Virus record (IMG/VR): IMGVR_UViG_3300043384_000025
Span: 1-52,676 of that record
Reading direction: 5' to 3' (one strand)
Length of the DNA: 52,676 bases
Origin: a virus
Lineage: Duplodnaviria; Caudoviricetes
Part shown: positions 1 to 52,676 of the stretch, in pieces
Position numbering within the stretch: the stretch's first letter is position 1
How the letters are laid out: the number at the start of each line of letters is the position of its first letter
Notes under the pieces: generated by a model
Database searches by the model: none
What the model was told of the DNA's origin: nothing
The model's input: the letters and a program-made list of their open reading frames with translations, nothing else
Made by a program: the position numbers and the translations under genes

Positions 1-1992
1 CTGACCGTCAGTCTTCAGGTCGCAGAAGTAGACCGCCGCGTCGACGGCGCCGTGGATCGCGCTGGACCCGCGCATGCGTTGGCCAGGGCGTCGGCCATCG
101 GTGTCGGGGTGCGACTTGGCGACGTGGTGAACGAAGAGGACTGAGCACCCGAGCACGTCGCGGATCGCGCGCAGCATGGCCATGACCGAGCCCATGGCGG
201 TCGAGTCGTTTTCGTCCGCGCCGTGCAGGTCTCGCAAGGGGTCGAGGATGAGCAGCGCGGGCGTCTGGGGCAGCGCGCGCGCCGCGCAGATCAAGTCGGC
301 GATGGACTCGGCGCTGGTGAGGTCGATCGTCTCGCGACAGATCACGTGAATCGGTGCTTGGGTGATGTCGAGTCCGCGGTTCTTGGCGAGGGCGCGAATT
401 CGCCGCTTCACGGAGCTGCGATCGTCCTCGGCGCAGAAGATCGCGACAGGCGCGGCCGCGTGTACGACGTACTCCCCGAAGACGGGCGTCGCGGTGGCGA
501 CTCCAACGCCGATCTCGAGCACAGACCACGTCTTCGCGGCCTTTGGCTCGCCCGACGCGGTCGCCACGCCCTGAGATGGCAGGAGCCCTGACACGAGCCA
601 GTCGATCCCAGGATCCTCCTCTGCGAGCAGCTCGGCGATCGAGGTGAACTTGAGGCGTCGCCGTCCGGTCGCGGCCCCCAGGCGCCCGCGGATGTCGGCG
701 AGGGCCTTGGCGAGGTCGGGGTCCTGCGGATCTCCGCGCTTGGCGCCTCGGGCATCGCCGGTGGAGCGCTGGCCTGGCGTGTGCCATGTGGCGGTCACGC
801 CAGGGTGCGCGGTCTCATCGCCATCGTCAGAGCCAGGCTCACGTCCGGTAGGCACGAGCGAGAGGTGGCCCCGTGCTGCGCGGAGCTCAAGGGGCTCGTC
901 GTCGTCGGTCACCATCGGCGGTTCCTCGCGTGGCGTAGTGCTCGAAGCGCTCGATCGGTCCGCGAGGTAGCCCTCGGTGCGCAGGTGTTCAGTGGGCGTG
1001 CGACCGCGAGCGAAGGCGTCGAGGTCGAGCGCATCGCCGGAGTGGTAGGTCCCGTCGTCCGATTTGTGGCCGCAGTCGTCGGGGTGATCGGTGTTGAAGC
1101 ACGACCACCTGGTCGCGTTGTGCTTCGAGCGGCCGAAGCACGAGCACCCGCCCTCGCCACAGCAGACGGGGCAGCACGAGCCTCCAGCGCGGCCCCAGTC
1201 GCGGGTGTGCTCCGAGTTGTAGGCGGCGAGCGCCTCGGCGAAGAGCGCGCTGGCGGCGGGGCTCGTAGTGCGCCGTGCGGGCTCTGGCGAGGCGAGGCCG
1301 AGGAAGCGGCGCAGGACGGGGATGTAAAGCGGCGGCGTGAGTTGGGGGACGACGTCCGGGGCGGCGAGGTAGCCCTCGAGCAGATCAGGCGCTCGGCGCT
1401 TCAGGAGCGTTGCGGCCGCGAGGTGGCCGGCGAGGCGCCGCAGCTCGGCGGCATCGATCCGTGTTGGTTCGGTCGGGCCTTCCTCCCAGGCGATGGGCTC
1501 GCCGCTCTTGTGGATCGACGGTGGGAAGACGGTCTGCATCCCGGTGCTGCGCAGCTCGAGCAGCGTGTGCAGCTTCGGCTTGCCTTGGGAGGTGAGATCC
1601 GCCGGGTCGGGTTCGAGGAACTTCGTGGTGACGGCGCCCTCGGCGATGAAGAGCCAGTGCGAGCGGCGCGAGCTTGGCCGGCCGAAGGTTGCGGTGACCG
1701 GCAGGACGCGCGCCACGAGCTCGCGAGCCTCGGGGGTGTCGAGGTCGAGATCCACGAGCCAGCCGCTTGGCTCGCCGAGGAGGATTCCGAGGTTGAGCGG
1801 TTGGCCGTTGAAGTAGCGCGGGAGGTCGCGCTCGCAGAGGCGGAGGGCCTGCCAGGCGTCGAGCTTGCGCCCGAGCTCGTCGACCGGGAACTTCTCGCGG
1901 AAGCCGACCGCGAGCACCACCCGCCCTGCCTTGAGGTGGCGAAGGGCCTCGGCTCGCACGTTGGCATTGGGGTCGGAGGCGGGCTCGGTCAT
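1..1992 (-). CDS. Bifunctional primase-polymerase fused to AAA_25/RepA-type helicase (partial, runs off the left edge)
   Basis: Not in the ORF track because it has no stop in the window. Manual translation from ATG 1992 gives Prim-Pol motifs (NLGILLGEPSGWLVDLDLD, SHWLF, TVFPPSIHKSG). The same frame gives Walker A GEPKAAKT, LLILDPL and VHHVAK...RMRGSSA near the left end. Confidence 0.88.
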   Translation of the reverse strand, partial: MTEPASDPNANVRAEALRHLKAGRVVLAVGFREKFPVDELGRKLDAWQALRLCERDLPRYFNGQPLNLGILLGEPSGWLVDLDLDTPEARELVARVLPVTATFGRPSSRRSHWLFIAEGAVTTKFLEPDPADLTSQGKPKLHTLLELRSTGMQTVFPPSIHKSGEPIAWEEGPTEPTRIDAAELRRLAGHLAAATLLKRRAPDLLEGYLAAPDVVPQLTPPLYIPVLRRFLGLASPEPARRTTSPAASALFAEALAAYNSEHTRDWGRAGGSCCPVCCGEGGCSCFGRSKHNATRWSCFNTDHPDDCGHKSDDGTYHSGDALDLDAFARGRTPTEHLRTEGYLADRSSASSTTPREEPPMVTDDDEPLELRAARGHLSLVPTGREPGSDDGDETAHPGVTATWHTPGQRSTGDARGAKRGDPQDPDLAKALADIRGRLGAATGRRRLKFTSIAELLAEEDPGIDWLVSGLLPSQGVATASGEPKAAKTWSVLEIGVGVATATPVFGEYVVHAAAPVAIFCAEDDRSSVKRRIRALAKNRGLDITQAPIHVICRETIDLTSAESIADLICAARALPQTPALLILDPLRDLHGADENDSTAMGSVMAMLRAIRDVLGCSVLFVHHVAKSHPDTDGRRPGQRMRGSSAIHGAVDAAVYFCDLKTDGQ

Positions 1993-2021
1993 GGAAGTCT
2001 CGGCGCGACCAGCGCGCGGGT

Positions 2022-2444
2022 TCAGCGGTGACATCGGCTGCGATGGGCGTCGGCGAGCTCGACGGCCTGGGCGACGGTGCGGGCGACGCCGTAGAACGCG
2101 CCGGAGGGTGCGACCTGGGCGGCGAAGGCGAGCTGGACGTCGCTGACGACGCCGCCGCGGGGACGCTTCACTTCCACGGCGACCAGCAAGCCGCAGAGCC
2201 TGCAAAAACCCAGAATGTCCGGGGAGCCCTCGAGGCCGAATTGCACGAGGCGGCCGCGGTAGAAGACCTGGCGGCCGTGGAGCATGCCGGCCGGGAAGGA
2301 CTGGAAGAGCGAGCCGCTGTTGTTGCGCCACACCAGGAACCCGCGCCGAGAGAGCTCGACGAGGATGCCCTTCTTGACCGCGTCCTCGGTCGTCGCGTCG
2401 GCGAAGGCTGGAGCGGCCTCGGGAGCGCTGGTGCGAGAGGTCAT
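2022..2444 (-). CDS. VRR-NUC family nuclease (resolvase-like)
   Basis: GLEGSPDILG...VAVEVKRPRGG..SDVQ motif; ATG 2444 overlaps the upstream stop. Confidence 0.8.
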   Translation of the reverse strand: MTSRTSAPEAAPAFADATTEDAVKKGILVELSRRGFLVWRNNSGSLFQSFPAGMLHGRQVFYRGRLVQFGLEGSPDILGFCRLCGLLVAVEVKRPRGGVVSDVQLAFAAQVAPSGAFYGVARTVAQAVELADAHRSRCHR

Positions 2445-2698
2445 AGGACGAGGAGACCCTTTCCGCCCGATTTGGGGACAGGGAGTTGCTCCAGGAGGAT
2501 TCGGGCTTCCGCTACGAAGTTCCAGTCTCTCGTCGCGAGCGCTGCATCCAGCGCCGATATGGCGGTATTGACCTGGACGTCGAGGGGACAGTCCCCTGGT
2601 GCCGCGAGACCGAGAGATCGATCCTGCTTGTCTCGTCTGGCGCAGGTCTCGCGGGCCTTTGCCAGCAATGCGCCAACATCGCGAACGCTGGTGCTCAT
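2441..2698 (-). CDS. Hypothetical protein
   Basis: 85 aa, 4-nt overlaps with both neighbours. Confidence 0.55.
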   Translation of the reverse strand: MSTSVRDVGALLAKARETCARRDKQDRSLGLAAPGDCPLDVQVNTAISALDAALATRDWNFVAEARILLEQLPVPKSGGKGLLVL

Positions 2699-3183
2699 GC
2701 CACACCGCCAGAGCGCTTCCCGAACTTGCGATCGCGGTAGGTCTTCAGCTCTCGGGCGTGAGCGTAGTTGCCGGCACCCATTCGCTCGTGCTCACGAATC
2801 TTCTCGGAGAGTTGCTGGTAACTCATCGATTCGATGGGGCTGACTCCGACCTCTCCATCGCGCTCTGTGGGGTAGGACTTCTGCAGGTACTTGAAACCAC
2901 CGCCGACCAGGTCCATCTGATCGGGATCCGCCTGAGCACCGCGCTGTTTCAGCGTAGAGATCGCCTTAAGCACGTAGACATGGGCCGCGGTGTGTATGGA
3001 GGTCATCGCGCGCCCCCGGAGCGGCCCGTCCTCCACCAGCGCCGGCTTCAGATTGCCGATCAATACCTGGACGATCCATGCCTTCGGGATGAAATCGACG
3101 CCAGGATTCTGCTTGATGAGCAATTCCCAGGCCTCTCGAGCCTCTCGCACCATCTGCTTCTCTGACACCATCTCTTCTCTCAT
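2695..3183 (-). CDS. Hypothetical protein
   Basis: ATG 3183 after GGAGG, coupled to the upstream stop; lower GC than flanks. Confidence 0.65.
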   Translation of the reverse strand: MREEMVSEKQMVREAREAWELLIKQNPGVDFIPKAWIVQVLIGNLKPALVEDGPLRGRAMTSIHTAAHVYVLKAISTLKQRGAQADPDQMDLVGGGFKYLQKSYPTERDGEVGVSPIESMSYQQLSEKIREHERMGAGNYAHARELKTYRDRKFGKRSGGVA

Positions 3184-3947
3184 TTGACCTCCCTTGCCTT
3201 CGCCGCGAATTCGCCCAACCACCGCACCAGAAAGAGAGCGCTATCAATGGATTCGTCGCGTTGAAACGGGAGCATCCCGCGCACGATGACGGCCGGCGCG
3301 CGCGTCCGATCCTCGAGCAGGCGGGCCAGTTCATTGATCGGCCCGAGCGTATGGATCGCCCGGTGATAATCCTCACGATTGCGCCCTTGAAGGTCGAGCC
3401 ACGGCTTGGGCTTCTTCGCCGTTCCCCGTTCGACCAAGTCTTCAATGGTCGGTGGCACCTTGGTGTCGTCGTCCACATCCGCAGCGAATTCGGCCGCCGG
3501 GATCTTCGCGACCCGGAGTGCGTCCTTCGTCTGGTCGCGCGACAGTCCGGCGGCTTTGGCGACCTGGGCGCGGGCGGAAGCAAGGTGGGGGACGGGGTCT
3601 CCACCTTGCTTGTTCGCTCCACCGCCGTACGCCTTCGCCGGGATCGACGCGAGCAGCTCGCCGCACCGGCGTATCGCCCGAGCGCGGATGCGGGTAGCAA
3701 AATACTCGAGCGACTTGTCCTCGGCTTGCCGCGCATAGCTGGCCATCGCTGCGGCCTTCTTGGCCCAGGAGGAGCACTCGTCGACCGAAGCACACTCGGC
3801 GAGCGCCGCCTTCGCTGCTTCGTACTTGGCCGGCAGTGGTGCGCTGTTGGTGTTCAGCGTGGTAGCGAGCCGCATCTCCTCGGCTTCCACTTCCGACACG
3901 GCAACAGGGCGTGAACCAGGCATGGCGCCTCCTTGGTGTTGCATCAC
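3180..3947 (-). CDS. Hypothetical phage protein (helical, possible DNA-binding)
   Basis: 255 aa coupled ORF; AAAMASYARQA...RIRARAIRRCGELL segment resembles a recurring phage helical domain. Confidence 0.65.
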   Translation of the reverse strand: MMQHQGGAMPGSRPVAVSEVEAEEMRLATTLNTNSAPLPAKYEAAKAALAECASVDECSSWAKKAAAMASYARQAEDKSLEYFATRIRARAIRRCGELLASIPAKAYGGGANKQGGDPVPHLASARAQVAKAAGLSRDQTKDALRVAKIPAAEFAADVDDDTKVPPTIEDLVERGTAKKPKPWLDLQGRNREDYHRAIHTLGPINELARLLEDRTRAPAVIVRGMLPFQRDESIDSALFLVRWLGEFAAKAREVK

Positions 3948-4507
3948 TTCGGGTGCGAGAACGTCACGACAGCGGACGGGAACGGCGCTGGGTCGAGCTT
4001 CTTGCCGGCGAGCTCGAAGCTCACCCGACCGGAGAGCAATCGGATCTCGATGCCGAGCGTCGCGGAGTCGAGCGAGATCCGAACGTCGAGCTCGTCGAGG
4101 CCGTAGTAGGCGCCGCGGAGCTGGCCGTCAGGGGTCCAGATGCTCTCGAACCAGTAGGCGGTCTCGACCCGAGCCGGTATCAGGCAGGAGATGAGCACCG
4201 GATAGGCGATGGCCGAGGCGCGAGCTTTCTTGATCCAGCGGTCGATGTGGCGCCCATACGGTGGATTGAGCCAGAACCGCTCGGCATTGAGGCACTCGGG
4301 CGACCACACCTGCGCGAGGGCGTCCTGGCCACGCGAGAGGAAGCGCCGGCACATGGCGTTCGCGCCCGAGGCCGCGAGGTCCATCTGATAGCAGCCATGG
4401 ATCGCGCTGAGGCGATCGAAGAGCACCCGCGGCGTCGACCACTCCTCTTTCTCGAGCGAGTCGGTCGCCGAGGTCATCACCAATCGCGCGTGCGACGGGG
4501 TCGTCAT
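3944..4507 (-). CDS. Phage DNA N6-adenine methyltransferase (Dam-like)
   Basis: EWSTP, MDLAAS, WLNPPYG and LIPARVET motifs. Confidence 0.85.
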   Translation of the reverse strand: MTTPSHARLVMTSATDSLEKEEWSTPRVLFDRLSAIHGCYQMDLAASGANAMCRRFLSRGQDALAQVWSPECLNAERFWLNPPYGRHIDRWIKKARASAIAYPVLISCLIPARVETAYWFESIWTPDGQLRGAYYGLDELDVRISLDSATLGIEIRLLSGRVSFELAGKKLDPAPFPSAVVTFSHPK

Positions 4508-6909
4508 GGCGCCACCTTGCGAGGCCGGGAGACGAACTCGGCTCGCCACGCCTTCGCTCCGTGGGGCCAGTGCTTGTAGCGGCTCATCCACCGGATCTCG
4601 GCCCACCCGCGCTTGTACGCGCGCTGCCGCTCGACGCCGAGGAGGTAGAAGAAGTACCCGCGAGCCTGCTCGGGCGTTGCCGGCGGCGGCTTCGCGGAGC
4701 GCTCAATGTCAGCGAGCGAGACCGCGACCCCACGCGCGTTGCGAACGAGCCGCCGCTTGACAGGGTTCACGAAGCCGCAGAGCGGGCAGGAGGCGCCGTC
4801 CGCGAGGTAGACCGCGAAGCACTTGCGACAGGTTCGTAAGGCCGCGCTCGCCTCGCCCTTGCCCTTCTCGCCGACGCCGACCCGGAAGTCACCGGCGAGG
4901 GACCAGACGCGCGGCTCGTCAGGCAAACCGTGCTGGAAGAGCACCCCGGCGTGGTCGTGGAGCCTGGCAAAGCGCTTCGTGACGGGCAGGCCGCAGGCGC
5001 AGTCCTCGTGGCGCCAGTGAGGGATCCGGCCGCAGGTGCACGGGACCGGGCGGCGACCGCGGCCGACCATCTGGATCGCGAGCGCCAGGGACAGCGTCGG
5101 CCGGGCGAGGATCACCGTCTCGATCGCCGGGAGGTCGATGCCCTCCGAGAACAGGCCCACGTTGCAGAGGACCCTGGTTGTGCCGGCGCGGAACGCCTCG
5201 AAGATGCGCTTGCGCAGCGGCCGCGGAGTCTCACCGTCGAGGTGCTGGGCCGTCACGCCGGCCGCGGCGAACTGGAGCGCCAGCTGCCGCGAGTGCGCGA
5301 CGTTCACGGCGAACACGAGCGCCCGGGTCCCGCGAGCGCGCTCCTGGTACTGCTCGACGACGTTCCCCCGGAGGCGCGAGCTGCCCATGAGGTCGGCGAG
5401 CTCGGCGCCGTCGAAGTCGCCGGCGGTCCTGCGCACGCCGCGCAGGTCCGGGGCGTCGTAGGCGAAGCCGCGCACGGGGACCAGGTGACCCGCGTCGACG
5501 AGCTCGGCAGGCTTCACGAGCTCGACGAGCTCCTCGAAGATGTCGCCGAGAGGGGCGCCGCTGAGCCGGCACGGGCTCGCGGTCGACCCGAGGATCGCGC
5601 TCGAGGGGTAGTGGTCGAGGATCTCGCGCCAGCTCGAGGCCGATGCGTGGTGGCAGTTGTGGACGAGGAAGCCGTTCACGAAGTAGGCGTGCGTCCCCGC
5701 GACCTCAAGGTTGTAGACCTTGCGGCCTGGACACATGCCTCCAAACGTTCCATCACTTCCCGGTTCGAGAACCTCAGTACGGTCCACCCGAGCCCACGCA
5801 AGAAGGTGGCCTTCTTCTCGTCCTTGGCCTTCGTCGCGATGGCGCAGTGAGAGGCGCCATCCACCTCGACCGCTGTCCTTGAGGCTGGGTGCGCGATGTC
5901 GATCTTGTAGCAGGTTGGGAACATCGACCTCCGAGGCCGCCCCGTGTTCACGGCGAACTCGGCGAACCAGCCAACCCCCAGCGATCGCAACAGCGTCAAC
6001 TGAGGAAGCGGAAGAGCTCGTCCGTTGCCGCCCTGCTGAAGAGGGCGGTGGCCGATCTCTCGAAGCCTGTCGCTCACTCTCTGGCGGACGTCCTCTAGCC
6101 TCATCGGATTGCGGGCCTTCATTCTGGCCGAGGCATAGAGACGGTTCGTTCTCGCCATGGCTGCCGAGCTGCTCCGTGCGACTACGAGTCTTTTGTGCTC
6201 CTCCGAGCAGTAGGCGCGTGCGGATCTCTTCCATAAAGACCATCGCCACCGCTGCGATGTCGTCGTCAGTTGGACGGGAGCTCCACACCAGGTGCATGCG
6301 GCTACACAGGACAGCATCGTCGACCTCCAGCGCTCTGGCCTCTCGCCAGCCGCGCGCCGTGAAGAAGGGGTGGTTCGGGGTGCAGCGGATCTCGGTGCCG
6401 TCGATCACCAGCCGCAAGAGCGCCCGCGGGGCGCTGCAGAACACTCGCAGGACCCGGCTTCGCACCATCCGGCCGGTCGCCTCGTCGAACGAGAGAACCG
6501 GATCGCCCTCTCGAAGCGATTCGATCGGCCGTCCGTCAACCAGTGATCCGGCCGGGAAGCACTCATCCACGAGTACGATGTCCGCCGGCGGCTTGTCCCG
6601 GCGGGCCAACGTCTGGACCGAGGCGACCTGGATTGGGCGCTCGGGGTGCTCTTCGACCCCGGCGAGGATCACGCCCGGCGGCTCGCCCGTCTCCTGGCCG
6701 ACGCGCTCGGCGAGGTCCTCGACGAGCTCGCGGCGGTGCGTGAGGGCGAGCCCGCGGTTCCCCTTGCGGACGGTGGACGCGAGGATGTGGGCGAGCACGG
6801 TGCCCTTGCCGGCGCCGCAGGGCGCGACGAAGACGATGCGGCGGCGGCCGGAGTTGACGAGCGACCTGCAGCGCTCGACGGTCGCGAGCTGGTAGGGTCG
6901 GAGGACCAC
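4504..6909 (-). CDS. SF2 DEAD/DEAH-box helicase with intein and C-terminal Zn finger
   Basis: LRPYQ, APCGAGKG, SVQTL, DE|CH split by the intein, TASPCR, SEGIDLP, QMVGRGRR, CxxC-CxxC. Confidence 0.92.
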   Translation of the reverse strand: MVLRPYQLATVERCRSLVNSGRRRIVFVAPCGAGKGTVLAHILASTVRKGNRGLALTHRRELVEDLAERVGQETGEPPGVILAGVEEHPERPIQVASVQTLARRDKPPADIVLVDECFPAGSLVDGRPIESLREGDPVLSFDEATGRMVRSRVLRVFCSAPRALLRLVIDGTEIRCTPNHPFFTARGWREARALEVDDAVLCSRMHLVWSSRPTDDDIAAVAMVFMEEIRTRLLLGGAQKTRSRTEQLGSHGENEPSLCLGQNEGPQSDEARGRPPESERQASRDRPPPSSAGRQRTSSSASSVDAVAIAGGWLVRRVRREHGAASEVDVPNLLQDRHRAPSLKDSGRGGWRLSLRHRDEGQGREEGHLLAWARVDRTEVLEPGSDGTFGGMCPGRKVYNLEVAGTHAYFVNGFLVHNCHHASASSWREILDHYPSSAILGSTASPCRLSGAPLGDIFEELVELVKPAELVDAGHLVPVRGFAYDAPDLRGVRRTAGDFDGAELADLMGSSRLRGNVVEQYQERARGTRALVFAVNVAHSRQLALQFAAAGVTAQHLDGETPRPLRKRIFEAFRAGTTRVLCNVGLFSEGIDLPAIETVILARPTLSLALAIQMVGRGRRPVPCTCGRIPHWRHEDCACGLPVTKRFARLHDHAGVLFQHGLPDEPRVWSLAGDFRVGVGEKGKGEASAALRTCRKCFAVYLADGASCPLCGFVNPVKRRLVRNARGVAVSLADIERSAKPPPATPEQARGYFFYLLGVERQRAYKRGWAEIRWMSRYKHWPHGAKAWRAEFVSRPRKVAP
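5656..6561 (-). mobile_element. Intein (302 aa) inserted in helicase motif II
   Basis: Begins CFPAGSLV, block B CTPNHPF, ends VYNLEVAGTHAYFVNGFLVHN followed by Cys. Splicing restores VDE-CHH. Confidence 0.93.
5676..6317 (-). CDS. Vsr/DUF559-like endonuclease nested out of frame inside the intein (putative homing endonuclease)
   Basis: 213 aa with its own GGAGG 6 nt before the ATG. N-terminal CxxC...YCS, NPM...VRQRVS DNA-binding-like segment, and YKIDIA...AVEVDGASH...DEKK..FLRGLGWTVLRFSN. Confidence 0.82.
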   Translation of the reverse strand: MLSCVAACTWCGAPVQLTTTSQRWRWSLWKRSARAYCSEEHKRLVVARSSSAAMARTNRLYASARMKARNPMRLEDVRQRVSDRLREIGHRPLQQGGNGRALPLPQLTLLRSLGVGWFAEFAVNTGRPRRSMFPTCYKIDIAHPASRTAVEVDGASHCAIATKAKDEKKATFLRGLGWTVLRFSNREVMERLEACVQAARSTTLRSRGRTPTS

Positions 6910-6922
6910 GATGGGGTCCCGT

Positions 6923-7177
6923 CTACCCGGTCGACGCGAGCACCGCGGCGATCAATCGGTGGACGCGGCCCGGGAGAACCCGTACAAGGGCGCGCAAAGT
7001 CTCGAGCGTCGGATCCGCGCGCCCCCTCTCGGCGCGGTTGACGGCTGTTCTCGAGATCGCCGCGCGCCGTGCGAGCTCGCCCTGTGACCAGCCCGCCTTA
7101 CGACGCGCGTTTCTTATGACGTCGGGGAGCCGCGGTGTCGCAACCGACTCCGGGTCTCTTCGCGAGCGCTTATGCAT
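6923..7177 (-). CDS. Cro-like XRE helix-turn-helix regulator
   Basis: IRNARRKAGWSQGELARRAAISRTAVNRAERG; divergent from the second HTH gene. Confidence 0.85.
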   Translation of the reverse strand: MHKRSRRDPESVATPRLPDVIRNARRKAGWSQGELARRAAISRTAVNRAERGRADPTLETLRALVRVLPGRVHRLIAAVLASTG

Positions 7178-7186
7178 GGGCCGAGC

Positions 7187-7204
7187 TGTATCCAACGCGG
7201 TACA
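7187..7204. promoter_or_regulatory. Putative repressor operator TGTA-N10-TACA in the cro promoter
   Basis: TGTAtccaacgcggTACA, overlapping a minus-strand TTGCGA-N18-TACAGC promoter-like pair. Same palindrome at 8293 and 23215. Confidence 0.55.
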
Positions 7205-7256
7205 ACTTTCGCAAGGCCCCTTTGGGCGCGCACGGTACAGCGCGCGAGGTACAACC

Positions 7257-7760
7257 ATGGCACGATCTCGACGGCGGAAATCGAAGGGGAGAGGTCGAGC
7301 CACCGTGACCACCAAAGTGACCAAACACCCAAGGCGGCCGCTGTCGCCGCTGGGTCTCGCTGTCCAGAAGTTGCGTCACGAGTCAGGCCTGTCACAGGAG
7401 CGGCTTGCCGCGCTCGCGCGTATCGGCAGAACCACGATCGCCAAGCTAGAGACCGGCAGGAGCCAGACCATGACGATGGAGTCGCTGCAGAAGATCGCGC
7501 CGGCCTTGGGCACGACGGTCACCTCGATCTTGGCGATGGAGCCGGCAAGCGCCCCAGAGTCAGTCCGCAAGTCCGTCAGTCGGTTCGTCAGCAGCTACCT
7601 CTTGTCCCCCTGGGCGCTGCGCGACAAGCCGACCGAAGCCGAGAAGGCGAGGCTGCGGAAGATGGTGCCCGACAGCTTGACGGCGCGCGCACCAGTCGAC
7701 CTAGAGCCGTGGGCGGTTCACCTTCTCCTGATGTGGATCCGAGAGTGGGACCCCTGCTGA
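7257..7760 (+). CDS. CI-like XRE repressor
   Basis: VQKLRHESGLSQERLAALARIGRTTIAKLETG helix-turn-helix; ATG 7257 has no obvious RBS. Confidence 0.82.
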   Translation: MARSRRRKSKGRGRATVTTKVTKHPRRPLSPLGLAVQKLRHESGLSQERLAALARIGRTTIAKLETGRSQTMTMESLQKIAPALGTTVTSILAMEPASAPESVRKSVSRFVSSYLLSPWALRDKPTEAEKARLRKMVPDSLTARAPVDLEPWAVHLLLMWIREWDPC

Positions 7761-8283
7761 CCCAGTGGTCGGACTCAGAGTCCGTGTTACAGGCTCGGTG
7801 AGTGTATCGAGTGTGTATCGGGAATGCGCAACTGTTCTCCGGCCATCCCTTGGCTTGGAGTCCGGGTGGCACACGCTGTGTGCAGAATGCGCGGCAGCCG
7901 TTACACTGGGGGCCGACCTACGCTTGGATCGGGGGCTGCCAGTGTCGTCAAAGTCAGGCTTGGTATTCTCGACGCAGAGGCTCACGGTCATCATCAGCGA
8001 GCGACTCCGCCCAGAGCAGTCGCAGATCTGGGCCGGCGGCCGCATCGTCGTCGTCGGGCCAGGCCCAAGGGCAGCGGAGCGCGCCGAGTACGCGCTGCGA
8101 ACCTGGCGGCTCTGCGAACGGGCCACCGAGCTCGATGAAGCGGCGGGTCGGAAGGCCGCGACGCTGAGTCGTTGAATAGCTGACGTTCTGTAGTTCCCCC
8201 TGGAACAACAGCCGAACCTGACCAGTCCCCACTGGCAACGGCTCCGTTGTGTCCAGCACGCCCACAAGATTTGAGCCTGGCAC

Positions 8284-8312
8284 TTGCGCGAATGTACCGC
8301 GCTAGCTACAAC
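8284..8312 (+). promoter_or_regulatory. Putative early promoter with operator
   Basis: TTGCGC-N17-TACAAC overlapping TGTAccgcgctagcTACA (8293-8310), upstream of the plus-strand operon. Confidence 0.5.
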
Positions 8313-8345
8313 GCACGCTCCACTGCATCTGCGCGGGCGGGCCCC

Positions 8346-9230
8346 ATGAGTGGCGTCCAGAGCGACTATCGAGAGCAGCCTGGCGCGCACTACTCCACGC
8401 TCAAGGAACTGGGGCGCTCCGCTCGCCACTTCGCCTGGCTCGAGGCGCACGATCGCGAGCCGACCGCCGCCCTCGGCGTCGGGATCGCGACTCACCTCGC
8501 GGTGCTCGAGCCTGAGAAGTTCGCCGAGCGCGTGGTGATCTGGGGGCGCCAACTCGGCAGGCGCTCGGGGTCGATCTGGGCGAAGTTCAAGGGCTCCGCG
8601 GATCGGCGCGACCAGATCGTCCTGACCGAGGACGAGCACGACGAGGTGCTCGCGCTTGCTCGCGCGGTTCGTTCGAGCCCCCAGGCCAGGCCGCTGCTCA
8701 CCGACCCGAGCGGCGAGGCCGAGAAGGCGATCGCCTGGGTCGACGGCGAGACGGGGATCCAGTGCAAGGCCCGTCTCGACTGGGTGTGCGGCGCGGGAAT
8801 CGCAGACCTGAAAACCACGCGCGACGCGAGCCCCGACGGCTTCGCGCGCGAGTGCGCGCGCTACGGCTACCACAGGCAGGCTGCGTTCTACGTTGACGGC
8901 TACACCGCTGCTCAATGCCCGCGCGGAGGCTTGGTGTCCGCGACCCACCGGCAGGCGGCGTTCTCGATCATCGCCGTCGAGAAGGCACCGCCGTACGTCG
9001 TCCAGGTCTACCGCGTCGCCGGCGACGTGCTCGAGCTCGGCCGCGCGGAGATGCGGAGCTACCTGCGCCAGCTCGCTCAGCTGCAACGGCTCCCGCAGGA
9101 CCAATGGCCGGGCTACGCCGACGAGCCGCTCGACCTGTACCTGCCGCGGTGGGCGATGCCGCGGGAGGACGCGCTCGGCGACCTCGGGCTCGACGCGACT
9201 GGTCTCGACGACGCCACGAAGGAGGACTGA
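8346..9230 (+). CDS. PD-(D/E)XK exonuclease (ExoVIII/DUF3799-like)
   Basis: GIATHLAVLEPEKF, CKARLDW, IADLKTT, YGYHRQAAFY, IIAVEK, WPGY. Contains solo repeat S1 in frame. Confidence 0.88.
   Translation: MSGVQSDYREQPGAHYSTLKELGRSARHFAWLEAHDREPTAALGVGIATHLAVLEPEKFAERVVIWGRQLGRRSGSIWAKFKGSADRRDQIVLTEDEHDEVLALARAVRSSPQARPLLTDPSGEAEKAIAWVDGETGIQCKARLDWVCGAGIADLKTTRDASPDGFARECARYGYHRQAAFYVDGYTAAQCPRGGLVSATHRQAAFSIIAVEKAPPYVVQVYRVAGDVLELGRAEMRSYLRQLAQLQRLPQDQWPGYADEPLDLYLPRWAMPREDALGDLGLDATGLDDATKED
8909..8944 (+). repeat. Solo CRISPR repeat S1, in frame in the exonuclease gene
   Basis: TGCTCAATGCCCGCGCGGAGGCTTGGTGTCCGCGAC, 32/36 identical to the array consensus. Confidence 0.93.
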
Positions 9231-9235
9231 AGCCC

Positions 9236-9454
9236 ATGACACAGGACGAGCGCGAGGCGATGCGAACGGTGCTGCGAGAGAACATCGGCAAACTGATTCG
9301 CGATCTGTTGGTCGCGCCGCTGGAGGACGCATGCAAGGAGCGCCCGACCTCCGAAATCGATCGTGAGCTCCTCGAGATCGGGCGCGAGGTGTTGGCCGAC
9401 CTCACAGGACAGGTCGTCGAACCCAGCCTCATCAAGGGCGGGCCACACCTATGA
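9236..9454 (+). CDS. Hypothetical protein
   Basis: GGAGG upstream, 72 aa, coupled to the next gene. Confidence 0.6.
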   Translation: MTQDEREAMRTVLRENIGKLIRDLLVAPLEDACKERPTSEIDRELLEIGREVLADLTGQVVEPSLIKGGPHL

Positions 9455-9936
9455 GCGACACCGGCCCTGGCCCCAACGAGATCGTCGATCTGCCCGTCCC
9501 AGACGACTGGACTAAGTTGTTTGAGTCCCGCTTCCTTCACGCGGCGGACCTCGGCGGTCGCGATGTCGTGCTCAAGATCGAGCGGATGGTCTTCGAGGAG
9601 ATGCCGGACCCGAAGACGCCGAAGGCACGAAAGAAGATGGGCTCGCTCGTCTTCGAGGGACGAAAGAAGATCCTCGGGCTCAACCGGACTAATGCCACGT
9701 GCCTCAAGCAGATGTTCGGCCCCAAGCTCGCGACCTGGGTCGGCAAGCGCATCGGCCTCTACCCGACCACGGTGAGGATGCCGAAGCCGGGATCTCGGGA
9801 GATGGTCGACGAGCCCTGCATCCGCGTGCGCGGCTCGCCCGACATCGAGGCGGAGATCGTCTTCGAGCTCGTCTTGCCGCAGCGCGCGCCGATGACGGTC
9901 AAGCTCCAGCGGCTCGCCGCGGAGAAGAAGCCATGA
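9451..9936 (+). CDS. Conserved phage protein, possibly ssDNA-binding or annealing partner of the exonuclease
   Basis: FLHAADLGGRDV...LGLNRTNA...WVGKRI...CIRVR; function inferred from context only. Confidence 0.65.
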   Translation: MSDTGPGPNEIVDLPVPDDWTKLFESRFLHAADLGGRDVVLKIERMVFEEMPDPKTPKARKKMGSLVFEGRKKILGLNRTNATCLKQMFGPKLATWVGKRIGLYPTTVRMPKPGSREMVDEPCIRVRGSPDIEAEIVFELVLPQRAPMTVKLQRLAAEKKP

Positions 9937-10412
9937 GCGCTCTGGGCGAGGAATTTGTGGCCGTCGCCTTCACGGGCCACCGTCCGCCCCGCCTGCCCCT
10001 CGACGCATACCCGTCGGTCTACCTGGCCACCTTGGGCTTCCTGCGCGAGCTCAAGCCAGCCTGGGCTATTTGCGGCATGGCGCGTGGCTACGACTTGCTC
10101 GCGGCCGAGGTCTGCATCGCGCTCGGGATCCCATACATCGCGGCGATCCCATACCCGGATCAAGCCGAGCGGTGGACGCCCATGGATCGAATGACCTGGG
10201 AGTTGCTGAAACACCTAGCTGGGAGGGTGATCATCCTCTCGCAGGCCTACGCGCCGCGGAACAAGTGGATGGTCGACAACTGCGACCACCTGCTGGCGTG
10301 CTGGGACGGCGCGATCGGCGGCGGCACCGCGAGCACCGTCGCCTACGCTCGGCTGCGGGGGAAGCACGTCACGGTCTTTGCGCCGGCCCGTGAATCGAGG
10401 GTGGCCGAATGA
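9933..10412 (+). CDS. SLOG family (YspA/DUF1273-like) protein
   Basis: VAFTGHRP, GMARGYD, RNKWMVDNCD, GGTASTV. Confidence 0.85.
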   Translation: MSALGEEFVAVAFTGHRPPRLPLDAYPSVYLATLGFLRELKPAWAICGMARGYDLLAAEVCIALGIPYIAAIPYPDQAERWTPMDRMTWELLKHLAGRVIILSQAYAPRNKWMVDNCDHLLACWDGAIGGGTASTVAYARLRGKHVTVFAPARESRVAE

Positions 10413-11221
10413 TCGCCCAGGACCGCGCGCTCGTCTTCTTCGACCTCGAGGCCACGGGCGTCAACCCGCTCGATGACCGGATCATCGAGGTCTGCTTCCT
10501 CCGCCGAGAGATCGACGGTCGAGAGAGCGTCTTCGCATCGCTCGTGAATCCCGGCAGGCCGATCCCTCCGGACGCGACCGACGTCAATCGAATCACCGAT
10601 GCGATGGTCGCGGGCTTCCCGACGTTCAAGGAGCTGGCGCCGCAGATCCTCGAGATGCTCGCCGACGCCGACCTGGCGGGATTCAACATCCTCGGCTTCG
10701 ACATCCCGCTACTCGCCGCCGAGATCGCGCGAGCGGGCATGCTCCCGAGCTCGCCACCCAGGCGGCGGATCCTCGACGCCTACCTGATCTTTCACCGCCG
10801 GGAGCCGCACAGCCTCTCCGGTGCCGCGCGCCTCTACTGCGGGCTCGAGCTCGGCACCGAGGCACACCGCGCCGAGGCCGACGTGCGAGCGACGGCCGCG
10901 GTGCTCGATGCCCAGGTCGAGCGCTACGCCGACCTCGGGCGGAACGTCGCCGGCGTCGCCGAGTGGCTCAAGCAGAAGGATCCCCGCTTCGTCGACAAGG
11001 ACGGGAAGTTCTGCTGGGCGAATGGCGAGGCCGTATTTGCGTTCGGCAAGCACACCGGCAAGACGCTGCGCGCGGTCGCCGCCGGGGAGCGCGACCACCT
11101 CGAGTGGATGCTGAGGGCGTCGTTCTCTCGTGAGGTCGTCGCGCTCGTCAAGAAGGCGCTAGCGGGGGAGTTCCCGGTGCGGAACGGAGTCCCGGGGCCG
11201 GAACGGGAGGCGAAGCCATGA
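10409..11221 (+). CDS. DEDDh 3'-5' exonuclease (DnaQ-like)
   Basis: FFDLEATG, AGFNILGFD, AHRAEAD, FGKHTG. Confidence 0.9.
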   Translation: MIAQDRALVFFDLEATGVNPLDDRIIEVCFLRREIDGRESVFASLVNPGRPIPPDATDVNRITDAMVAGFPTFKELAPQILEMLADADLAGFNILGFDIPLLAAEIARAGMLPSSPPRRRILDAYLIFHRREPHSLSGAARLYCGLELGTEAHRAEADVRATAAVLDAQVERYADLGRNVAGVAEWLKQKDPRFVDKDGKFCWANGEAVFAFGKHTGKTLRAVAAGERDHLEWMLRASFSREVVALVKKALAGEFPVRNGVPGPEREAKP

Positions 11222-11412
11222 CCGAGACGAAAAACGAGTGGATCATCTGCAAGGGCAATCGGGTGAAGTTGGACGAGGTCAAGATGCCTTGGCTGACCCC
11301 GACACAGAGGGCCTGGCGCTGTCCGATGTGCGGATGCGTCACCTTCGAGGATTCGGCACTGGAGGCGAAGGACGCGGCGGTCAGGGCAATCCTGTTGGGC
11401 GAGGAGGCATAG
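11218..11412 (+). CDS. Small hypothetical protein (CxxC)
   Basis: 64 aa coupled ORF filling the gap between neighbours. Confidence 0.55.
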   Translation: MTETKNEWIICKGNRVKLDEVKMPWLTPTQRAWRCPMCGCVTFEDSALEAKDAAVRAILLGEEA

Positions 11413-11414
11413 CA

Positions 11415-12782
11415 ATGGCGAAGATCATTCGGCTTGTCGGTGAGAATTTCAAACGCATCCGCGCAATCGAAATCCTCCCGACCGGCAACGTCGTCCAAAT
11501 CCGCGGAGCCAACGGCGCCGGGAAGTCGTCGGTCCTCGATGCTATCGCGGCGGCCGTCGGCGGGGAGCGGCTCTGCCCCGAGATCCCGATCAAGCGCGGC
11601 GAGGACAAGGCCTCCGTCACCGTGGAGACCGAGGACCTCACGATCACCAGGCGCTGGACCTCGAAGGGCTCTTACCTCGAGGTCGCCGCGAAGGACGGCT
11701 CGATCTTCCGGAGCCCCCAGCGCGTCCTCGATGCCCTGACCGGCTCGCTCTCATTCGATCCGCTCTCGTTTACCCGCTTCGAGCCGGCGAAGCAGCTGAA
11801 GCTCGCGAGCGAGCTCGTCGGGGTCGACCTGGCCGACCTCGATGTCGAGCGTCGCAAGGCGTACGACGAGCGCACCGTGGTCAATCGGGAGGCCGAGCGG
11901 CTCGCGGCGCAGGTGCCGTCCCCGGTCGTGGGCGAGGTGCCAGATGAGGAGGTGAGCCTCGAGAAGGTGCTCGCTGAGCTGGAGCAGGCCGAGCACCAAA
12001 AGCGCGTGCACGAGAGCAAGCGCACCGAGCTCGCGCTACTCCGAGAGGAGCACAAGGCGACCACCGCGAAGATCGCCGACCTCAAGGGCGACCTCGCCGA
12101 GGAGGAGGGTCGCCTCGCCGCGCTCGCGACGCAGGGCAAGATCCTCGCCGCCGGGCTCGTCGGCTTGAAGGACCCCGACATCGCCGCGGCGCGGGCGCGG
12201 GCTCTTGCGGTGCAGGAAACCAACGGGCGGGTGCGCCAGAAGAAGGATCGGCTCGAGCGCCAGGCCCAGGCCCAGGTGAAGAAGGCCGAGGCTCTCGCGC
12301 TCACCGCCCGCCTTTCGGCGATCGAGGAGGAGCGGGCGAAGCGGATCGCCGCGGCGAAGTTCCCCGTCGAAGGCCTCGGCCTGGGCGAGGGCGGGCTGAC
12401 GCTCAACGGGCTTCCCTTCGAGCAGGCCTCGAGCGCCGAGAAGCTCCGGGTGAGCCTCGCGATGGGGCTCGCCCTGAATCCGAAGCTCAAGATCATCCTC
12501 ATCCGCGACGGCTCGCTCCTCGACGAGACGAGCCTCGCGCTGGTCACCGAGATGGCGGCCGCCGCTGACGCGCAGGTCTGGCTCGAGATGGTGTCGACGG
12601 ATGGGGGCCCGGTCGGGATCCTGATCGAAGACGGGATGGTCGCCGGCGCCGCCGCTCCGAGCGCGAGCCCGAAGCGGAAGCGAGACGCTCCTTCGCCGGA
12701 CGCGGCGCCCGCGGCACCGGAGCCAGAGGCGCCGAGCCAGGCCGCGAGCTCGTCCACAGCTGAAGACAACTGCCCGTTCTGA
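11415..12782 (+). CDS. Rad50/SbcC-like ATPase
   Basis: GGAGG RBS; ENFKRI, GANGAGKSS, coiled coil, ASSAEK signature, ILIRDGSLLD. Confidence 0.88.
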   Translation: MAKIIRLVGENFKRIRAIEILPTGNVVQIRGANGAGKSSVLDAIAAAVGGERLCPEIPIKRGEDKASVTVETEDLTITRRWTSKGSYLEVAAKDGSIFRSPQRVLDALTGSLSFDPLSFTRFEPAKQLKLASELVGVDLADLDVERRKAYDERTVVNREAERLAAQVPSPVVGEVPDEEVSLEKVLAELEQAEHQKRVHESKRTELALLREEHKATTAKIADLKGDLAEEEGRLAALATQGKILAAGLVGLKDPDIAAARARALAVQETNGRVRQKKDRLERQAQAQVKKAEALALTARLSAIEEERAKRIAAAKFPVEGLGLGEGGLTLNGLPFEQASSAEKLRVSLAMGLALNPKLKIILIRDGSLLDETSLALVTEMAAAADAQVWLEMVSTDGGPVGILIEDGMVAGAAAPSASPKRKRDAPSPDAAPAAPEPEAPSQAASSSTAEDNCPF

Positions 12783-12799
12783 CAGCCCGGGGGCGTCCA

Positions 12800-13144
12800 A
12801 TGTCACGACGACCGGAACAGCCGGGCGCGACTCGCCCGTCGACTCCTCACCTCGATCTGCGCGCGGCCGAGTGGGCTGCACAGCTCGTCGACGAACGCGG
12901 CTGGCGACCTGACACCGCGCTGGCGCACGCGCGCGCCGCGTACTCGCTCCCGGGTGGGCGACAGGCCGGCGCCGATGCCACGCTGACCGCCGAGTTCCGC
13001 GCGGCGCTCGTGCGACAGAGTGCCGCGCGCCGTGACGCGGGGGCGATGACGCCGCCGGACGCGGGCCTCGCGATCGAGCAAGCCGGCTCGCTCGACGCGC
13101 ACTCACGGAGAAGCCGCGCAGCGAAACGAAGGGCGGCGCGATGA
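12800..13144 (+). CDS. Hypothetical protein
   Basis: Operon position; stop overlaps the next ATG. Confidence 0.5.
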   Translation: MSRRPEQPGATRPSTPHLDLRAAEWAAQLVDERGWRPDTALAHARAAYSLPGGRQAGADATLTAEFRAALVRQSAARRDAGAMTPPDAGLAIEQAGSLDAHSRRSRAAKRRAAR

Positions 13145-13401
13145 GCCACGCTCGCGAAGGGTGGCCCGAGCTCATGGACGCCAGGGCGAAGGCGCGTCGA
13201 GCCGAAACGGTGGCCGACGTCCTGAGCGCCCAGGTGCAGCGCCTGCTAGACGAGTCCGACGAGCTCGCCGCCGAGCTCCACCGCACCCGCCGCACCGCCC
13301 GCGCCCGCGTCCACCGGCTGACGGAGCGCATCCGCATGCTACGCGCGGCCTTCGATGACGTGGCAACGAAACAGCAAACCCGAGAGGAGACCGCGCCATG
13401 A
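13141..13401 (+). CDS. Hypothetical coiled-coil protein
   Basis: Coupled ORF, 86 aa. Confidence 0.6.
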   Translation: MSHAREGWPELMDARAKARRAETVADVLSAQVQRLLDESDELAAELHRTRRTARARVHRLTERIRMLRAAFDDVATKQQTREETAP

Positions 13402-13976
13402 ACCGCAAGGGCAGAGAAGTGATCGAGACGAAGACCGAGGACCTGCTCGTCGTACTCGAAGAGGACGAGATCAACGAGCGCGCACGCAAGCTCGCCGCGA
13501 AACAGGGCGAGCTCGAGCACCAAATCGATGAAGGGCGCCGCATCCAGGGCGAGCAGGCCACGAGGCGCAAGGCCATCGAGGCGGAGATCAAGGGCCTCGG
13601 CGACGCCGTCCGCGAAGGGACGGAGCTGCGCCCGGTGGTCGTCGAGATCATCGCGAACTATTCGAAGGCCACCATCCAAGAGATCCGAGAGGACACGGGG
13701 AAGGTGATCATCGAGCGGGCGATGCGGGCCGACGAGCGGCAGATCGGGATCCCCATGAACGAGATCAAGAACGAGTCCCCGAAGGCGGTCGCAAAGCGGC
13801 TCTTCGCCGATGGCGTCCGCCCCGAGGACGTCGGGATCGAGCAGAGGGTCAGCGATGCCGCGGCGGCGGCGCACGTCGAGATCGCCGCGGTGCTCGAGGC
13901 GCTGGTCGACCTCGCCGAGGAGGCGGCCGCGAGGAAGGGCAAGCGCAAGGGCGGCGATGGCGAGGCGACGCCGTGA
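13398..13976 (+). CDS. Hypothetical protein
   Basis: GAGGAG RBS, strong GC3 bias, 192 aa. Confidence 0.7.
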   Translation: MNRKGREVIETKTEDLLVVLEEDEINERARKLAAKQGELEHQIDEGRRIQGEQATRRKAIEAEIKGLGDAVREGTELRPVVVEIIANYSKATIQEIREDTGKVIIERAMRADERQIGIPMNEIKNESPKAVAKRLFADGVRPEDVGIEQRVSDAAAAAHVEIAAVLEALVDLAEEAAARKGKRKGGDGEATP

Positions 13977-14587
13977 GCGCACGCATCGGCGCATGGTCGC
14001 AGACCTACACGGGCCGCCAATACTGGCCGCAGGACCCGCGCCCCGAGGACGTTGACCCGATCGACATCGCGCACGCCCTGTCGCTGCAATGTCGTTTCGG
14101 CGGCCACTGCAAGTGGCATTACTCGGTAGCGCAGCACTCGCTTCTTGTGGCCGAACTCCTCGGCTCAATGCCCGCGCAGGGGCCTGGTACCTGCGACTGG
14201 GGCTTGCTGCACGATGCCTCCGAGGCATACATGGTCGACCTCCCGAGGCCGCTGAAGAACCACTCGGCGATGGGCCTCGAATACAAGCGGATCGAAGCAC
14301 TGAACATGAGAGCGATCTGGGCGCGCTTCGGGCTCGTCGGACCGCAACCCGAGGCTGTCGCAATCGCCGACGAAGTGGCGTTGGCGATGGAGTTTCGCGA
14401 CGTCATGGGGTTGCCTCCGGATGCGCTGAATCTCCAGCAGGCGCCGGCGTCCCCCATCATCACTCGCATGAGCCCGGAGGCTTGCGAGGCGATCTTCCTC
14501 AATACCCTCGGCGTGCTCCTCGAAGCCCGAAGGGACGAGCAGGCGGGGTGGTCTTCGGCACATCTCCTCGCGCTCGAAGAACGATGA
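13973..14587 (+). CDS. HD-domain phosphohydrolase (YfdR/YfbR-like 5'-deoxynucleotidase)
   Basis: DIAHALS..CRFGGH..YSVAQHS...LLHDASEAY..DLPRPLK. Contains solo repeat S2 in frame. Confidence 0.9.
   Translation: MSARIGAWSQTYTGRQYWPQDPRPEDVDPIDIAHALSLQCRFGGHCKWHYSVAQHSLLVAELLGSMPAQGPGTCDWGLLHDASEAYMVDLPRPLKNHSAMGLEYKRIEALNMRAIWARFGLVGPQPEAVAIADEVALAMEFRDVMGLPPDALNLQQAPASPIITRMSPEACEAIFLNTLGVLLEARRDEQAGWSSAHLLALEER
14162..14197 (+). repeat. Solo CRISPR repeat S2, in frame in the HD hydrolase gene
   Basis: GGCTCAATGCCCGCGCAGGGGCCTGGTACCTGCGAC; stem CGCAGG/CCTGCG fully compensated. Confidence 0.85.
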
Positions 14588-14712
14588 AATGCCAACCGGG
14601 CCCCTGAGCTCGGCGCGGAGCACGTGCGGTCTCCGTGGCGACAGAACAACCGCACGCTGGGCCCGCCGGCGGCCGAGTCACCGCCGGCGGGCGCCATCCA
14701 AAGGAGGTCCAA

Positions 14713-14997
14713 ATGGCAACGCTGGTCATTCACATGCTGGACGGGACGGTCGTTCGAAAAACCGTTCCGGTCGTCGAAGCTGTCGCGATACATCTACTGC
14801 GCGCCATGCTCCGGATGCCGCCCGGCGCGCGAGTCGGGCCGGTCTCGTCGAGCGAGGTCTTGCTCCTCGCCGTGCACTCCCTGACCGCGTGTCCCCAGTG
14901 CGGCGCGGACGGCTTTGGCAACCCGGGCGGATGCCAGGTGTGCGCGCTCGGGCGAAAGGTTGTCGAGACGTTCAAGAATGGGAAGGCGTCGGCATAA
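14713..14997 (+). CDS. Small Zn-finger protein upstream of cas12
   Basis: AAGGAGG RBS; CPQC...CQVC; 94 aa. Confidence 0.7.
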   Translation: MATLVIHMLDGTVVRKTVPVVEAVAIHLLRAMLRMPPGARVGPVSSSEVLLLAVHSLTACPQCGADGFGNPGGCQVCALGRKVVETFKNGKASA

Positions 14998-15005
14998 AGG
15001 CGGCC

Positions 15006-15041
15006 ATATCAATGCCCGCGCGGAGGCCTGGTATCCGCGAC
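15006..15041 (+). repeat. Solo CRISPR repeat S3 in the cas12 5' region
   Basis: ATATCAATGCCCGCGCGGAGGCCTGGTATCCGCGAC, ending 42 nt before the cas12 ATG. Confidence 0.93.
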
Positions 15042-15083
15042 TGCGCGCTCGGGACGTCGAGGATCCGAAGAGGAGGCATTGCA

Positions 15084-16790
15084 ATGATCGTCTACAAATA
15101 TCGCATCTACCCAGACGAATCCGATCCGATGCTGCGCCAGATCCTGATGAGGGGAGAACGCTTCGCGCGGGTGATGACCGAGATCCATCAGCGTTACAAA
15201 GAGGCGGCTGCCGATCGCAAGCTTGTCGCGGTCGAGCAGCGCCGGGACTTCGCCTTGCTGGCCAAGTCGAGATTCCTCGCCGAGGCTAGGGACGCCAGGG
15301 CCCATTCCGGGCTCCACGGTAGCACCTGTAGCGCGATATCTGCCGCGCGCGACCAGGCCGCGCGTACGACCTCGCGCAAGTGCCTGCTCGCCAAGAAGGG
15401 CGGGGTGTGCCGCTGCGGCGAAGAGCATGCCGAGGGTACGCGCATTTGGATGCAATTCGAGCCACGGGTGGCAATCGTGGGGTGCCCGTTCTGCGGCCGA
15501 GGCCTTCGCATGCCGATCTCCGGAGAAGGGGGCGTCATCGGCGGGCAGATTCGCCACGACCGGCGATATTGCACGACAGACGAGATCCTCGGCGGCGAGT
15601 CTAGCGCCGTGCGCATTACTGGGACGGGGCGCGACCGCGTCGTACATCGTCGCGTGGCCGCCGCCGACGGAGAACCGGTATGGCTCTCGGCGCCGATGGT
15701 CTACCATCGCCCTCTGCCTCCTGGAGAGGGGGCGCGAGATGCTAGATTCGTGCGGCGTCGCATCGGCCATCACGCCGAGTGGCACGTGCTATTAACGATC
15801 GACTCCGAGTCATCGAGGCTTCCGAGCCCGACAAAGGGGTCCGTCGGCATCGATCTCGGCTGGCGACAGATGGACACCGGCGAGCTCCGAGTCGCAGCGT
15901 GGCGTGACGACACCGGCGCAGAGGGAGAGGTCCGCATCCCGGCGCAACTCGTTCGAGACATGCGCTCTGTCGACGAATTGCAGTCGACCAGGTCGACCAA
16001 CCTGGACGCGCTCCGAGACGCCCTGGTACTCGCCCGTGAGAGCTGGCCCGCGGGACTCTCCGAGGCGACTCGCTCGCTCCATCAATGGCGGTCACCAGAT
16101 CGGTTCGTGAGGCTCATGTACCGCATTCGCCGGGAAGCGCCAGGCGTCGCCGGAGCGGGCGCACTACGCGACTGGTATCGACGCCTGGACGACACCGGCC
16201 TGGCCCACGGAGAGAGCCATCTCAGAGAATGGGCGGAGCACCAGCGGGAGCATTGCCTGCTACGGAGAAAGGAGTTCTTTCGCTTGCAGGCACGGCAGTT
16301 CGCGGCGTACCGCGAAATGCATTGCGAGGACCTCGACCTATCCAAGTTGGCCAGACTCGCGGACGACCCCGAAGAGCGCCTCGCCAGGAAGGCGAGGCAT
16401 AACCGGATGCTTGCCGCGCCGAGCTACCTGCGCGCCGACATATTGTCATGCGTCGAACGGGCCGGCGGGCTGGTGGTCAAAGTGGACCCGGCGTACACCA
16501 CGCAGAAGTGCCCGATGTGCGGCCTCGTCTCCAGGTTGGACCCGATGCCGATCATACATACCTGCCCCGAGTGCGGTGTGACGCTCGACCAAGACCTCAA
16601 GGCAGCCGAAAACATTCGGCGAGCGCCGAGGTGCTCGCCGCCGAAGGGACCCCGCTCGCAGCCGCAAGATGCCGAGGTCGCAAAGCTTTCCGCATGGGCG
16701 CGCAGAAAGGCAGCCAAGACAGCACGAGAAGCGGAGGACCGCTCGCAAGGCGACTTGCAAGTGGTCGACAACATTGACATCGCAAAGTGA
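15084..16790 (+). CDS. cas12m: Compact type V CRISPR effector, Cas12m-like (V-M/V-U1, TnpB-derived), 568 aa
   Basis: AGGAGG RBS; N-terminal VYKYRI; MVYHRPLP; RuvC-I VGIDLGWR (D257); RuvC-II CEDLDL (E415); AAPSYLR; TTQKCPMCG...CPECG; RuvC-III DQDLKAAENI (D504). Stop is 3 nt from the first repeat. Subtype assigned from remembered motifs, not from a search. Confidence 0.85.
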   Translation: MIVYKYRIYPDESDPMLRQILMRGERFARVMTEIHQRYKEAAADRKLVAVEQRRDFALLAKSRFLAEARDARAHSGLHGSTCSAISAARDQAARTTSRKCLLAKKGGVCRCGEEHAEGTRIWMQFEPRVAIVGCPFCGRGLRMPISGEGGVIGGQIRHDRRYCTTDEILGGESSAVRITGTGRDRVVHRRVAAADGEPVWLSAPMVYHRPLPPGEGARDARFVRRRIGHHAEWHVLLTIDSESSRLPSPTKGSVGIDLGWRQMDTGELRVAAWRDDTGAEGEVRIPAQLVRDMRSVDELQSTRSTNLDALRDALVLARESWPAGLSEATRSLHQWRSPDRFVRLMYRIRREAPGVAGAGALRDWYRRLDDTGLAHGESHLREWAEHQREHCLLRRKEFFRLQARQFAAYREMHCEDLDLSKLARLADDPEERLARKARHNRMLAAPSYLRADILSCVERAGGLVVKVDPAYTTQKCPMCGLVSRLDPMPIIHTCPECGVTLDQDLKAAENIRRAPRCSPPKGPRSQPQDAEVAKLSAWARRKAAKTAREAEDRSQGDLQVVDNIDIAK

Positions 16791-16793
16791 CCC

Positions 16794-17390
16794 CTCTCAA
16801 TGCCTGCGCGGAGGCTTGGTATCCGCGACCTCTCCGAGGCGGTGCGCTTCGACCCGAAGGGCTTCTCTCAATGCCTGCGCGGAGGCTTGGTATCCGCGAC
16901 GAGCTGGTCTCCGTGCATGCAGCCGTCACCACGCACTCTCAATGCCTGCGCGGAGGCTTGGTATCCGCGACGAGGCAGATCATGACTCGCATACCAGCCT
17001 ATCTCCCTCTCAATGCCTGCGCGGAGGCTTGGTATCCGCGACTTGATGCTCTCGAGCATTTCGCGCGAGGGGGCGCGCTCTCAATGCCTGCGCGGAGGCT
17101 TGGTATCCGCGACTGCCAGCTCGGGACGATGCCCGCGAAGAGGCTCGCCCGTCCCCTTTCAATGCCTGCGGAGAGGCCTTGTATCTCCGACCTCGAGCGC
17201 CCGGTCGAGCTCGGCGCGGGTGGCCGGCTTTCAATGCCTGCGGAGAGGCTTGGTGTCTCCGACCGTGGGCTCGTGCTCGTCGCGCCGCCGCAATCTCGAG
17301 CTCTCAATGCCTGCGCAGAGGCTTTGTTTCTGCGACGCGCGGATTCTCCTATTACTCTCAATGCCTGCGAAGAGGCTTTGTATCTTCGAC
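16794..17390 (+). CRISPR. CRISPR array, 9 repeats of 36 nt and 8 spacers
   Basis: Consensus CTCTCAATGCCTGCGCGGAGGCTTGGTATCCGCGAC. Starts at 16794, 16865, 16936, 17007, 17078 (identical) and 17156, 17228, 17301, 17355 (variants). Spacers are 35, 35, 35, 35, 42, 36, 37 and 18 nt. Confidence 0.97.
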
Positions 17391-17394
17391 TCGC

Positions 17395-17426
17395 GCCGCC
17401 CTCCCGCACCGGGCGGCATTCTCTTT
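17395..17426 (+). terminator. Putative terminator hairpin after the array
   Basis: GCCGCCC-N9-GGGCGGC followed by ATTCTCTTT (weak U tract). Confidence 0.45.
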
Positions 17427-17459
17427 GATATCTTCGCCGACGACCGCAGGGAGTGATAG

Positions 17460-17774
17460 ATGGACATCGAGTGCGTCATCAGAGAAGCGGTTCGTACCAG
17501 CATCCGCGAGGAGCTGCGCGCCGCCCTGGGCGAACTCAAGGCCTCGACGGCGCCAGCGGCCTACCTCACGATCCGCGAGGCCGCGGAGCTCGCCAGGGTC
17601 TCGTGCGACTCGCTCCGGAGGTGGATCGGCGCCGGCCGCCTCACCGCTCGGCGTGCCGGCAGGGAGTTGCGGATCGAGCGCTCGGCTCTCGAGGCGTTCC
17701 TCTCGGAGAACATCGCGGCCCCCAAACCGTCGCCAGATCAGTGCTTCGATCGGATGTTCGGCGGCAAGCGCTGA
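17460..17774 (+). CDS. xis: Excisionase / HTH_17 DNA-binding protein
   Basis: YLTIREAAELARVSCDSLRRWIGAGRLTARRAGRELRI; directly upstream of the integrase. Confidence 0.85.
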   Translation: MDIECVIREAVRTSIREELRAALGELKASTAPAAYLTIREAAELARVSCDSLRRWIGAGRLTARRAGRELRIERSALEAFLSENIAAPKPSPDQCFDRMFGGKR

Positions 17775-17822
17775 CAGAGGCCGGCGCGGCGGGGTAGTGT
17801 CCCACGAGCTACACAGAGGCCG

Positions 17823-17858
17823 CTCTCAATGCCTGCGAAGAGGCTTGGTATCTTCGAC
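17823..17858 (+). repeat. Solo CRISPR repeat S4, abutting the integrase RBS
   Basis: CTCTCAATGCCTGCGAAGAGGCTTGGTATCTTCGAC, then GAGGAGGCAGC-ATG. Confidence 0.95.
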
Positions 17859-17869
17859 GAGGAGGCAGC

Positions 17870-19624
17870 ATGGGGCTGTACGCGAGAGGCACGCGGCTTT
17901 GGTTTTCGTGGACCGACGCGAACGGGAAGCGGCACCGCGAGCCGAGCGACTTCGAGGTCGGCCAGGAAGCGATGGCCGCGAAGGTGCTCGCGCGCGGGCA
18001 GGCGAAGATCGCCGCCGAGAAGAAGGCGCTGGCCGGCGGGCCGCGCGTGCACACCGAGAAGACTTCGCTGACCGACTACGTGCTGGGCGCACCTGGTGGC
18101 TGGCTCGAGGTCCGCCGGGCACGCAAGCCCGGTGTCGCTGCGAGCGAGCAGAGCATGTTCGAGTGCCACATCAGCCCGTTCCTCGGCCAGATGGCGCTGG
18201 GAGAGATCCGGCCTCGGAACGCGCGCGCGTTCATCTGGCACATGCGCGAGAAGATCAGCGAGGAGACCGGCCGGACGTTCGGAGGCAGGACGATTCGATC
18301 GATCGCCGGTCTGCTCGGGGCCATCCTCGACGATGCCGCGAGCGACGAGATCATCCCGATCAGCCCGTACAAGCTCAAGCGCGGGGATCTCCCGCCGAAG
18401 ATCGACGTCGATCCTCTGTGGCGGCAGCTCGCGTTCTTCGAGCGCGAGGAGATCGAGCAGTTGATCGGCGACCCGCGGATCCCGGAGGATCGCCAGGTGG
18501 TCTACGCCCTGGGGTTCATGACCGGCATGCGGCCGGGCGAGGTCGCTGCCCTGCGATGGGAGCGCTACCTGGCGAACGAGCAGCCGCTTGGGAAGCTGGT
18601 GGTCGCGACGAGCTTCTGCGCGAAGACGCACAAGGAGAGGCCGACCACCAAGACGAGCTCGACGAAGCTCGTGCCCGTGCACGCGTCGCTCGCGTCGATC
18701 TTGGCGAAGTGGAAGCTCGGCGGGTGGGCGCGGCTCATGGGCACTGACCCGCGGCCCAGGGACCTGCTCGTGCCGTCACGGCGGCGCGGGGACTTCCGCA
18801 ACCCCAACGACATGACGAACTCGCTCGAGGTCGACCTCGATGCGCTGGGGCTGCGCCGCAGGACGGCGCGCGACTGGAGGCCGAGCTTCATGACGCTGGT
18901 GCGGGCGGACGGGGCGATCGACGAGATCGCCAGGATGATCACGCATGGGGGGCAAAAGGACACCGTCGGCGGTTACCTTCGATTCCCATGGGCGACCGTG
19001 TGCCGCGAGTTGGCGAAGTTGCGAATCGAGCTCCGGGGGGAGGGGCTCGTGCTACCTTTTCGGCAGGCGGTCGGGGGGGACGGAGTCACGATGGAGGATG
19101 GGGTCTCAATGCCCGCGGAGAGGCCTGGTATCTCCGACATATCACACGCGGGGGAATCTGAGGCATTGGCACAGCGTTGTCACAGCCCGGAAAAACAGCC
19201 CTGTTTACAGCTACCTGGGGAGGTACACGGTTTGAGCCGGAACCAAAGTGCGGGTGTGGGGCCAGGCAGACTCACGCCGGCTAACGCCGCAGAATCACAG
19301 AGTGTCGCGGCGCGGCAATCGGCGTCAAGCGGGCTCGCGCCGACTCCCGTTGTGACAATGTGCCAATCAGGCGGCCGCACCAAGCCCGCCGTCGAGCCCG
19401 TCGTCGACCCCGTCGCCGACCCGTGGGACGAAGCCGCTACACGTTTTGTAGCGGCCGTAGCGGCCGCCCGGGACCCCGTCGGCGAAGCCCTCCTCGCCGC
19501 CCAGGATGCCTGGAGCGGGGCTCGCGACCGCATCGGCCTCCGAGTGCGCCTGCTCGAGATCGACCGCCTGCTCGACCGCATGGCCCTTGCCGAGCGGCCC
19601 TTGCCGCCGGGGGGCAAGCCTTGA
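17870..19624 (+). CDS. int: Tyrosine integrase with long C-terminal extension
   Basis: TGMRPGEVAALRW, TKT, VPVH, RDWR (variant of HxxR), ITH, GGY. Confidence 0.9.
   Translation: MGLYARGTRLWFSWTDANGKRHREPSDFEVGQEAMAAKVLARGQAKIAAEKKALAGGPRVHTEKTSLTDYVLGAPGGWLEVRRARKPGVAASEQSMFECHISPFLGQMALGEIRPRNARAFIWHMREKISEETGRTFGGRTIRSIAGLLGAILDDAASDEIIPISPYKLKRGDLPPKIDVDPLWRQLAFFEREEIEQLIGDPRIPEDRQVVYALGFMTGMRPGEVAALRWERYLANEQPLGKLVVATSFCAKTHKERPTTKTSSTKLVPVHASLASILAKWKLGGWARLMGTDPRPRDLLVPSRRRGDFRNPNDMTNSLEVDLDALGLRRRTARDWRPSFMTLVRADGAIDEIARMITHGGQKDTVGGYLRFPWATVCRELAKLRIELRGEGLVLPFRQAVGGDGVTMEDGVSMPAERPGISDISHAGESEALAQRCHSPEKQPCLQLPGEVHGLSRNQSAGVGPGRLTPANAAESQSVAARQSASSGLAPTPVVTMCQSGGRTKPAVEPVVDPVADPWDEAATRFVAAVAAARDPVGEALLAAQDAWSGARDRIGLRVRLLEIDRLLDRMALAERPLPPGGKP
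19103..19138 (+). repeat. Solo CRISPR repeat S5, in frame in the integrase C-terminal extension
   Basis: GTCTCAATGCCCGCGGAGAGGCCTGGTATCTCCGAC; stem CGGAGA/TCTCCG. Confidence 0.92.
19165..19367. other. Putative attP inside the integrase gene
   Basis: Left arm-like repeats TTGGCACA and TTGTCACA (19166-19184) are inverted relative to TGTGACAA and TGTGCCAA (19351-19366); lower GC. Core not identified. Confidence 0.55.
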
Positions 19625-19629
19625 TCGCC

Positions 19630-19665
19630 CCCTCAATGCCCGCGCAGAGGCTTGGTGTCTGCGAC
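19630..19665 (+). repeat. Solo CRISPR repeat S6, just after the integrase stop
   Basis: CCCTCAATGCCCGCGCAGAGGCTTGGTGTCTGCGAC; stem CGCAGA/TCTGCG. Confidence 0.92.
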
Positions 19666-19712
19666 CTCGACCTCCTGCGCCTGCTCGAGGCCTCGCCGGC
19701 GAGCGGGCGCCC

Positions 19713-20324
19713 GTGATCGCCGCGCTCTACGTCGCCAAGGGCGGCGTGTACTACGGGCTCCCCGACGTCGATCCCTGGGACGAGGCGCGGGACGCTCGGC
19801 TCTACGCCGGCCCGTGGCCGGTGGTCGCACACCCGCCATGCGCCAGGTGGTGCGGATTGGCGGGGCTCGTTGAGGCTCGATGGGGTCACCGTCGAGGCGA
19901 AGACGGAGGATGCTTTGCTTCGGCCCTCGCCTCCGTGCGGCGGTGGGGCGGCGTGCTTGAGCATCCGGCCTATTCCGCTGCATGGGCCAAATTCCTGCTA
20001 CCGGCCCCACCCCGTCATGGCGGATGGGTGCGCGGAATCTGTGGCGGTTGGGCGGCTCATGTCGAGCAGTCCAGGTTTGGACATGTTGCCAAGAAAGCTA
20101 CGTGGCTATACGCATTCCACGTGTTTCCGCCATCAATGCCGTGGGGCTCATCGCCAGATGGTTCTTCGCTAGCTATTGTCTCGTGGTGCGGGAACCACAC
20201 TTCTAGATTCGACACTCGGCCTAGAATTGGTAAGGCTCGCGCAGCGGCGACGCCCGTCGCATTCCGCGATTTGCTTCTTTCTATCTCCAGGAGCGCCAAT
20301 GGCTCGTCCGCGAACGCTACTTGA
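19713..20324 (+). CDS. Putative DNA cytosine methyltransferase-like protein
   Basis: IAALYV...DARLYAGPWPVVAHPPCARW...GGVLEHP...KKATWLY; PC and EHP motifs resemble C5-MTase motifs IV and VI. Confidence 0.65.
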   Translation: MIAALYVAKGGVYYGLPDVDPWDEARDARLYAGPWPVVAHPPCARWCGLAGLVEARWGHRRGEDGGCFASALASVRRWGGVLEHPAYSAAWAKFLLPAPPRHGGWVRGICGGWAAHVEQSRFGHVAKKATWLYAFHVFPPSMPWGSSPDGSSLAIVSWCGNHTSRFDTRPRIGKARAAATPVAFRDLLLSISRSANGSSANAT

Positions 20325-20728
20325 TATTCGTTTTTGGCTGAAGGTCGACAAGCGTGGACCAGGCGAGTCAGCGCGCCGGCACAGGGATAACGTGGTCTCA
20401 CATCGCGCGCACGGCCCCTCAACCACTCTTCCCTTCCCGCAGAGAGGAGCGCCTAGGACTCCTCTGTGCTCCCGAAATTGGCAGGGCGAGACCGATGCCG
20501 CGGTGCGCGCGTTTCAGGGTGCCCAGAATCTCGAGGTTGACGGGAGGGTCGGGCGCGAGACCTGGCTGAAGCTGCTCGCGTAGGTCGACGGCAGGTCCCG
20601 ACGAGGGCGACGATTCGCGCCTCGGCATCGAGCTGAATCCGTCGTACCTCGACGACAGCCTCAAGCGCCTCCGTTCCGCCGCCGCCCAGCAACTCCTTCC
20701 ATTCACGCAGAGAGGAGAACCACCATGA
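20299..20728 (+). pseudogene. Mosaic of gene remnants (HNH N-terminus, PG-binding domain, MTase C-terminus)
   Basis: RFWLKVDKRGP; AAVRAFQGAQNLEVDGRVGRETW; LGIELNPSYLDDSLKRL (from 20621). Confidence 0.6.
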
Positions 20729-21294
20729 GTAGCGACCAGCCGCTTCCGACCGTCGACCCCCGTTCCCGACCGGTGACCACCGCGTTGCGCGAGCTCCTCG
20801 ACGCACGGGAGCAGCGCGGCATCGCGACTTACGGTCGCAGCCTCACGACGCATAATGGGCGCGTTTCCCCGCGCGACCTGGTCGAGGAGCTCATCGACGG
20901 GGCGCAGTACGGACTTCAGTGGGAGCTCGAGCGCACCGACATGCTCGAGGACATCGCCCGCCTGAAGCGCGCGCTCGACGCCGTGCGCAGCAACGCCGAG
21001 CAGATCAGGGACGAGGCGCGCGCGGCGGCCGAGGCGTACCTGGTGGAGCGCGCAGCCCTCAAGGAGCAGCTCGCCTGGTGCCGCGCGAGGCTCGCGCCCA
21101 GGTCGGCGGTGTCCTTCGACATCCTCGCGGCGGCGGCTGCGATGCCCGACGCCCCGCCTGTCACGCTCGGCGAGGTGCTCGGCGGGGGACTCATCCGCGA
21201 GGCCAGCGTCACCATCGACGAGAGCTTGCAGCGGCTCAAGGGGAAGATCGACGCCGCAATGGCCGCCGACGCCGACGACAAGGCGACGGAATAG
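20725..21294 (+). CDS. Hypothetical protein (possible all-alpha NTP pyrophosphatase-like N-terminus)
   Basis: AGGAG RBS; REQRGIATYG..L...NGR...EELIDGAQY. Confidence 0.65.
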   Translation: MSSDQPLPTVDPRSRPVTTALRELLDAREQRGIATYGRSLTTHNGRVSPRDLVEELIDGAQYGLQWELERTDMLEDIARLKRALDAVRSNAEQIRDEARAAAEAYLVERAALKEQLAWCRARLAPRSAVSFDILAAAAAMPDAPPVTLGEVLGGGLIREASVTIDESLQRLKGKIDAAMAADADDKATE

Positions 21295-21306
21295 CCCCGG
21301 GCCCGC

Positions 21307-21342
21307 AAAGAGGAACCCACCCAAGCTCGCGCCGGGTGGGCT
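21307..21342 (-). terminator. Intrinsic terminator between convergent operons
   Basis: CCCACCC-N11-GGGTGGG followed by TTCCTCTTT on the minus strand. Confidence 0.6.
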
Positions 21343-21378
21343 GTCGGAGATACCAAGCCTCTCCGCGGGCATCGCGCA
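21343..21378 (-). repeat. Solo CRISPR repeat S7 (minus strand, 3' UTR of the leftward operon)
   Basis: Reverse complement is TGCGCGATGCCCGCGGAGAGGCTTGGTATCTCCGAC; first 6 nt diverged, both stems intact. Confidence 0.88.
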
Positions 21379-21397
21379 GCAACTCGTTCGGAGAAGT

Positions 21398-21712
21398 CTA
21401 CTTCGCCGGATCGGCCGCCGCCACCTGTTGCGCGCCGCTGGCCCTGGGCTCGACGCCGAGCGCTTCCCGCGCACGCTGGCAGAGCACGACCGAGGAGGCG
21501 TGATCGCTGCCGGTGAGGCGCTTCCATTCCTTGGCTACCTCATCGGTCCAATACCGGCCATCGTGAAAGAGCAGCACCGCTCGGAGGGCGTCGCCCATGG
21601 CATGGACGGTGGTCTCGGCCTGCCGGGCCAACTCGATCAGCTGCTCGTTCTGCTCATGCAGTAGGCGCCAATCCCGCTCGATCGTCCGCAACCGTTCTTC
21701 GATGATGTTCAC
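21398..21712 (-). CDS. Hypothetical protein
   Basis: GTG after GGAGG, coupled to the upstream stop. Confidence 0.6.
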   Translation of the reverse strand: MNIIEERLRTIERDWRLLHEQNEQLIELARQAETTVHAMGDALRAVLLFHDGRYWTDEVAKEWKRLTGSDHASSVVLCQRAREALGVEPRASGAQQVAAADPAK

Positions 21713-22302
21713 TTGCGCCTCCAGACCGAGAGGCCGTCGTGGATCCCGGACCACGTCGGGATCCGGCGGGCGGCCAGCGTCTCGAACCGCGCCTCGAGCA
21801 GCTCGTCGAACCGAACGTCGGCGCAGCACCCGCCGACCTCGCCGACGTAGATCACTCGCTTGCCCTCGTAGACTTCGAGCGCTTCGGCCGCCCATGGCAT
21901 GGCGTACGACGGCCAGATCAGCATCAGCGTCCGCTCGGGGTACACCTTCGCCGCGGTCGCAGCGTCCATCTCGACGACCGGGTGCCACTGGCGCTCGAAC
22001 CGCACGGTGCCGATCGGCGTCCGGCTCGAGGGCACCGGGTGGAGGTCGGTGGCGATGATGTCCACGCCGAGCGCTTCCAGCTCGTACGCCCAGTAGCCTG
22101 CGCCCGCGCCTACCTCGATGATCGGCCCATACCTCGCGACAGCGAGCAGCGCGTCCTCATCGGGGATCGCGAAGCCGAAGCCGCGCACGAACCTGGACCT
22201 GAGATCGATGACCCGCTCGAGATCGAAGAGCGGGTAGCCGGACAGGAAGCCGTCTCCCGCCTTCACGCCAGCGTCTCGCAAAGCCTGCTCGTACAGGGTC
22301 AA
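21709..22302 (-). CDS. Class I SAM-dependent methyltransferase-like protein
   Basis: IIEVGAGAGYWA, DIIATD, LMLIWP, VIYVGE. Confidence 0.75.
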   Translation of the reverse strand: MTLYEQALRDAGVKAGDGFLSGYPLFDLERVIDLRSRFVRGFGFAIPDEDALLAVARYGPIIEVGAGAGYWAYELEALGVDIIATDLHPVPSSRTPIGTVRFERQWHPVVEMDAATAAKVYPERTLMLIWPSYAMPWAAEALEVYEGKRVIYVGEVGGCCADVRFDELLEARFETLAARRIPTWSGIHDGLSVWRRK

Positions 22303-23048
22303 TTGACGTCCTCCCTAGACCGCTCCGGCAACAGCCAAGCGAAGCGGCCCTTGAACTTGTCGCTCCCGCGCGGGAAAGCCTGGATGGTGGGGGCCCCGAA
22401 GGACTTTACTTCCCCCTCGCCCCGCCGGCGCCGCTCGTAGGGCAGGACGATCACACGCGCCCCATCCGAGTGCTCCATCTCGGAGATGATCGCCTCGGTG
22501 GCGAGAGGGTCGTCCTCGAGCTTCCTCGCGTGGTCCTTGCGCTGCTCCCCGTCCGCCAGGTTGAGATGCCAGGCGTCGGCCTGCTTCACGTAGGCGACCG
22601 CGCCGCTCCGGCGCAGCATCGCCCGTATCTGGATCGCAACGAGGTCCATGGGCGTCAAATTCTGACTCTCGCAAACGGCCTGAACGAACGTCTCGTTCAT
22701 TCGCTCCAGCGAGTAGCCAGGATGCTGGCGCGCGGCGGCCGCAGCAACCTCGAACCCGGCGCGGCCTTCATCGTCGAGCATGTTGTCACGAATGATGCCA
22801 GCGAGCGCATCCGGGTGGTAGTTGATTGGCAGGCACATTATGACGAGACCGCCGTCCGTCGGCGCCCGCCCGGGTTGCTGGAGCGGACGAAGCTTGCCGC
22901 GAAAGTCGGGCGGGACAAGATCGAAGTAAGTCAGCATCCAAACCAATGTCGCCAGGAATCCATCTTCGCGGAGGACGCGCTTGCTCGCCTCGAAGATCGA
23001 GTCGTGCCACTCTGTGAGGAACTCCTCGCCCAGCTCGTGGCGGCTCAC
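22299..23048 (-). CDS. Hypothetical protein
   Basis: 249 aa coupled ORF with globular composition. Confidence 0.7.
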   Translation of the reverse strand: MSRHELGEEFLTEWHDSIFEASKRVLREDGFLATLVWMLTYFDLVPPDFRGKLRPLQQPGRAPTDGGLVIMCLPINYHPDALAGIIRDNMLDDEGRAGFEVAAAAARQHPGYSLERMNETFVQAVCESQNLTPMDLVAIQIRAMLRRSGAVAYVKQADAWHLNLADGEQRKDHARKLEDDPLATEAIISEMEHSDGARVIVLPYERRRRGEGEVKSFGAPTIQAFPRGSDKFKGRFAWLLPERSREDVN

Positions 23049-23203
23049 GGGAGCGCTCCGGGCCGCTCGCAGTCGGCCGCGCTGTCAACCGGGAAGGAGG
23101 GCCAGGGCTCGATCGGCTCGGGCGCCTGCGGGGGTCCCTCCTGCGTCGCGACCTGCGCGGCGTCCGGGACGTCCCAGCCGGTCTGCGGTGGCGGTAGACA
23201 CAT
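23045..23203 (-). CDS. Small Pro-rich hypothetical protein
   Basis: AAGGAG RBS, 52 aa, stop overlaps the next GTG; below the ORF track cutoff. Confidence 0.4.
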   Translation of the reverse strand: MCLPPPQTGWDVPDAAQVATQEGPPQAPEPIEPWPSFPVDSAADCERPGALP

Positions 23204-23214
23204 GGGTCACTCCT

Positions 23215-23260
23215 TGTATCTCGCGGGCTACACATAAGGGCGCGCGAGGGCGACTGTCAA
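23215..23260 (-). promoter_or_regulatory. Putative promoter with operator
   Basis: Perfect TTGACA (23260-23255), TATGTA -10-like box, and TGTAtctcgcgggcTACA at 23215-23232. Confidence 0.55.
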
Positions 23261-23265
23261 GCCGG

Positions 23266-23748
23266 TCAGTATTCCTCGGGCAGTAGGATCGTCGTGGCCG
23301 AGCGATCGGCCTCGGTGATGACCCAGACCCAATTCGCGCCATTGAGCTTGTAGCAGCTGAAGACCCTGAGGCCGGCGACCACGTGGTCTTCGTCGTCCTC
23401 AACGTGGTCCTCGAAGGGCTTCTCACCCTCGTCGCCACTCACGTGGCGGTCGATGAGCCTCGCCGAGGAGAGGCCCAGGCGCTCGAGGAGCGCGAGCGCT
23501 CCGGGCGTGATCAGGAGACGGCCCAGCTCGAACAGCGGTTCCTTCGGCACCACCGTCAGGGCGGGCCTCGGCCGAGCGGCATCAAGCTCGTTCTCGTAGG
23601 ACACCCAGAGCGCGTCTTCGAGCGCGAGCTGGGCTTTGGTCGGGTCGGTTGTTGGCTCGGCGGACAGCATGCTTCCAAGTAGCGTCGAAATCAGCTCGTG
23701 GTCGGACATGTGGTTGTTCCTCTGCACGCTTACGATTGGCGTGTTCAT
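23266..23748 (-). CDS. Conserved plasmid/phage-related protein
   Basis: FELGRLLITPGA...RHVSGD...WVITEADRSATTILLPEEY, a recognisable mobile-element family of unknown function. Confidence 0.75.
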   Translation of the reverse strand: MNTPIVSVQRNNHMSDHELISTLLGSMLSAEPTTDPTKAQLALEDALWVSYENELDAARPRPALTVVPKEPLFELGRLLITPGALALLERLGLSSARLIDRHVSGDEGEKPFEDHVEDDEDHVVAGLRVFSCYKLNGANWVWVITEADRSATTILLPEEY

Positions 23749-24274
23749 ATGGGGTTACGGCATCTTGGTGGGGAAGTAGCGAGCCATCTGGCGAGTCAAA
23801 GACCTCTCAGCAAGCGCGAGCATGGCCGCCGCCAACGCGGTGCCTTCGCTCACCACCGGTGCGCGCCGCTCTTCGGCCATGCACAGCTCTGCGAGGCTTG
23901 AGAAGAATTCGGTCTCGGTCATGATGTCCTCGACTCCTTGATTCGTGGTGTGATTCTCGGTTTGCGTCGTCGACTTCATGTATTCTGGGAGTAGCAGCCG
24001 GCGTGCCATTCTAGCCGCAGCGTTAATACAGGCGCTTGGCCGATCGGCCGGTGAGTCGGAGTTGCCTTTGTGGTCAGAGTTGACTTTGGTGCGCAAGCGT
24101 ACGCGCTCGCACGTGAATCGCCGTCTGGCGGCAAATCACCAGGTCGCCGATGACCGAAACCGCCTCGAAGGGGCGCCGCGTAAGCGCCTGATTATCGGTT
24201 GCTATAGTCATGGCACGCCACCTGCTACTGTCTCTAGTCAGCAGGCAACGCCAACCAAACTAAGGTGACACGCC

Positions 24275-24583
24275 ATGACCGACCGCGAAATCCGCCGCCT
24301 CGCCAACGCCTCTCGCAGCAATCTCGCCGTGCACGTCATCCCCGGCTGCCGCTCGCCGAAAGAGGTGGGGCACTCCTGGTACTACGAGACAAAGGGCGGC
24401 ACGGAGATCCGCCACCCGAGCGCCTACGGCAAGTACGGATGGAGCAACATGGTGTACCGCTCCAGCACGCGGCGGATCGAAGTCGGCGCCGCTTGGCTGC
24501 GCGCCCAGGTCCAGGCCAAGCGCATCGCCGCGATCTCGTGCGCTCGCCTGGCGATCTGCGAGTCAGAGGAGGGCGGCCTGTAG
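24275..24583 (+). CDS. Hypothetical protein
   Basis: AAGGT RBS, 102 aa, GC3 bias. Confidence 0.6.
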   Translation: MTDREIRRLANASRSNLAVHVIPGCRSPKEVGHSWYYETKGGTEIRHPSAYGKYGWSNMVYRSSTRRIEVGAAWLRAQVQAKRIAAISCARLAICESEEGGL

Positions 24584-24863
24584 GTCGAGCGCTTCGAGTA
24601 GCGGCGGAGCTCGCGAGCTCCGCCGCCTGGCACCTGCTGGATCGGCGACGGGCACACCGAGCACTGCCGAGACGCCGCAAGCGAATTCACGACCGACGAG
24701 GAGTAGGAGCCGACGCCCGGCGGTCACCGCACGAGGAGCACCGCTGTCGCCCGGCTGGCGGAGTCGCTGCGCGCGGTAAGCGGATCGGTAAAGCTCGACG
24801 CCAGAGACCTGGTGTCCGCAATAGAGCGGCTGATCGCGGCCAAGTAGGCCCAAGGAGGATGTG

Positions 24864-25079
24864 ATGGCCACAGAAAAAACAATCATCGGATACGACGTGT
24901 CCAGCAGCGCGATGACACCGGCAGCGCTCTGCGCGCAGTGCGCCGACGACGAGGGTGACCGCAGAGGCACCCCGATTCGCGATGGCGACGAATGGGGAGC
25001 CCTCTCGGCGCCCCGGTGTGTTTCCTGTGGAGTGGAGCTCGAAGGCCTGACGATCGTGCGCCCACGGTCGAGCAGGTGA
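24864..25079 (+). CDS. Small Zn-finger hypothetical protein
   Basis: AAGGAGG RBS; CAQC...CVSC. Confidence 0.6.
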   Translation: MATEKTIIGYDVSSSAMTPAALCAQCADDEGDRRGTPIRDGDEWGALSAPRCVSCGVELEGLTIVRPRSSR

Positions 25080-25083
25080 CGGA

Positions 25084-25380
25084 GTGAGCCCAAAGATGCA
25101 GAGGTCGATCGACAAGGAGCTAGGCATTATCGTCGGGGGAGTGAGCCCTGCGCTGCAGAGGTCGGTCGACCAGGTCGCGCTCGCCCTCAAGCGCGCCGCC
25201 GAGGAGCATGCTCGCCCCAACGCCTTTAGTTGTCGCGAGCTGGTGGAGTACGGGGCGCCAGGGCCGATGATGACGGGACGCATCGGGAAGCGCGCCCGCC
25301 ACCACGTCTGGGTGGCACTCGGCGGGCGAGTTGGCTGGGGCTCGTGCCCGGTCTACGCGGAAGGGCGTTGGTATGTCTGA
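25084..25380 (+). CDS. Hypothetical protein
   Basis: Operon position, 98 aa. Confidence 0.5.
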   Translation: MSPKMQRSIDKELGIIVGGVSPALQRSVDQVALALKRAAEEHARPNAFSCRELVEYGAPGPMMTGRIGKRARHHVWVALGGRVGWGSCPVYAEGRWYV

Positions 25381-25419
25381 GTGTCCCTGGTACGGCCCCG
25401 CCTTCGAAGGACAACAGCG

Positions 25420-25728
25420 ATGAACAACGCCGACCCCAGAAAGCGATGCTCCTTCCCCGGCTGTGGCCGCCAGGTGCGCTACGCGGGCCTCTGCACGGGG
25501 CACGTCACGCAACGGGATCGCGATCCGCTGCGGCCGCTGCGCCCTCTGCTCGGGCCCAATGGCCTGATCGGCGAGGGGCCCAAGAAGCTGCTCGGCGTGC
25601 GGGTCTCCGACACGTGCCTGGCCGAGTTGGACCTGGACGAGACGTCGAAGAGCCGCACGGCCACCGCCGCGCTCGTGCTCGAGGACTGGGCAGTCGAGCG
25701 GCGGCGCAAGCGGGAGGCGGGGCGATGA
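25420..25728 (+). CDS. Zn-finger plus RHH-like putative DNA-binding protein
   Basis: CSFPGC...GLCTGH; LGVRVSDTCLAEL...ALVLEDWA. Confidence 0.65.
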   Translation: MNNADPRKRCSFPGCGRQVRYAGLCTGHVTQRDRDPLRPLRPLLGPNGLIGEGPKKLLGVRVSDTCLAELDLDETSKSRTATAALVLEDWAVERRRKREAGR

Positions 25729-26063
25729 CCAGCGAGGCCTGCAGCGGCCCCCAGTGCAGTCGCCCGGCGCGGGTGCGCGGGTACTGCCTGGCGCACTACC
25801 GGCAGCTACTTCGCAGGCGCAAAGGCAAGCGCGCCCCGAAGCTTGTCCCGCTGCGAGCCCAGCGACTGGGGGATGCTCGCCTGGTGCAGCTCTCGGTGAA
25901 GGTCACCCGAGCCTGCGTGGCCGAGCTCGACGACGTGCAGCCGGAGCGCAGCGGCACCGCGAGGCTCGTGCTCGAGGCGTGGGCGATGCGCCGCCGGGCG
26001 GAGCGCGAAGCGGAGCTCCTCGCCGCCCCGGACCCAGGGCCGCTGCTCCGGTCGCGCCGGTAG
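25725..26063 (+). CDS. Zn-finger plus RHH-like protein, paralog of the upstream gene
   Basis: CSGPQC...GYCLAH; LSVKVTRACVAEL...RLVLEAWA. Confidence 0.65.
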   Translation: MTSEACSGPQCSRPARVRGYCLAHYRQLLRRRKGKRAPKLVPLRAQRLGDARLVQLSVKVTRACVAELDDVQPERSGTARLVLEAWAMRRRAEREAELLAAPDPGPLLRSRR

Positions 26064-26072
26064 AAACGGCGA

Positions 26073-26109
26073 AGAGCCCGCTCCCTCACGCGAGGGGGCG
26101 GGCTCTCTT
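26073..26109. terminator. Strong hairpin between convergent accessory and late operons
   Basis: AGAGCCCGCTCCCTC-ACGC-GAGGGGGCGGGCTCT, a 15-bp stem with one G-U pair. Confidence 0.7.
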
Positions 26110-26140
26110 GGAGAGGCGAGATGGATGTCGAGGCCGACCG

Positions 26141-28192
26141 CTAGCGTTGCCTGATGGGACTCACGCGCTTCGATTCCGATCGAAGCGAGATCCTCGAGCC
26201 GGAGCGCAGCGAATACGTCGGTTGGCCGCGCAGGTGGCGCATGGCATTCACCTCCCGCAGCGAGGGTGCGACGGCCACGACGAGCACTGCGGCCGACGGC
26301 GCCGGCGCGCTAGGAGGGTTCGAGGGGGCGCCGGCAGTGTGAGCGGCCGCGCTCACGCCGCCGCTCATGGCAATCCGGGTCGTCAGCGCGAGAGCCGCCT
26401 GAGAGCTGGACATCGCGCCCAGGGACGTCATTGCGCTTGTTTGCCCGGTCAGGTCTGCCGCGGCAACGCACACAGCGGTCGCGGCACCCGCGAGCGAGAT
26501 CGCCGTCGAGAGAGTCCCGGCGATAGCGCTCGGCCGGCTCGACTCGAGCGAGATCGCCGTGGTGAGGGAGGCCGAAGCGGAGCTCTGCGCGACGACCCCG
26601 CCGGCCAGGTGGATCTCGGTGACGAGCGAGGCCGTCGCGGCGCTGGACGCGGTCGTGGTGCCAGTGAGCGGGATCGCCGTGCTGAGCGAGGCACCCGGCG
26701 ATGCTGCGGCGAAGACTGCGTCCGCGAGCGGGAGAGCCGTGGTGAGCGATGCCGCGGCGGAGCTCGACTCCAACACCGCGCCGGCGAGCGGGATCGCGGT
26801 GGTGAGGGCGGCGCCGGTCGAGGTTTGCGCGACCGCGGTGCCGACGACGGGGATCGCCGTGGTGAGCACCGCCACGGCCAAGCTCGGGACGGCAACCGAC
26901 GCGGCGAGTTGGACCGACGTGGTGAGCGCGGCCAACGCGGAGCTCGGTGCCGTGACAACGCCCACGAGCGAGACGGCTGTGCTCAGCGCCGCGCCTGACG
27001 TGGCTTGTACGGTCGCAGCGCCCGCGACCGGAATCCCCGTGCTCAGCGCGGCCGACGCGCTCGCTTGCGCGGCATCCGCACCGCCGAACCGGATCGCCGT
27101 GGATAGCGCAGCCGCGGCGGAGCTCGTCGCCACGACCGCGGCGGCGATGGGGATCGCCGTGCTCAGCGCACAGGCCGCGGAGCTTGGCGCAACGACCCCG
27201 ACCGCCAGCTGAACCGCCGTGGAGAGCGCGCCACCTGCCACAGCCGAGGTCGCGGCCGAGCCAACCAGGGCGGCCGGGACCGAGAGCGCCGCCGACGCGA
27301 CGCCCGACGAAGCGGCCCCGCCCGCGAACCGGATCGCGGTGACGAGACTGGCGGCCGCCGAAGCAGGTGCGACCACCGCGCCCGCGAGCGCGACGGCCGT
27401 GCTCAGGGTGCCACCCGGCGAGCTCGACGCGGCGACTACGTCCGCAAGCGGGATCGCCGTGCTCAGTGCGCCGTGGGACGAGGCCTGCGCCGCGACGCCG
27501 CCGGCGACGGGAATCGATGTGGTGAGCGCGGCCGTCGCCGAAGCTTGTGAGGTCGCCGCGCCCGCGAGTTGGATCGCAGTGGTGAGGGCCGCGCCTGCAC
27601 CCGCCGAGGCGACGATCGCGCCGGCCAAGGCAGCGGGTACCGACAGCGCGCCAGCGGGTGACCCTTGCGCCGCCGCGGTTCCGGCGAGTTGGATCGCCGT
27701 CGAGAGGCCCGCGGCTGCGGTGCTCGGCGCCGTCGCCGCGCCGGCGAGCGGGATCCCGGTCGAGAGCGCGCCGCTCGCCGTGGCTGTGGTGGCAGGCGCG
27801 CCTGCGAGCTGGATCGCCGTCCCGAGCGCGCCTGACGTGGCGGACGACGCGGTGCTCGCCCCGACGAGTTGGACGGCTGTCGACAGCGCCGCCGCTGGGG
27901 TGCTCGTGCCGGCCGCGGCGCCGGCGAGCGCGATCTGGGTCGTGAGCGCCGCGCCAGCCTGGGCGAGCGCCACCGCGGGGCCCACCAGTGCGACCGAGGT
28001 AGAGAGCGCGCCCGCGACCGAGCAGGCGGTCGCGGCGCCCCCGGCGAGCGAGGTGTCCGCCGACGCCGACTGATTGCGGTCGGCTGCGCTGGTCCACGGC
28101 GCCGACGACGGCACCATTAGGGCCCGTTGCTGCCCGAACGGCGTCGCATTGGCGACCGCGTTGAGCGCTACCGTGGAGTGCAGCCAGACCAT
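26141..28192 (-). CDS. Ala/Thr/Ser-rich tandem-repeat protein (fibre-like)
   Basis: About 25 units of about 22 aa (LSTAIPLAGAAxAxSSAxAA). Confidence 0.75.
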   Translation of the reverse strand: MVWLHSTVALNAVANATPFGQQRALMVPSSAPWTSAADRNQSASADTSLAGGAATACSVAGALSTSVALVGPAVALAQAGAALTTQIALAGAAAGTSTPAAALSTAVQLVGASTASSATSGALGTAIQLAGAPATTATASGALSTGIPLAGAATAPSTAAAGLSTAIQLAGTAAAQGSPAGALSVPAALAGAIVASAGAGAALTTAIQLAGAATSQASATAALTTSIPVAGGVAAQASSHGALSTAIPLADVVAASSSPGGTLSTAVALAGAVVAPASAAASLVTAIRFAGGAASSGVASAALSVPAALVGSAATSAVAGGALSTAVQLAVGVVAPSSAACALSTAIPIAAAVVATSSAAAALSTAIRFGGADAAQASASAALSTGIPVAGAATVQATSGAALSTAVSLVGVVTAPSSALAALTTSVQLAASVAVPSLAVAVLTTAIPVVGTAVAQTSTGAALTTAIPLAGAVLESSSAAASLTTALPLADAVFAAASPGASLSTAIPLTGTTTASSAATASLVTEIHLAGGVVAQSSASASLTTAISLESSRPSAIAGTLSTAISLAGAATAVCVAAADLTGQTSAMTSLGAMSSSQAALALTTRIAMSGGVSAAAHTAGAPSNPPSAPAPSAAVLVVAVAPSLREVNAMRHLRGQPTYSLRSGSRISLRSESKRVSPIRQR

Positions 28193-28198
28193 CTCGGC

Positions 28199-28648
28199 CT
28201 ATTCGCCCCAGACGACGTAGCCGTTGAGGACTGACCCGGCGGATGCACCTTCGTTCCAGACGACGAGCCAATCCGTCGGGGTGGCGGAGCGCACGAAGAG
28301 CCCCTCGGGCCACACCCAGATCAGCGAAGCGCCGATCGTCGCGGGCAGCATGAAGCGGCGCATTCGGCTCGCCGCGGTCACGGTGGGCAGCGTCGTCCAC
28401 GCGGTGTCGACGAGGGAGGTGCCCGCGGCCGCCGCCTGATTCTGCGCCTGGCCGACAGAGCTCGAGGCCGAGGCCGCGTAACCCGCGGCCGTGTTTCGAA
28501 GCAAGCTGATCGGCGAGGCCGTCGCCGCATTGCACGACAGCCCCATCTCGATGATCTTGGACATGCGCGTCGGCGCGCGAAACGCGAAGTAAGCCGCGCC
28601 CGCGGCCGCTGCCGCGCTCTGAAAGCCAATCTCGTAGTTTGTCGCCAT
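28199..28648 (-). CDS. Hypothetical virion-associated protein
   Basis: MATNYEIG... beta-rich ORF in the late operon. Confidence 0.65.
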   Translation of the reverse strand: MATNYEIGFQSAAAAAGAAYFAFRAPTRMSKIIEMGLSCNAATASPISLLRNTAAGYAASASSSVGQAQNQAAAAGTSLVDTAWTTLPTVTAASRMRRFMLPATIGASLIWVWPEGLFVRSATPTDWLVVWNEGASAGSVLNGYVVWGE

Positions 28649-28653
28649 TGCGG

Positions 28654-29097
28654 TCAGTCGAGCGAGAACGTCAGGGTGCCGATGCCGAACGAAGGCGCGG
28701 GGTCGCCGTTGTTCACGGTCTTCGGCTGCGTGAGCGCGGTCGTGGGCACGATCAGATTGCCGCCGCTCGCCGCATCGAGGATCGCGAAGTGCGTGATGGC
28801 GCCCCAGGCCGCGCTGGGCGTCGGGAACGTGATCGTACCGTTGTTGCTCGTCGCGCCGCCGGTCCCCGTGCTCGCCGTGGTCGATCCGGCGCTCTGCGTG
28901 CCGGCCCACCCGGCGAGCGTCTTCGGAATGAGGACGCGCGCATAGCTGCCGCCGCTGACCTCGGTGCCGCCGCCCGCGTCAGTGCCCGCCGCCGTGAAGA
29001 GCGCGGCGTACAGCGCGACCGGCGCAGTGAAGGTCTGCCCGCGGAAGATTGCATCGATGAGCATGTTCTCAACGTAGTCGCTGAAACCACCGGCCAT
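28654..29097 (-). CDS. Conserved virion structural protein (tail-fibre associated)
   Basis: SDYVEN...LYAALFTA...GGTEVSGGSYARV...ITFPTPSAAWGAITHFAILDAASGGNL. Confidence 0.75.
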   Translation of the reverse strand: MAGGFSDYVENMLIDAIFRGQTFTAPVALYAALFTAAGTDAGGGTEVSGGSYARVLIPKTLAGWAGTQSAGSTTASTGTGGATSNNGTITFPTPSAAWGAITHFAILDAASGGNLIVPTTALTQPKTVNNGDPAPSFGIGTLTFSLD

Positions 29098-29366
29098 GGT
29101 GCTGCTCCTCTGGGGCTTTCGCCCCGGTTTACCTGCTCCCCAGCAGTTCTCCGATTGCCAGGAACTCGCCGAACTCGTAGTCGATGTCGAAGAACCATTC
29201 GGTGTCGAAGGGCCACCAATGGCTCTCCGACCACCAATGCCCCGAGGCGCAGAAGTACACGAGCACGCGCGGGCAATCGGCACCGACGAGGCGGCCCAGC
29301 TCGCCCAGGGTCCACCCTTCGGGCTCGCCGCACCGCGGGCATCTCTCGGCGTTCACCGAGCCCGAC

Positions 29367-29960
29367 CTAGAACTGGTGCAAAGCGCGCCAGGCTCGCGCG
29401 CGGTCCAGCGGAGTGACGGGGTCGGCGACGGGGCTGGGCGGGGCCTCGGACAGTAGTCCCTGCGCGGTGCTGGCCTTCGGCGAACTCCACGCGATGTACG
29501 TGTCCACCGCGCATTTTGCGACAGGGCCGAACTTGAGCAGGACCGCGTCGAGCAGCCCGAGGTAGTTCCCGGATTCGACGGCCGACGTGACCTCCAGGAA
29601 TGCGTCCACGGCCTGGAGGCCACAGGCCTTGACCTCCATGGGGACCACCACGACGGCCTTCGAGAATAGAGCACACGCCGTGAGCCCCCCGAGGAGCGGC
29701 AGCGTCAGCACGCCCACGACGAGCACCTTCGCGACGGTGCGCATCCCCGGGCTCGCGAGCCCCAGCACGGTGCCCAGCGCACTGACGACGGCGAATGCCA
29801 CGACAAAGCCGTGCACGTTGGGGTATTGCAGGACGAGCGCGCCGAGCACGGCAGCGATTGCCATGTAGCCGAGCGCCAACCTCGGCATCCATGCCGGCGG
29901 GAGCCAGGGGGTGCCGGTAGGCGAAACGGGAAGGGTCACGGGGGTCTGGTCATCTGCCAT
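29367..29960 (-). CDS. Membrane protein of the lysis module (holin-like)
   Basis: Three hydrophobic helices and a possible lipobox LTAC; adjacent to the endolysin. Confidence 0.65.
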   Translation of the reverse strand: MADDQTPVTLPVSPTGTPWLPPAWMPRLALGYMAIAAVLGALVLQYPNVHGFVVAFAVVSALGTVLGLASPGMRTVAKVLVVGVLTLPLLGGLTACALFSKAVVVVPMEVKACGLQAVDAFLEVTSAVESGNYLGLLDAVLLKFGPVAKCAVDTYIAWSSPKASTAQGLLSEAPPSPVADPVTPLDRARAWRALHQF

Positions 29961-29976
29961 TCGGAGGTCTCCTCAA

Positions 29977-30513
29977 TCAATGCAATGGGGGTACGTGCAG
30001 CACGTCCAGCGCCCTCGCGTAGTAGGCGTCGCGCTGCGCCTTGCCGTTCAACCCGCCGTTGATGCGGCGGGTGATGCGGTCGAAGTCGTTCGCATCGGCC
30101 AGGGCGTTGAGCCCGCGCGTGCGCCAATACCAGCCGGCCACGCGGAACCCGACCTCCCGCTCGGCGGCGAGCTCCGGCTGCGTCTCCAGGTTCACGCCCA
30201 GGGCGTCGCCGGCGGCGCGGTAGTTTGCGCGGCCCGTGAGCTGGATCGGCCCGCGGCCCTTGAACTTGGGGCCGTCGCCTGGGAAGACGTTGCCCAGGTC
30301 CCTGCGCCCCTCGTAGGCCGCGCCGCTCGCGCCCTCGACCCAGGCGCGCAGCTCGCGCGACTCGTGCGCCAGCTGCGCGAGGAAGGCCGCTGCTCGCCGC
30401 GGGGTCGCGATGCTCGCCTCGATCATGGCCTCCGCGAGGAGTGGCAGGTAGAGCCCCGCCTTCTCGAGCGACAGGGTGGGCATGATCTCGCACAGCTGTC
30501 CGAGGCTCAGCAT
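29977..30513 (-). CDS. Endolysin, glycoside hydrolase family 19
   Basis: FLAQLAHES, FKGRGPIQLTGRANY, ITRRINGGLNG. Confidence 0.93.
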   Translation of the reverse strand: MLSLGQLCEIMPTLSLEKAGLYLPLLAEAMIEASIATPRRAAAFLAQLAHESRELRAWVEGASGAAYEGRRDLGNVFPGDGPKFKGRGPIQLTGRANYRAAGDALGVNLETQPELAAEREVGFRVAGWYWRTRGLNALADANDFDRITRRINGGLNGKAQRDAYYARALDVLHVPPLH

Positions 30514-30520
30514 GGCGCGC

Positions 30521-30796
30521 TCAGCATGGCGGTTCCTTCTCGGGCACTGGGCGAGGCCGGTGCCGGTGCAATACGCAGAATTGGTTGCGGCGCACGAATG
30601 CGGTCGCGAGCCGAGCGCCCGCGTCAATCATGTCCCCCTCATAGTCGCCAGCCGAGACCATGGGGGGCTCGCTACGCATGAGGAGCTCGGCCTGTACCTC
30701 GACCGCCGTGAGGTAGGCCTTCAGCGTCTGGCGGACCGACGGTGCCAGCGCTGCGCCAGGGGCCCCGCGTCTCCTGGTCGCGTGCCTCCTGCTCAT
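30521..30796 (-). CDS. Hypothetical protein
   Basis: Coupled ORF in the lysis region. Confidence 0.45.
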   Translation of the reverse strand: MSRRHATRRRGAPGAALAPSVRQTLKAYLTAVEVQAELLMRSEPPMVSAGDYEGDMIDAGARLATAFVRRNQFCVLHRHRPRPVPEKEPPC

Positions 30797-31212
30797 CGCT
30801 TCCCTTTCTGCTGCTGTACGGCTTCGGCGTAGTCCTTCATCGCCTTGGTGTTTTCCTTGATCGCGTCTTTCATGGCGTCCAAGGATGCCTTCATCATCTC
30901 GCTCGTCTTGTCGCTCGTCTTCTCGGACGAGGTAATCATCCGTTCAGTCAGCCTCTCGTAGGCCGCCCGCTGCTCCTTGGACTGCTCGGCGGCGTTCTTG
31001 GCCTGCCAGACGATCAGCGTCCCGAAGCCGCCGAGAGCCACGCAAAGAGCGATGACCGCCCGGAGACCGGCGTCCGCGCGTGAGTAGTCCCGGGCGCGCT
31101 TGCCCGGCTTCTCGAGCATCGGCCCCAGGAACCGCTCGGCGAGCCGACCCGCGAGACCGAGCTTCGGGGAATGCGCCGGCTCGGGCTCCGGCGGCTTGAT
31201 CTCATCGGCCAC
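30793..31212 (-). CDS. Single-TM coiled-coil protein (holin or spanin-like)
   Basis: TM AVIALCVALGGFGTLIVW followed by a coiled coil. Confidence 0.65.
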   Translation of the reverse strand: MADEIKPPEPEPAHSPKLGLAGRLAERFLGPMLEKPGKRARDYSRADAGLRAVIALCVALGGFGTLIVWQAKNAAEQSKEQRAAYERLTERMITSSEKTSDKTSEMMKASLDAMKDAIKENTKAMKDYAEAVQQQKGKR

Positions 31213-31534
31213 GGCGAGCCTCCGCCTCTCGCGCCCACGCCTTCATCGCGTCTATCCACTCCTGCTGGGCCACGTAGTCGGGTGCCGACAAGCACTCCCA
31301 GAACTGCTCCGGGCATCCCTTCGGCCGTCGCGTCACCACCTCCGGCTGGACCGGCGCAGGGCGGAGCCGTGGGACTGGCGGCGGATGGCGCGCTGCCGTC
31401 GGAGCCCAGCATTCGGCCGGCGCCGCGGGCTCTGGGACTGGGCACGTCGGCGGCGGACACGTGTTGGGCGCCTGGTGCGCGCAGGCCGAGAGGAGCAGCA
31501 CGGCGAGCGAGACGATGTGAGCAGCCGAGGTCAA
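31202..31534 (-). CDS. Pro-rich lipoprotein (o-spanin-like)
   Basis: Lipobox VLLLSAC, Pro-rich mature part; TTG start overlaps the upstream TGA. Confidence 0.6.
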   Translation of the reverse strand: MTSAAHIVSLAVLLLSACAHQAPNTCPPPTCPVPEPAAPAECWAPTAARHPPPVPRLRPAPVQPEVVTRRPKGCPEQFWECLSAPDYVAQQEWIDAMKAWAREAEARRGR

Positions 31535-31625
31535 TAGGAGATGGCCGGCGGGATCCACGGGGTGCCGGTCGGGGAGACTGCGGGGGTCGATTCGGTCTTC
31601 GATTCGTCGGACATTTGCGAGTCTC

Positions 31626-32723
31626 CTAGTTCGGCACATCCGCTGTAGTCCTGGCAGACTCCACCCAGTGGAGATCGTCCCACATTTCGAAAGAAATAGT
31701 CCTGCTGTATCCACTGGCAGGATTGGTCCATGCGGCCATCCTATACACCGAATCCCACGTCACGACCCCCAAGGCGCTTCCTGTGGTGTTTGAGATCGTC
31801 ACCGAAAAACGGCGCACCCCCGGCATTCTGCTAGGCGCGCCTACGGTGAAATCATGCGCGCTGCCGGGAGCAATCCAGAATACACTTCCTCGCGTCAAGT
31901 CAGGCGTCGCCAGATATCCATACGCGATTACGTCTGTCCAAGGCTCTGCATACGGCGCGTCCGGAGCGAGCAAGCCTAGCCTGGCAAACGCTATTTTGGT
32001 GAGCTTGGACAGTTCTGCATCGACTAGAAGCGGGTCCTGCGACGTGATGTTCAGGGACGACAGAAGCACCTCGTAGATCGTTCCCGCGAAACCCGCTATG
32101 TCGTCGTAGTGACATCCCACCTTCAGTACTGAATCTGTGGGTAATACCAGGGCGCCCACGGCTGAGACCATTGGCCCCCCATTGACTTTTACGGCATTCT
32201 GCACTGTCCAAGACCCCCATGATCCCATACACGCGAATGCCACTACGTTTGGAACGCCAGCGACCAAGGGCTCAGAGAACGCCGCTCCAGGGGCGTACCA
32301 TCGGACCTGCCGGTTTTCGTTGGCAACCAACTCCCACCCTGAGCTGGGCGACATATTCGATAGAAACATTGATACAAAAGGATGCACGTCGGCTGCCACT
32401 GGCGTCGCTACTACCACCCCCAGGAAATCCACCACGTCCGCCACGTCCACTCCAGTGCCCAGCTCGATGTGGTTGGCGCCAGAGAATAGCCGTGCACCGG
32501 CTGGCATGCGACCTTGAGGAGGCGAATAGGTGGGCCCTACTCCGACCGTCCTCCATTCGTTTCCCGCCAAATCGATGAGCGACCCGTTGCGCCAAATCAA
32601 ATGAATGAGCGTGGAGGCGTCGTCGGGAAGCAGCGGCTCCCCCATTGCGTACGAGTCCCCCGGGGCAGACCGACCTGGGCCGTACCCTGACGGAGGCGGC
32701 CGGTTACTGAATACCGTGCTCAT
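31626..32723 (-). CDS. LamG/ConA-like receptor-binding or tail fibre protein
   Basis: Beta-sandwich pattern ending LKVG...FAGTIYEV; markedly lower GC. Confidence 0.65.
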   Translation of the reverse strand: MSTVFSNRPPPSGYGPGRSAPGDSYAMGEPLLPDDASTLIHLIWRNGSLIDLAGNEWRTVGVGPTYSPPQGRMPAGARLFSGANHIELGTGVDVADVVDFLGVVVATPVAADVHPFVSMFLSNMSPSSGWELVANENRQVRWYAPGAAFSEPLVAGVPNVVAFACMGSWGSWTVQNAVKVNGGPMVSAVGALVLPTDSVLKVGCHYDDIAGFAGTIYEVLLSSLNITSQDPLLVDAELSKLTKIAFARLGLLAPDAPYAEPWTDVIAYGYLATPDLTRGSVFWIAPGSAHDFTVGAPSRMPGVRRFSVTISNTTGSALGVVTWDSVYRMAAWTNPASGYSRTISFEMWDDLHWVESARTTADVPN

Positions 32724-32724
32724 C

Positions 32725-33063
32725 TCAAATCCCCTTCCCGCTGACGATCACGGTCAGCGCGCCGGTGCCGCTGGTCTTCGTGTAGACCACTCGCAGGTAC
32801 GGCGCAGATGTCAGATTCAGGTCGAGCATGATGGTCCCGGCAGTGCCAGCGATCGAAGGGGCACCGCTCGTATCGAGCGCCGACCAACCGCTTCGGTCAT
32901 TGCTCACTTGGGCCGCGTACACCCCGACCGCATTGCCGGTCCAGGTCAGTTGGACCGCAACATTGTCGATCTGCTCAATAGCGACGACGCTGGAAACGAG
33001 CTCGGTCAGCGACATGTCGCCGGCCGAGATACATCTGATGGGGACCATCGCAAAACGACTCAT
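32725..33063 (-). CDS. Small beta-rich virion protein
   Basis: VQLTWTG...QVSND...W...PYLRVVYT. Confidence 0.6.
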   Translation of the reverse strand: MSRFAMVPIRCISAGDMSLTELVSSVVAIEQIDNVAVQLTWTGNAVGVYAAQVSNDRSGWSALDTSGAPSIAGTAGTIMLDLNLTSAPYLRVVYTKTSGTGALTVIVSGKGI

Positions 33064-33260
33064 TGGCGGTGCTCCTCTGCATGGTGCTCGACCTGCTCGA
33101 CAGCGCGGCCATACCACCCGTCGCGTTTCTTCACGGCATCGTCGAAGGCGCCCAGGCATGCCAGTAGATACGCGGCCAGGACGAAGTCGGGCGTGTTGGA
33201 CCCGTTCTCGGCTGAGAACCTGTTGAGCGCGGCTCTGATCTCATCTTCCAGACGTCCCAT
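33060..33260 (-). CDS. Small conserved phage protein
   Basis: GAGGAG RBS; LNRFSAENGSNTPDFVLAAYL...RDGWYG. Confidence 0.65.
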   Translation of the reverse strand: MGRLEDEIRAALNRFSAENGSNTPDFVLAAYLLACLGAFDDAVKKRDGWYGRAVEQVEHHAEEHRQ

Positions 33261-33418
33261 CGGGTCTCCTCGGCCAGCGTGCGGTGTCGTTGTCACCTGA
33301 GGTGTGTCGGACCACTTGGCGGCGGTTGACCCACCGCGGGGCCTCGGCGGACGCGGTGTTGGGACTTGGCATGGGGATGGCAGTGTCATTGGCTCGAGGC
33401 GCTTCGAGGAGACCGACG

Positions 33419-34027
33419 ATGCTGACTGCAACGCTGTGCGCCACGCTCCTGGGGCTGTCGACGGGCCAGACGGCGGAGTACACCAGGCAGGAACGGATTG
33501 AGTGCCCGGTCATCGATGTGGCCGAAAGGCACCGCTTCTATCCGAATGCCTCGTCGACTGCGCCCCGCTACCAGGAGCAGATCGCTAGATGCCTCACCAA
33601 GTGGCACGAGCGGGAGGTGATGTTGGCCGCAGCGAAGCAGGCCAAGAAGGAGCAGGCGCAGGCCATGAGGCGCTCCCTGGAGGATAGGGACGCTGCAGAG
33701 GCGCAAGCGAGGGAGGAGCAGGCGCAACGCAGACAGCGCGAGGATGAGGATCGCCGTGCCAGCGAGGCACGCGAGGCGGAACTTCGAAACGACCCCAAAT
33801 GGCGTCAGGCCGATCTCTCCAGAACCAGGTGCGCGTTCATCGTCGAACGCCGGGATGCCGTGAAGGAGATCGCGACCCAGAAGAAGTACTCGCGCTTGGG
33901 CGGCGTGATCGATCTGGGGTCGCTTGACCAGCAGCAACAAATCGTTCGTCGGGCCGACGAGCAGATCGCCGAGGCCAAGTCAGGCCTGGCGGAGATCGGG
34001 CTGCCGGCGATTGCCTGCGACAAGTAG
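33419..34027 (+). CDS. Secreted coiled-coil protein (moron-like, opposite strand)
   Basis: GAGGAG RBS, signal-peptide-like N-terminus, four Cys in the mature part. Confidence 0.65.
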   Translation: MLTATLCATLLGLSTGQTAEYTRQERIECPVIDVAERHRFYPNASSTAPRYQEQIARCLTKWHEREVMLAAAKQAKKEQAQAMRRSLEDRDAAEAQAREEQAQRRQREDEDRRASEAREAELRNDPKWRQADLSRTRCAFIVERRDAVKEIATQKKYSRLGGVIDLGSLDQQQQIVRRADEQIAEAKSGLAEIGLPAIACDK

Positions 34028-34095
34028 CCTCCTGTCGGCGGCAGCATGGCATGCGACAGACACCCCTCAAGGCTCGCCGCCAACATCCTGTCGCG

Positions 34096-34938
34096 TCACA
34101 CGAGCGCGAAGGCCGCCGCGAAGTACGCGATCGAGCTGCCCGCGGTGCCGCTGTATGAGGCCTCGAAGGAATACGTGTGCGCCGCATTGCTCGGCGTGTG
34201 AATGAAGTGGGGCTGATCTGCGAGTGTGAATGGCGCCGCCGCCGAGTTGTACCATTGCCAGCGGGCGATCTCGGTGCCGTCCATCATCAGTCGGATATCC
34301 AGCGTAGCGCCAGAGGCGATCGCAATTGAGGCGGCGTGTGCGCCATCCGGTTGCATCGAGCAAGACACGGGTCGCCCATTTGTCGCGAAGCTGCCTGAGG
34401 TCAAATTGGTGATCGCCGTCATCGACCCTGACCCTGTCGGAATGAAGATGTCGCACGACGCGCTTATGATCGCCGAGGGCACCGCGTGGTTCGTGGCCCA
34501 GTTCTGCGTCACTACGTCCTGGGCCTCGCCGTTCCTCGGGTCGGCCACGCCTCCGATCGGGAAGCCGTTGACGTGCACCTCGCCCGGCATGGCTTCGATG
34601 GACGCGCTGCCGGCGCTCGACAACTCCGCGTTGTGTCCGGCGACCGCCTCAATGCGAATGCCGTGCACTAGATTGCGGATGAACAGCAGCCCCGCCACGT
34701 CCTTCGTCAGCGTTTGGTCGCCCGAGCGCATGAACTTCAGCGGGTTCGCGTCGGTGAAGTCGTTCTCAACGCCGATGTCGGCCGCCTTGTCCTGCAGCCG
34801 GGCCAAGATGTCCGCTAGCTTCTTGAGTGGCGTGTTGACGCTCGCGGCAACAGGCGCGTCGGTTCCGACCGGGCACGAGATGACGGGGACTTCGCGGGCG
34901 GTGATTCCGGCGGGGTTCCCAGTGTAGTCGGATGGCAT
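34096..34938 (-). CDS. Tail fibre protein
   Basis: Follows baseplate genes; SVNTPLKKLAD N-terminus, GVADP...DVVT motif, beta-rich C-terminus. Confidence 0.7.
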   Translation of the reverse strand: MPSDYTGNPAGITAREVPVISCPVGTDAPVAASVNTPLKKLADILARLQDKAADIGVENDFTDANPLKFMRSGDQTLTKDVAGLLFIRNLVHGIRIEAVAGHNAELSSAGSASIEAMPGEVHVNGFPIGGVADPRNGEAQDVVTQNWATNHAVPSAIISASCDIFIPTGSGSMTAITNLTSGSFATNGRPVSCSMQPDGAHAASIAIASGATLDIRLMMDGTEIARWQWYNSAAAPFTLADQPHFIHTPSNAAHTYSFEASYSGTAGSSIAYFAAAFALV

Positions 34939-34948
34939 TGCGCTCCTC

Positions 34949-35650
34949 TCAGGGCGTGAAGTGCAGCACGGTGGCACCACTCCAGGTGCCGCCCTGGTTG
35001 TCCCACTCGCGCGGCGTCACGCCGTCGTCGAGCACGATCGGCCAATCCCAGAGCCGTCCCGCGTCCAGGACGGCGATGTCCGAGCACGTCGCGTGCGCGC
35101 TCTTCCATCGGCGCACCGTGCGGCGAAGGAGCTCGACGCGCGGGTCGCTGTCGCTCGGGTCCACGCCCCACGGGTTCGCCGGAAGGAACACGACGAACTT
35201 CGACCAGAAGAACGAGGCGCCGCAGGCCCAACTCTCGGCCGGCAGGACCGTCGTCACGAGCGCGCCGCCGGAGCCGAGCGAGAACGCGAGGCCATTCGCG
35301 ATGGCGACGATCGCGGTCGTGTAGCCCAGGTCGCGCAGGGCCGTGAGCAGCCCGAGCGCCGTCCCACCGAAGCGCCAGAGGTTCCAGGCGTCGACGAGGC
35401 GAGCGGCGTACGTCCTGTCCGTGTCCCCGGGTGCGCGCTCGAGCACGCGCTCGTCGCCCAGGCCGGCGAGACCGTCGCTGGGGGCGCGGCTCGCGAACCG
35501 GAGCTTCACGGCGGCCTTGAGGCGCTCGAGGGTCGCATCCTTGAGCGCGCCCATGCCACCGAGCCACGCGGCACCCTTCGGCTTGAGCAACCACGCCGGG
35601 CTGTTCTCGCCGCTCTGCAGGAGCTCCTTGTAGGTCGCGAAGTCGCTCAC
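34949..35650 (-). CDS. Baseplate/tail protein (gpI-like)
   Basis: LGDERVLERAPGDTDRTYAARL...VRRWKSAH; follows gpJ. Confidence 0.7.
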   Translation of the reverse strand: MSDFATYKELLQSGENSPAWLLKPKGAAWLGGMGALKDATLERLKAAVKLRFASRAPSDGLAGLGDERVLERAPGDTDRTYAARLVDAWNLWRFGGTALGLLTALRDLGYTTAIVAIANGLAFSLGSGGALVTTVLPAESWACGASFFWSKFVVFLPANPWGVDPSDSDPRVELLRRTVRRWKSAHATCSDIAVLDAGRLWDWPIVLDDGVTPREWDNQGGTWSGATVLHFTP

Positions 35651-35652
35651 AG

Positions 35653-37371
35653 CTACGTCTCCACCCAGTTCACGCCGGTGAGGTCGAAGAGCGGCGTCGC
35701 CGTCGAGCCCAGCGTCACGTCGGCCCCGGGCGCGCTCAAGGCCACGTCGACGACGAGCGCCTGGTTGCTCCCGCCGGTGAAGCAGCCGACGAGCACGTCG
35801 AGCGAGACGATCCCGACGCCGCCGACGAGGTTGCCTCCGATCGGCGTCGCCGCCTGATACTCCGCGAGCGCCTTGAGCGCGGTGGCCTGGGCGCGCCCGA
35901 GCTGGCCCGCCTTCACGTAGATGGCCCCGACGAGCGCCACCACCGTGCTCGTGGCCGACTGGACGAGCAGCGTGCACGTGAGGCCCACAAGCGGCTGGAG
36001 GTACGCGTCGACGGCCGCGACGACGTCGGAGGAGACCGCACCGCCCGGGCCGCCGAGCCAGACCTCGATTCGGCCGGCCACGGTGGGCGAGGCACGCGAC
36101 AGGACCTTCGTGACCTGGGCGCTTGCCTGCTGGGCCCAGGCCTCGTACGCCGCATTCGGCTCGCCGACCCCGAGCGTCGCCCACTTCTTCCGGCAGCGAG
36201 CCTTGACGGAGTCGTCGCTCTCGCGGTCGACGCCGGTTTGGGAGAGCCACGAGACGGAGGCGTTGAAGTGGAAGCTATCCGCGACCTGGTACGTCCCGGC
36301 GGCGAACGTGAGCACGAGCCCGGTCGCGCCGATGGTGTAGCCGCCGCCGCCTGGCACGGTGACGCCGGTGGTCCACGTCGTGCCGGAGTTGAGCGTGAAC
36401 TTGAAGACCGCGGCGCCGAGCGCGCCGCCGGTGGTGATGACGACCTGCACGTCGTAGTCGCCGCCGAGCGTGCCCGAGATCGCCGCGGTGACGTCGGGCG
36501 CGCCGGAGCGGCTCTTCGTGACGGCGGAGACGCGCGACGGGTTCGCGATCGTGACACCGGGGATCGGGGTGAGGAGCGCGGTGATCCCGCCGTTGCCGAG
36601 GTTCCACGCGGCGCCCGGGTTCTCAGCCTGGAAGGTCAGCGGGAGCGAGCCGTTCAGCGGCAGCGTCCCGCCGCCGAGGTTGCTGAACTGGAGCGCACCG
36701 CCGCCGCTGGGCCCGGCCCACAGCTGCCCTGGCTGGATCGTGACCGGCCCGGCGCCTGCGGTGTCGGTCAGCACGCACCGGCCCTGGGCGAAGATCGGAT
36801 CGTGGCGCGGCTCGTCGAAGACGTCCTTGGCGTGGAGGTCGACCCAGCCGCCGGCCGCGTCCTTCAGGTACGCGCCCTGGGCGATGGCCGCGATCGACTC
36901 GTCTGCGTCGGCGGCCGCACCGGTCTCGAGGTCCATGAGCCGCTTCGGGACCGTCTCGTCCTGCCAGGCGGACGCGTCGAAGACCGGCGTCGCGACCTGG
37001 AAGGCGTACGTGTCGCCCTCGGCGAACGATGGCGCACCGTCGCCAGCGACGAAGACCACGCGCGCGCCGGTCGTGCCGATGGCGACCGCGCCTGCGGGGA
37101 TCGTGGCCGGAGGAGCGAAGTTCACGCCGCCGTCGAGGCTGAGCTCGTAGGCCGAGGTCCCGTCGTTCGGCTCGCCGCCGGTGGAGATCGCGATCACGAT
37201 CGCAGCCGTCGCCTGCGCGACGCCGGAGAGGAGGAGGCTGCCGGTCCCATCCCCGAGACCGGTCAGCCCTCCGTCCTGCGTGACGATGCCGATCCCCTGG
37301 AGGCCACGGATCCGGTCGGCGAGGATCGCGTCCTGCGTCCGTGGCGTCGTGAGGTCGGCGTAGGTCTTCAT
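35653..37371 (-). CDS. Baseplate J-like protein with inserted beta domains
   Basis: AENPGAAWN, GVDRESDDSVKAR, AYEAWA. Confidence 0.82.
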   Translation of the reverse strand: MKTYADLTTPRTQDAILADRIRGLQGIGIVTQDGGLTGLGDGTGSLLLSGVAQATAAIVIAISTGGEPNDGTSAYELSLDGGVNFAPPATIPAGAVAIGTTGARVVFVAGDGAPSFAEGDTYAFQVATPVFDASAWQDETVPKRLMDLETGAAADADESIAAIAQGAYLKDAAGGWVDLHAKDVFDEPRHDPIFAQGRCVLTDTAGAGPVTIQPGQLWAGPSGGGALQFSNLGGGTLPLNGSLPLTFQAENPGAAWNLGNGGITALLTPIPGVTIANPSRVSAVTKSRSGAPDVTAAISGTLGGDYDVQVVITTGGALGAAVFKFTLNSGTTWTTGVTVPGGGGYTIGATGLVLTFAAGTYQVADSFHFNASVSWLSQTGVDRESDDSVKARCRKKWATLGVGEPNAAYEAWAQQASAQVTKVLSRASPTVAGRIEVWLGGPGGAVSSDVVAAVDAYLQPLVGLTCTLLVQSATSTVVALVGAIYVKAGQLGRAQATALKALAEYQAATPIGGNLVGGVGIVSLDVLVGCFTGGSNQALVVDVALSAPGADVTLGSTATPLFDLTGVNWVET

Positions 37372-37381
37372 GGTGACGCGG

Positions 37382-38494
37382 TCAGGCCTCGGTGAGGAGT
37401 TGGACGCCAAGCTTCGTGACGCTCAGGGTCTTCTTGAAGGGCCCCTCGGCGAGGGGCAGATAGATGGCCACGAGGAGCTCGGAGCGCGAGGGCTGCGTGA
37501 CCTGGACGGTCGCATCCTGGACCCGCTCATCGGCGAGGCAGCGCGACTTGATCGTTTCCTCGAGATTGTAGAGGTCCGCGCCGCTGAGCTCGGCGTTGAG
37601 GTAGCTTCGGATGTCCACGCCGATCTGCGCGTCCTCGAGCGAGCGAGCGATGGCCTGGATCACGGCTTCGGCGCCGCCGATGCGCGTGCTCCAGTCGAGG
37701 TCAGGATAGCTGTTGAAGTCGGTCCCGTAGTCGGTCGTCGGCACGGGCGCCGCGCGCCTGGGGCGGGTGCCAGTGCGACCAACCGGTGGAGATGGTGCCG
37801 GGTGCGTCGGCGGGCCTGCGGCAGCGCTTGCGGCGATGGCCTCGGGCGCCAGGGCGACGTCGTGCACTTCGAGGCTTCCGATCGTGCAGTCCACCCGCCC
37901 ACCGCATGGCCCGTATTGCGAGTAATCCGTGAACGCCCCGCCGAGCATCCAATCGCCGTGGCCGCTGTAATCGATGGATCCGCAATCGTCGCCGCTGCGT
38001 TCCACGCCGTTGACGTACACGGATATATGGCCATTATTGACCGCGACTGAATAGAGCACCCACTCGTGCAGCGGCACGTTGACGGTCAGCTGGTTGCCGG
38101 CAACATGAACAATCAGTGACACGCTTGTGGGATCTATTCCGGGGCTACCTTCGCCAACCTCCAGAGCAAGTGTGTAAAACACGTCCCACTGTGACAAAGG
38201 GCGCTGCCCGTTCGCCTTCAGGACCAGGTACTTCTGCCCAGGATAAAGCGACTCAATTCGGACCCACAATTGGATCGTCAACAAAGCCGGTTCTATCGTG
38301 GCGTCGCCGATCAGCGTGTAGCTGGCCCCGGCGCCGGTCTGCGGCGTGCCGGGCGCGATGTGCAGGCCTTCCGCGTCCCGCACCGGCTCCTGCGTCCCGT
38401 ATTCCGTCGTCACGTCCCAGGCGCCGCCGGCCGTCCCGGTGTTCGCGTATGGCGCGTGTGCCTCCTGGAAGAGCACGTTGAACAGAGCGGCCAT
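37382..38494 (-). CDS. LamG domain fused to gp25/gpW-like baseplate wedge domain
   Basis: TIQLWVR...ISVYVNG...LGG...IGSLEVHDVAL, Pro-rich linker, then YGTD...CLADERVQDATV. Confidence 0.7.
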   Translation of the reverse strand: MAALFNVLFQEAHAPYANTGTAGGAWDVTTEYGTQEPVRDAEGLHIAPGTPQTGAGASYTLIGDATIEPALLTIQLWVRIESLYPGQKYLVLKANGQRPLSQWDVFYTLALEVGEGSPGIDPTSVSLIVHVAGNQLTVNVPLHEWVLYSVAVNNGHISVYVNGVERSGDDCGSIDYSGHGDWMLGGAFTDYSQYGPCGGRVDCTIGSLEVHDVALAPEAIAASAAAGPPTHPAPSPPVGRTGTRPRRAAPVPTTDYGTDFNSYPDLDWSTRIGGAEAVIQAIARSLEDAQIGVDIRSYLNAELSGADLYNLEETIKSRCLADERVQDATVQVTQPSRSELLVAIYLPLAEGPFKKTLSVTKLGVQLLTEA

Positions 38495-38496
38495 GG

Positions 38497-38712
38497 CTAG
38501 GTGATCGTCCCCGTGACAGCCCCGCCGGTCGCGGACGAGCCGACCACGACCGCCGACGTCGTCATGTGAGCCACGAACGCGCCCGCCATCGCATCGGTGA
38601 GGGCCCTGAGCCACGCATCCTGTTCTTCGGAGAGCGGCGAGCTTAACCCGGAATTCGGATTTGCCTTCCACCTTGCCAAGGCGTCGGCGGAAAGGACCGC
38701 TGCGTTCATCAT
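38497..38712 (-). CDS. Small baseplate spike-tip-like protein
   Basis: Follows the hub/spike gene; ends GAVTGTIT. Confidence 0.55.
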   Translation of the reverse strand: MMNAAVLSADALARWKANPNSGLSSPLSEEQDAWLRALTDAMAGAFVAHMTTSAVVVGSSATGGAVTGTIT

Positions 38713-39869
38713 CAGGCCGCCCTCCCCTTGACCACGAGTCCTTTGCAGATCACCGGGTACGGCCCCGCGGTGTCGCCCTGGAGCGCCACCGCCAGAGCCG
38801 CACCGTCGCCGCCAAGCTTGATCGCGCCGCCCGCGCCGACGTCGAGGCTCACGGTCCCGCCGGCGCCGGCGATGACCCTGATTAGGCCGGCCGCTCCCGC
38901 GGTGATCGTGAGCTCCTGGAGCGAGCCGGGATCGAAGAGCCCAGCCGCAGGCCTCCCTGGGTCGCCGTCCTCGAAGCGCACCAAGACGAACGCGCCCGCG
39001 ACGACCTTCACCTGGACGCCCGGCAGCCCGTTGCGGATCGGCACCCGCGTCAGGCCGGGTAACCGCGGGCTCTGCGGCACGAGCTCGAGCGTGCCGTCCG
39101 AGTTCTGCTTGACGACCTTCGCGCGAACCTCAGAGAAGAAGTCGTACGGCGCCGCGACCCGCTCGACGATCGCCCGAAGCGCGCGGGTCTGGCGGTCCTC
39201 GGAGGCCGGGCCGGCGTCGTCGCGGTCGTAGAACACGACGGTCCGCACCTCGCCGTCGCTGAACTGGTGCTCCACCGCGGACACCTTGCGGCCGGCGATC
39301 ACCGTGCCAGGGAGCAGCGTCGGCGCCTCGACACCCCAGGTCTCCGAGCTCGCGTGCGGGTCCTGCGCGATCGACTCGCCGGGGGCCTGCACTTCGCCCC
39401 ACCCCTCAAGGCCAACCCAGATCGATCCGTCGGGGAGCGCGCGCCAGAGGACCCCCAGGCGGTCGCAGAGCATCGCGAGCGCGTCGCCGACGGCGGCCTC
39501 GATCTGGCAATAGTCGAGCTGTCGCGCGAGCACCGCGGCGTTTGAGCTCGCTGCCAGCCGCTCGCCGCCCGCGGAGAGGATGTCCGTGAGAATCTGCTTC
39601 ACCGAGATCGCCCTGTAGAACTTCGGCGCCACCGTGCGCGTGAGCCCGCCGGCGCCACCAATCACCCTGAGCACCGCGCTCTCCATGAAGACGCCGCTGC
39701 GCGCCGCAGTGCCCACGAGCTCGAGCGCCCCGTCGCCGAGGGACAACGTCACCGCGCCCTCGATCGCCGCGCCCTGGTCGAGGGACAAGTCGGCGATCCA
39801 GAGGCCGACGCGCTGTAAGCGCACGGTGCCCCGGATGACCGGGACGTTGTTGATCTCGGCGACGCTCAA
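38712..39869 (-). CDS. Baseplate hub/spike protein (gpD plus gpV-like)
   Basis: C-terminal OB-fold-like VLVRFEDGDPGRP and beta-repeat tail; synteny. Confidence 0.7.
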   Translation of the reverse strand: MSVAEINNVPVIRGTVRLQRVGLWIADLSLDQGAAIEGAVTLSLGDGALELVGTAARSGVFMESAVLRVIGGAGGLTRTVAPKFYRAISVKQILTDILSAGGERLAASSNAAVLARQLDYCQIEAAVGDALAMLCDRLGVLWRALPDGSIWVGLEGWGEVQAPGESIAQDPHASSETWGVEAPTLLPGTVIAGRKVSAVEHQFSDGEVRTVVFYDRDDAGPASEDRQTRALRAIVERVAAPYDFFSEVRAKVVKQNSDGTLELVPQSPRLPGLTRVPIRNGLPGVQVKVVAGAFVLVRFEDGDPGRPAAGLFDPGSLQELTITAGAAGLIRVIAGAGGTVSLDVGAGGAIKLGGDGAALAVALQGDTAGPYPVICKGLVVKGRAA

Positions 39870-40444
39870 TCGGGCCCCGTGTTCGTCTTGCTCGGCGCGT
39901 TCGTCTTGCCGACGGCCTTCGGCGCGTAGCCGTTGCCGCCCTTCTCGAAGTTCTTGACGTCCTTCTTCGGCGTGCCGCTGCCGGCGGTCTTCGTTGGCGC
40001 CCTGAGCTCGAGCGCCTCGAGCTCGACCTCGAAGGTCCCGACGACGCTACCGGGATGGGGCACGCCGACACGGGTGAAGTAGACGCTCCGGATCCCCAAG
40101 GAATTGAGGGCCGGATGGGAGATGGGCAACGCCTGGAGCTGGCCGGTCGGAAGAAGCGCCTGGAGTGTGGCGCGCGCTTTGACGAAGGAGTCCCATTCCG
40201 ATTGCGAGGTGAGCACCAAGGTGATCGTGAATTGGGCGAGCTCGCGTCCGAGATCCGTGAAGGTCGCGCCGTCCTTGCCTGGGCACTTCTTGATGTCGAT
40301 CCGGTGCTCGAGTCCCTTGCCATGCACGCGGGCGAGGCCGGGCAATGGCTGGGGCGGCAACGGGCCGAGGCCGACGCTCACGGTGTCCCATTCGCTGAGC
40401 TTGTCGAGCGGCTCGTCGCTCGCGGTACCCCAGACGGCGCCCAT
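39866..40444 (-). CDS. Tail tube initiator-like protein
   Basis: Directly after the tape measure gene; ISHPAL..LGI motif. Confidence 0.6.
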   Translation of the reverse strand: MGAVWGTASDEPLDKLSEWDTVSVGLGPLPPQPLPGLARVHGKGLEHRIDIKKCPGKDGATFTDLGRELAQFTITLVLTSQSEWDSFVKARATLQALLPTGQLQALPISHPALNSLGIRSVYFTRVGVPHPGSVVGTFEVELEALELRAPTKTAGSGTPKKDVKNFEKGGNGYAPKAVGKTNAPSKTNTGPD

Positions 40445-40446
40445 GG

Positions 40447-42180
40447 CTACCGGATCCCGCCGCCGGCCATCGCGAGATTCTCGATCGTGGCGAGCTGCGC
40501 GCCTTGCTGGGCGCCTTGCTTTGCGGCCTGCCGGACGACTTGCGGATCCGCCGGGCCATTGAATGTCATCGTCTGCTCGATCGTCGGGCTGTAGACGGGG
40601 CTGTTCTGCTGGCCAGCGAGGGCCGCCGCGGTCGTGGAGGGCACCGGCAGCGGAAGCCGCACCGTATCCTCACCGGCCGTCGCCCGGTCCATGGCAAGAC
40701 GCGCCTGGAATTGCTGCTCGACGTCCTCCGGCGCAAGCCACAGCCCGGTCACAGGGTCGGTCACATGGACGCCGGTTTCGACCTGGGCCTTCCCAGCCGC
40801 CATGCGGTAGGCGAACTTCCCGACCTGGTCGAGGCCTTCGCCGCCGAGCTCGGCGAGCTTGCCCACGAGCCCCAAGAGCTTCGCGGCGCCGCGCACCGAC
40901 TTCCCGATCGAGTCGCCGAGCTTCTCGAATTCCTCGGACAGGAGCTTCGCCTTGGCCGCGTCCATCGGCCCACTGCTCAGCGCGGCGAGCGCGGGATCAA
41001 GGTTCTTGAAGAGACCCTTTGCGAGGCCGCCGGCGGCGTAGCCGAGGCCGTCGATCGCGCCGGCAATGCTCTTGACCATGCCCTCGACGCCGGGCAATCC
41101 GTCGGGCCCCGAGAGGTCGCCGAAGACGCCGGTCATCAGATGATCGAAGGCCGAGCCAATCGATTCCTTGAGCGCTTTGCCGCTCGCGCTCGTCGAGTCC
41201 ATCGCGCCGTTCATGTTGCGCAGGAACCCGATCCACTTCCCGAAGCCCTTCGTGTCCCAGAGGTTCGCGAAGTTTTCCTCCCAACTCTCCTTGATCTTCC
41301 CGAGCAGCCGATCGGAACTCTCGCCGACGGCGGTCTCACCGGCGCTGCCGAGCATGCCGCCGGATCTCTTGTAATTCACGCCGCCCACGATGGCCCAGAG
41401 CCCTTCGTTCGCGTTGATATCGCCGGCCTTGACCATCTCCCTTGCCCGGCCGGCCGTGACGTGGAGGTCTTTCGCGAGGACCTCGTAGACAGACGCGGAG
41501 TCGACACCGACGTCGCGCAGGGCCCGCATGGTCTTCTCGGACAGCTTGCCGTCCGCGTTGATCCTGCGCAGGGCGCCGACGGCTTTGTCGATCGACTCCT
41601 CGCTCGCGCCGGTTGCGGCCGCGGCATCGCCGATCGCGCGAAGGTAGGTCGGCACGTCCTCGGCCGCGAAACCGCCGGCGAGGAGCTTGCGGCCGAGGGA
41701 CGTCGCCTGGGAGCCGCTGAAGACGCTCTTGTGCGCGGCGCCCTCGAGATCCTCCATGAGCTTCTTGGCCTTCTCCTCGTCGCCGATCATCGTGCGGAAG
41801 GACAGGAAGTCGCGTTGCTTCCCGCCAGCGAGGGCGATCGACTCCTTGCCCCAGTCGTAGATGTGCTCGGCCACGACCTTCGCCGCCTCGGCGAGCTCCT
41901 TGACCAGGTGCACCCCGTGGTCGAGTCGCTCGACCCAGCGCCCCGCGTGCTCCTCCTGCCTCTCGGTCTGGACCGCGATCTGCGTTTCAATCTTCGCGAG
42001 GCCCAGTGAATTGATCCGCGACGCGAGCCGCTTCTGCATCGCAGGGTCGGATGCCTCCTTCTCGGCCTTCGCGAGGCCCTTCATGCGCTGCTCGAGCTGC
42101 TCGAGGCGCTTCTCGGCCTTCTCGGCCGGGCCGCTCATCTTGTCCTCGAGCGAGAGGAGCCACTCCATGCCCTTCGCCAC
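40447..42180 (-). CDS. Tail tape measure protein
   Basis: LEDKMSGPA N-terminus, LRAIGDAAAA repeat, helical Ala/Gly-rich; synteny. Confidence 0.88.
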   Translation of the reverse strand: MAKGMEWLLSLEDKMSGPAEKAEKRLEQLEQRMKGLAKAEKEASDPAMQKRLASRINSLGLAKIETQIAVQTERQEEHAGRWVERLDHGVHLVKELAEAAKVVAEHIYDWGKESIALAGGKQRDFLSFRTMIGDEEKAKKLMEDLEGAAHKSVFSGSQATSLGRKLLAGGFAAEDVPTYLRAIGDAAAATGASEESIDKAVGALRRINADGKLSEKTMRALRDVGVDSASVYEVLAKDLHVTAGRAREMVKAGDINANEGLWAIVGGVNYKRSGGMLGSAGETAVGESSDRLLGKIKESWEENFANLWDTKGFGKWIGFLRNMNGAMDSTSASGKALKESIGSAFDHLMTGVFGDLSGPDGLPGVEGMVKSIAGAIDGLGYAAGGLAKGLFKNLDPALAALSSGPMDAAKAKLLSEEFEKLGDSIGKSVRGAAKLLGLVGKLAELGGEGLDQVGKFAYRMAAGKAQVETGVHVTDPVTGLWLAPEDVEQQFQARLAMDRATAGEDTVRLPLPVPSTTAAALAGQQNSPVYSPTIEQTMTFNGPADPQVVRQAAKQGAQQGAQLATIENLAMAGGGIR

Positions 42181-42183
42181 AAG

Positions 42184-42342
42184 TCACCCCTTGGCGCCCC
42201 AGACGGCGCGGAACAACAAGAGCCCCTCGGCCAAGAGGAGCGCGCCGGTATGCGCCTCGTCGCTCTCGCCGCGGGCTGCAAAGCTCTCCAGGCAGTCGGC
42301 CGCGTAATCGACATCCACGTGGGCGCGGCTCAGGTTTTTTTT
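42184..42342 (-). other. Programmed -1 frameshift site and gpGT-like extension
   Basis: GTA AAA AAA ACC TGA (A8 run 42342-42335). The -1 frame is open for 50 codons to TGA at 42184, just before the tape measure start. Confidence 0.8.
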
Positions 42343-42686
42343 ACCGTCGCGTCCTCAGCCCCGGAGACCTTGTCCCAGAGAGCCGCGCCGAAAGAATCGG
42401 CGAGCGCCGGCATTCGATTGAGGGTCGCCTCGAAGGTCTTCGGGTCCGGGTACACGAGGCACGCGACGAAGAGGCTCTCGAGGGAGCCCGCCCTGCGCGC
42501 GGGGTTCGAGTCGTAGCGCTCTGCCCGGAACTTGCGGTAGAGCGGGCGGGTCGGCGCACGGCAGACGACGCTGATCCCCGCGTCCTTCGCCTCGAGCAGA
42601 TATGCATCGCCGAACTTCGCCTTCGCCTCGTCGAGGGCCTGGCGCAGCTCCTCGGACGTGACCTCGCCTTCTTGCAGAATATCCAT
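42330..42686 (-). CDS. Tail assembly chaperone (gpG-like)
   Basis: Between tube and tape measure genes; GAGGAGG RBS; ends at the slippery site. Confidence 0.8.
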   Translation of the reverse strand: MDILQEGEVTSEELRQALDEAKAKFGDAYLLEAKDAGISVVCRAPTRPLYRKFRAERYDSNPARRAGSLESLFVACLVYPDPKTFEATLNRMPALADSFGAALWDKVSGAEDATVKKT

Positions 42687-42794
42687 CGCTTCCTCCTCGT
42701 GCGTGCTTGAATGAATCGAATGGCCCGCGTCCCGCCCGTGATACACGGGGGCGGCGCGCGGGCCTTAGGACCTCGGGACTATGCAGCGAAGGCG

Positions 42795-43307
42795 CTAGAT
42801 CGTGACGCCGAGCGAGAGCGAGACGCCGCCCGCGCTGTCGGAGCCGAGCCCGTCGAGGAAGTTCCCGTTGTTGTCCCCTTCGAGAATTTGCATGATGTCG
42901 AGCGGGAGCTTCACTGTGAGCCCCTCGGGCCCCTGGGAATGCGAATGCTCGGTCCCCTTGAGACGGCAGCCCTTCAGTTGGTCGGTGTACGTGAATGGGT
43001 TGTCCACCAGGTTCACGCCGTCCTCGTTCGAGTAGCTCACGGCGATGTCGAATTGGCGCTTCAAATACCCGTCGCCGAGCATCGTCAGGAGCGCCCGGTA
43101 GTCGTCCATCGCCAACTCGAGGTCGCCTTCCTGATCGGCCTCTCCGGAGGTCAGCCCGAGCACGCGCATGGATGTCCCGCGGACCTTGCCACGCTGAACG
43201 CTGGTCTTGTAGTTGATCGACTTGACGGCCGAGAAATGTTGCCCGTCGATCGACAGCTCGATCTCAGCCCAGCCCCAGGCGATGCCATTGACCAAAGGGT
43301 TGTCCAT
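42795..43307 (-). CDS. Tail tube protein
   Basis: NGIAWGWAEIEL...INY...RG; follows the sheath gene. Confidence 0.8.
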   Translation of the reverse strand: MDNPLVNGIAWGWAEIELSIDGQHFSAVKSINYKTSVQRGKVRGTSMRVLGLTSGEADQEGDLELAMDDYRALLTMLGDGYLKRQFDIAVSYSNEDGVNLVDNPFTYTDQLKGCRLKGTEHSHSQGPEGLTVKLPLDIMQILEGDNNGNFLDGLGSDSAGGVSLSLGVTI

Positions 43308-43328
43308 TGTCGATCTCCCGCGCCGTCG

Positions 43329-45038
43329 CTACAGCTGCGGCACGTAGTGAAGAGTTGTGGTGATCGTCTTCGCGACCCCGAGCGGCTGCAGAGCGATGTC
43401 GGTCGTAAGATCGTGCGTCACGCTGATCTTCTCGGTGCGATCGATTCGCATGCGCAGCGCGTTGACTTGCCGGCCGTCGCTGCCGTTCAGGAGCGCCGCC
43501 TCGAGTTGGGAGCCGACCTTGGTCTCGATCGTGCGAGCCTCCGTTTCAGCGATCTCGCCGGTCTTCTTCAGCCGCAGGTCCGTGTTCAGGTACGGGATCA
43601 TCGCCGCGCGGTTGACGGTGCACGCGCGGTCCATGATCGCCCGGTACTGCGAGAGCGAGTAGTCGGAGCCCGCCGGCGCCATCATGTCGCCGTTCGTGTC
43701 GCTCGCGGCGTAGAAGCCCGGGAAGCCGACGATGGTTCTCAGCGTCGCGATCCGCCCGGCGCCGAAGCCCGGGGTCGCGGCCTCGTCGCGGTAGAGCGCC
43801 GAGATGCCCTTGAGCGAACCCAGCTTCACCTTGCCCAGGTCCTCGTGGATCTTGAGCTTGCCTCGCCATGCCGCGAGCGGCCAGGCGTCGGGGCGCTTCG
43901 CGATCCCGCGGCCGGCTTGCGAGGTCGATGAGGCGAGGTCGCAGTATCCGCCCGCGTACATGACCCGCGTGCTCGCGAGGGCCGCGGTCGCCTTGAGCAA
44001 GAGAGCGTCGCTCGCGTCGGGCAGCTCGAGGACCGCGCCGACGTAGCGAAAGGACTCCTCGGCGGCCGAGAGCTTCGCGGCGACGGCCGCGAAGAGAGCG
44101 CCGATCCCGCCGTAGGTGCCGAACGAGTAGGTGTCGCTGATGACGTACGTCCCGGCGGCGAAGTTGAGGGTGAGCCCGGTGCCGGTGATCACGTAGGTCG
44201 GCGTGCCCGAGCTCGTCGTCTGCTCGGCGCCGTAGGTCACGCCGTTGTCGATCGACACCTCAAACTTGGCCGTGCCGAGCGTGCCGCCCAAGGTCATCTT
44301 CACGATCGCGTCGACGAATGCGGTCGGCGTCCCGGTGAGAGTGATCGCCGGCGCGCTGGGATTGCTCTTCGTGACCGCGCTCGAGCTGGGCGCTGGGGCG
44401 CCGACGACGTGCACCCAGCCCCAGGTCCTCGGGTCGGCCATGAGCGCGGTGAGCGCGTCGGTGATGTCGGAGAGCGTCGCGGCCGGCGCGGTGCAAGTGA
44501 AGGTGTACGTGTCATCCGCGACGAAGGTCCCCTCGGCGAAGGTGAGCACGATCCCGGTGCCAAGGATCTCGTAGCTCCCGGAGGTCGGTAGCGCGATCTC
44601 GGGCGAGGGCGTCGTCCCGCCATCGAGAGAGAAGGTGAAGGCCGCAGTCCCGGCCGCGAGGCTTGCGCCGGCGCGGGTGATCGTGACGATCACGTTGTAG
44701 CCGTCGAGCGGGTGCTTCGAGGAGGTCGTGATTGTGAGGACCGAGGTGCCCGTCCCGGTATGCGTCACGGCGCCGGCGGTGCCGACGACCGAGGTAGCCG
44801 CGGGGCACGTGATGATCTCGCCGCCGGCAACCGCTCGGTGGTACGCGCAGGCCTCGACGAGCGGGCCGTGCCCAAGGGCATCGAGCATCGCCTGCAGGTT
44901 GGGGCCGGCCCATGCGCTCACGGCCTTCGCAGCACCAGCGGAGCAGACGCCGATCTTCGCGAAGACCGAGGAGGTCGACGCGGGGACCGAGGCCATCCCG
45001 TAGTCCTGGACGCTTTGCCTCACTTCGGGAAGGGCCAT
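43329..45038 (-). CDS. Tail sheath protein (DUF2586-like)
   Basis: 569 aa; LGHGPL, TLRTIVGFPGFY, SDYSLSQYRAIMDRAC, PLGVAKTI. Confidence 0.85.
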   Translation of the reverse strand: MALPEVRQSVQDYGMASVPASTSSVFAKIGVCSAGAAKAVSAWAGPNLQAMLDALGHGPLVEACAYHRAVAGGEIITCPAATSVVGTAGAVTHTGTGTSVLTITTSSKHPLDGYNVIVTITRAGASLAAGTAAFTFSLDGGTTPSPEIALPTSGSYEILGTGIVLTFAEGTFVADDTYTFTCTAPAATLSDITDALTALMADPRTWGWVHVVGAPAPSSSAVTKSNPSAPAITLTGTPTAFVDAIVKMTLGGTLGTAKFEVSIDNGVTYGAEQTTSSGTPTYVITGTGLTLNFAAGTYVISDTYSFGTYGGIGALFAAVAAKLSAAEESFRYVGAVLELPDASDALLLKATAALASTRVMYAGGYCDLASSTSQAGRGIAKRPDAWPLAAWRGKLKIHEDLGKVKLGSLKGISALYRDEAATPGFGAGRIATLRTIVGFPGFYAASDTNGDMMAPAGSDYSLSQYRAIMDRACTVNRAAMIPYLNTDLRLKKTGEIAETEARTIETKVGSQLEAALLNGSDGRQVNALRMRIDRTEKISVTHDLTTDIALQPLGVAKTITTTLHYVPQL

Positions 45039-45093
45039 TGCGAGCTCCTGTGCGGGCGTAGTGCGACGCTAGGTGGACGGGGCAGCCTCGGCT

Positions 45094-45366
45094 CTACCTG
45101 AGCGGCGCGCCGGTCGCGCGGGCCACCGCGTCGTCGTATTCGGCCTCGGAAAGCTCCTTGCCGACGGGCCATCCCTCGTGAGCCTTCGCCGCGGCGAAGC
45201 GCCAGTCTGGCATTACCGCTGATTTCTGGCCGGCGCGGTTCTGGGCGCGCGTGTGCTTCTTCTCGGCGCCCCATTCCTCGGCGGTCTTCTTCGCGACCAC
45301 TGGAGTGGGATCCGCCGCCGGCGTCGCGGCGCGAGGTGTGGGGAGAAAGATCTTGTCGTCGGTCAT
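45094..45366 (-). CDS. Small hypothetical protein
   Basis: WPVGKELSEAEYDDAV; sits just before the sheath gene. Confidence 0.6.
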   Translation of the reverse strand: MTDDKIFLPTPRAATPAADPTPVVAKKTAEEWGAEKKHTRAQNRAGQKSAVMPDWRFAAAKAHEGWPVGKELSEAEYDDAVARATGAPLR

Positions 45367-45371
45367 CGGGG

Positions 45372-45953
45372 TCACCCTGTCACGATCGATGTCGTGGTCG
45401 TCACGGTCGTGGCCGTGCCGGTGAGAGGCGCCTCGACCAGGACGGGCACCTTGAGCGCAAAGCGAATCACGCACACCATTCCCAGGCTCGTGATCTGCCC
45501 GGGCGTCATCCACTCCGAGCTGGTGAGCTCGAGCGCCTCGCCCTCGCCGAACCGCGCGCGCAATTCCTGATCGAGCGCGACGACGAGCTCGCGCACGAGC
45601 TCTTCGGTCCCGGCAAAGTCGAGCAGCGGGTCGGCCGGGTCCGGAGGAATGATCGGCCCCCAGACCGCGCACTCGAGGCCTGCGACCCGCGTCTTGAGCG
45701 CGCGCCGCTTCTCGCCGATCCGCATCGGGGCGTCGAACCGATCGAAGGTGGGCACGAAGACGAGCCGCGGAGGTGCGTCGTTCTGGTTGATGTACATCTC
45801 GCCGACAAAGAATGGGATCGGCAAGACGTAGCCAAGAGGCGCGACATAGCCGCTGTGGCCCGGCGCAATGTAGTCGCGGTCGCCGACCTCCGGAGGAGTA
45901 CCGCGCGTGCGGTTCAGTCGGTGGACGACGGCCTTGATAATGTCGGACACCAT
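45372..45953 (-). CDS. Tail terminator-like protein
   Basis: Synteny between neck and sheath genes. Confidence 0.55.
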   Translation of the reverse strand: MVSDIIKAVVHRLNRTRGTPPEVGDRDYIAPGHSGYVAPLGYVLPIPFFVGEMYINQNDAPPRLVFVPTFDRFDAPMRIGEKRRALKTRVAGLECAVWGPIIPPDPADPLLDFAGTEELVRELVVALDQELRARFGEGEALELTSSEWMTPGQITSLGMVCVIRFALKVPVLVEAPLTGTATTVTTTTSIVTG

Positions 45954-45956
45954 CGG

Positions 45957-46514
45957 TCATTCCAAGCCGAAGCGCCTCGACCCGAGCGCCTCGATCTCGT
46001 CCTCGATTGCCTTCGCCCAGCGTGGCGGGATCTCCCGCGTGCCCTTCGGCAGCATCGGGTTCGGGTGGATGCGGACCTCGAACTTGCTGCGCCACTTGCC
46101 GTCGGGCGCCTTGAAGGTCATCGGCCAGCGATCCCCGAAGACGCCCCGGCTCGCCGCCTCCCGAGCGCGCTTGCCTTTGGTCGCGCGAATGCGCCCGCCG
46201 TACGCCTGGACCGTCGCCAGGGTGTGCCGGCCGAAGTCCTGGCCGTCGACCGTGATCGAGAATCCGATCGGCGAGCGGTTGAGCTTCATCGACCGGAAGA
46301 GCGAGCCCGTCTTGAAGAGCGTGATCGGCCTGCCCTTGGCCCCAGTCCAGCGCTCCCCGTACGGCGAGGTCCCAGAGCGCCAGCCCTCCACGGCCTCGCG
46401 GAAGACAGCCTCGCCGGCGACATCCCGCGCTTCAGCTGCGAACTTCCCCTTCGCGATCTCGCGGACCTTCGCCCAGCGGGAGTGCAACTCGTCGATCGGC
46501 CCCGTGAACGCCAC
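45957..46514 (-). CDS. Virion morphogenesis protein (Mu gpG-like)
   Basis: SPYGERW, LFKTGSLFRS, QAYGG, IHPNPMLP. Confidence 0.75.
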   Translation of the reverse strand: MAFTGPIDELHSRWAKVREIAKGKFAAEARDVAGEAVFREAVEGWRSGTSPYGERWTGAKGRPITLFKTGSLFRSMKLNRSPIGFSITVDGQDFGRHTLATVQAYGGRIRATKGKRAREAASRGVFGDRWPMTFKAPDGKWRSKFEVRIHPNPMLPKGTREIPPRWAKAIEDEIEALGSRRFGLE

Positions 46515-46517
46515 GGC

Positions 46518-46913
46518 TCACCACCCGCGCTGCGGCTTGCTCGAGACCGTCGAGACCGACACGGCCGAGGGCGAGGAGTCGGTGACGCCGGCGGGCTTGA
46601 CGTGCCCTTGCGAGACCTGCTCGAGCCATCGAATCGCCGCGTCGTGCGAGGCCAGCATCGCGTCATTGCTCCCGGCCTGCGGCGCGAACCCGCGAGCCTT
46701 GAGGAGGTCGTACGCCGTGATCTGGCAGACCGCACGCTTGAGGTCGTCGCCCCAGGCCAGCAATGGCGTCCGGAACGCGGCGCCCATGTAGCCCTCGGCC
46801 GTCGAACTCACGGCGTCGAGCGCGCCCTGCTGAGCGTCGTTCGAGATCCCAGTGAGCGCGTTCGCCGAGATGGCCAAGCGCACGAGGTCCGCGGGTACGG
46901 CGTAGCGGGCCAT
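46518..46913 (-). CDS. Head-tail connector (Mu gp36/DUF1320-like)
   Basis: YAVPADL...LKRAVCQITAYDL...AIRWLEQVSQG. Confidence 0.82.
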   Translation of the reverse strand: MARYAVPADLVRLAISANALTGISNDAQQGALDAVSSTAEGYMGAAFRTPLLAWGDDLKRAVCQITAYDLLKARGFAPQAGSNDAMLASHDAAIRWLEQVSQGHVKPAGVTDSSPSAVSVSTVSSKPQRGW

Positions 46914-47498
46914 CTATCTCCCAACCTCGAACTTCTTGCGGATCGCCCCGGCGCGCGTCTCGCCGGCTTTGCGATCGGTCAGGATTTTTTCGGCCTCGCG
47001 GAGCACACGATCCTCGCTGCGATCTGCGGCGATCGCCTTGATGACATCGCTCTCGGCGATGGCATTGGAGATCGTCCCCTCGAGAATTTGCAGCCTGCCG
47101 TCGCGCTTGATCGCTGCGAGCTCGGGCTCGGTGACCTCCGCGAAGGTCGGCTCGCCGGCCTGCCAGTAGTGCCCGCCGCGGAAGTGGCCAGGGGGGGCGA
47201 GCGATATCGCGGTGACTCGCACGAGCTTCGTGGCCTCGGCGGGAGTGCTGTCAGCGGGGACGGAGTCGAGTACCGTCAGGCGCCCTGCCGCTGTCCCCGC
47301 GTATACCCGGATCTCGTCCGCCTGCTCTGGCGTCACGTCCGCAATGGACACCTTGCCGCGGCCTGGGAACCGGAATCCGGCGAGTTCGTGCCCAACCTGG
47401 GCCATTGACCTGACCGCGATCTTGACTCGCTCTTGGGTCTTCGCCCTGGCATCGGTGGGCTGCTCGGGTACTTTCGTCTTCGCGACTGGTTGATCCAT
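46914..47498 (-). CDS. Hypothetical protein after the capsid gene (HI1506-like, two internal repeats)
   Basis: GHFRGGHYW...ELAAIKRDGRLQI. Confidence 0.6.
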   Translation of the reverse strand: MDQPVAKTKVPEQPTDARAKTQERVKIAVRSMAQVGHELAGFRFPGRGKVSIADVTPEQADEIRVYAGTAAGRLTVLDSVPADSTPAEATKLVRVTAISLAPPGHFRGGHYWQAGEPTFAEVTEPELAAIKRDGRLQILEGTISNAIAESDVIKAIAADRSEDRVLREAEKILTDRKAGETRAGAIRKKFEVGR

Positions 47499-47639
47499 GG
47501 ATGCTGCCTCCTCGATCTGTATTCGCGCCTCTGAATAAAGCGGCGACCGAGCTTGGCAGCCCGGCCGCCGCCCCGTCGCGTCGGGCCACTCGAGGAGGCG
47601 CGTGTCGCCGACCCGATCAGGCCTGTGCTGCTGTCCGGA

Positions 47640-48653
47640 CTACGTCGCCTTGCACTTCGCGATCAGCGGCCACATGGAGTATCCGGCCGCGCCACGGGCG
47701 CGGACGCCCCAGAGCAGTTCGTCGTGTTTGAACACGTGCTCGTCGGTCGGGCTCGTGAGCACCGCGAACTCGGGCGGGTCCCTGATCTGCCAGACGAACG
47801 GCTTCACCGCGCGCTTCGTGCACATGACGTAGTAGCTCGTCGCGTCGCCGCGCAAGTATGGGTTGACGATCAGGTCCATCGACCCGCGCATGACGTTCGA
47901 CTGCCCGGCGGCCCCGTGGAGTTGGGGGTTATTCGCCGAGGCCGCGAGCGCGATGTCCGCGCCGATCACCTCGGCCTGGAGGAGCCGCGCGGCGGTCCAC
48001 TTCAGCTGCGGCGGGACCATGACGGCGTCGGGCATGATCTCGAGCGGCTGACCGTCGGCGCCGACGAGCGACATCATGTACGAGGTCACCGCCTCCAGGC
48101 TCGGCGAAGAGAGCGGCAGCGCGCCGGGGTAGTTCCCCGAGGCGGTCGAAGTAAACAGGTTCGCCTGCGTCGTGTCCGTGTTCCCGCCGCCGATCTGCTG
48201 GCTCGGGTCGTCGGGGTTGATGGGGTGGTCGGTGTCGAAATAGTACTGATTGTCGAACACCACCGCCGCCTCGCCAGCCTGGACGGCGTTCGCGATGATC
48301 CTGTCGGGCCACACCTTCGCCTGGCGCGCGACCTCCTGGACGAGCGTGCTGAGCACGCCCAGCTTGTCGTCGTCGACGTCCGTGCGCTTGACGCCGACCG
48401 TGAGCTCGAAGAGGTCGTTGGTGATCGTCTGCAGGCGGATTGCCGCGTTGTTGATGACGCGTTCTCCCTGCCACTTGCGCATCGCCGGCAGGCGGTCGAG
48501 CCACGGGTAGTCTTGCTCACGCGTGTCGCTCGTGAGCTCGCTCGCGATCAGTCCCCAATAGTTCTGGGTCGCCTCCAGCACCTGGCGGAAGATCATGTTC
48601 CAACTGATCGTGGCGGCGTTCCACTTCGCGGCAGTGGGGGCGTTCACTGGCAT
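47640..48653 (-). CDS. Major capsid protein (Mu gpT-like)
   Basis: YPWL..LPAMRKWQGER, FELTVGVKR.DVDDD, YFDTDHP, KPFVWQ.R, GVRARGAAGY. Confidence 0.93.
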   Translation of the reverse strand: MPVNAPTAAKWNAATISWNMIFRQVLEATQNYWGLIASELTSDTREQDYPWLDRLPAMRKWQGERVINNAAIRLQTITNDLFELTVGVKRTDVDDDKLGVLSTLVQEVARQAKVWPDRIIANAVQAGEAAVVFDNQYYFDTDHPINPDDPSQQIGGGNTDTTQANLFTSTASGNYPGALPLSSPSLEAVTSYMMSLVGADGQPLEIMPDAVMVPPQLKWTAARLLQAEVIGADIALAASANNPQLHGAAGQSNVMRGSMDLIVNPYLRGDATSYYVMCTKRAVKPFVWQIRDPPEFAVLTSPTDEHVFKHDELLWGVRARGAAGYSMWPLIAKCKAT

Positions 48654-48743
48654 ACGAGCTCCTCGCCCTCGGTCGAGGGCTTGCTGTTGAGCCCTCGTGG
48701 CGAGGGGCTTTGCGGCGGCGTGAAGGTGGCTTGCTGCTGGGCG

Positions 48744-49583
48744 CTACACTCCGGTCGACGGGATCGGGCCGGTCGGTCGCAGCAACACCTGGAAGGCGTT
48801 GTTCGTCGACCCGAGCGTGAGCGCGACACCGATCGGAGTCGACGCATTGCTCGTTGAATTCGACGGCGCGGTGAATGCCACGGCCGCCTTGAGTTGCCCG
48901 TTGGCGGTGCTTGCCACGACGACCCCGGGATTGATCGAGCCCGAGGCGTACGCGGTCGACTTGCCGGAGACGCGGATTTTCGCGACGGCGCCGGCCACCG
49001 GGGTGTTTTGCAAGATCCCGACTGCCGGATCGCCAGCGACCGCGGTCTTTGCCTTGCCGACGCCGGAGTCGTTGTAGACGGTGATCGCGACGAACGGCGT
49101 CAGAGCGAAGTTGTCGGCAGCGATCAAGTCGATCATCGTCGAGTCGCCCTGGTCGCCGATCGTGTCGAACATCACCTGGACCCAGACGCCGTCGGTCTCG
49201 ACCGAAATCACGGTGCCGGCTCTCGGTCGAGTGCCGTTGCTGTCGGTTCGCGCGACGGTCTGATCGTCGACGGCGAAGCAGGCATAGCCCTCATCCGCCG
49301 AGGTGAGTGCATCGGTGGTCGCGCTGTTCGCGTACTTGAAGACGCCCTGGCGAACGCGCGCGGTGATCGCCCCGGCAATGCCCGCGGAGTTGTCCGCCTC
49401 GGCTTCGCAGCGCCCGAGGATCTTCTTCGCGGTGGCGCCGGCCGGCACCAGGTTGCCCGAGACGTTGAGGCCTAGGAGCGCCCCGGTGTAGAGGTGCGTG
49501 CTGGCCGCGACCGGCTTCTCGAGGAACGTCGGGTGCGGGTCATTCCCCATCATCTTCGTGCTGCGGTTTGCGCTAAGAGCCAT
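48744..49583 (-). CDS. Capsid decoration/cement protein (two tandem domains)
   Basis: DNSAG.AG...VRQGVF...AVDDQTV, plus a second similar domain. Confidence 0.72.
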   Translation of the reverse strand: MALSANRSTKMMGNDPHPTFLEKPVAASTHLYTGALLGLNVSGNLVPAGATAKKILGRCEAEADNSAGIAGAITARVRQGVFKYANSATTDALTSADEGYACFAVDDQTVARTDSNGTRPRAGTVISVETDGVWVQVMFDTIGDQGDSTMIDLIAADNFALTPFVAITVYNDSGVGKAKTAVAGDPAVGILQNTPVAGAVAKIRVSGKSTAYASGSINPGVVVASTANGQLKAAVAFTAPSNSTSNASTPIGVALTLGSTNNAFQVLLRPTGPIPSTGV

Positions 49584-49694
49584 AGGTGTCTCCTTGCGAG
49601 CCGCTCGCTCATTGCGAGTTGCTCGCTTGCGGGTCGCTCGCCCGACGGGTTCGCCGCTGGCCCCAGCGGCATCACGACTGGTTGAAGGGCGGTT

Positions 49695-51038
49695 CTACGC
49701 GGTGCCGACGGCTGCCTTCTTCTTGAGGTACTCGTCGTACGCCGCGGAGCCGCCGTGCTTCATGATCTGAAAGCCCTCGAAGCTGACCCTTGCCTTCAGC
49801 GCCTGCGCCTTCTCGACCTCGGTGAGCTCCGGCAACTGGTCGGGCTTCTCCTCGGTGGGCCTGGCACCCTCGCCGGTCTTCGCGACGACCGGGGGCCCCA
49901 GGCACTCGAGGAACGCCTTGAGCTGGGTGGGATCCTTGGCGAACTGCGGTGCATCGGCCTTCAGGAACTCCGCGCGCTTCGCCGGCGTGAGGCGCCCCGC
50001 CTTCGAGGCCTCGTCGAGCAGCGCGGTGATCTCGCTCTGGCGCTGCGCGGCGCGCACCTTCTCGAGCTCGGCGGCGAGCTCGTCGGTCCTGGCCGCCTTC
50101 TCCTTGAGACCGGCGACGTGCGCAACGGCCTCGCCGACGGTGGCCTTCCCGGTGAGAGCCATGATGTCGACGGCCACCTTCGACGAGGCATCGAGTTGCG
50201 CGGTCACGGCGGTGAGCCTCGAGGCCGCATCGCTCGCGGTGCGCTCCAGGGCGGCCATTGCTTTCTCTTCGGCTGGGGTCATTGTCTGCTCCTTCGGTGG
50301 CTGCTCCTGGGGTGACGGTGATGGAGGCGGTTGCTGTGGTGCCGCTGGCACCTTCGCGCATGGCAGCGGAAGAGGCGTCAGGAGCTTTGCGAGCTCGGGC
50401 GGCGGGTGCGCGAAGAGCGCCGAGGCGACGGCGCGGAAGCGGGCTTCTTCGTGCTCGTCGCCGTCATCCTTCTCGTCGCCGTCTTCGTCTTCGTCGTCTT
50501 CGCGACCGGCGATTGCGTCGGCGAAACCTTTCGCGATCGAGTCCTTGGCGTTGAGCCAGGTTTCCGCATCCATCATCCTTTCGACCTCGACCTTCGCGAG
50601 GCCGGTGCGCCCGGCGTAGCAGTCGATCATTTCCGACTTCATCGCCTTGAGACGGGCGGCGGCCTGTTGCATCTGCTCGGCCGTCCCGATCGCGTATGCG
50701 CGCGGGCCATGGATCATGAACATCGCGTGCGGGGCGATCGTGATCTTGTCGCCGGCCATCGCGACCATCGAGGCGATGCTTGCCGCGAGCCCGTCGACGT
50801 GGACGTGCCGCTCGCCCGCCGACCAGGTCTTGAGCGCCGAATGAATCGCCACGCCCTCGAAGACATCGCCACCCGGCGAATGCACGTGAACGTCGAGGGC
50901 CTGGGCACCCTGGTCCTTGAGCTCGTCGAGCTTTGCGACGACGTCCTTCGCATAGATGCCGTCCCAGCCACCGATTGCATCGTAGAGGTGGAGCTTCCCT
51001 CGCATCGAGCCGTTCTCGAGCTCGACCCGTGCGCTCAT
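49695..51038 (-). CDS. ClpP-like head maturation protease with scaffold
   Basis: HSPGGDV, DGLAASIAS, FMIHGP, ETWLNA, GFAD, then a coiled-coil tail. Start could be 51098. Confidence 0.9.
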   Translation of the reverse strand: MSARVELENGSMRGKLHLYDAIGGWDGIYAKDVVAKLDELKDQGAQALDVHVHSPGGDVFEGVAIHSALKTWSAGERHVHVDGLAASIASMVAMAGDKITIAPHAMFMIHGPRAYAIGTAEQMQQAAARLKAMKSEMIDCYAGRTGLAKVEVERMMDAETWLNAKDSIAKGFADAIAGREDDEDEDGDEKDDGDEHEEARFRAVASALFAHPPPELAKLLTPLPLPCAKVPAAPQQPPPSPSPQEQPPKEQTMTPAEEKAMAALERTASDAASRLTAVTAQLDASSKVAVDIMALTGKATVGEAVAHVAGLKEKAARTDELAAELEKVRAAQRQSEITALLDEASKAGRLTPAKRAEFLKADAPQFAKDPTQLKAFLECLGPPVVAKTGEGARPTEEKPDQLPELTEVEKAQALKARVSFEGFQIMKHGGSAAYDEYLKKKAAVGTA

Positions 51039-51069
51039 TCTCGGCGCCTCGGTGCCGCCGAGATCGAGG

Positions 51070-52676
51070 CTATTTCGGATCGCTTTCGGAGTTGGCATCG
51101 GTGCTCTCTTCGGGCTCTGGCTTCTTTTCGGGCGTGCTGGGCTTCTTCTCCTCGACGTCGGCATTCTCCTCAGGCTCCTTGTCGCCGAGGCCGCCGGGCT
51201 TGCTTTCTCCGTTTTCCGCCACCGGCGCTGCTGACGCGTAGACGTCCCCATCCGGCCGCGGCGGCAACCCGAGCCGCGCGCGCGCTTCGTTCTTCGTCAC
51301 CACCCCGAACTTGAAATGGTATTCGTACAGCTGCCCGCGCTCGGTCAGATCGACGACGGCCTGGAGCGGGATCTTGAAGATCTTCGCGACGCCGTCGAGG
51401 TCTACCGGGAGCCCCGAGTCTTTGAGCTTCTTGAGCGCCTCGCCGAGTTTGTTCCAGGTATCGGCGGTGATCCCGCGCTGCTCTTCGACCTTCGTCGACC
51501 AGCGCACCCGCGGGGCGAGCTCTGCGCGGCCGAGGTTGTAGACCGCCCACGGAATGACGACCTGCTCGCTCAGGCAATCGCCGAGGCTCTTCGAATCGGC
51601 CTCCACGCGATCAAGGCGGATCCGGTCGTGGACGTTCGCCGCGGCGTAGGAGCCGCCGCCCTTGATCGACGTCGTGAGGTTCTGCCCGAGGAGGTCGATC
51701 GCGATGCACTCGTCGGCCTTTTCGAGGAGCTTCTGAAAGCCCTCCCAACTCTGGCTCTGCGCCTCCATCAGCGCGAGGTCGAAGCCCTTGCCATTCTCGT
51801 CGACTGCGAGCCGGACGAGGCCTTCGGAGCCGAGCGTCTCGAGGTCGGCGAGGAATGCTTCCTTGTCCTCCGGCGGCAGGCCGGCGGGTACCGTCGCCTT
51901 CTTGATCGGCAGCCCGTGAACTTCGGAGAATCGAGCCCAGTCGCGCAGCGCCCAGCGACGCACCAGGTACATCAGCGCGAGCGAGCGGACGTGCCCGCCC
52001 ATCCAGCCGCGCGCGTAACCGTCGGGGCAGTAGAGGACCCAGTGCCCGTCCCCGGGGGTGATCTCGATGGGGCCATCCATCGTGATCATCCAGAAGGTGC
52101 GGGTGTCCCAACGCCAGTAGAGGAAGCGCGGATCCCACGTTTTGAAGCGCGGCGTCCATGCCCCGGGGCTTGCCGTATCCCAGAGCAGCTCGCCGACAGC
52201 GACGCGAAGCTCGAGGCCCCACTTCAGGAACTTCTTGATCTCCGCGTCCGCGAACCAGGTCGGCCACTCGGCTCGGACGCGGGTCGCGTAGTCCTCGGCC
52301 TTGGCGTCGGTCGAACGAATCTCCGTCTCGAGCGGCAAACCGAAGAGCGCGTCGACCCGGGTTTGCTCGACGCCGTGGATCCGGTCGTCCGCGCCGAACG
52401 CGTCGACGAGCTGCGCAGCCTGCCAGAATTGCCCGAGCTCGAGCGAGGTGAGCGCGGCGCGGACGGAGCCAACCTCATCGAAGATCGTCGACCCGAGGAT
52501 CGGCAGGTCCCGAGCGTGATTCGTCGACGGCTGTGCGGCGAGCTTGGCTTTCCTCCAGAGGTAGTCGTGGTCGTCACGCTCGGCGGCGTTGCCTGCGCGC
52601 TCGAGCGACGCCACGGGGCCGGGATCTTCAACGCGCCCCGTGATGCCAAGGAACGTCTTGAGGTTGGTGAAGAGGC
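51070..52676 (-). CDS. Portal protein (Mu gp29/DUF935-like), start probably just beyond the right edge
   Basis: DWARFSEVHGLP, LLGQNLT, GSYAAANVH. The frame stays open upstream of 52614 (LFTNLKTFLG...). Confidence 0.9.
   Translation of the reverse strand, partial: LFTNLKTFLGITGRVEDPGPVASLERAGNAAERDDHDYLWRKAKLAAQPSTNHARDLPILGSTIFDEVGSVRAALTSLELGQFWQAAQLVDAFGADDRIHGVEQTRVDALFGLPLETEIRSTDAKAEDYATRVRAEWPTWFADAEIKKFLKWGLELRVAVGELLWDTASPGAWTPRFKTWDPRFLYWRWDTRTFWMITMDGPIEITPGDGHWVLYCPDGYARGWMGGHVRSLALMYLVRRWALRDWARFSEVHGLPIKKATVPAGLPPEDKEAFLADLETLGSEGLVRLAVDENGKGFDLALMEAQSQSWEGFQKLLEKADECIAIDLLGQNLTTSIKGGGSYAAANVHDRIRLDRVEADSKSLGDCLSEQVVIPWAVYNLGRAELAPRVRWSTKVEEQRGITADTWNKLGEALKKLKDSGLPVDLDGVAKIFKIPLQAVVDLTERGQLYEYHFKFGVVTKNEARARLGLPPRPDGDVYASAAPVAENGESKPGGLGDKEPEENADVEEKKPSTPEKKPEPEESTDANSESDPK

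Follow-up and report, generated by a model that had tools for sequence, protein, structure and literature searches.

A single CRISPR repeat and the 20 nt that follow it, lying in frame inside a recE-like nuclease gene of a phage, may well form a crRNA-like unit (8909 to 8964) that would be aimed at sibling phages while sparing the phage's own gene, a reading based on sequence comparison to which we assign a probability of roughly one half. The phage is IMG/VR record IMGVR_UViG_3300043384_000025 (Caudoviricetes), and the window is the whole stretch of DNA that was analyzed, 52,676 nt, which corresponds to positions 1 to 52,676 of that record. The unit, which consists of the solitary repeat S1 and a 20-mer, would be transcribed within the recE-like mRNA; the Cas12m-like protein of the phage would recognize the repeat hairpin and take the next 20 nt as its guide; and the resulting complex would bind matching double-stranded DNA and block its transcription or replication without cutting.

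The duplicated motif in the recE-like gene

The gene that hosts S1 (8346 to 9230, plus strand) encodes a recE-like PD-(D/E)XK nuclease of 294 residues, and the DUF3799 family (Pfam PF12684) matched residues 17 to 259 of the product with an E value of 3.2e-25. The exodeoxyribonuclease VIII C-terminal region of NCBIfam also matched (E value of 9.3e-28, far under the curated cut-off). The nuclease motifs DLK (residues 154 to 156) and Q178...Y182 occupied invariant or nearly invariant columns of alignment A1, and the AF2 model of the protein had a mean pLDDT of 89.9. The gene had no match among INPHARED phages by blastn, the locus search returned one relative at 39% (L001) in IMG/VR and none in the genome collection, and no RNA runs with the sequence of the gene were found. 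A scan of 7000 to 9600 returned 0 promoters and 0 terminators, a type of scan that is uninformative for this host type. The sense orientation of S1 inside the open reading frame makes its transcription likely.

The native copy of the motif (8870 to 8889, plus strand, CCACAGGCAGGCTGCGTTCT) reads C-HRQAAF-T of YHRQAAFY in codons 175 to 182 and resembles an imperfect protospacer. The guide-like copy (8945 to 8964, plus strand, CCACCGGCAGGCGGCGTTCT) lies directly 3' of S1 and encodes (T)HRQAAF(S). An earlier note on this DNA had described the two copies as matching at 18 of 20 positions with the match then stopping, as differing only by silent changes, and as leaving the native copy with the less GC-typical codons, and each of these claims was borne out. 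The copies are on the same strand and in frame, with their starts 75 nt (25 codons) apart, and similarity ends on both sides of the 20 nt (A at 8869 versus C at 8944, and ACGTTG from 8890 versus CGATCA from 8965). Only these two places in the whole window match the 20-mer with 3 or fewer mismatches, and none of 100 shuffles reached two matches, the expectation being 0.03 per shuffle. The mismatches, which correspond to guide positions 5 and 13, are both synonymous (AGG versus CGG and GCT versus GCG); across 42 open reading frames of high GC3, a crude set, AGG made up 13.7% and CGG 24.2% of the Arg codons, and GCT made up 6.9% and GCG 48.1% of the Ala codons. With the end of the S1 repeat defined from the array copies, the 20-mer copy begins at the first base past S1 and is exactly 20 nt long. 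The native site has CTA as its 5' flank (8867 to 8869), and the S1 repeat ends with GAC in the same position. The protein does read HRQAAF twice, as had been noted. The first occurrence (residues 176 to 181) is inside a helix (175 to 190) of the AF2 model and the second (residues 201 to 206) is in a loop, with coil modeled from 191 to 205 and a pLDDT of 60 for the block from 191 to 200. Since the first is in a helix and the second in a low-confidence loop, the protein offers no reason for the duplicate.

The repeat family and the Cas12m-like effector

The frame of the putative effector gene is open from 14589 and, with the ATG behind GAGGAGG chosen as the start, the gene (15084 to 16790, plus strand) encodes 568 residues. 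Its classification is based on a PDB search by phmmer, in which the product matched the Cas12m chain 23vw_A (E value of 1.9e-33 over residues 184 to 512) as well as 23vu_A (UnCas12m4a, 2.7e-23) and 8hhl_A (Cas12m2, 4.7e-14), while the next-best family, Cas-phi, reached only 2.3e-06. Matches were also obtained to NCBIfam guided_TnpB (1.3e-15) and the Pfam Cas12f1-like TNB family (3.6e-15), and alignment to 23vw_A placed candidate RuvC residues at D257, E415, and D504. Cas12m proteins carry their RuvC triad in a D-E-D, H-D-D, or N-D-D form. The effector is thus Cas12m-like by similarity to characterized Cas12m proteins across the WED, RuvC, and TNB regions. The array repeats start 6 nt past the effector stop codon on the same strand and the guide is 3' of the repeat, the arrangement of a Cas12m locus. 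A search of the record found neither Cas1 nor Cas2, so the usual route to new guides is closed. Cas12m does not cleave double-stranded DNA but binds it in a PAM-dependent manner, creating a roadblock, and acts without a tracrRNA (PMC11013384, PMC10442227). It processes pre-crRNA within the repeat and forms R-loops reported to be about 20 bp (PMC11013384), and its crRNA spans nucleotides -36 to 20, a 36-nt repeat part and then a 20-nt guide (PMC10442227). S1 and the 20-mer together are 56 nt, 36 + 20, and this guide-length layout therefore fits the published Cas12m crRNA.

The 36-nt CRISPR repeat is present in 16 copies in the window, 9 in the array and 7 solitary. The array (16794 to 17390, plus strand) has 5 identical repeats and 4 variants with compensatory stem changes, and its spacers are about 35 nt long except for one of 18 to 20 nt. 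S1 itself (8909 to 8944, plus strand) is in frame, encodes A-A-Q-C-P-R-G-G-L-V-S-A-(T), and departs from the array consensus at 2 positions of the 34-nt core, both outside the stem (CGCGGA/TCCGCG), which is intact. The repeat stem was paired in 96 of 96 cells with compensatory changes in 3 of its 6 pairs, and the stem covariation score was reached by 0 of 500 shuffles. Folding of the 56-nt unit gave a z of 0.66 versus shuffles, a value that is uninformative at 68% GC, the covariation count being the better test. A minus-strand reading of the repeat (GTCGC...ATTGAGAG, class 1-like) was ruled out by the type V effector, by the position of effector and array on the plus strand, and by the stem, which abuts the spacer. 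None of the other 15 units had a second site in the window at 2 or fewer mismatches in 20, so self-DNA binding is not their general role. When protospacers for the array spacers, including those of the L021 to L023 arrays, were sought in the collected loci and the window, 4 matches were obtained, each mismatched at 3 of 20 positions and with no pattern among them, and the first 24 nt of spacer 1 and of spacer 2 had 0 matches in IMG/VR.

All seven solitary repeats are oriented along local transcription. A second in-gene copy (14162 to 14197, plus strand) is in frame in the open reading frame of a YfbR-like HD hydrolase (13973 to 14587), carries its own compensatory stem pair, and stops exactly before the invariant W-G-L-L-H-D-A codons. 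The guide of this unit contains the GC-atypical codons TTG and GAT and matches the sole IMG/VR homolog sharing the peptide at 18 of 20 positions. The repeat ahead of WGLLHDA follows the same logic as S1, that of a repeat set before a conserved motif. Four more solitary copies are on the plus strand, at 15006 to 15041 (43 nt 5' of the cas12m-like start codon), at 17823 to 17858 (directly 5' of the GAGGAGG and ATG of ORF 17870), at 19103 to 19138 (at a drop in GC3 within ORF 17870-19624), and at 19630 to 19665, the flanks of which were also found in X2 and X3, contigs from two other studies. The last (21343 to 21378, minus strand) is downstream of a minus-strand gene ending at 21709 and is followed by a hairpin; this sole minus-strand copy is 4 kb from the array. 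Transposon-like spread of the solitary repeats was ruled out, as no upstream target motif is common to the seven. In 5 other records with the same repeat family, 40 of 40 matches were within arrays.

The placement of these repeats bears on an explanation in which the sequence behind them is irrelevant. The solitary copies would be sites for Cas12m binding and cutting in the mRNAs of recE, the HD hydrolase, cas12m, and ORF 17870, affecting stability or translation, or they would be mimics that soak up host Cas12m. Two of them, at 15006 and 17823, are right before the ribosome-binding sites of cas12m and ORF 17870, respectively, the processing of pre-crRNA within the repeat (PMC11013384) is compatible with such a role, and phage solitary repeat units act as RNA anti-CRISPRs (PMC10651486). 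We nevertheless consider this account quite improbable, since it leaves unexplained an exact guide-length motif copy that starts at the repeat boundary, and since this phage itself encodes an effector together with an array built from the same repeat, whereas the Racr units, as far as they are described in the available portion of that source, are not tied to cas genes (PMC10651486). If the repeats instead supply guides, as we propose for S1, a tentative generalization is that a phage without Cas1-Cas2 makes guides by bringing a repeat to a conserved motif of its own, or by bringing a repeat and a motif copy into a nearby loop. The mRNAs would possibly serve as pre-crRNAs for Cas12m, siblings sharing the motif would be silenced, and self would be told by the repeat standing in the place of the PAM, plus synonymous codons in the case of a transplanted copy.

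Sibling genes as candidate targets and the origin of the unit

The repeat-free sibling contig L020 carries a nuclease gene that is 87.4% identical to that of the window (742 of 849 nt) and has the same neighbors. The 20-mer reads 20/20 at the first YHRQAAFY motif of L020 and at that of L002, a DUF3799-like gene in IMG/VR, in both cases with the 5' flank GGCTA, and the S1 unit thus combines an intact repeat with a guide-length foreign match. The exact 20-mer targets in DUF3799-like genes numbered 1 in IMG/VR (L002) and 1 in JGI metagenome contigs, and 0 of the 10 exact matches in species-representative genomes were within a DUF3799 gene. The idea put forward earlier, that the 20-mer is a guide-length spacer against the YHRQAAFY motif of homologous nucleases and would have perfect hits behind a consistent flank, was therefore upheld with respect to the Cas12m-like repeat, the layout, and the L020 and L002 matches, but not with respect to the abundance of perfect targets, which are few. 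The candidate target flank, CTA, differs from the TTN reported as the PAM of Cas12m2 (PMC10442227). Since the guide equals the native stretch of L020 exactly and the phage's own stretch differs at positions 5 and 13, the likeliest use of the unit would be to exclude or handicap siblings. The second HRQAAF was found in none of the repeat-free homologs examined (0 of 21 aligned, 0 of the 17 loci in IMG/VR that contain the motif, and not in L020), so the observation that the earlier note named as refuting its idea did not arise, and the S1 repeat was absent from L020 and from all 21 aligned homologs. The suggestion that the self copy was recoded to escape fared less well, being indistinguishable from drift. 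Of the 239 codons that specify the same residue in the window and in L020, 38 differ (16%), so the two self-mismatches fit background drift; at this rate, the probability of at least 2 of 6 codons differing is approximately 0.25, and that of no change in the 20-mer, approximately 0.35, is unremarkable.

One of the two self-mismatches, that at position 5, is near the PAM side, where pairing usually matters most for Cas12 enzymes, and this counts against attenuated self-repression, in which a crRNA from the recE-like mRNA would lead Cas12m back to the native motif, located 75 nt further 5' in the same gene, and the 18/20 pairing would create a weak template-strand roadblock and thereby negative feedback. 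The only second site of the guide in the genome is indeed in the same gene and on the same strand, and its CTA flank is the same as that of the perfect L020 target. Furthermore, Cas12m silences through binding, so a self-target need not kill, and regulatory cr-like RNAs are as a rule partially complementary (preprint 10.1101/2023.03.03.530964). We regard self-repression as unlikely, however, since the known regulatory guides in the available part of the same preprint target promoters and the S1 guide targets a mid-coding region, since the other 6 solitary units are without any self-target, and since the guide is perfect to a sibling and imperfect to self, a match for which a self-regulator has no need.

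The comparison with L020 also suggests how the unit arose. At the S1 site, L020 encodes SHRGLMPAF (CAC CGC GGG CTC ATG CCC GCG TTC T), and the change from L020 to the window requires either 5 substitutions and a 6-nt deletion, all toward the first motif, or a 37-nt templated insertion; on either route, the second motif is a copy and not a product of drift. Relative to L020, the window has indels of +1, +37, and -11 nt, which add up to +27 and leave the frame intact. At precisely the position of S1, L020 contains CTCATGCCCGCG, a sequence one edit away from the 5' end of the repeat, and then TTCT, and this spot resembles both ends of the unit. Matches to CTCATGCCCGCG occurred once in 329 kb of other loci and 0 times in the window outside true repeats. 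Given this 12-nt microhomology, the unit may have landed at the S1 site by accident of homology. A repeat-plus-spacer unit was probably copied into the spot resembling both of its ends, and a small upstream deletion would then have brought the reading frame back as the last step. The possibility that L020 is instead the deletion scar of a lost S1 was ruled out, as SH.G..(L)P(F/Y) is a pattern of the wider family and the L020 arrangement is native. Another homolog, P0003, has a different 7-residue insert, RIDRAVE, at the S1 site.

Such an origin could also be the entire explanation, with a unit copied in through short-homology recombination, mended in frame by deletion, and tolerated as a loop, its 20-mer being a fossil array spacer without a present role. 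The resemblance of the L020 spot to both unit ends, the preserved frame, the position of the insert in the loop of pLDDT 60, a repeat whose three sense frames are all free of stop codons, and mismatch and unchanged-20-mer statistics that are compatible with neutrality are all in line with an accident of repeat mobility. It appears unlikely because neither the hairpin nor the 20-mer is disrupted and both persist in contigs of two further studies, because a compensatory stem change of its own is seen in the other in-gene unit, and because 7 solitary sense copies are present here versus exclusively array-bound matches in the 5 other records; even so, the spacer must once have guided against sibling recE genes. 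The S1 unit was kept in record 7 of X2, which covers 8814 to 8995 with 3 differences and 0 gaps, and in record 11 of X3, which covers 8837 to 9016 with 2 differences and 0 gaps. In X2, the 7 other pieces among the matches listed differ at 90 of 1254 positions. In X3, records 9 and 13 had 0 differences, so X3 may hold a near-identical strain, in which case conservation of the unit there is weak evidence. A relative in X5 has gaps over 8910 to 8940 (record 25, with 77 differences and 32 gaps).

Relation to known systems and biological meaning

The window system, for which we favor a role against siblings, is like type V-M Cas12m (MmCas12m2 and GoCas12m; PMC10442227, PMC11013384) in that its effector is about 600 residues long and similar to solved chains, the repeat is 36 nt with a stem adjoining the 3' guide, about 20 nt are used, and the array comes after the gene. 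It differs in being phage-encoded with no Cas1/Cas2 found in the record, in having 7 repeats outside the array, two of them within coding sequence, and in its candidate flank; non-cleaving binding is assumed for it from these relatives. The myxophage MV-1 (preprint 10.64898/2026.09.14.751636), a temperate phage with Cas12m beside an array that has eight spacers and a single consensus repeat sequence, is similar, including in its lack of adaptation genes and, in the available text of that preprint, in that no protospacers were found. Its effector is 610 residues long versus 568 for the window effector by the chosen start. The same text, where 'solitary' and 'self-targeting' occur 0 times, contains no description of repeats that are dispersed or within genes, and the two phages are likened by description only. 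Virus-borne mini-CRISPR arrays (Medvedeva 2019, PMC6858448) also have guides that match close relatives and spare self and are presumed to exclude co-infecting kin, but these arrays are intergenic and use host Cas proteins, whereas the window has its own effector and a single repeat in a coding gene.

Like S1, Racr units are single CRISPR repeats at dispersed places of a phage genome; they are transcribed and can bind a Cas protein (PMC10651486). As described in the available portion of that paper, they are intergenic, without guide function, and not linked to cas genes, whereas S1 is intragenic and has a matching effector and array in the same phage. SRUFinder masks open reading frames and counts intragenic matches as likely false positives (PMC10651486), and S1-like units would therefore be missed by design. 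The regulatory cr-like RNAs (tracr-L, scaRNA, CreA, and mini-arrays; 10.1101/2023.03.03.530964) are similar in their standalone repeat, short guide, and imperfect match to own DNA (18/20 here), and standalone repeats are found upstream of cas12a, as one is found upstream of cas12m in the window. They have promoter targets, in contrast to the S1 guide, whose 18/20 site is in mid-gene codons and not in a promoter, 75 nt upstream of the guide, and whose perfect match is in a foreign relative. In TnpB systems, the omega-RNA takes its guide from the DNA that happens to adjoin its structured end, and a moving element obtains a new guide without Cas1-Cas2. The S1 unit is like omega-RNA in that the guide is set by the DNA behind the structured end, but the solitary repeats of the window have no transposon end, transposase, or common upstream motif, and a regular array is present.

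As targets of array spacers were found neither in the available text of the MV-1 preprint nor here, S1 and L020 would make up the first pair of guide and target for a phage-borne Cas12m, and surveys of solitary repeats that mask open reading frames, such as SRUFinder, would miss a class of elements. If the unit works, an in-frame element of 56 nt by which an mRNA supplies a Cas12m guide would be a compact design for gene circuits. If our reading is true, it would give a concrete function to the recently noticed phage-borne Cas12m systems, discrimination of self from non-self would come from two silent codon changes, and a protein-coding stretch would double as a CRISPR guide, turning conserved genes into weapons against kin without spacer acquisition.

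A guide-length copy of the nuclease motif behind repeat S1

The solitary CRISPR repeat S1 (8909-8944) is followed, from the first base past its end, by a 20-mer (8945-8964, + strand, CCACCGGCAGGCGGCGTTCT) that resembles a native motif copy in the same gene (8870-8889, + strand, CCACAGGCAGGCTGCGTTCT). Both lie inside ORF 8346-9230(+), which encodes a DUF3799 PD-(D/E)XK nuclease (Pfam E 3.2e-25) similar to the nuclease at the C-terminal end of exodeoxyribonuclease VIII (RecE; NCBIfam E 9.3e-28, with a score far under that model's full-length cut-off). The two 20-mers, family D6 in the repeat search, are identical at 18 of 20 positions on the same strand with a spacing of 75 nt, and their similarity ends on both sides. 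When the entire window was searched on both strands, the 20-mer was found at just these two places at up to 3 mismatches, an outcome obtained in 0 of 100 shuffles (0.03 expected per dinucleotide-preserving shuffle). HRQAAF occurs twice in the nuclease, at residues 176-181 and 201-206, both mismatches are silent, and the native copy has the rarer codons (in a crude set of 42 high-GC3 ORFs, AGG makes up 13.7% of Arg codons and GCT 6.9% of Ala codons). These results confirm the earlier note's description of the match, of the motif read twice and of a native copy with less GC-typical codons.

The window, an entire virus record of 52,676 nt, carries a repeat of about 36 nt in 16 copies, of which 9 form a regular CRISPR array (16794-17390, + strand, spacers of about 35 nt) and 7 are solitary. 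In the 16-sequence alignment, a six-pair stem on the spacer side of the repeat was paired in 96 of 96 cells, with compensatory changes at 3 pairs and a covariation score reached by 0 of 500 shuffles. The array begins 6 nt past the stop codon of ORF 15084-16790(+), whose 568-aa product had as its best match among solved structures Cas12m 23vw_A (E 1.9e-33, residues 184-512), with UnCas12m4a at E 2.7e-23 and Cas12m2 at E 4.7e-14. This putative effector has a Cas12f1-like TNB zinc ribbon (Pfam) and, by alignment, candidate RuvC positions D257, E415, and D504. No Cas1 or Cas2 was found in the record, which is approximately 80% complete (CheckV). Within the array, spacer 5 (17114-17157) is 44 nt long and by eye holds a truncated extra repeat (ATGCCCGCGAAGAGGCT...), and the last internal spacer is just 18-20 nt.

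According to the sections of PMC11013384 available, Cas12m proteins whose triad is D-E-D, H-D-D, or N-D-D leave dsDNA uncut, and their PAM-dependent dsDNA binding forms a roadblock for transcription or replication. Each works with a single crRNA of 50-60 nt, no tracrRNA being involved, and the R-loops of GoCas12m are ~20 bp. The crRNA of Cas12m2 is numbered from -36 to 20, a 36-nt repeat part and then a 20-nt guide, and its PAM is 5'-TTN (excerpts of PMC10442227). S1 (36 nt) and the 20-mer make up 56 nt in the same order, and since this layout matches the published 36 + 20, the guide length ascribed to the spacer is more than a figure of speech.

A perfect match in a repeat-free sibling

The homolog search returned 277 proteins at E <=0.001 among 8000 scored candidates, and the query was aligned with 21 of these (the closest ones and a spread). 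Neither the 11-residue insert encoded by S1 nor the second HRQAAF was present in any of the 21. At the S1 site, the nearest homolog (P0002, 82% identity) reads ...YHRQAAFYSDGYAA-SHRGLMPAF-WIIAVEK, the homolog P0003 (81% identity) has an unrelated 7-residue insert, RIDRAVE, and then the native SHRGFMPPF, and the wider nuclease family has SH.G..LP(F/Y). Given the differing P0003 insert, the position looks like a hot spot for insertions. An IMG/VR scan with a degenerate YGYHRQAAFY pattern yielded 17 loci, none with the repeat or a second HRQAAF. Scanning metagenomes for ECARYGYHRQAAFY yielded one contig, L020 (1847 nt), which encodes a P0002-type protein with neighbouring genes as in the window and whose gene is 87.4% identical to the window gene (742/849 aligned nt). 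It too lacks the repeat and the second HRQAAF, so the possibility that repeat-free homologs share the duplicate found no support in any of the three sets.

The native motif of L020 is CCACCGGCAGGCGGCGTTCT, identical to the 20-mer behind S1 at 20 of 20 positions, and its 5' flank, GCTACGGCTA, is the same as in the window. An unrelated IMG/VR contig, L002, carries the exact 20-mer at the same motif (FGYHRQAAFYLDG), the sole exact match in IMG/VR. Among the compared loci, the motif differs from the 20-mer by 1 mismatch in L016, by 2 in L001, L003, L004, L014, and L015, and by 3 in L006 and L009, and the flank GGCTA is present in 9 of the 10 loci matching at <=3 mismatches. The exact matches with a consistent 5' flank that the earlier note expected in homologs were thus found, in L020 and L002. 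Perfect targets are rare; among 185,579 species-representative genomes, 0 of 10 exact 20-mer matches were in a DUF3799 gene. The CTA flank of the putative S1 target is not the same as the TTN PAM of Cas12m2 (excerpts of PMC10442227). It has T at -2, the position at which the repeat end has A. For the array spacers, no protospacers were found in the window and compared loci or, for the starts of spacers 1 and 2, in IMG/VR; the same is reported for phage MV-1 (10.64898/2026.09.14.751636).

The guide-like copy shows the sibling's version of the motif, which parsimony makes the ancestral state, with two changes in the window's own native copy. Of 239 codons that specify the same residue in the window and in L020, 38 (16%) are not identical; at that rate, change at two of the six codons has P ~0.25 for the native copy, and change at zero of six has P ~0.35 for the 20-mer. 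The two silent changes fit drift. The observation itself is confirmed and its reading as a guide against the homologs' motif is partly supported, but recoding of the self copy to escape is not demonstrable. The unit could instead provide attenuated self-repression through the window's own 18/20 site, and there are precedents for regulatory guides that match in part (10.1101/2023.03.03.530964); with a 20/20 site in the sibling, we regard this as distinctly unlikely.

Origin and upkeep of the unit

At the S1 site, L020 reads TCG CAC CGC GGG CTC ATG CCC GCG TTC TGG and the window reads (AC)C CAC CGG CAG GCG GCG TTC TCG, a change that takes either a templated insertion or 5 substitutions together with the loss of 6 nt, each step bringing the site closer to the motif sequence. 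Drift does not yield such motif-directed changes, and the 20-mer is a copy. At the exact S1 site L020 has CTCATGCCCGCG, one edit from the repeat's first 13 nt; the other loci, 329 kb in all, contain one such match, and the window has it solely inside true repeats. If the native site is read as CTCATGCCCGCG^TTCT, the window has one extra A and, at ^, 37 inserted nt comprising the remainder of the repeat and 16 nt of guide, and it is also 11 nt shorter upstream of the insert, which restores the frame. The site looks like the capture of a repeat-plus-spacer unit via short homology at both ends.

In an AlphaFold2 model from the 22-sequence alignment (mean pLDDT 89.9), the first HRQAAF lies in helix 175-190, and residues 191-205, encoded by S1 and most of the second HRQAAF, form a coil (block pLDDT 60). 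F206 begins strand 206-212, and relatives have F there too. The second HRQAAF is predicted to be a loop and not a second active-site element, suggesting that the nucleotide sequence, and not the peptide, is what counts.

Logan contigs of four further studies were aligned on 8300-9300 at >=80% likeness. Record 7 of study X2 covered 8814-8995 with 3 differences and 0 gaps, and record 11 of study X3 covered 8837-9016 with 2 differences and 0 gaps; the 7 other X2 pieces listed show 90 differences over 1254 positions. A near-identical strain seems to be present in X3, which limits the weight of X3 as conservation evidence, and the S1 region also codes for the protein's most conserved part, a caveat on the unit's conservation. 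The loose contig ends at 8911 and 8945 stem from the surroundings of other repeat copies, those of the 19630 unit among them in both X2 and X3. Record 25 of study X5 (8362-9234, 77 differences, 32 gaps) has nearly all its listed gaps within 8910-8940, across S1, and is therefore another repeat-free relative.

Capture by short homology could be an accident, and the unit might be a tolerated by-product of repeat mobility. Even if accidental, the spacer must once have guided against sibling recE genes, and since capture the unit has been kept intact; we consider a mere accident unlikely.

Solitary repeats of the phage and their meaning

The other solitary repeats lie at 14162-14197, 15006-15041, 17823-17858, 19103-19138, 19630-19665, and 21343-21378 (- strand), and all 7, S1 included, run in the direction of local transcription. 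For the 15 units besides S1, no second site was found in the window at <=2 mismatches in 20. Solitary repeats in phages have been described as RNA anti-CRISPRs, identified by a pipeline in which ORFs are masked (PMC10651486). A role in RNA-level control or as a decoy appears very improbable for the S1 unit.

The repeat at 14162-14197 is also within a gene, an ORF for a YfbR-like HD hydrolase (named from homologs, the window's own protein having no Pfam match). In a 14-sequence alignment it takes the place of a variable loop (net +5 residues versus the two nearest homologs) and ends directly ahead of W-G-L-L-H-D-A, whose columns are all invariant. As behind S1, the next 20 nt (to 14217) thus encode the motif that the family conserves most. 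One stem pair of this copy is changed on both sides, which is unique among the copies. A Leu or Met codon precedes W in 13 of 13 HD homologs and would likewise give T at -2. L056, the sole IMG/VR homolog with the same HD peptide, agrees with those 20 nt at 18 positions and has CTC as its flank, and the HD hydrolase (P0123) of the 61,472-nt contig that encodes P0003 lacks the repeat.

The repeats at 15006 and 17823 are directly ahead of a GAGGAGG ribosome-binding site and ATG (spans 15006-15086 and 17823-17872), of the cas12m-like gene and ORF 17870, respectively, so their would-be guides span translation starts. Directly after the 15006 copy come 15 nt similar to the beginning of spacer 5 in the array (TGC..GCTCGGGACG). 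ORF 17870-19624, just downstream of an HTH_17 protein (17460-17774), is tyrosine recombinase-like by eye with 0 Pfam matches at E <= 0.001; its GC3 falls from 0.90 to 0.71 past ~19100, exactly at the repeat in its tail (19103-19138), which may have displaced the original stop codon. Elsewhere in the window, an intein splits the helicase (ResIII and Helicase_C) at 4507-6909(-) (Pfam Intein_splicing 4.8e-10, PT-HINT 6.7e-09; C-terminal splice end ...VHNC by eye), and an extended run of 60-nt periodic repeats at 26400-28100, within coding sequence (17 copies listed, 60-73% identity to the reference), suggests a repetitive structural or fibre-like protein.

In five other records (four IMG/VR contigs and a Phytoactinopolyspora limicola provirus), 40 of 40 matches to the repeat family (<=3 mismatches) were inside arrays, and scattered copies are peculiar to this phage and its close kin. 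The repeats of the actinobacterial provirus (L021/L025) and of L022-L024 differ chiefly in the first 5 nt and covarying stem pairs. With members in this provirus and in the other IMG/VR contigs, the family is common to very different hosts.

The one report of a Cas12m carried by a phage is a 2026 preprint whose searched text makes no mention of solitary or in-gene repeats (10.64898/2026.09.14.751636), and virus-borne mini-arrays against kin are already known (PMC6858448, in the text available). The literature searched contained no repeat in frame inside a gene, no transplanted guide-length copy of a gene's own motif, and no sibling genome supplying a perfect target for such a unit. At roughly even odds (probability about 0.5), the S1 unit would be carried in the mRNA as a crRNA-like element for the phage's Cas12m, which its guide would direct at sibling phages, and the phage's own native site would be spared through two silent changes.

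What the first reader, a model, noticed from the sequence alone, without database searches (positions are those of the whole stretch)
8909..21378. Distributed CRISPR system: seven solo repeats embedded in phage transcripts around a Cas12m-like locus
Seen: copies of the 36-nt array repeat at 8909, 14162, 15006, 17823, 19103, 19630 (plus strand) and 21343 (minus strand). Each is sense to its transcription unit, including the minus-strand copy in the leftward operon. Three are in frame inside genes (exonuclease, HD hydrolase, integrase), two precede an RBS (cas12, int), and two follow a stop codon. The consensus is 12 codons with no stop in any sense frame, so it can insert without breaking a gene. 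I found none in the replication or structural operons. Known: Cas12m processes its own pre-crRNA, and type V guides lie 3' of the repeat. Inference: the effector cuts guides out of ordinary mRNAs, with the downstream gene sequence as spacer. This would target repeat-free alleles in related phages while the repeat masks the PAM in self, the same logic TnpB omega-RNAs use. Alternatives are mRNA-processing regulatory sites or decoy RNAs. I do not know of this arrangement being described.
Basis: partly seen in the sequence, partly recalled or inferred. Interest (0 to 1): 0.96.

Follow-up and report, generated by a model that had tools for sequence, protein, structure and literature searches.

The report
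Scattered CRISPR repeats inside phage genes
A soil phage that carries its own DNA-binding CRISPR protein (Cas12m) also has seven single CRISPR repeats scattered through its genes, placed so that each could turn the phage's own gene sequence into a guide against related phages that lack the repeat.

Summary
The window is a whole 52.7-kb tailed-phage record with an Mx8-like integrase. It carries a 568-aa Cas12m, a 9-repeat array and exactly seven further full-strength copies of the 36-nt repeat, all sense to their genes. Every copy keeps the 6-bp stem through compensatory changes.

- The copies in the exonuclease and HD genes are in-frame loop insertions that close homologues lack. They sit directly 5' of the most conserved motif codons.
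- Related phages in metagenome contigs lack solo5, 6 and 7. They carry repeats at other places, two of them inside genes.
- In 5 of 7 repeat-free alleles or targets seen as DNA, the sequence matching the would-be guide is preceded by 5'-CTN. This is a PAM-like mark (chance about 1e-5, post hoc).
- The phage's own near-target in the exonuclease gene differs from the solo1 guide by two synonymous minor codons.

No RNA or binding data exist.

A cis role in mRNA processing or translation control is a serious rival that does not exclude the first idea. I rate this a new variant of known kinds (V-M systems, solitary repeat units).

The parts
8870..8889 (+). The phage's own near-target of the solo1 guide, in the exonuclease gene (codes YHRQAAF). 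It is preceded by CTA and matches 18 of 20, and both mismatches are synonymous minor codons.
8909..8944 (+). solo1. It lies in frame in the DUF3799/PD-(D/E)xK exonuclease gene (ATG 8346 to 9230) and codes residues 189-200 in a surface loop.
8945..8964 (+). The 20-nt guide-like stretch after solo1. It is a second copy of the HRQAAF codons and replaces the SHRGLMPAF-type loop of homologues. It matches 20 of 20 in virus locus L126 and 19 of 20 in L123.
14162..14197 (+). solo2. It lies in frame in the YfbR-like HD hydrolase gene (13973-14587), directly 5' of the invariant WGLLHDA codons.
14713..14997 (+). Small ORF (94 aa) with CxxC...CxxC between the HD gene and cas12m. It has no Pfam family.
15006..15041 (+). 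solo3, in the 5' untranslated region of cas12m, 27 nt before the Shine-Dalgarno sequence. Together with its downstream stretch it is paralogous to array unit 5 and its downstream stretch.
15084..16790 (+). cas12m, 568 aa, with RuvC residues D257/E415/D504 and a zinc-ribbon TNB domain.
16794..17390 (+). CRISPR array: 5 identical repeats plus 4 variant 36-nt repeats. A truncated repeat remnant lies at 17123-17149 inside 'spacer 5'.
17395..17426 (+). Hairpin followed by a U/C-rich tract after the last array repeat. It looks like a terminator but is not called by the consensus scan.
17823..17858 (+). solo4. It abuts the Shine-Dalgarno sequence (GAGGAGG) of the integrase gene, whose ATG is at 17870.
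17870..19624 (+). Integrase ORF. Homology to Mx8 Int covers aa 10-417 (to about nt 19120). Coding periodicity ends near 19100. An in-frame ATG at 19358 could start a separate 88-aa product.
19103..19138 (+). solo5, at the end of the integrase core. In Mx8 the attP core lies 25 nt past the same alignment end. Relatives in runs X3 and X4 lack solo5.
19630..19665 (+). solo6, 5 nt after the stop codon at 19622-19624 and upstream of the next gene. A relative in run X4 lacks it.
21343..21378 (-). solo7, in the 3' untranslated region of the leftward gene 21398-21988. It is followed by a strong hairpin and U/C tract (21342-21306). A relative in run X4 lacks it.

Best explanation
The phage runs a type V-M (Cas12m) system whose guide set is only partly stored in the array. 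The rest is encoded by single repeat units embedded, in the sense direction, in its own transcription units.

Inferred mechanism:
1. Cas12m binds each repeat hairpin/pseudoknot in the mRNA and cuts 5' of it.
2. It keeps the repeat plus about 20 nt of downstream phage sequence as a crRNA.
3. At home this guide cannot engage its own DNA, because the PAM position is occupied by the repeat end (GAC), exactly as in an array.
4. In a related phage or prophage that lacks the repeat, the same sequence is flanked by 5'-CTN. Cas12m, a binder that does not cut, would sit on it and block transcription or replication.

This would amount to superinfection exclusion or competition between phages, aimed at conserved motifs that are hard to mutate. 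The same units must also act in cis on their host mRNAs.

Shown here: the anatomy, the conservation, the presence/absence polymorphism, the CTN flank and the family of the effector. Inferred: processing, loading, the PAM and interference.
For: - Effector: the best solved relatives are Cas12m (23vw E 1.9e-33; 8hio Cas12m2 4.6e-14). The Pfam TNB domain is present and the RuvC residues are D-E-D.
- Literature read as passages: Cas12m self-processes pre-crRNA within the repeat, needs no tracrRNA, and binds DNA next to a PAM without cutting. The PAM is 5'-TTN in GoCas12m, with 'T- and C-rich' diversity across the family (PMC10442227; PMC11013384).
- All 7 solos score 49-56 bits, like array repeats. 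They keep every position that is invariant or nearly so in 146 family members. They are 100% paired, with covariation. Six solos share C12 while the array has T12, yet they carry four different, fully compensated stems.
- Seven of 7 are sense to their genes.
- In-gene solos are loop insertions absent from close homologues. In the exonuclease model the insert falls in coil 191-205, with pLDDT<50 at 195-200 and a mean of 86.
- Guide positions: the solo2 guide is WGLLHDA, the longest invariant run of alignment A2. Of 80 viral HD sites examined, 44 match it with at most 2 mismatches in 20 nt. 45 of those 80 are preceded by CT and 13 by TT. The solo1 guide matches the YHRQAAFY codons 20 of 20 in L126 and 19 of 20 in L123, both flanked by CTA.
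- The phage's own near-target (18 of 20, flank CTA) differs by AGG and GCT. These make up 11% of 849 Arg codons and 7% of 1453 Ala codons, and one of the two is at guide position 5.
- Repeat-free alleles: CTG before the solo5 site in X3; CTC before the solo6 site in X4; CTG in the window where X4 has a repeat (9323) and where X3 has one (12624). With the solo1 target this makes 5 of 7. The CT dinucleotide frequency is 0.054-0.059, giving a binomial of 6e-6 to 3e-5.
- Another element, L055, has a repeat inside the anticodon loop of a tRNA-Lys gene. The intact gene would read TTT before the guide.
- Control: 0 model hits in 1.04 Mb of 84 other phage loci.
Against: - There are no RNA data of any kind.
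- The PAM of this Cas12m is unknown, and CTN was read off after the fact.
- Two of 7 alleles do not have CTN: ACAG at the L054/window pair and CCG at 14765.
- In three cases CTN is a Leu codon at a codon boundary, so a bias of the insertion process or of coding could produce it.
- The alleles of relatives are known only from contig joints and 'letters between' in one read-laying run. I aligned them by eye. The solo5 case is only 14 of 20 identical, and metagenome contigs can be chimeric at repeats.
- The 5' junctions are untidy, with 5-30 nt replaced.
- Array spacers A2 and A3 and the solo5 20-mer had no exact 20-nt match in IMG/VR.
- The solos may be young, so their intactness alone does not prove selection.
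- Cutting within the exonuclease and HD mRNAs would cost the phage its own expression.
Confidence: 0.5

Rival explanations
1. The solos are cis-acting control sites for the phage's own mRNAs. Cas12m, as an RNA-binding and RNA-cutting protein, cleaves polycistronic transcripts at the repeats and stays bound at the new 5' end. It would then stabilise the downstream mRNA or cover an adjacent ribosome-binding site. On this view the guide sequence is incidental. This could hold together with the best explanation.
For: - solo4 abuts the integrase Shine-Dalgarno sequence, with the ATG 12 nt after the repeat.
- The L054 solo lies 3 nt before the Shine-Dalgarno sequence of the gene after the major head gene and its terminator.
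- solo3 lies in the cas12m 5' untranslated region. A solo upstream of cas12m recurs in L071, L072 and L094.
- solo7 and the last array repeat are each followed by a hairpin and U/C tract.
- In the minimum-free-energy fold of the solo3 region, the repeat's CAAUGCC pairs with GGCAUUG between the Shine-Dalgarno sequence and the AUG of cas12m. GAGGCATTG occurs only twice in the window, both 22-32 nt 3' of a solo.
- Standalone repeats upstream of cas12a are common, and CreR RNAs autorepress V-A cas genes (10.1101/2023.03.03.530964, passages; 10.1101/2023.03.10.532045, abstract).
- Engineered direct repeats in untranslated regions down-regulate genes through Cas RNases (10.1101/2025.03.17.643761, abstract).
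Against: - It does not explain why in-gene solos sit exactly 5' of the most conserved motif codons.
- It does not explain why solo1 carries a duplicated HRQAAF stretch.
- It does not explain why repeat-free alleles show CTN at the junction.
- Cutting inside the exonuclease and HD reading frames is an odd way to regulate them.
- The solo3 12-nt match at 14941 and the array spacer 1 match at 16056 lack a CTN flank and are within chance (5% null per guide).
Confidence: 0.25
2. The solos are functionless footprints or selfish passengers. They would be copies of array repeats spread by repeat-mediated or illegitimate recombination, or by an unknown mobilising activity, and tolerated where they do not break a gene. 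They look intact because they are young.
For: - Presence and absence differ between relatives at about 80-95% identity.
- The 5' junctions are untidy.
- V-M arrays of this repeat family are often irregular or decayed. L098 has 46 repeat-like units with gaps of 10-1388 nt, and the window's own array contains a truncated repeat.
- The repeat has no stop in any sense frame, so in-frame survival is easy.
- cas12m is flanked by paralogous repeat units, which suggests cassette recombination.
Against: - Seven of 7 are sense (about 1 in 128 by chance).
- Every solo keeps the full stem and all family-invariant positions, while the solos differ from each other at up to about 8 of 34 positions with compensated stems.
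- The only decayed copy lies in the array, not among the solos.
- CTN at 5 of 7 empty sites and placement before conserved motifs are not expected of random scars.
- No Y1 transposase or Cas1 was found in the record.
Confidence: 0.15
3. The solos are RNA anti-CRISPRs (Racr-like decoys). They would soak up Cas12m of the host or of rival elements.
For: Solitary repeat units in phages can act as Racrs (PMC10651486, passages). V-M systems are common on plasmids and in some prophages (PMC11656645, passages).
Against: - The phage carries the cognate cas12m and an array, which decoys would poison.
- Two to three solos lie inside reading frames rather than downstream of their own promoter. The consensus scan found 1 promoter-like site in 8000-22500, none at a solo, but it does not cover myxobacterial promoters.
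- Racr units are described as not associated with cas genes.
Confidence: 0.05

Closest known systems
Type V-M CRISPR-Cas12m systems (plasmids, some prophages; a myxophage, MV-1, in a 2026 preprint)
   Same: Cas12m-family effector with an adjacent array of conserved 36-nt repeats carrying a stem and pseudoknot. No Cas1 was found. The system sits on a mobile element, and the expected role is silencing rival elements by binding alone.
   Different: Here most repeat units lie outside the array, in sense orientation within phage genes and untranslated regions. Their would-be guides are the phage's own sequence. The MV-1 preprint (10.64898/2026.09.14.751636, passages) describes only an effector plus an 8-spacer array. 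Its Cas12m (610 aa, D305/E463/D555) is not this protein (568 aa, D257/E415/D504).
Solitary repeat units / RNA anti-CRISPRs (Racr) of phages
   Same: Single CRISPR repeats in a viral genome that keep the repeat's structure.
   Different: Racr units mimic the host's repeats, are intergenic with their own promoter, and are not linked to cas genes. The SRUFinder survey masks ORFs and treats intragenic hits as probable false positives. Here the cognate effector is on the same phage, and 2-3 units are in frame within genes.
CreR / crRNA-like regulatory RNAs and standalone repeats upstream of cas12a
   Same: solo3 is a standalone repeat just upstream of the effector gene, and this recurs in other V-M loci (L071, L072, L094). 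In L072 and L094 the stretch after that solo repeats the repeat's own 3' end, whose copy inside the repeat is preceded by TTN. That resembles a partial-match autoregulatory guide.
   Different: For the window's solo3 no convincing partial target was found. The other six solos are not next to cas genes.
Virus-borne CRISPR mini-arrays used in conflicts between viruses
   Same: Guides carried by a virus that match genes of related viruses.
   Different: Those mini-arrays are repeat-spacer-repeat units that use the host's Cas proteins, and their spacers are foreign sequence. Here a single repeat is placed in front of the virus's own gene, and the effector is viral.
TnpB and its omega-RNA in IS200/IS605 elements (the ancestors of Cas12)
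   Same: The logic is the same. The guide is the DNA flanking the element's 3' end. The element separates that flank from the motif (TAM, or here CTN) that the effector needs. So only the empty site can be a target.
   Different: There is no transposase and no transposon ends (no Y1 TnpA). The unit is 36 nt. The 5' junctions are untidy. Cas12m is reported not to cut DNA.
[quoted passage not shown]
   Same: Functional guides encoded away from the array, or derived from ordinary transcripts.
   Different: In V-K the single guide serves transposon homing. Cas9 ncrRNAs arise by chance pairing with tracrRNA. Neither involves repeats built into coding genes. I saw search listings and abstracts only.

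Membership tests
Type V-M CRISPR-Cas (Cas12m) | Effector related in sequence to characterised Cas12m proteins | tested here: met
   phmmer against PDB chains: 23vw_A Cas12m 1.9e-33, 23vu_A UnCas12m4a 2.7e-23, 8hio/8hhl Cas12m2 about 4.6e-14. The next family is Cas-phi at 2.3e-6.
Type V-M CRISPR-Cas (Cas12m) | RuvC-like domain with a zinc-ribbon TNB insertion | tested here: met
   Pfam Cas12f1-like_TNB 5.2e-15. CPMCG and CPECG motifs, and D257/E415/D504 aligned to the RuvC motifs of 23vw.
Type V-M CRISPR-Cas (Cas12m) | Adjacent CRISPR array with the conserved V-M repeat (stem plus pseudoknot-forming 5' segment) | tested here: met
   9 repeats at 16794-17390, directly 3' of the gene. The same repeat family lies next to Cas12m homologues (24-39% identity) in 31 of 87 fetched loci. 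Stem covariation was found. The GCC/GGC pairing never varies, so it is uninformative.
Type V-M CRISPR-Cas (Cas12m) | Self-processing of pre-crRNA without tracrRNA; PAM-dependent DNA binding without cleavage | not testable with these tools
   Known for other Cas12m proteins. There were no Rfam hits in the window.
Type V-M CRISPR-Cas (Cas12m) | Usually no adaptation module | tested here: met
   No Cas1 (PF01867) in the record, which is about 80% complete.
Racr / solitary repeat unit anti-CRISPR | Solitary repeat in a mobile element, away from any array | tested here: met
   Seven copies lie 400 nt to 7.9 kb from the array.
Racr / solitary repeat unit anti-CRISPR | Intergenic, with its own promoter, expressed as a small RNA | tested here: not met
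   solo1 and solo2 are inside reading frames and solo5 is inside an open frame. The consensus scan found no promoter-like site at any solo (the scan is weak for this host). Expression could not be tested.
Racr / solitary repeat unit anti-CRISPR | Not associated with cas genes; mimics the host's repeats | tested here: not met
   The cognate cas12m and array are on the same phage.
CreR / crRNA-like regulatory RNA | Standalone repeat next to the cas gene | tested here: met
   solo3 lies 42 nt upstream of the cas12m ATG. The same holds in L071, L072 and L094.
CreR / crRNA-like regulatory RNA | [quoted passage not shown] | tested here: inconclusive
   The first 12 nt of the solo3 guide match 14941-14952, but the flank is GTG. 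The null rate for a first-12 match elsewhere is 5% per guide. The promoter is not mapped.
IS200/IS605 TnpB-omegaRNA element | Y1 transposase and transposon ends | tested here: not met
   No PF01797 match in the record. The control search found it in 6 of 14 known genomes.
IS200/IS605 TnpB-omegaRNA element | The guide equals the 3' flank, and the effector's motif lies 5' of that flank only in the empty site | tested here: met
   CTN in 5 of 7 empty sites or targets, against GAC at all filled sites. This is an analogy of logic, not membership.

The most novel reading that the evidence does not exclude
The single repeat units are self-propagating 'guide plus immunity' cassettes. An allele that carries the repeat both makes the guide against the repeat-free allele and is itself exempt.

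In mixed infections the filled allele would win. Alternatively, Cas12m bound at CTN plus target would stall replication and provoke copy-choice repair from the filled allele, converting the empty allele. That would give a precise 3' junction and an untidy 5' junction. This would be a CRISPR-based drive among phages that revives the TnpB retention logic without a transposase.

solo5 would extend it to the attachment site. Its guide starts where Mx8 has its attP core, so Cas12m could mark or block attP or attB of rivals. The tRNA-Lys case in L055 would turn a phage tRNA gene into a guide against intact tRNA genes.
Probability: 0.18. Interest if true: 0.95.

Novelty: new variant of a known kind. 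Interest (0 to 1): 0.82.

Why it matters
If the units work as guides, a CRISPR system can store guides without spacers. It would do so by planting a repeat in front of a gene that its owner already has, and it would tell self from non-self by insertion rather than by sequence. That links CRISPR arrays back to the TnpB omega-RNA logic from which Cas12 evolved. It would be a new mode of competition between phages.

It also means that surveys which mask reading frames have been blind to such units.

Practically, it shows a natural case of a compact Cas12 drawing guides from, or being wired into, protein-coding mRNAs. It also gives a candidate 5'-CTN PAM for a new Cas12m.

Even the cis-regulatory reading would be new: a phage using its Cas12m as an mRNA-processing and translation-control factor.

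Everything is directly testable with a handful of constructs.

Tried and rejected
- **Self-regulatory partial targets.** I looked for matches of every guide elsewhere in the window. 11-mers are noise: 83% of 400 random 35-mers have one. First-12 matches occurred in 4 of 16 guides against a 5% null. Those at 14941 (solo3), 16056 (array spacer 1), 13131 (last repeat) and 47503 (solo4, a shared ribosome-binding site) lack a CTN flank. I treat them as chance or shared motifs.
- **Local upstream similarity.** It scored at least 12 for 3 of 7 solos, against a null of 0.029 over 2000 random places. Only the solo1 case survived inspection.
- **In-ORF solos in other loci.** Pfam showed that the L050 and L026 cases lie upstream of gene starts inside long GC-rich open frames. 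XkdF starts at aa 568 and the N_methyl motif at 139. I dropped them as in-gene examples.
- **Protospacers.** The first 20 nt of array spacers 2 and 3 and the solo5 20-mer gave 0 exact hits in IMG/VR. 226 distinct spacers from the fetched arrays, blasted against all fetched loci, gave only self-copies and one ambiguous intra-contig hit in L028.
- **Close relatives.** None were found in IMG/VR with the Cas12m protein or with the exonuclease profile (best 41% identity among the 80 kept).
- **Host and attB.** A DNA search of 401 genomes of one phylum with 17400-19700 gave only short low-complexity matches. Neither was identified.
- **Window-wide screens.** No tRNA was found and no Rfam family matched. 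The promoter/terminator scan was uninformative.
- **RNA evidence.** No RNA holder was listed for 13900-19800, so expression and processing could not be examined.
- **Depth.** Depth over cas12m in runs X2-X4 is low. I draw nothing from it.
- **Closed supplements.** The PAM logos and supplementary tables of PMC11013384 and the SRU lists of PMC10651486 could bear on the CTN claim and on whether these units were listed before.
- **Novelty searches.** The claim that this arrangement is not in print rests on the searches and on the passages read.
- **From memory.** I recall that Cas12a can excise crRNAs from engineered mRNAs. No call here supports that.

Full report
**What the window is.** The window is a complete IMG/VR virus record of 52,676 bp, linear and about 80% complete by CheckV, with 62-75% G+C. 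PHROGs finds portal, head protease, major head, sheath, tape measure and baseplate proteins on the minus strand from about 35 to 52.6 kb, and a helicase at 4504-6906. The plus-strand block from about 8 to 20 kb holds:
- a DUF3799 PD-(D/E)xK exonuclease, an RNase T-like exonuclease and an SMC/AAA protein;
- a YfbR-like HD hydrolase;
- a TnpB/Cas12-type protein;
- an integrase ORF.

In 50,697 phage records the integrase matches only Myxococcus phage Mx8 Int, at 35% identity over aa 10-417. So this is a temperate tailed phage, probably of a myxobacterium. The host was not identified.

**The observation.** The 36-nt repeat occurs 16 times. Nine copies form an array at 16794-17390, made of five identical repeats and four variants with a 71-nt period. 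Seven are solitary, at 8909, 14162, 15006, 17823, 19103 and 19630 (+) and 21343-21378 (-).
- Shuffles give none.
- A covariance model built from 146 distinct family members gives exactly these 16 at 49-57 bits, and then nothing above 15.5 bits.
- The same model finds nothing in 1.04 Mb of 84 other phage loci.
- The 12 distinct copies keep the 6-bp stem in every case, through three covarying pairs.
- They keep all positions that are invariant or nearly so across the family.
- Six solos share C at position 12 while the array and solo4 have T. Those six still carry four different, fully compensated stems.
- No copy has a stop in any sense frame.
- All seven are sense to the gene or operon they lie in.

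**The effector.** The protein from ATG 15084 to 16790 (568 aa) is most similar to solved Cas12m proteins: 23vw 1.9e-33 and Cas12m2 4.6e-14. It has the TNB zinc ribbon and D257/E415/D504 at the RuvC motifs. No Cas1 and no Y1 transposase are present.

From passages of two papers, Cas12m:
- matures its own crRNA by cutting within the repeat 5' of the scaffold;
- needs no tracrRNA;
- uses crRNAs of 50-60 nt;
- binds DNA next to a PAM without cutting it. The PAM is 5'-TTN for GoCas12m, with 'T- and C-rich' diversity across the family (PMC10442227; PMC11013384).

A 2026 preprint reports a Cas12m plus an 8-spacer array in a myxophage, MV-1. It does not mention solitary repeats, and its protein differs from this one.

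**Where the solos sit.**
- *solo1* codes residues 189-200 of the exonuclease. The 82%-identical homologue P0003 has no such insert, and P0004 has a different 7-aa insert at the same loop. In an AlphaFold model (mean pLDDT 86) the insert lies in coil 191-205, with pLDDT below 50 at 195-200.
- *solo2* replaces a variable loop of the HD protein and ends exactly before WGLLHDA, the longest invariant run in the alignment. The 69%-identical homologues lack it.
- *solo3* lies between a small CxxC ORF and the cas12m Shine-Dalgarno sequence.
- *solo4* abuts the integrase Shine-Dalgarno sequence.
- *solo5* lies where integrase homology and codon periodicity end. The frame stays open to 19624, as in Mx8, where the attP core lies inside int, 25 nt past the same alignment end.
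- *solo6* follows a stop codon by 5 nt.
- *solo7* follows the stop of a leftward gene and precedes a strong hairpin with a U/C tract.

**The solos are polymorphic among relatives.** The metagenome contig L054 is 79-85% identical to window 46578-47915. It carries a repeat 3 nt before the Shine-Dalgarno sequence of the gene after the major head gene, where the window has none.

I laid contigs of four coded DNA runs on 8200-21600. The results were:
- relatives in which solo5 is replaced (X3: 19071 to 19160 with 40 other letters; X4: 19078 to 19157);
- a relative in which solo6 is replaced (X4: 19528 to 19665 with 23 letters);
- a relative in which solo7 is skipped (X4: 21342 to 21446);
- relatives with a repeat in front of sequence homologous to window 9323, inside a 72-aa ORF;
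- relatives with a repeat in front of window 12624, inside the SMC/AAA gene;
- relatives with a repeat near 14765.

The 3' junction is exact: the repeat always ends ...CGAC and is followed by homologous sequence. The 5' side is untidy, with 5-30 nt replaced.

I compared filled and empty sites by eye from tool output and window sequence. The three bases before the guide-matching sequence in the repeat-free allele are:

| Site | Flank |
|---|---|
| solo5 site in X3 | CTG |
| solo6 site in X4 | CTC |
| Window at 9320-9322 (X4 has a repeat) | CTG |
| Window at 12621-12623 (X3 has a repeat) | CTG |
| Exonuclease site matched by the solo1 guide (window, L123, L126) | CTA |
| L054/window pair | CAG |
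| 14765 case | CCG |

That is CT at positions -3 and -2 in 5 of 7, against a dinucleotide frequency of 0.054-0.059. The binomial is 6e-6 to 3e-5. The motif was chosen after seeing the data.

At all 16 filled sites the same position is GAC.

For solo2 no relative's DNA could be fetched. Among the 80 viral sites kept from a scan for the HD motif, CT precedes in 45 and TT in 13. 44 of the 80 match the 20-nt guide with at most two mismatches.

In a different, 40% G+C element (L055), a repeat of this family lies in the anticodon loop of a tRNA-Lys gene. aragorn finds the gene only when a 49-nt 'intron' ending ...CTTCGAC is allowed. The intact loop would read TTT before the guide.

**solo1 in detail.** The 20 nt after the repeat do not continue the ancestral loop. 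They duplicate the HRQAAF codons that lie 75 nt upstream: 18 of 20 to the phage's own copy, 20 of 20 to L126 and 19 of 20 to L123. The phage's own copy has a CTA flank but differs at guide positions 5 and 13. The differences are AGG and GCT, synonymous codons that make up 11% and 7% of their families here. This looks like a real repeat-spacer unit aimed at a conserved catalytic motif, with the owner's copy detuned. It is a single case.

**Reading.** The best-supported account is that these are working Cas12m handles built into phage transcripts. Each supplies a guide made of the phage's own sequence. That guide can engage only repeat-free alleles, which carry CTN. This fits the known role of V-M systems and viral mini-arrays in conflicts between mobile elements (PMC11656645).

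The same units cannot avoid acting in cis. Four of them sit next to ribosome-binding sites or terminators. A solo upstream of cas12m recurs in other V-M loci, like the standalone repeats upstream of cas12a. I therefore keep cis regulation as a strong partner or rival that does not exclude the first account.

Neutral scars are less likely, given orientation, integrity and placement. They are not excluded, because the units may be young. How the units get in is unexplained.

**Novelty.** Solitary repeat units in phages, regulatory crRNA-like RNAs, viral mini-arrays and phage-borne Cas12m are all described. I did not find, in the searches and passages listed under Tried and rejected, solitary units cognate to a phage's own effector, embedded in frame in conserved genes, with PAM-flanked empty alleles. 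The main survey tool for such units masks reading frames.

I rate this a new variant of known kinds, of high interest, resting on sequence evidence only.

Noticed in passing
L055:5807-5929 (-): A tRNA-Lys(ttt) gene in a 40% G+C contig is interrupted in its anticodon loop by 16 nt plus a V-M repeat ending ...CTTCGAC. The 3' half of the tRNA would be the guide. An intact tRNA-Arg lies 1.6 kb upstream.
   Followed up: partly
L072:188-240 and L094:265-320 (+): The solo upstream of cas12m is followed by a duplicate of the repeat's own last 11 nt. Inside the repeat that stretch is preceded by TTT or TTA. The resulting guide could therefore seed on every repeat of the locus, which may be an autoregulatory circuit.
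   Followed up: no
window 15073-15081 and 19160-19168: GAGGCATTG, the complement of the repeat's conserved 5' CAATGCC, occurs only twice in the window. Both copies lie 22-32 nt 3' of a solo (solo3 and solo5). At solo3 it lies between the Shine-Dalgarno sequence and the AUG of cas12m and pairs with the repeat in the minimum-free-energy fold. At solo5 it is where homology with repeat-free relatives resumes.
   Followed up: partly
window 15006-15076 versus 17078-17150: solo3 plus its downstream stretch is paralogous to array repeat 5 plus its 'spacer' (TGCNNGCTCGGGACG...CGAAGAGG). That spacer also contains a truncated repeat (17123-17149). So cas12m with five identical repeats looks like a cassette set into an older, heterogeneous array.
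   Followed up: partly
window 19105-19360: About 220 nt with no codon periodicity and lower G+C lie inside the open integrase frame, as in Mx8, where attP lies within int. No tRNA-like fragment was recognised and attB was not found.
   Followed up: partly
window 26475-28030: A long run of 60-nt periodic repeats at about 75% G+C (17 copies in the largest family), presumably a repetitive structural protein.
   Followed up: no
window 14713-14997: A 94-aa ORF with CxxC...CxxC and a good Shine-Dalgarno sequence, immediately upstream of solo3 and cas12m. It has no Pfam family. In a relative (X3) its start region is replaced by 28 nt plus a repeat.
   Followed up: no
L098:1-7089 (-): Forty-six repeat-like units (up to 4 mismatches) on one strand with gaps of 10 to 1388 nt. 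This is an extremely irregular or decayed V-M array, or many solitary units.
   Followed up: no
Alignment A1, protein P0004: An 81%-identical exonuclease from a 61-kb contig has a different 7-aa insert (RIDRAVE) at exactly the loop where the window has the repeat. Its DNA could not be fetched.
   Followed up: no
L099:44-75 and 1564-1595 (-): Two solos lie on the strand opposite to a homologue of the window gene 9699-10412 that sits between them. This is a possible exception to the sense-orientation rule, or they belong to neighbouring leftward units.
   Followed up: no

Follow-up and report, generated by a model that had tools for sequence, protein, structure and literature searches.

An in-frame CRISPR repeat in a phage HD-domain gene

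The window, by which we mean the whole stretch of DNA that was analysed, is a virus record of 52,676 bases with a G+C content of 67.6% and an estimated completeness of 80%. The locus of interest comprises an HD-domain phosphohydrolase gene, a small gene, a cas12m-like gene with a CRISPR array behind it, and an integrase gene farther downstream (Table 1). Within the HD gene lies S2, one of seven solitary copies of the CRISPR repeat (solos) that the window holds besides the nine repeats of the array. Three of these solos lie in genes, three at gene boundaries, and one at the end of an operon.

Table 1. Genes, CRISPR array and solitary repeat copies of the window that bear on S2
Feature	Position	Strand	Identified by
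Solo S1, in frame, in PD-(D/E)XK exonuclease gene (8346-9230)	8909..8944	+	
HD-domain phosphohydrolase gene, 204 aa (P0001), host of S2	13973..14587	+	phrog_318, alignment A1, AlphaFold2
S2, solo CRISPR repeat copy, in frame, residues 65-75 (SMPAQGPGTCD)	14162..14197	+	model R2, translation
Nominal S2 guide, the HD gene's own bases; first 21 nt code WGLLHDA	14198..14233	+	
Small gene, 94 aa, between HD gene and cas12m cassette	14713..14997	+	L143 homology stops at 14995
Solo, 9 nt past small-gene stop, 42 nt ahead of cas12m start codon	15006..15041	+	
cas12m-like gene, 568 aa	15084..16790	+	ATG at 15084 behind GAGGAGG; Cas12m chain matches
CRISPR array, 9 repeats, begins 3 nt past cas12m stop codon	16794..17390	+	
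Solo ending directly at integrase GAGGAGG and ATG (17870)	17823..17858	+	
Integrase gene, downstream of array	17870-19624	+	
Solo, in frame, C-terminal part of integrase ORF (17870-19624)	19103..19138	+	
Solo, 5 nt past integrase stop codon	19630..19665	+	
Solo at end of leftward gene block, downstream of minus-strand gene 21709-22314	21343..21378	-	

S2 is confirmed as an intact copy of the phage's own 36-nt array repeat. A degenerate repeat pattern matches the window at 16 places and finds nothing in 100 shuffles. Because that pattern had been drawn with S2 included, we built a separate covariance model, R2, from 14 array repeats and no solos (5 from the window and 9 from four other records). 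R2 assigns S2 a score of 51.7 bits (rough E value of 2e-13). The array repeats of the window score 56.8 to 59.9 bits, and the highest-scoring site that is not a repeat reaches 12.9 bits. Indeed, all 16 copies in the window score between 44.6 and 59.9 bits before the drop to that next site, so there is no decay of scores. S2 stands alone, with 844 nt to the nearest other copy and no regular spacer-repeat unit around it.

The hairpin occupies the repeat's 3' end. Relative to the array consensus, the S2 stem is changed at two compensated pairs. In an alignment of 26 copies, taken from seven records, pairing holds in 234 of 234 cells of the 6-bp stem, whereas slid stem controls are paired in 34 to 56% of cells. 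Four of the six pairs are changed on both sides, and none of 500 shuffles reaches the covariation score. The hairpin of S2 is present in its minimum-energy fold, with ordinary z-scores (-0.4 and -0.8). Together, the pattern shuffles, the stem covariation, and the R2 score rule out a chance resemblance of S2 to the repeat. Three extra pairs, of a 5' GCC with a GGC in the loop, are invariant and therefore uninformative on pairing.

Directly 3' of S2 stands TGGGGCTTGCTGCACGATGCC (14198-14218), and the HD reading frame is translated across the repeat, in sense, as ...LLG-SMPAQGPGTCD-WGLLHDA.... The HD protein matches the family phrog_318, 'deoxyribonucleoside 5' monophosphate phosphatase', with an E value of 9.4e-52, and its match to the Pfam YfbR-like model stays under the cut-off (17.3 versus 25.9 bits). 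It keeps all 31 invariant columns of our alignment of homologs, A1, including H34, H55, H80, D81, and D133. The six residues that follow the repeat (W76, G77, L78, L79, H80, and D81; WGLLHD) are invariant in 31 of 31 aligned homologs. The loop before W76 has 13 residues here and 8 in P0002 and P0003, the closest homologs (69 to 70% identical), and S2 stands in place of the whole variable loop, up to the first invariant codon. By eye, the residue before W76 is L, M, A, or V in the 30 other A1 homologs and D in this protein. These results bear out the first-pass annotation, which had described a repeat that encodes a loop directly before the most conserved stretch of the family and had proposed that the native loop was replaced.

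An AlphaFold2 model of the HD protein (mean pLDDT of 93) places residues 65 to 72 in coil and residues 73 to 78 within the helix leading to the HD pair. The 36 nt of the repeat double as coding sequence for a surface loop, in an enzyme with every family-invariant residue in place. Measured against L143, a related metagenome contig, dN/dS of the HD gene is 0.18 for residues 1 to 62 and 0.32 for residues 76 to 160, and by sequence the S2-bearing gene looks like a working enzyme gene. A search of IMG/VR and GTDB genomes with the HD protein returned a best match of about 50% identity. As a side observation, a single 61,472-nt contig holds both the closest HD homolog (P0003) and the closest exonuclease homolog (P0129).

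The Cas12m-like effector and the other solos

The putative effector matches the solved Cas12m chain 23vw_A with an E value of 3.2e-33 (phmmer) and two further Cas12m entries with E values of 4.7e-23 and 5.8e-14. It carries the Pfam Cas12f1-like TNB domain (PF07282, E value of 5.2e-15), and its 568 aa agree with the Cas12m size of about 570 to 615 aa. The RuvC motifs, read by eye only, are D-E-D. Judged by these matches, the effector is Cas12m-like (type V-M) and not a generic cutting Cas12. According to published work, members of this family bind DNA but do not cut it, trim pre-crRNA inside the repeat unaided and without the RuvC site, and depend on T- or C-rich 5' PAMs, TTN among them (PMC11013384). 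A word-based protein search for Cas12m gave six matches, the best 50% identical, and a search of IMG/VR by Cas12m peptide words gave none.

The array is co-directional with cas12m. Five of its nine repeats are identical, and the other four are variants with compensated stems. Compared with GenBank phages, the array yielded one 31-nt match at an E value of 0.2 and no protospacer. Similarly, when the 16 guides of the window and 51 from other records were searched against all fetched loci, each match was to the guide itself or to a duplicate record. An order-level genome search with the spacers found G+C-rich low-complexity matches to one spacer and one related array only.

All seven solos point the same way as the local genes, and the only half-decayed copy in the window is an 18-nt 3' half at 7956-7974. 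S1 is an 11-residue insertion relative to the closest exonuclease homolog, and the 12 codons past it differ from the two closest homologs (81 to 82% identical) by an indel and substitutions. The 43 nt past the solo at 15006-15041 are similar to the 3'-terminal part of the preceding small gene, including 12 anchored nt that match exactly at 14941. The in-gene solos other than S2 do not stand before sequence that is kept in the nearest relatives. A scan of the window for promoters and terminators found nothing above shuffles. By eye, a G+C hairpin and a T-rich tail follow the minus-strand solo at 21343-21378; this hairpin is absent from the terminator scan listing.

We found the repeat pattern in 8 stretches from IMG/VR and 4 from genomes, and 6 of the 10 other records searched hold Cas12m homologs of 32 to 36% identity. 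Two bacterial MAGs (7.5 and 4.4 Mb; 11.9 Mb in total) contain small arrays only and no dispersed solos. A pattern for the S2-type junction had no match in IMG/VR.

The second phage with dispersed copies is G004, a complete 103.5-kb virus with a cas12m gene and an array of its own. The array repeat of G004 differs in type from that of the window and scores 21.7 bits with R2. G004 carries six solos, five with the window-type repeat and one with the type found in its own array. Two G004 solos are in frame in an 865-residue ORF, one lies near the start of a head-protease ORF, and the other three are in gaps that run from a stop codon to the ribosome-binding site that follows. Of these three, one comes after the portal gene, one after the small gene behind it, and one between two virion genes. 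At two of these intergenic solos, AGGAGG or GGAGGA begins at position +1 past the repeat. The G004 solos D and E have a T-A pair in the stem where all 26 aligned copies have G-C.

Relatives and strain variation

The only close relative with readable DNA is L143, a 2,493-nt metagenome contig. It is 91.4% and 90.8% identical to the window on the two flanks of the HD gene and 77.6% identical within the gene. As a sign against its proposal, the first-pass annotation had named the same loop sequence in close homologs from phages without cas12. L143 has neither the 15006 solo nor cas12m at this locus (unrelated genes follow the small gene), although the contig is too short to exclude a cas12m elsewhere, and its HD loop is shorter, different, and without the repeat. 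On this criterion the comparison with L143 thus favours the proposal. This ancestral-type loop already contains GCGCAG, the 5' arm that S2 uses. The possibility that S2 marks an exchange junction was considered and rejected, as identity to L143 is similar on both sides (0.87 before the repeat and 0.78 to 0.85 after it).

Strains nearly identical to the phage were compared using DNA contigs from four metagenome studies or runs; a look-up of RNA runs for 13900-17900 returned none. The cas12m region is thinly covered in X2 to X4, and we draw no conclusion from this low cover. A 639-nt X3 contig aligns over 13821-14453 (12 mismatches, 6 gap letters), and from this alignment the X3 strain seems to keep S2. 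Other sites differ. In X3 and X4, the segment 19072-19159, which holds the 19103 solo, is swapped for 40 other letters, a difference of 48 that keeps the frame; the first 21 nt of that solo's guide are swapped along with it. X3 contigs have an extra repeat copy between 14698 and 14765, where the window has none. Further, one X3 contig reads up to 12641, then a repeat and 4 letters, and then from 12630 onwards, so that 12 nt are duplicated at the insert. Because the X3 and X4 contigs differ at solo sites in these ways, solos are gained, lost, and moved among near-identical strains.

Possible roles of S2 and the other solos

Our leading reading, to which we assign a probability of about 35%, is that S2 is a working Cas12m repeat copy in the mRNA sense strand that loads a guide silencing the alleles of kin. 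When the early operon is transcribed, Cas12m would bind the S2 hairpin and trim the RNA within the repeat, by analogy with its relatives. The crRNA that Cas12m then carries would have the ~20 nt that follow, the WGLLHDA codons, as its guide. The guide is placed downstream of the repeat because the hairpin is at the repeat's 3' end, and on sequence this geometry fits a Cas12 guide. Engineered systems exist in which Cas12a cuts crRNAs out of mRNAs, and dCas12a shows strand bias. S2 shares with the array repeats all their features of sequence and pairing. Also in favour of the guide reading are the stem covariation, the undecayed R2 scores of the 16 copies, the sense orientation of all seven solos, the D that stands where other homologs have L, M, A, or V before W76, the absence of both the HD repeat and cas12m at this locus of L143, the seeming retention of S2 in the X3 strain, the in-frame turnover of solos among relatives, the Cas12m homologs in 6 of 10 other records with this repeat family, and the lack of dispersed solos in the two MAGs.

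The phage's own DNA would be exempt from its guide, with GAC, the last bases of the repeat, occupying the place of the PAM. An insert-free HD allele would present a Leu codon (YTN) there, resembling the T- or C-rich 5' PAMs reported for Cas12m (PMC11013384). Reading the bases 5' of the motif for a PAM, as the first-pass annotation had suggested, gave CTN or TTR (Leu, i.e., YTN) in 97 of 115 homolog loci, a biased sample retrieved by peptide patterns, and GAC in this phage. The payoff that we rank first is allele-specific silencing, rather than cutting, of closely related phages that co-infect or are resident. S2 itself probably came in by recombination, as a patch copied from an array unit with a spacer that matched the site. 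We propose that the repeat ends exactly at the W codon because the spacer of that unit began there.

Against the guide reading, none of these 115 HD loci has fewer than 2 mismatches in the first 20 nt of the S2 guide; the best match among other HD genes, in L017, has mismatches at positions 7 and 9. Within the first 20 guide positions, the motif codons of L143 show mismatches at 6, 7, 12, and 15. Because all four differences are synonymous, a conserved peptide is no block to escape, and for the DNA itself the earlier claim that a guide from here would hit a site that cannot easily mutate does not hold. Elsewhere in the window, the S2 guide finds no anchored match of at least 9 nt. The 16 guides of the window together have 37 anchored self-matches in it, a number within the range of shuffled guides (mean of 19.2, maximum of 46). 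The poor fit of the other in-gene solos also counts against a guide, as do the lack of an S2-type junction elsewhere in IMG/VR, the five G004 solos with a repeat type unlike that of G004's own array, and the several solos directly before ribosome-binding sites, which suit a cis-acting RNA role.

A wider form of the guide reading is possible but doubtful. The phage may hard-wire guides into its own reading frames, and the repeats before ribosome-binding sites may extend this to an adaptation-free, genome-wide exclusion of kin. The same DNA would then serve as protein loop, crRNA handle, and spacer, and related alleles without the insert would be silenced.

The cis-acting role just mentioned is an unlikely but substantial alternative. 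The solos would be sites at which Cas12m processes or occupies the phage's own polycistronic mRNAs, and any guide function would be incidental. A cut at S2 would turn HD expression off and leave a protein-capped 5' end upstream of cas12m, and Cas12m bound beside a ribosome-binding site would control translation of the next gene (the integrase, or cas12m itself). The positions of the boundary solos suit this role: the 17823-17858 solo abuts the GAGGAGG and ATG of the integrase, the 15006-15041 solo is in the cas12m leader, the 19630-19665 solo closely follows a stop codon, all solos are in sense, and three G004 solos lie between a stop codon and a ribosome-binding site. The reported trimming of RNA within the repeat without the RuvC site (PMC11013384) would supply the activity. 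However, short intergenic gaps put any tolerated insert beside a ribosome-binding site, so these positions may reflect tolerance rather than function. The cis-acting role also leaves unexplained why S2 ends exactly at the invariant W codon and why a repeat is kept inside a coding region although cleavage there destroys the message, and it spends one Cas12m molecule per processing event.

Nor do we think it likely that the solos are functionless recombination scars, that is, patches from arrays (repeat plus matching spacer) left in a homologous phage gene. Such scars would be kept because, by removing a PAM, they let the phage evade the Cas12m of a rival or host or shield it from its own spacer; alternatively, they would simply be recent and tolerated. 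The inserts do look like patches, as they are never a clean 36 nt: S2 adds 15 nt net, S1 adds 27 nt net and has its changed residues clustered in the 12 codons past the repeat, and at 19103 the solo comes with 88 nt in place of 40. The variation of solos among near-identical strains, the 12-nt duplication at the X3 insert, the resemblance of the 43 nt past the 15006 solo to the small gene's 3' end, and the GCGCAG already present in the L143 loop all point in the same direction. Functionless scars, however, would not be expected to be intact and in sense in 7 of 7 cases with no intermediate decayed copies in the window, or to show compensated stem changes, including a pair seen only in the G004 solos D and E. 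Further, no current array spacer matches the bases downstream of any solo, and the phage could escape far more easily by a synonymous change than by replacing 36 nt.

Very unlikely is an RNA decoy, in which solos in abundant mRNAs load a host's or rival's Cas12m of matching repeat type with guides harmless to the phage and dilute the real ones: viral solitary repeat units (SRUs, or Racr) do act as RNA anti-CRISPRs, also against type V-A (PMC10651486), and the five G004 solos resemble the window-type repeat rather than G004's own, but the window's solos match its own array and cas12m is 0.9 kb from S2, so that the phage's own effector would be soaked up.

Relation to known systems

In kind, S2 belongs with the solitary viral CRISPR repeats; what is new is its in-frame, intragenic placement, which recurs in a second phage and varies among strains. 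Like S2, an SRU is a single repeat copy with a hairpin, in a viral genome and outside an array, and is presumably bound by Cas proteins and processed (PMC10651486). As described there, however, SRUs are intergenic, have their own promoter, are unlinked to cas genes, and mimic host repeats, and the pipeline that found them treated intragenic matches as likely false positives and set its threshold by them. In the published accounts available, solitary viral repeats are thus known only as intergenic, and intragenic matches have been dismissed as noise. Our literature search, of main texts that were mostly openly accessible, returned no account of a repeat lying in frame within a gene next to a viral cas gene.

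If the solos load Cas12m, viruses without adaptation genes could draw guides from their own genes, and phages would offer a natural example of crRNAs excised from mRNAs. Such loading would also imply a simple rule for telling self from kin. Searches for repeats in which coding sequence is masked would then miss a class of elements, and in-frame crRNA units would be a compact design for Cas12m tools.

Inteins and homing introns are inserts lodged at highly conserved sites of conserved genes, and S2 is like them in placement. Unlike them, it stays in the RNA and, as a loop, in the protein, and it encodes no endonuclease. The analogy that the first-pass annotation drew with these elements does not carry over to their mode of spread: the effector's relatives are reported to bind DNA and not to cut it (PMC11013384), and for this reason copying of S2 into empty alleles is not expected.

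Viral mini-CRISPR arrays are also comparable, consisting of one or a few repeat-spacer units in a virus, and are thought to exclude close relatives; those that target relatives occur in archaeal viruses (PMC6858448). The mini-arrays reported in that source are non-coding and have acquired spacers, whereas the S2 repeat is translated and its 'spacer' is the gene's own coding sequence. Closer in gene content is a myxophage type V-M system that has Cas12m and an 8-spacer array, no adaptation genes, and no protospacers; the available part of its description mentions no solo or in-gene repeats (bioRxiv 10.64898/2026.09.14.751636). Regulatory cr-like RNAs, finally, have guides that pair partly with the promoters of cas or cargo genes in trans, unlike the S2 guide with its lack of such matches in the window, and the study reporting them used repeat-like matches in protein-coding genes as background (bioRxiv 10.1101/2023.03.03.530964). 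They too arise from standalone repeats or mini-arrays at cas loci, and among the features of the window it is the solo at 15006-15041 that comes nearest to this class.

Composition of the array and its fifth spacer

The CRISPR array beside the cas12m-like gene is heterogeneous, with five identical repeats followed by four variants. The stem is different in each of the four variants, and compensation is complete in all of them. Further, the 30-nt core of the eighth repeat is identical to array repeats in three other IMG/VR records (G003, G005, and G008). These features suggest that recombination, and not adaptation, has assembled such arrays.

Within the 42-nt fifth "spacer" is a truncated repeat that matches the 5' half of the repeat at 17 of 18 nt. 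It is preceded by a 14-nt stretch that agrees at 12 of its positions with the first bases after the solo (a single repeat copy outside the array) at 15006 in the cas12m leader. The 43 nt between this leader solo and the cas12m ATG resemble a degraded copy of the upstream 94-aa small gene's 3' end, with an anchored exact match of 12 nt at 14941. The likeness could mark a target duplication where the cassette meets its flank, or a target for self-regulation.

Coordinates of the array, solitary repeats, and neighboring features
Feature	Sequence	Position	Strand
Array	window	16794-17390	
Fifth "spacer"	window	17114-17155	
Hairpin after last array repeat	window	17391-17426	
Hairpin after minus-strand solo	window	21307-21342	minus
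Decayed-looking repeat copy	window	7956-7974	
Small gene, 3' end	window	14941-14997	
Leader solo to cas12m ATG	window	15042-15084	
Segment replaced in X3 relative	window	14699-14764	
Extra stretch upstream of HD gene	L143	409-618	
Corresponding site	window	13977-13985	
Run of direct repeats	window	26475-28028	
G004 array	L060	1709-2304	minus
G004 solo of own array type	L162	7704-7738	
G004 solos in one ORF	L059	1751-1810, 3440-3499	

The HD gene and small gene in relatives

The HD phosphohydrolase allele of the window is 77.6% identical to that of L143, a metagenome contig from a relative, whereas the flanks are ~91% identical. Because the allele is far more diverged than its flanks, the HD gene region is a mosaic module. 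Between the HD gene and its upstream neighbor, L143 also has ~205 nt that are absent from the window; this stretch is apparently a small gene.

In a relative from metagenome run X3, the segment containing the small gene's ribosome-binding site and first 17 codons is swapped for 28 letters and one repeat copy. An ATG inside this repeat is in frame with the remainder of the small gene, as counted by hand.

Solitary repeats in the virus G004

G004, a complete virus with cas12m, has an array whose repeat type is unlike five of its solos, differing in the loop and 5' part. One solo of its own array type lies between two virion genes, with GGAGGA directly after it. Two other solos lie within an 865-residue ORF; since ~24 nt downstream of them are alike and the encoded peptides are similar, the duplicated unit extends beyond the repeat itself.

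Other repeats and hairpins in the window

The sole decayed-looking repeat copy in the window matches the loop and 3' arm over 18 nt, with the 5' arm absent. By eye, a G+C hairpin with a T-rich tail follows the final repeat of the array, and another such hairpin and tail follow the minus-strand solo (21343-21378); a simple terminator scan of the window listed neither hairpin. A long run of direct repeats in a G+C-rich region (60-nt period, 17 copies, 61-73% alike) probably represents a gene for a repetitive structural protein.

What the first reader, a model, noticed from the sequence alone, without database searches (positions are those of the whole stretch)
15084..16790. Phage-encoded Cas12m-like effector with an intact RuvC triad and an extra Cys-rich insert
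Seen: D257, E415 and D504 are all present. An additional Cys/His cluster (CLLAKKGGVCRCGEEH...GCPFCG) lies in the N-terminal half. No cas1, cas2 or tnpA occurs in the window. Known: characterised Cas12m proteins have non-canonical RuvC sites and silence by DNA binding. Inference: this may be a nuclease-active intermediate between TnpB and Cas12m, used in phage-phage competition, and a candidate compact (568 aa) editor.
Basis: partly seen in the sequence, partly recalled or inferred. Interest (0 to 1): 0.82.

Follow-up and report, generated by a model that had tools for sequence, protein, structure and literature searches.

The report
Phage-borne Cas12m CRISPR effector with scattered repeats
A temperate soil phage carries a small CRISPR protein of the Cas12m family with its own guide array, most likely a DNA-binding silencer and not a cutter, and copies of its CRISPR repeat are also scattered through the phage's early genes.

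Summary
ORF 15084-16790 (568 aa) has D257, E415 and D504 and an N-terminal Cys cluster. No cas1, cas2 or tnpA lies in this 52.7-kb IMG/VR virus record.

The protein belongs to the Cas12m (type V-M, formerly V-U1) family: PADLOC Cas12u1 scores E 4e-62, and solved Cas12m structures are the best sequence and fold matches, ahead of TnpB and Cas12f. A 9-repeat array starts 3 nt after the stop codon. Its repeat pairs at the positions reported for PmCas12m crRNA.

An intact D-E-D triad is the usual state (106 of 122 relatives). Published D-E-D Cas12m proteins bind DNA without cutting it. Two of this protein's three nearest relatives have lost the triad. The Cys cluster looks like a zinc ribbon and is shared by a sub-clade (13 of 122). 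Prophage and phage V-M systems are already in print.

Best reading: a DNA-binding silencer carried on a swappable cassette beside xis/int.

Unexpected: seven solitary repeats, all in sense orientation, with compensatory stem changes; three lie inside open reading frames. In contigs of a related phage that lacks the cassette, the five covered sites are altered or replaced.

The parts
15084..16790 (+). cas12m-like gene (568 aa, P0001)
   Evidence: Translation. PADLOC Cas12u1 E 4.3e-62. PDB phmmer: Cas12m 23vw_A E 1.9e-33. Foldseek and VIA best matches are Cas12m2 and GoCas12m. AF2 model pLDDT 91.9.
15381..15494 (+). Codons for residues 100-137: Cys/His cluster (C100, C109-x-C111, H115, C134-x-x-C137). 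Read as a zinc ribbon lying between the REC helices and the next block of strands.
   Evidence: Cys positions. Strands at 98-102, 120-124 and 130-133, with pLDDT 81-93. Conserved in P0002, P0008 and P0009; a CxC/CxxC...CxxC motif occurs in 13 of 122 relatives. Zinc binding is inferred.
15852..15854 (+). RuvC-I Asp257 codon
   Evidence: This column is D in 108 of 122 relatives.
16326..16328 (+). RuvC-II Glu415 codon
   Evidence: This column is E in 112 of 122 relatives.
16593..16595 (+). RuvC-III Asp504 codon
   Evidence: This column is D in 121 of 122 relatives.
16509..16574 (+). C4 set (C476, C479, C494, C497) inside the Pfam TNB-domain match; read as its zinc finger
   Evidence: Pfam PF07282 E 3.6e-15 over aa 457-511. 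The four Cys are nearly invariant.
16794..17390 (+). CRISPR array: 9 repeats of 36 nt. The first five are identical; the last four differ by compensatory stem changes. Eight spacers of 35, 35, 35, 35, 42, 36, 37 and 18 nt.
   Evidence: The covariance model scores 57-61 bits for all nine.
15006..15041 (+). Solitary repeat 8 nt after the stop of the upstream ORF and 42 nt before the cas12m start
   Evidence: 55.2 bits.
8909..8944 (+). Solitary repeat inside the PDDEXK (DUF3799) gene, in a loop about 7 codons before FSIIAVEK
14162..14197 (+). Solitary repeat inside the HD dNMP-phosphatase gene. It is read in frame as SMPAQGPGTCD, directly before the invariant LLHDASEAYM motif.
17823..17858 (+). 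Solitary repeat between xis and int, ending 11 nt before the int start codon
19103..19138 (+). Solitary repeat in the low-coding tail of the integrase ORF (in frame as SMPAERPGISD)
19630..19665 (+). Solitary repeat 5 nt after the integrase ORF stop
21343..21378 (-). Solitary repeat on the minus strand, after the minus-strand gene 21709-22314. A stem-loop with a T-rich tail follows it.
   Evidence: 53 bits.
14996..17561 (.). Variable cassette: solitary repeat, cas12m and the array, plus sequence up to 17561, which lies inside the xis ORF. In a related phage contig, 1261 other bases stand here.
   Evidence: read laying, run X4 record 23: joint 14995 to 17562 with 1261 letters between. cas12m has GC3 0.76, against 0.85-0.91 in 8 of 11 other genes.
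17460..17774 (+). Excisionase-like HTH gene
   Evidence: PHROGs 7338, 66 and 2907.
17870..19624 (+). Tyrosine integrase ORF. The coding signal fades after about 19040.
   Evidence: PHROG 1, E 3.2e-26 over aa 7-359. GC3 profile.

Best explanation
This is a genuine type V-M (Cas12m-family) CRISPR module: effector, leader-side solitary repeat and 9-repeat array, with no adaptation genes. It is carried as an exchangeable accessory cassette in the early/lysogeny region of a temperate, Mu-like-headed, contractile-tailed phage.

Inferred mechanism. The array is transcribed in the same direction as the gene. Cas12m binds the pseudoknotted 36-nt repeat and trims its own crRNAs. The complex then binds PAM-flanked matching DNA of competing mobile elements and silences transcription or replication by staying bound, not by cutting.

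The intact D-E-D triad is the ancestral, majority state of the family, so it does not indicate DNA cleavage. The N-terminal Cys cluster is read as a zinc ribbon added to a shortened REC lobe in one sub-clade.

Shown here: family membership, fold, array, repeat structure, phage context and cassette variability. Inferred: binding without cleavage, self-processing, zinc binding and the targets.
For: Family and fold:
- PADLOC Cas12u1 E 4.3e-62.
- PDB phmmer gives Cas12m chains at E 1.9e-33, 2.7e-23 and 4.6e-14, against about 4e-5 for Cas12f and 6e-3 for TnpB.
- Foldseek ranks 1-4 are Cas12m2 and GoCas12m at E 1.8e-21 to 1.9e-19; Cas12f and TnpB score 1e-12 to 1e-10.
- VIA gives Z 23.5 and 23.0 with 461 and 474 aligned residues, against Z 20.0 with 342 aligned for TnpB.

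CRISPR association:
- The array starts 3 nt after the stop.
- Relatives L054 and L059 carry same-family repeats just 3' of the gene.
- 24 of 26 viral loci that encode relatives have a periodic repeat just downstream, 21 of them with 3 or more copies. The other two show none: one is cut 69 nt and the other 223 nt after the match.

Repeat structure:
- Pairs 9-11 with 20-22 and 14-19 with 29-34 correspond to positions -28..-26 with -17..-15 and -23..-20 with -6..-3 as reported for PmCas12m (preprint 10.64898/2026.03.26.714355, passage).
- 189 of 189 cells pair, three pairs change on both sides, and 0 of 500 shuffles reach the covariation score.

Binder rather than cutter:
- Tested D-E-D, H-D-D and N-D-D Cas12m all bind and do not cut (PMC11013384).
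- Converting HDD to DED did not restore cutting in Cas12m2 (PMC10442227).
- The closest solved relative, 23vw_A, shows D, E and D at the three aligned positions and is deposited as 'DNA-binding protein Cas12m'.
- In the 4-member clade around this protein (support 100), P0008 is N-D-D and P0009 is V-E-D.

Phage context.

Cassette: X4 record 23; low GC3.
Against: - No experiment bears on this protein. It shares only about 22% identity with the solved Cas12m structures over the structural alignment.
- The triad is kept in 106 of 122 relatives, which implies selection for something at that site. Pre-crRNA processing was reported to be RuvC-independent, so the conserved role could be a nuclease activity the published assays missed.
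- No spacer target was found in the window, in GenBank phages, or (spacer 1 only) in IMG/VR. The defence or competition role therefore rests on analogy.
- The REC lobe does not align by sequence with solved Cas12m: the phmmer matches start near residue 180.
Confidence: 0.7

Rival explanations
1. It is a catalytically active RNA-guided DNA nuclease. The intact D-E-D site cuts target DNA, by a nick or a double-strand break, or cuts single strands in trans after target binding.
For: D257, E415 and D504 are intact. 106 of 122 relatives keep D-E-D, and the reason for that conservation is unexplained. Published assays addressed dsDNA cleavage. In the passages I read I saw nothing on nicking or trans-cleavage by D-E-D members.
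Against: Four D-E-D Cas12m proteins were tested and none cut dsDNA (PMC11013384). Restoring DED in Cas12m2 did not restore cutting (PMC10442227). The two relatives P0008 and P0009 inside its 4-member clade have lost the triad, which argues that catalysis is dispensable in this lineage.
Confidence: 0.2
2. The module is mainly a regulator of the phage's own genes, not a weapon. Cas12m binds, and may cut, the seven solitary repeats embedded in early and lysogeny transcripts (two recombination or nucleotide-metabolism genes, its own leader, and both sides of int). This would control mRNA stability, translation or operon processing. Alternatively it would load cr-like guides that repress nearby promoters.
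For: - All 7 solitary repeats are sense to local transcription and lie within 8.9-21.4 kb; none is in the late genes.
- They keep the crRNA fold through compensatory changes.
- One ends 11 nt before the int start and one 42 nt before the cas12m start.
- In X4 contigs of a relative without the cassette, the five covered sites are replaced, skipped or shortened.
- In other Cas12m-carrying virus records, in-ORF copies recur in the same reading frame; one more lies in L019, a 10-kb fragment where no Cas12m was found.
- Repeat-like elements upstream of cas12a are described as regulators (bioRxiv 10.1101/2023.03.03.530964, passages).
Against: No RNA data: no RNA holder was listed. In G009 the two solitary repeats differ in loop and pseudoknot from that genome's own array repeat. 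In the window, six of seven solitary repeats carry C at repeat position 12 while all nine array repeats carry T. Both facts fit mimicry of another system's repeat at least as well.
Confidence: 0.25
3. The solitary repeats are RNA anti-CRISPRs (Racrs). These are decoys that load a host or rival Cas12m with useless guides, and they travel with a captured cas12m module but work independently of it.
For: [quoted passage not shown] The C12 versus T12 difference and the mismatch between G009's solitary repeats and its own array fit this. The C12 form occurs in arrays of actinomycete genomes.
Against: Published Racr candidates are described as intergenic and not cas-associated, and intragenic hits were treated as probable false positives. 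Here three of seven lie in open reading frames and a cognate cas12m is present. The host and its CRISPR content are unknown.
Confidence: 0.25
4. It is an IS200/IS605-type TnpB with an omega-RNA, and the repeats are transposon-end debris.
For: The C-terminal third matches TnpB/Cas12f TNB models. TnpB structures align at Z 18-20.
Against: The NCBIfam TnpB subfamily scores 57.5 bits against a cut-off of 100. No Y1 transposase was found. There is a regular 71-nt-period array with unique spacers. Cas12m models and structures score far better.
Confidence: 0.02

Closest known systems
Cas12m / type V-M (formerly V-U1) effectors: MmCas12m (Cas12m2), GoCas12m, PmCas12m
   Same: Best profile, sequence and fold matches. 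About 570-600 aa. A RuvC domain with a TNB insert carrying four Cys. A 36-nt repeat pairing at the same positions as PmCas12m crRNA. The array lies directly 3' of the gene. No adaptation genes.
   Different: About 22% identity to the solved structures. The REC lobe does not align by sequence. It carries a likely CxC...CxxC zinc ribbon; the passages I read mention only the TNB or ZnF zinc site, and 'zinc' occurs nowhere in the PmCas12m preprint. The triad is D-E-D, unlike the H-D-D and N-D-D of the solved examples. D-E-D clades are known.
MvCas12m of myxophage MV-1 (bioRxiv 10.64898/2026.09.14.751636; passages read)
   Same: A temperate phage carrying Cas12m with a conserved D-E-D triad, an adjacent array of eight spacers, no cas1, cas2 or cas4, and no spacer targets found.
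   Different: That protein has 610 aa with D305/E463/D555, and the phage came from a wastewater biofilm. The passages I read do not mention solitary repeats or a REC zinc ribbon.
Solitary repeat units / RNA anti-CRISPRs (Racrs; PMC10651486) and cr-like regulatory RNAs next to cas genes (bioRxiv 10.1101/2023.03.03.530964)
   Same: Single CRISPR repeats outside arrays in a viral genome. One lies directly upstream of the effector gene, as reported for many cas12a loci.
   Different: Here there are seven copies beside a cognate phage-borne effector. All are sense to transcription, and three lie within open reading frames. In contigs of a relative lacking the cassette, the five covered sites are altered.
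TnpB and Cas12f
   Same: Shared RuvC/TNB core.
   Different: No transposase. A CRISPR array instead of an omega-RNA or tracrRNA-type guide. About 120-130 more residues align with Cas12m than with TnpB.

Membership tests
Cas12m (type V-M / V-U1) | Profile and sequence similarity to Cas12m/Cas12u1 above other Cas12 and TnpB families | tested here: met
   PADLOC Cas12u1 E 4.3e-62, 208.6 bits, is the top hit. The next hit, a model labelled Cas12f, is close at E 7.2e-55. PDB phmmer gives Cas12m 1.9e-33 against Cas12f about 4e-5 and TnpB 6e-3.
Cas12m (type V-M / V-U1) | Bilobed Cas12m fold (WED/REC plus RuvC with helical insert and TNB) | tested here: met
   AF2 model pLDDT 91.9, pTM 0.84. Foldseek ranks 1-4 are Cas12m entries. 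VIA Z 23.5 and 23.0, rmsd 4.3, 461 and 474 aligned. TnpB follows at Z 20.0, so the margin in Z is modest; the margin in aligned length is large.
Cas12m (type V-M / V-U1) | Adjacent CRISPR array whose repeat forms the Cas12m crRNA scaffold (stem plus pseudoknot), used without tracrRNA | tested here: met
   9-repeat array. Pairing positions equal those reported for PmCas12m. 189 of 189 cells paired with covariation. I made no dedicated tracrRNA search. The only minus-strand copy of the repeat is at 21343-21378.
Cas12m (type V-M / V-U1) | RuvC triad state within the range seen in the family (D-E-D, N-E-D, H-D-D, N-D-D and others) | tested here: met
   D-E-D. Clades 3 and 4 of the published scheme include D-E-D (PMC10442227).
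Cas12m (type V-M / V-U1) | PAM-dependent DNA binding without cleavage; self-processing of pre-crRNA | not testable with these tools
   Needs biochemistry. Inferred from tested family members.
TnpB (IS200/IS605, IS607) | Score above the curated family cut-off; association with tnpA and transposon ends | tested here: not met
   NF040570 scores 57.5 bits against a cut-off of 100, and IS607_TnpB 26.5 against 350. No Y1_Tnp in the record. The record is about 80% complete.
Racr / solitary repeat units (for the seven scattered repeats) | Single repeat mimicking a CRISPR repeat, outside arrays, in a mobile element | tested here: met
   Seven copies score 53-61 bits and the next hit scores 11 bits.
Racr / solitary repeat units (for the seven scattered repeats) | Inhibits a host CRISPR-Cas system; typically intergenic and not linked to cas genes | tested here: inconclusive
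   Three of seven lie in open reading frames and a cognate cas12m is present. Inhibition cannot be tested here, and the host is unknown.

The most novel reading that the evidence does not exclude
The phage has wired its Cas12m into its own transcripts. CRISPR repeats written into early and lysogeny mRNAs, some in frame inside protein-coding genes just upstream of their most conserved motifs, would be bound and cut by the phage's Cas12m. That would give post-transcriptional control of int, cas12m and recombination genes. It could also release hard-wired guides that match the same genes in kin phages lacking the repeat, while the phage's own copies stay safe because the repeat's 3' end is not a PAM.
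Probability: 0.25. Interest if true: 0.8.

Novelty: new variant of a known kind. Interest (0 to 1): 0.5.

Why it matters
Type V-M systems on prophages and phages are already recorded, so the effector alone adds a divergent member with a likely extra REC zinc ribbon. That is useful for protein engineering and for mapping Cas12m diversity. It is not a missing link to TnpB.

More could come from the repeat network. A phage-borne, probably non-cutting Cas12m sits beside sense-oriented, structure-preserving repeats inside its own genes. The pattern recurs in other Cas12m-carrying virus records. In contigs of a relative without the cassette, the five covered repeat sites are altered. If these repeats are Cas12m substrates, this would be a natural case of a CRISPR effector used for RNA-level control of viral genes or for built-in guides against kin. 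It is directly testable with a cloned 13-kb fragment.

Tried and rejected
- Spacer targets: no match with fewer than 5 mismatches in 24 nt inside the window. One chance-level hit of the array against GenBank phages, E 0.2. No exact hit of the first 24 nt of spacer 1 in IMG/VR. The other seven spacers were not scanned against IMG/VR, and plasmids were not searched.
- Close relatives' loci: P0002 and P0008 (52% and 49% identity) could not be fetched. Scans of viral contigs, metagenomes and genomes returned only relatives at 36% identity or less. The look-up of encoding contigs is marked closed and was not called.
- Host: no tRNA in the window. No capsid relative in genome contigs. The best GenBank capsid match is Myxococcus phage Mx4 at only 33%. 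Host left open.
- RNA evidence: no RNA holder listed. Only contigs could be laid.
- Rfam: no family matches the repeat.
- Promoter and terminator scan of 14500-19800: no promoter-like site, and terminator-like sites at chance level on the minus strand only.
- MvCas12m identity: none of the 156 held proteins fits D305/E463/D555.
- N-terminal 185 aa against PDB sequences: nothing significant, best E 0.78.
- The first tree run did not finish, so FastTree was used (local support only, midpoint root).
- An alignment of 15 relatives was too diverse for locus search; smaller alignments were used instead.
- Seed matches: 12-nt PAM-proximal matches of two guides near cas12m look enriched only under a criterion chosen after seeing them, and their flanks share no motif. 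Kept as an observation only.
Full report
**The observation**

Window 15084-16790 (+) translates to 568 residues plus a stop. D257 lies in GIDLGWR, E415 in HCEDLDL and D504 in LDQDLK. Cys residues sit at 100, 109, 111, 134 and 137, with H115 between them. A second C4 set at 476/479/494/497 lies inside the stretch that Pfam calls the Cas12f1-like TNB domain (PF07282, E 3.6e-15, aa 457-511).

The frame is open from 14589. The start at 15084 has AGGAGG 8 nt upstream and matches the N-termini of relatives.

Family searches of the whole record found no Cas1, Cas2 or Y1 transposase. The same searches rang in 7, 6 and 6 of 14 control genomes. The record is an IMG/VR virus contig, linear and about 80% complete, so these absences hold for the window only.

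**What the protein is**

- PADLOC's Cas12u1 model is the best profile hit (E 4.3e-62, aa 189-511). A model labelled Cas12f follows at 7.2e-55.
- NCBIfam has only sub-threshold TnpB matches: 57.5 bits against a cut-off of 100.
- Against PDB sequences the best chains are Cas12m entries: 23vw_A at E 1.9e-33, UnCas12m4a at 2.7e-23 and Cas12m2 at 4.6e-14. Cas12f chains score about 4e-5 and TnpB 6e-3, over the C-terminal part only.
- An AlphaFold2 model built on 122 sequences has mean pLDDT 91.9 and pTM 0.84.
- Foldseek ranks Cas12m2 (8hhl, 8hhm, 8hio) and GoCas12m (8pm4) first, at E 1.8e-21 to 1.9e-19. AsCas12f follows at 2.6e-12 and TnpB at 8.1e-11.
- VIA-align gives Z 23.5 (rmsd 4.3, 461 aligned) and Z 23.0 (474 aligned) for Cas12m. 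ISDra2 TnpB gets Z 20.0 (342 aligned) and AsCas12f Z 18.2 (379 aligned).

The Z margin is modest, but the extra 120-130 aligned residues belong to Cas12m-specific parts.

A full HMMER scan of 1.8 billion representatives found 3822 relatives at E up to 1e-3 and 434 at E up to 1e-30. The nearest are P0002 (52% identity), P0008 (49%) and P0009 (40%).

**The array and its RNA**

Three bases after the stop codon begins an array of nine 36-nt repeats at 16794-17390. The first five are identical. The spacers measure 35, 35, 35, 35, 42, 36, 37 and 18 nt.

The repeat can pair positions 9-11 with 20-22 and 14-19 with 29-34. Counted from the 3' end, these are the positions reported for the PmCas12m crRNA scaffold: -28..-26 with -17..-15, and -23..-20 with -6..-3 (bioRxiv 10.64898/2026.03.26.714355, passage read).

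I tested this on 21 distinct repeat copies from the window and from five other loci (L018, L019, L051-L053). All 189 cells pair and three pairs change on both sides; pair 16:32 occurs as CG, GC, UA and AU. None of 500 shuffles reaches the covariation score, and sliding the partners destroys the pairing. I derived the structure from these sequences, which favours it in the sliding control. The compensatory changes are independent of that bias.

Relatives are CRISPR-associated too:
- A delta-proteobacterial MAG homologue (36% identity) is followed by two such repeats.
- A metagenome homologue (32%) is followed by fourteen.
- 24 of 26 IMG/VR loci encoding relatives have a periodic repeat just 3' of the gene, 21 of them with three or more copies. 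The other two show none: one ends 69 nt and the other 223 nt after the match.

**The triad**

In the 122-sequence alignment, 106 proteins are D-E-D and 16 are not: NDD 4, NED 3, HDD 2 and seven singletons. An intact triad is therefore the rule in the family.

The literature agrees. Bigelyte et al. 2024 (PMC11013384; passages read) chose four D-E-D, two H-D-D and two N-D-D Cas12m proteins. They report that none shows dsDNA nuclease activity while all bind DNA in a PAM-dependent way, and that pre-crRNA processing is RuvC-independent. Omura et al. 2023 (PMC10442227; passages) list four clades, two of which contain D-E-D. They add that converting HDD to DED did not restore cleavage.

The closest solved relative, 23vw_A, shows D, E and D at the three aligned positions and is deposited as a 'DNA-binding protein'.

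In a FastTree phylogeny (local support, midpoint root) this protein sits in a 4-member clade (support 100) with P0002 (D-E-D), P0008 (N-D-D) and P0009 (V-E-D). The site is evidently dispensable in its nearest kin.

I therefore put binding without cleavage at about 0.7. The broad conservation of D-E-D remains unexplained, so I leave about 0.2 for some nuclease activity.

**The Cys-rich element**

The cluster is real and not unique. C100, C109, C111, H115, C134 and C137 are all kept in P0002 and P0008; P0009 keeps four of them (C109, C111, C134, C137). A CxC or CxxC ... CxxC motif is visible in 11 of the 15 nearest relatives. A motif count finds it in 13 of 122, and 11 of these lie in the 35-member clade that holds this protein.

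In the model this stretch forms short strands (98-102, 120-124, 130-133) at pLDDT 81-93, between three REC helices (15-95) and the next block of strands. I read this as a zinc ribbon; I could not measure the metal geometry.

Most relatives instead have a longer helical REC, and sequence matches to solved Cas12m start only near residue 180. The papers I read mention only the TNB or ZnF zinc site, and 'zinc' does not occur in the PmCas12m preprint. I did not inspect the sequences of the solved chains.

**The setting**

The window is phage throughout. Its genes include:
- Structural and lysis genes: Mu-like gpT capsid, ClpP-type protease and scaffold, a DUF2586 protein (recalled, not from a call, as Mu-type tail sheath), tape measure, baseplate and endolysin.
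- Replication and DNA metabolism: PrimPol-AAA_25 protein, Dam methylase, an intein-bearing helicase, a PDDEXK protein, an exonuclease, an SMC-like ATPase and an HD dNMP phosphatase.
- Lysogeny: excisionase and integrase.

The best GenBank capsid match is Myxococcus phage Mx4 at 33%, so the host is open.

Phage and prophage V-M systems are already in print. [quoted passage not shown] A 2026 preprint describes MvCas12m in a temperate myxophage, with a D-E-D triad, eight spacers and no adaptation genes (10.64898/2026.09.14.751636, passages). That is a different protein.

**A swappable cassette**

Only assembled contigs could be laid on 14000-20000, with likeness set at 85 in 100 or more.

A 3396-nt contig of run X4 matches 14000-14340, 14591-14995, 17562-17777 and 17859-18213. 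It has 1261 other bases in place of 14996-17561, which holds the leader repeat, cas12m, the array and sequence up to 17561 inside the xis ORF.

cas12m also has lower GC3 (0.76) than 8 of 11 other genes compared (0.85-0.91).

**Seven solitary repeats**

A pattern search and a covariance model both find exactly 16 repeat units: nine in the array and seven alone. They score 53-61 bits, and the next hit scores 11 bits.

The solitary copies lie at 8909, 14162, 15006, 17823, 19103 and 19630 on the plus strand and at 21343-21378 on the minus strand. All are sense to the flanking genes. All lie in the early/lysogeny block and none in the late genes. They keep the fold through compensatory changes.

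Three lie in open reading frames:
- In the HD phosphatase the copy reads SMPAQGPGTCD. It overlays a variable loop, only about 3 residues longer than in 20 viral homologues, directly before the invariant LLHDASEAYM.
- In the PDDEXK protein the copy adds about 10 residues before FSIIAVEK, relative to one homologue at 39% identity.
- In the integrase ORF the copy lies in a tail where the coding signal has faded.

Of the others, one ends 11 nt before the int start codon and one 42 nt before the cas12m start.

In the X4 contigs, all five sites covered are altered:
- 14162 has 13 bases missing.
- 15006 lies inside the replaced cassette.
- 17823 is replaced by 265 bases.
- 19103 is replaced by 87 bases.
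- 19630 is skipped, with 23 other bases in its place.

I could not read the replacing bases for three of these sites, so a divergent repeat there is not excluded. Run X3 holds a contig with a repeat at another place (between 14698 and 14765) and a contig with repeat, 37-nt spacer and repeat where 17823 stands.

The pattern recurs elsewhere:
- Viral fragment L019 has three solitary copies, one in frame in an ORF as AMPAEGLRTSD.
- Virus record G007 carries a Cas12m relative and has copies at 24, 66 and 76 kb, far from its arrays.
- Virus record G009 is 100% complete, also carries a Cas12m relative, and has two copies inside long ORFs.

Seven of the eight in-ORF copies use the same reading frame (x-M/T-P-A-...-D). 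Some of these ORFs are not confirmed genes.

Two facts argue against a simple 'own substrate' reading:
- Six of the seven solitary copies have C at repeat position 12, where all nine array repeats have T.
- G009's solitary copies differ in loop and pseudoknot from its own array repeat.

Solitary repeat units are known as RNA anti-CRISPRs, described as intergenic and not cas-linked, with intragenic hits treated as probable false positives (PMC10651486, passages). Repeat-like elements upstream of cas12a are described as regulators (10.1101/2023.03.03.530964, passages).

I cannot decide among decoy, cis-regulatory site and built-in guide. No RNA run was listed.

**Targets**

No spacer or pseudo-spacer matches the window with fewer than 5 mismatches in 24 nt. 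The array has no meaningful hit in GenBank phages, and the start of spacer 1 has no exact hit in IMG/VR.

Two guides have exact 12-nt PAM-proximal matches close by: the leader pseudo-spacer at 14941 and spacer 1 at 16056, inside cas12m. A same-strand copy within 1 kb upstream occurs for 0.26% of window 12-mers. I chose that criterion after seeing the matches, however, and the flanks share no motif.

**Limits**

- Supplementary files were not requested. The variant lists of PMC11013384 and of the myxophage preprint may hold closer relatives or the clade assignment.
- Wu et al. 2022 (Mol Cell) was not read. I know it only through citations in the papers above.

**Verdict**

This is a real, phage-borne Cas12m-family module and most probably a non-cutting DNA binder. 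The 'nuclease-active intermediate' reading is not supported. As a Cas12m it is a divergent member with a likely sub-clade zinc ribbon. The network of solitary repeats is the part that deserves follow-up.

Noticed in passing
window 8909-8944, 14162-14197, 15006-15041, 17823-17858, 19103-19138, 19630-19665 (+); 21343-21378 (-): Seven solitary copies of the Cas12m repeat. All are sense to local genes and keep the crRNA fold by compensatory changes. Three lie inside open reading frames. Six have C at repeat position 12, where all nine array repeats have T.
   Followed up: yes
window 14941-14952 and 16056-16067: Exact 12-nt matches to the PAM-proximal ends of the leader pseudo-spacer (15042) and of spacer 1 (16830). 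Both are same-strand and lie upstream of or inside cas12m. This may be autoregulation or chance; the flanks share no motif.
   Followed up: partly
window 14996-17561: In a related phage contig (run X4), this stretch (leader repeat, cas12m, the array and sequence up to 17561 inside xis) is replaced by 1261 unrelated bases. The content of the replacement could not be read.
   Followed up: partly
window 19040-19624: The integrase ORF runs about 190 codons past its catalytic region with a faded coding signal and no stop. A solitary repeat lies at each end of this tail. It may hold attP or a retroregulatory region.
   Followed up: partly
window 4507-6951 (-): A ResIII/Helicase_C helicase interrupted by an intein or HINT domain (aa 139-217 of the ORF).
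   Followed up: no
window 16644-16787 (residues 521-568 of P0001): A basic C-terminal tail (RSQ...AWARRKAAK...) modelled at low confidence. It is conserved in pattern across the nearest 15 relatives. Role unknown.
   Followed up: no
P0062 (relative), C-terminus: Its predicted C-terminus reads ...CLRGGLVSST, which resembles a translated repeat of this family. The gene call probably runs into its own array.
   Followed up: no
L053 (Phytoactinopolyspora limicola scaffold, G005:C1:88665-89277): A 9-repeat array of the same repeat family, but no match to this Cas12m in that genome at E up to 1e-3. It may be an orphan array or have a more distant effector.
   Followed up: partly
L098 / G007 and L113: Other Cas12m-carrying virus records have repeat clusters on both sides of the effector gene. 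L113 also has a lone copy about 2.5 kb further upstream.
   Followed up: partly
window 26001-28000: GC content rises to 0.746 here, and my GC3 filter found no confident ORF between about 25.7 and 28.2 kb. Not examined.
   Followed up: no
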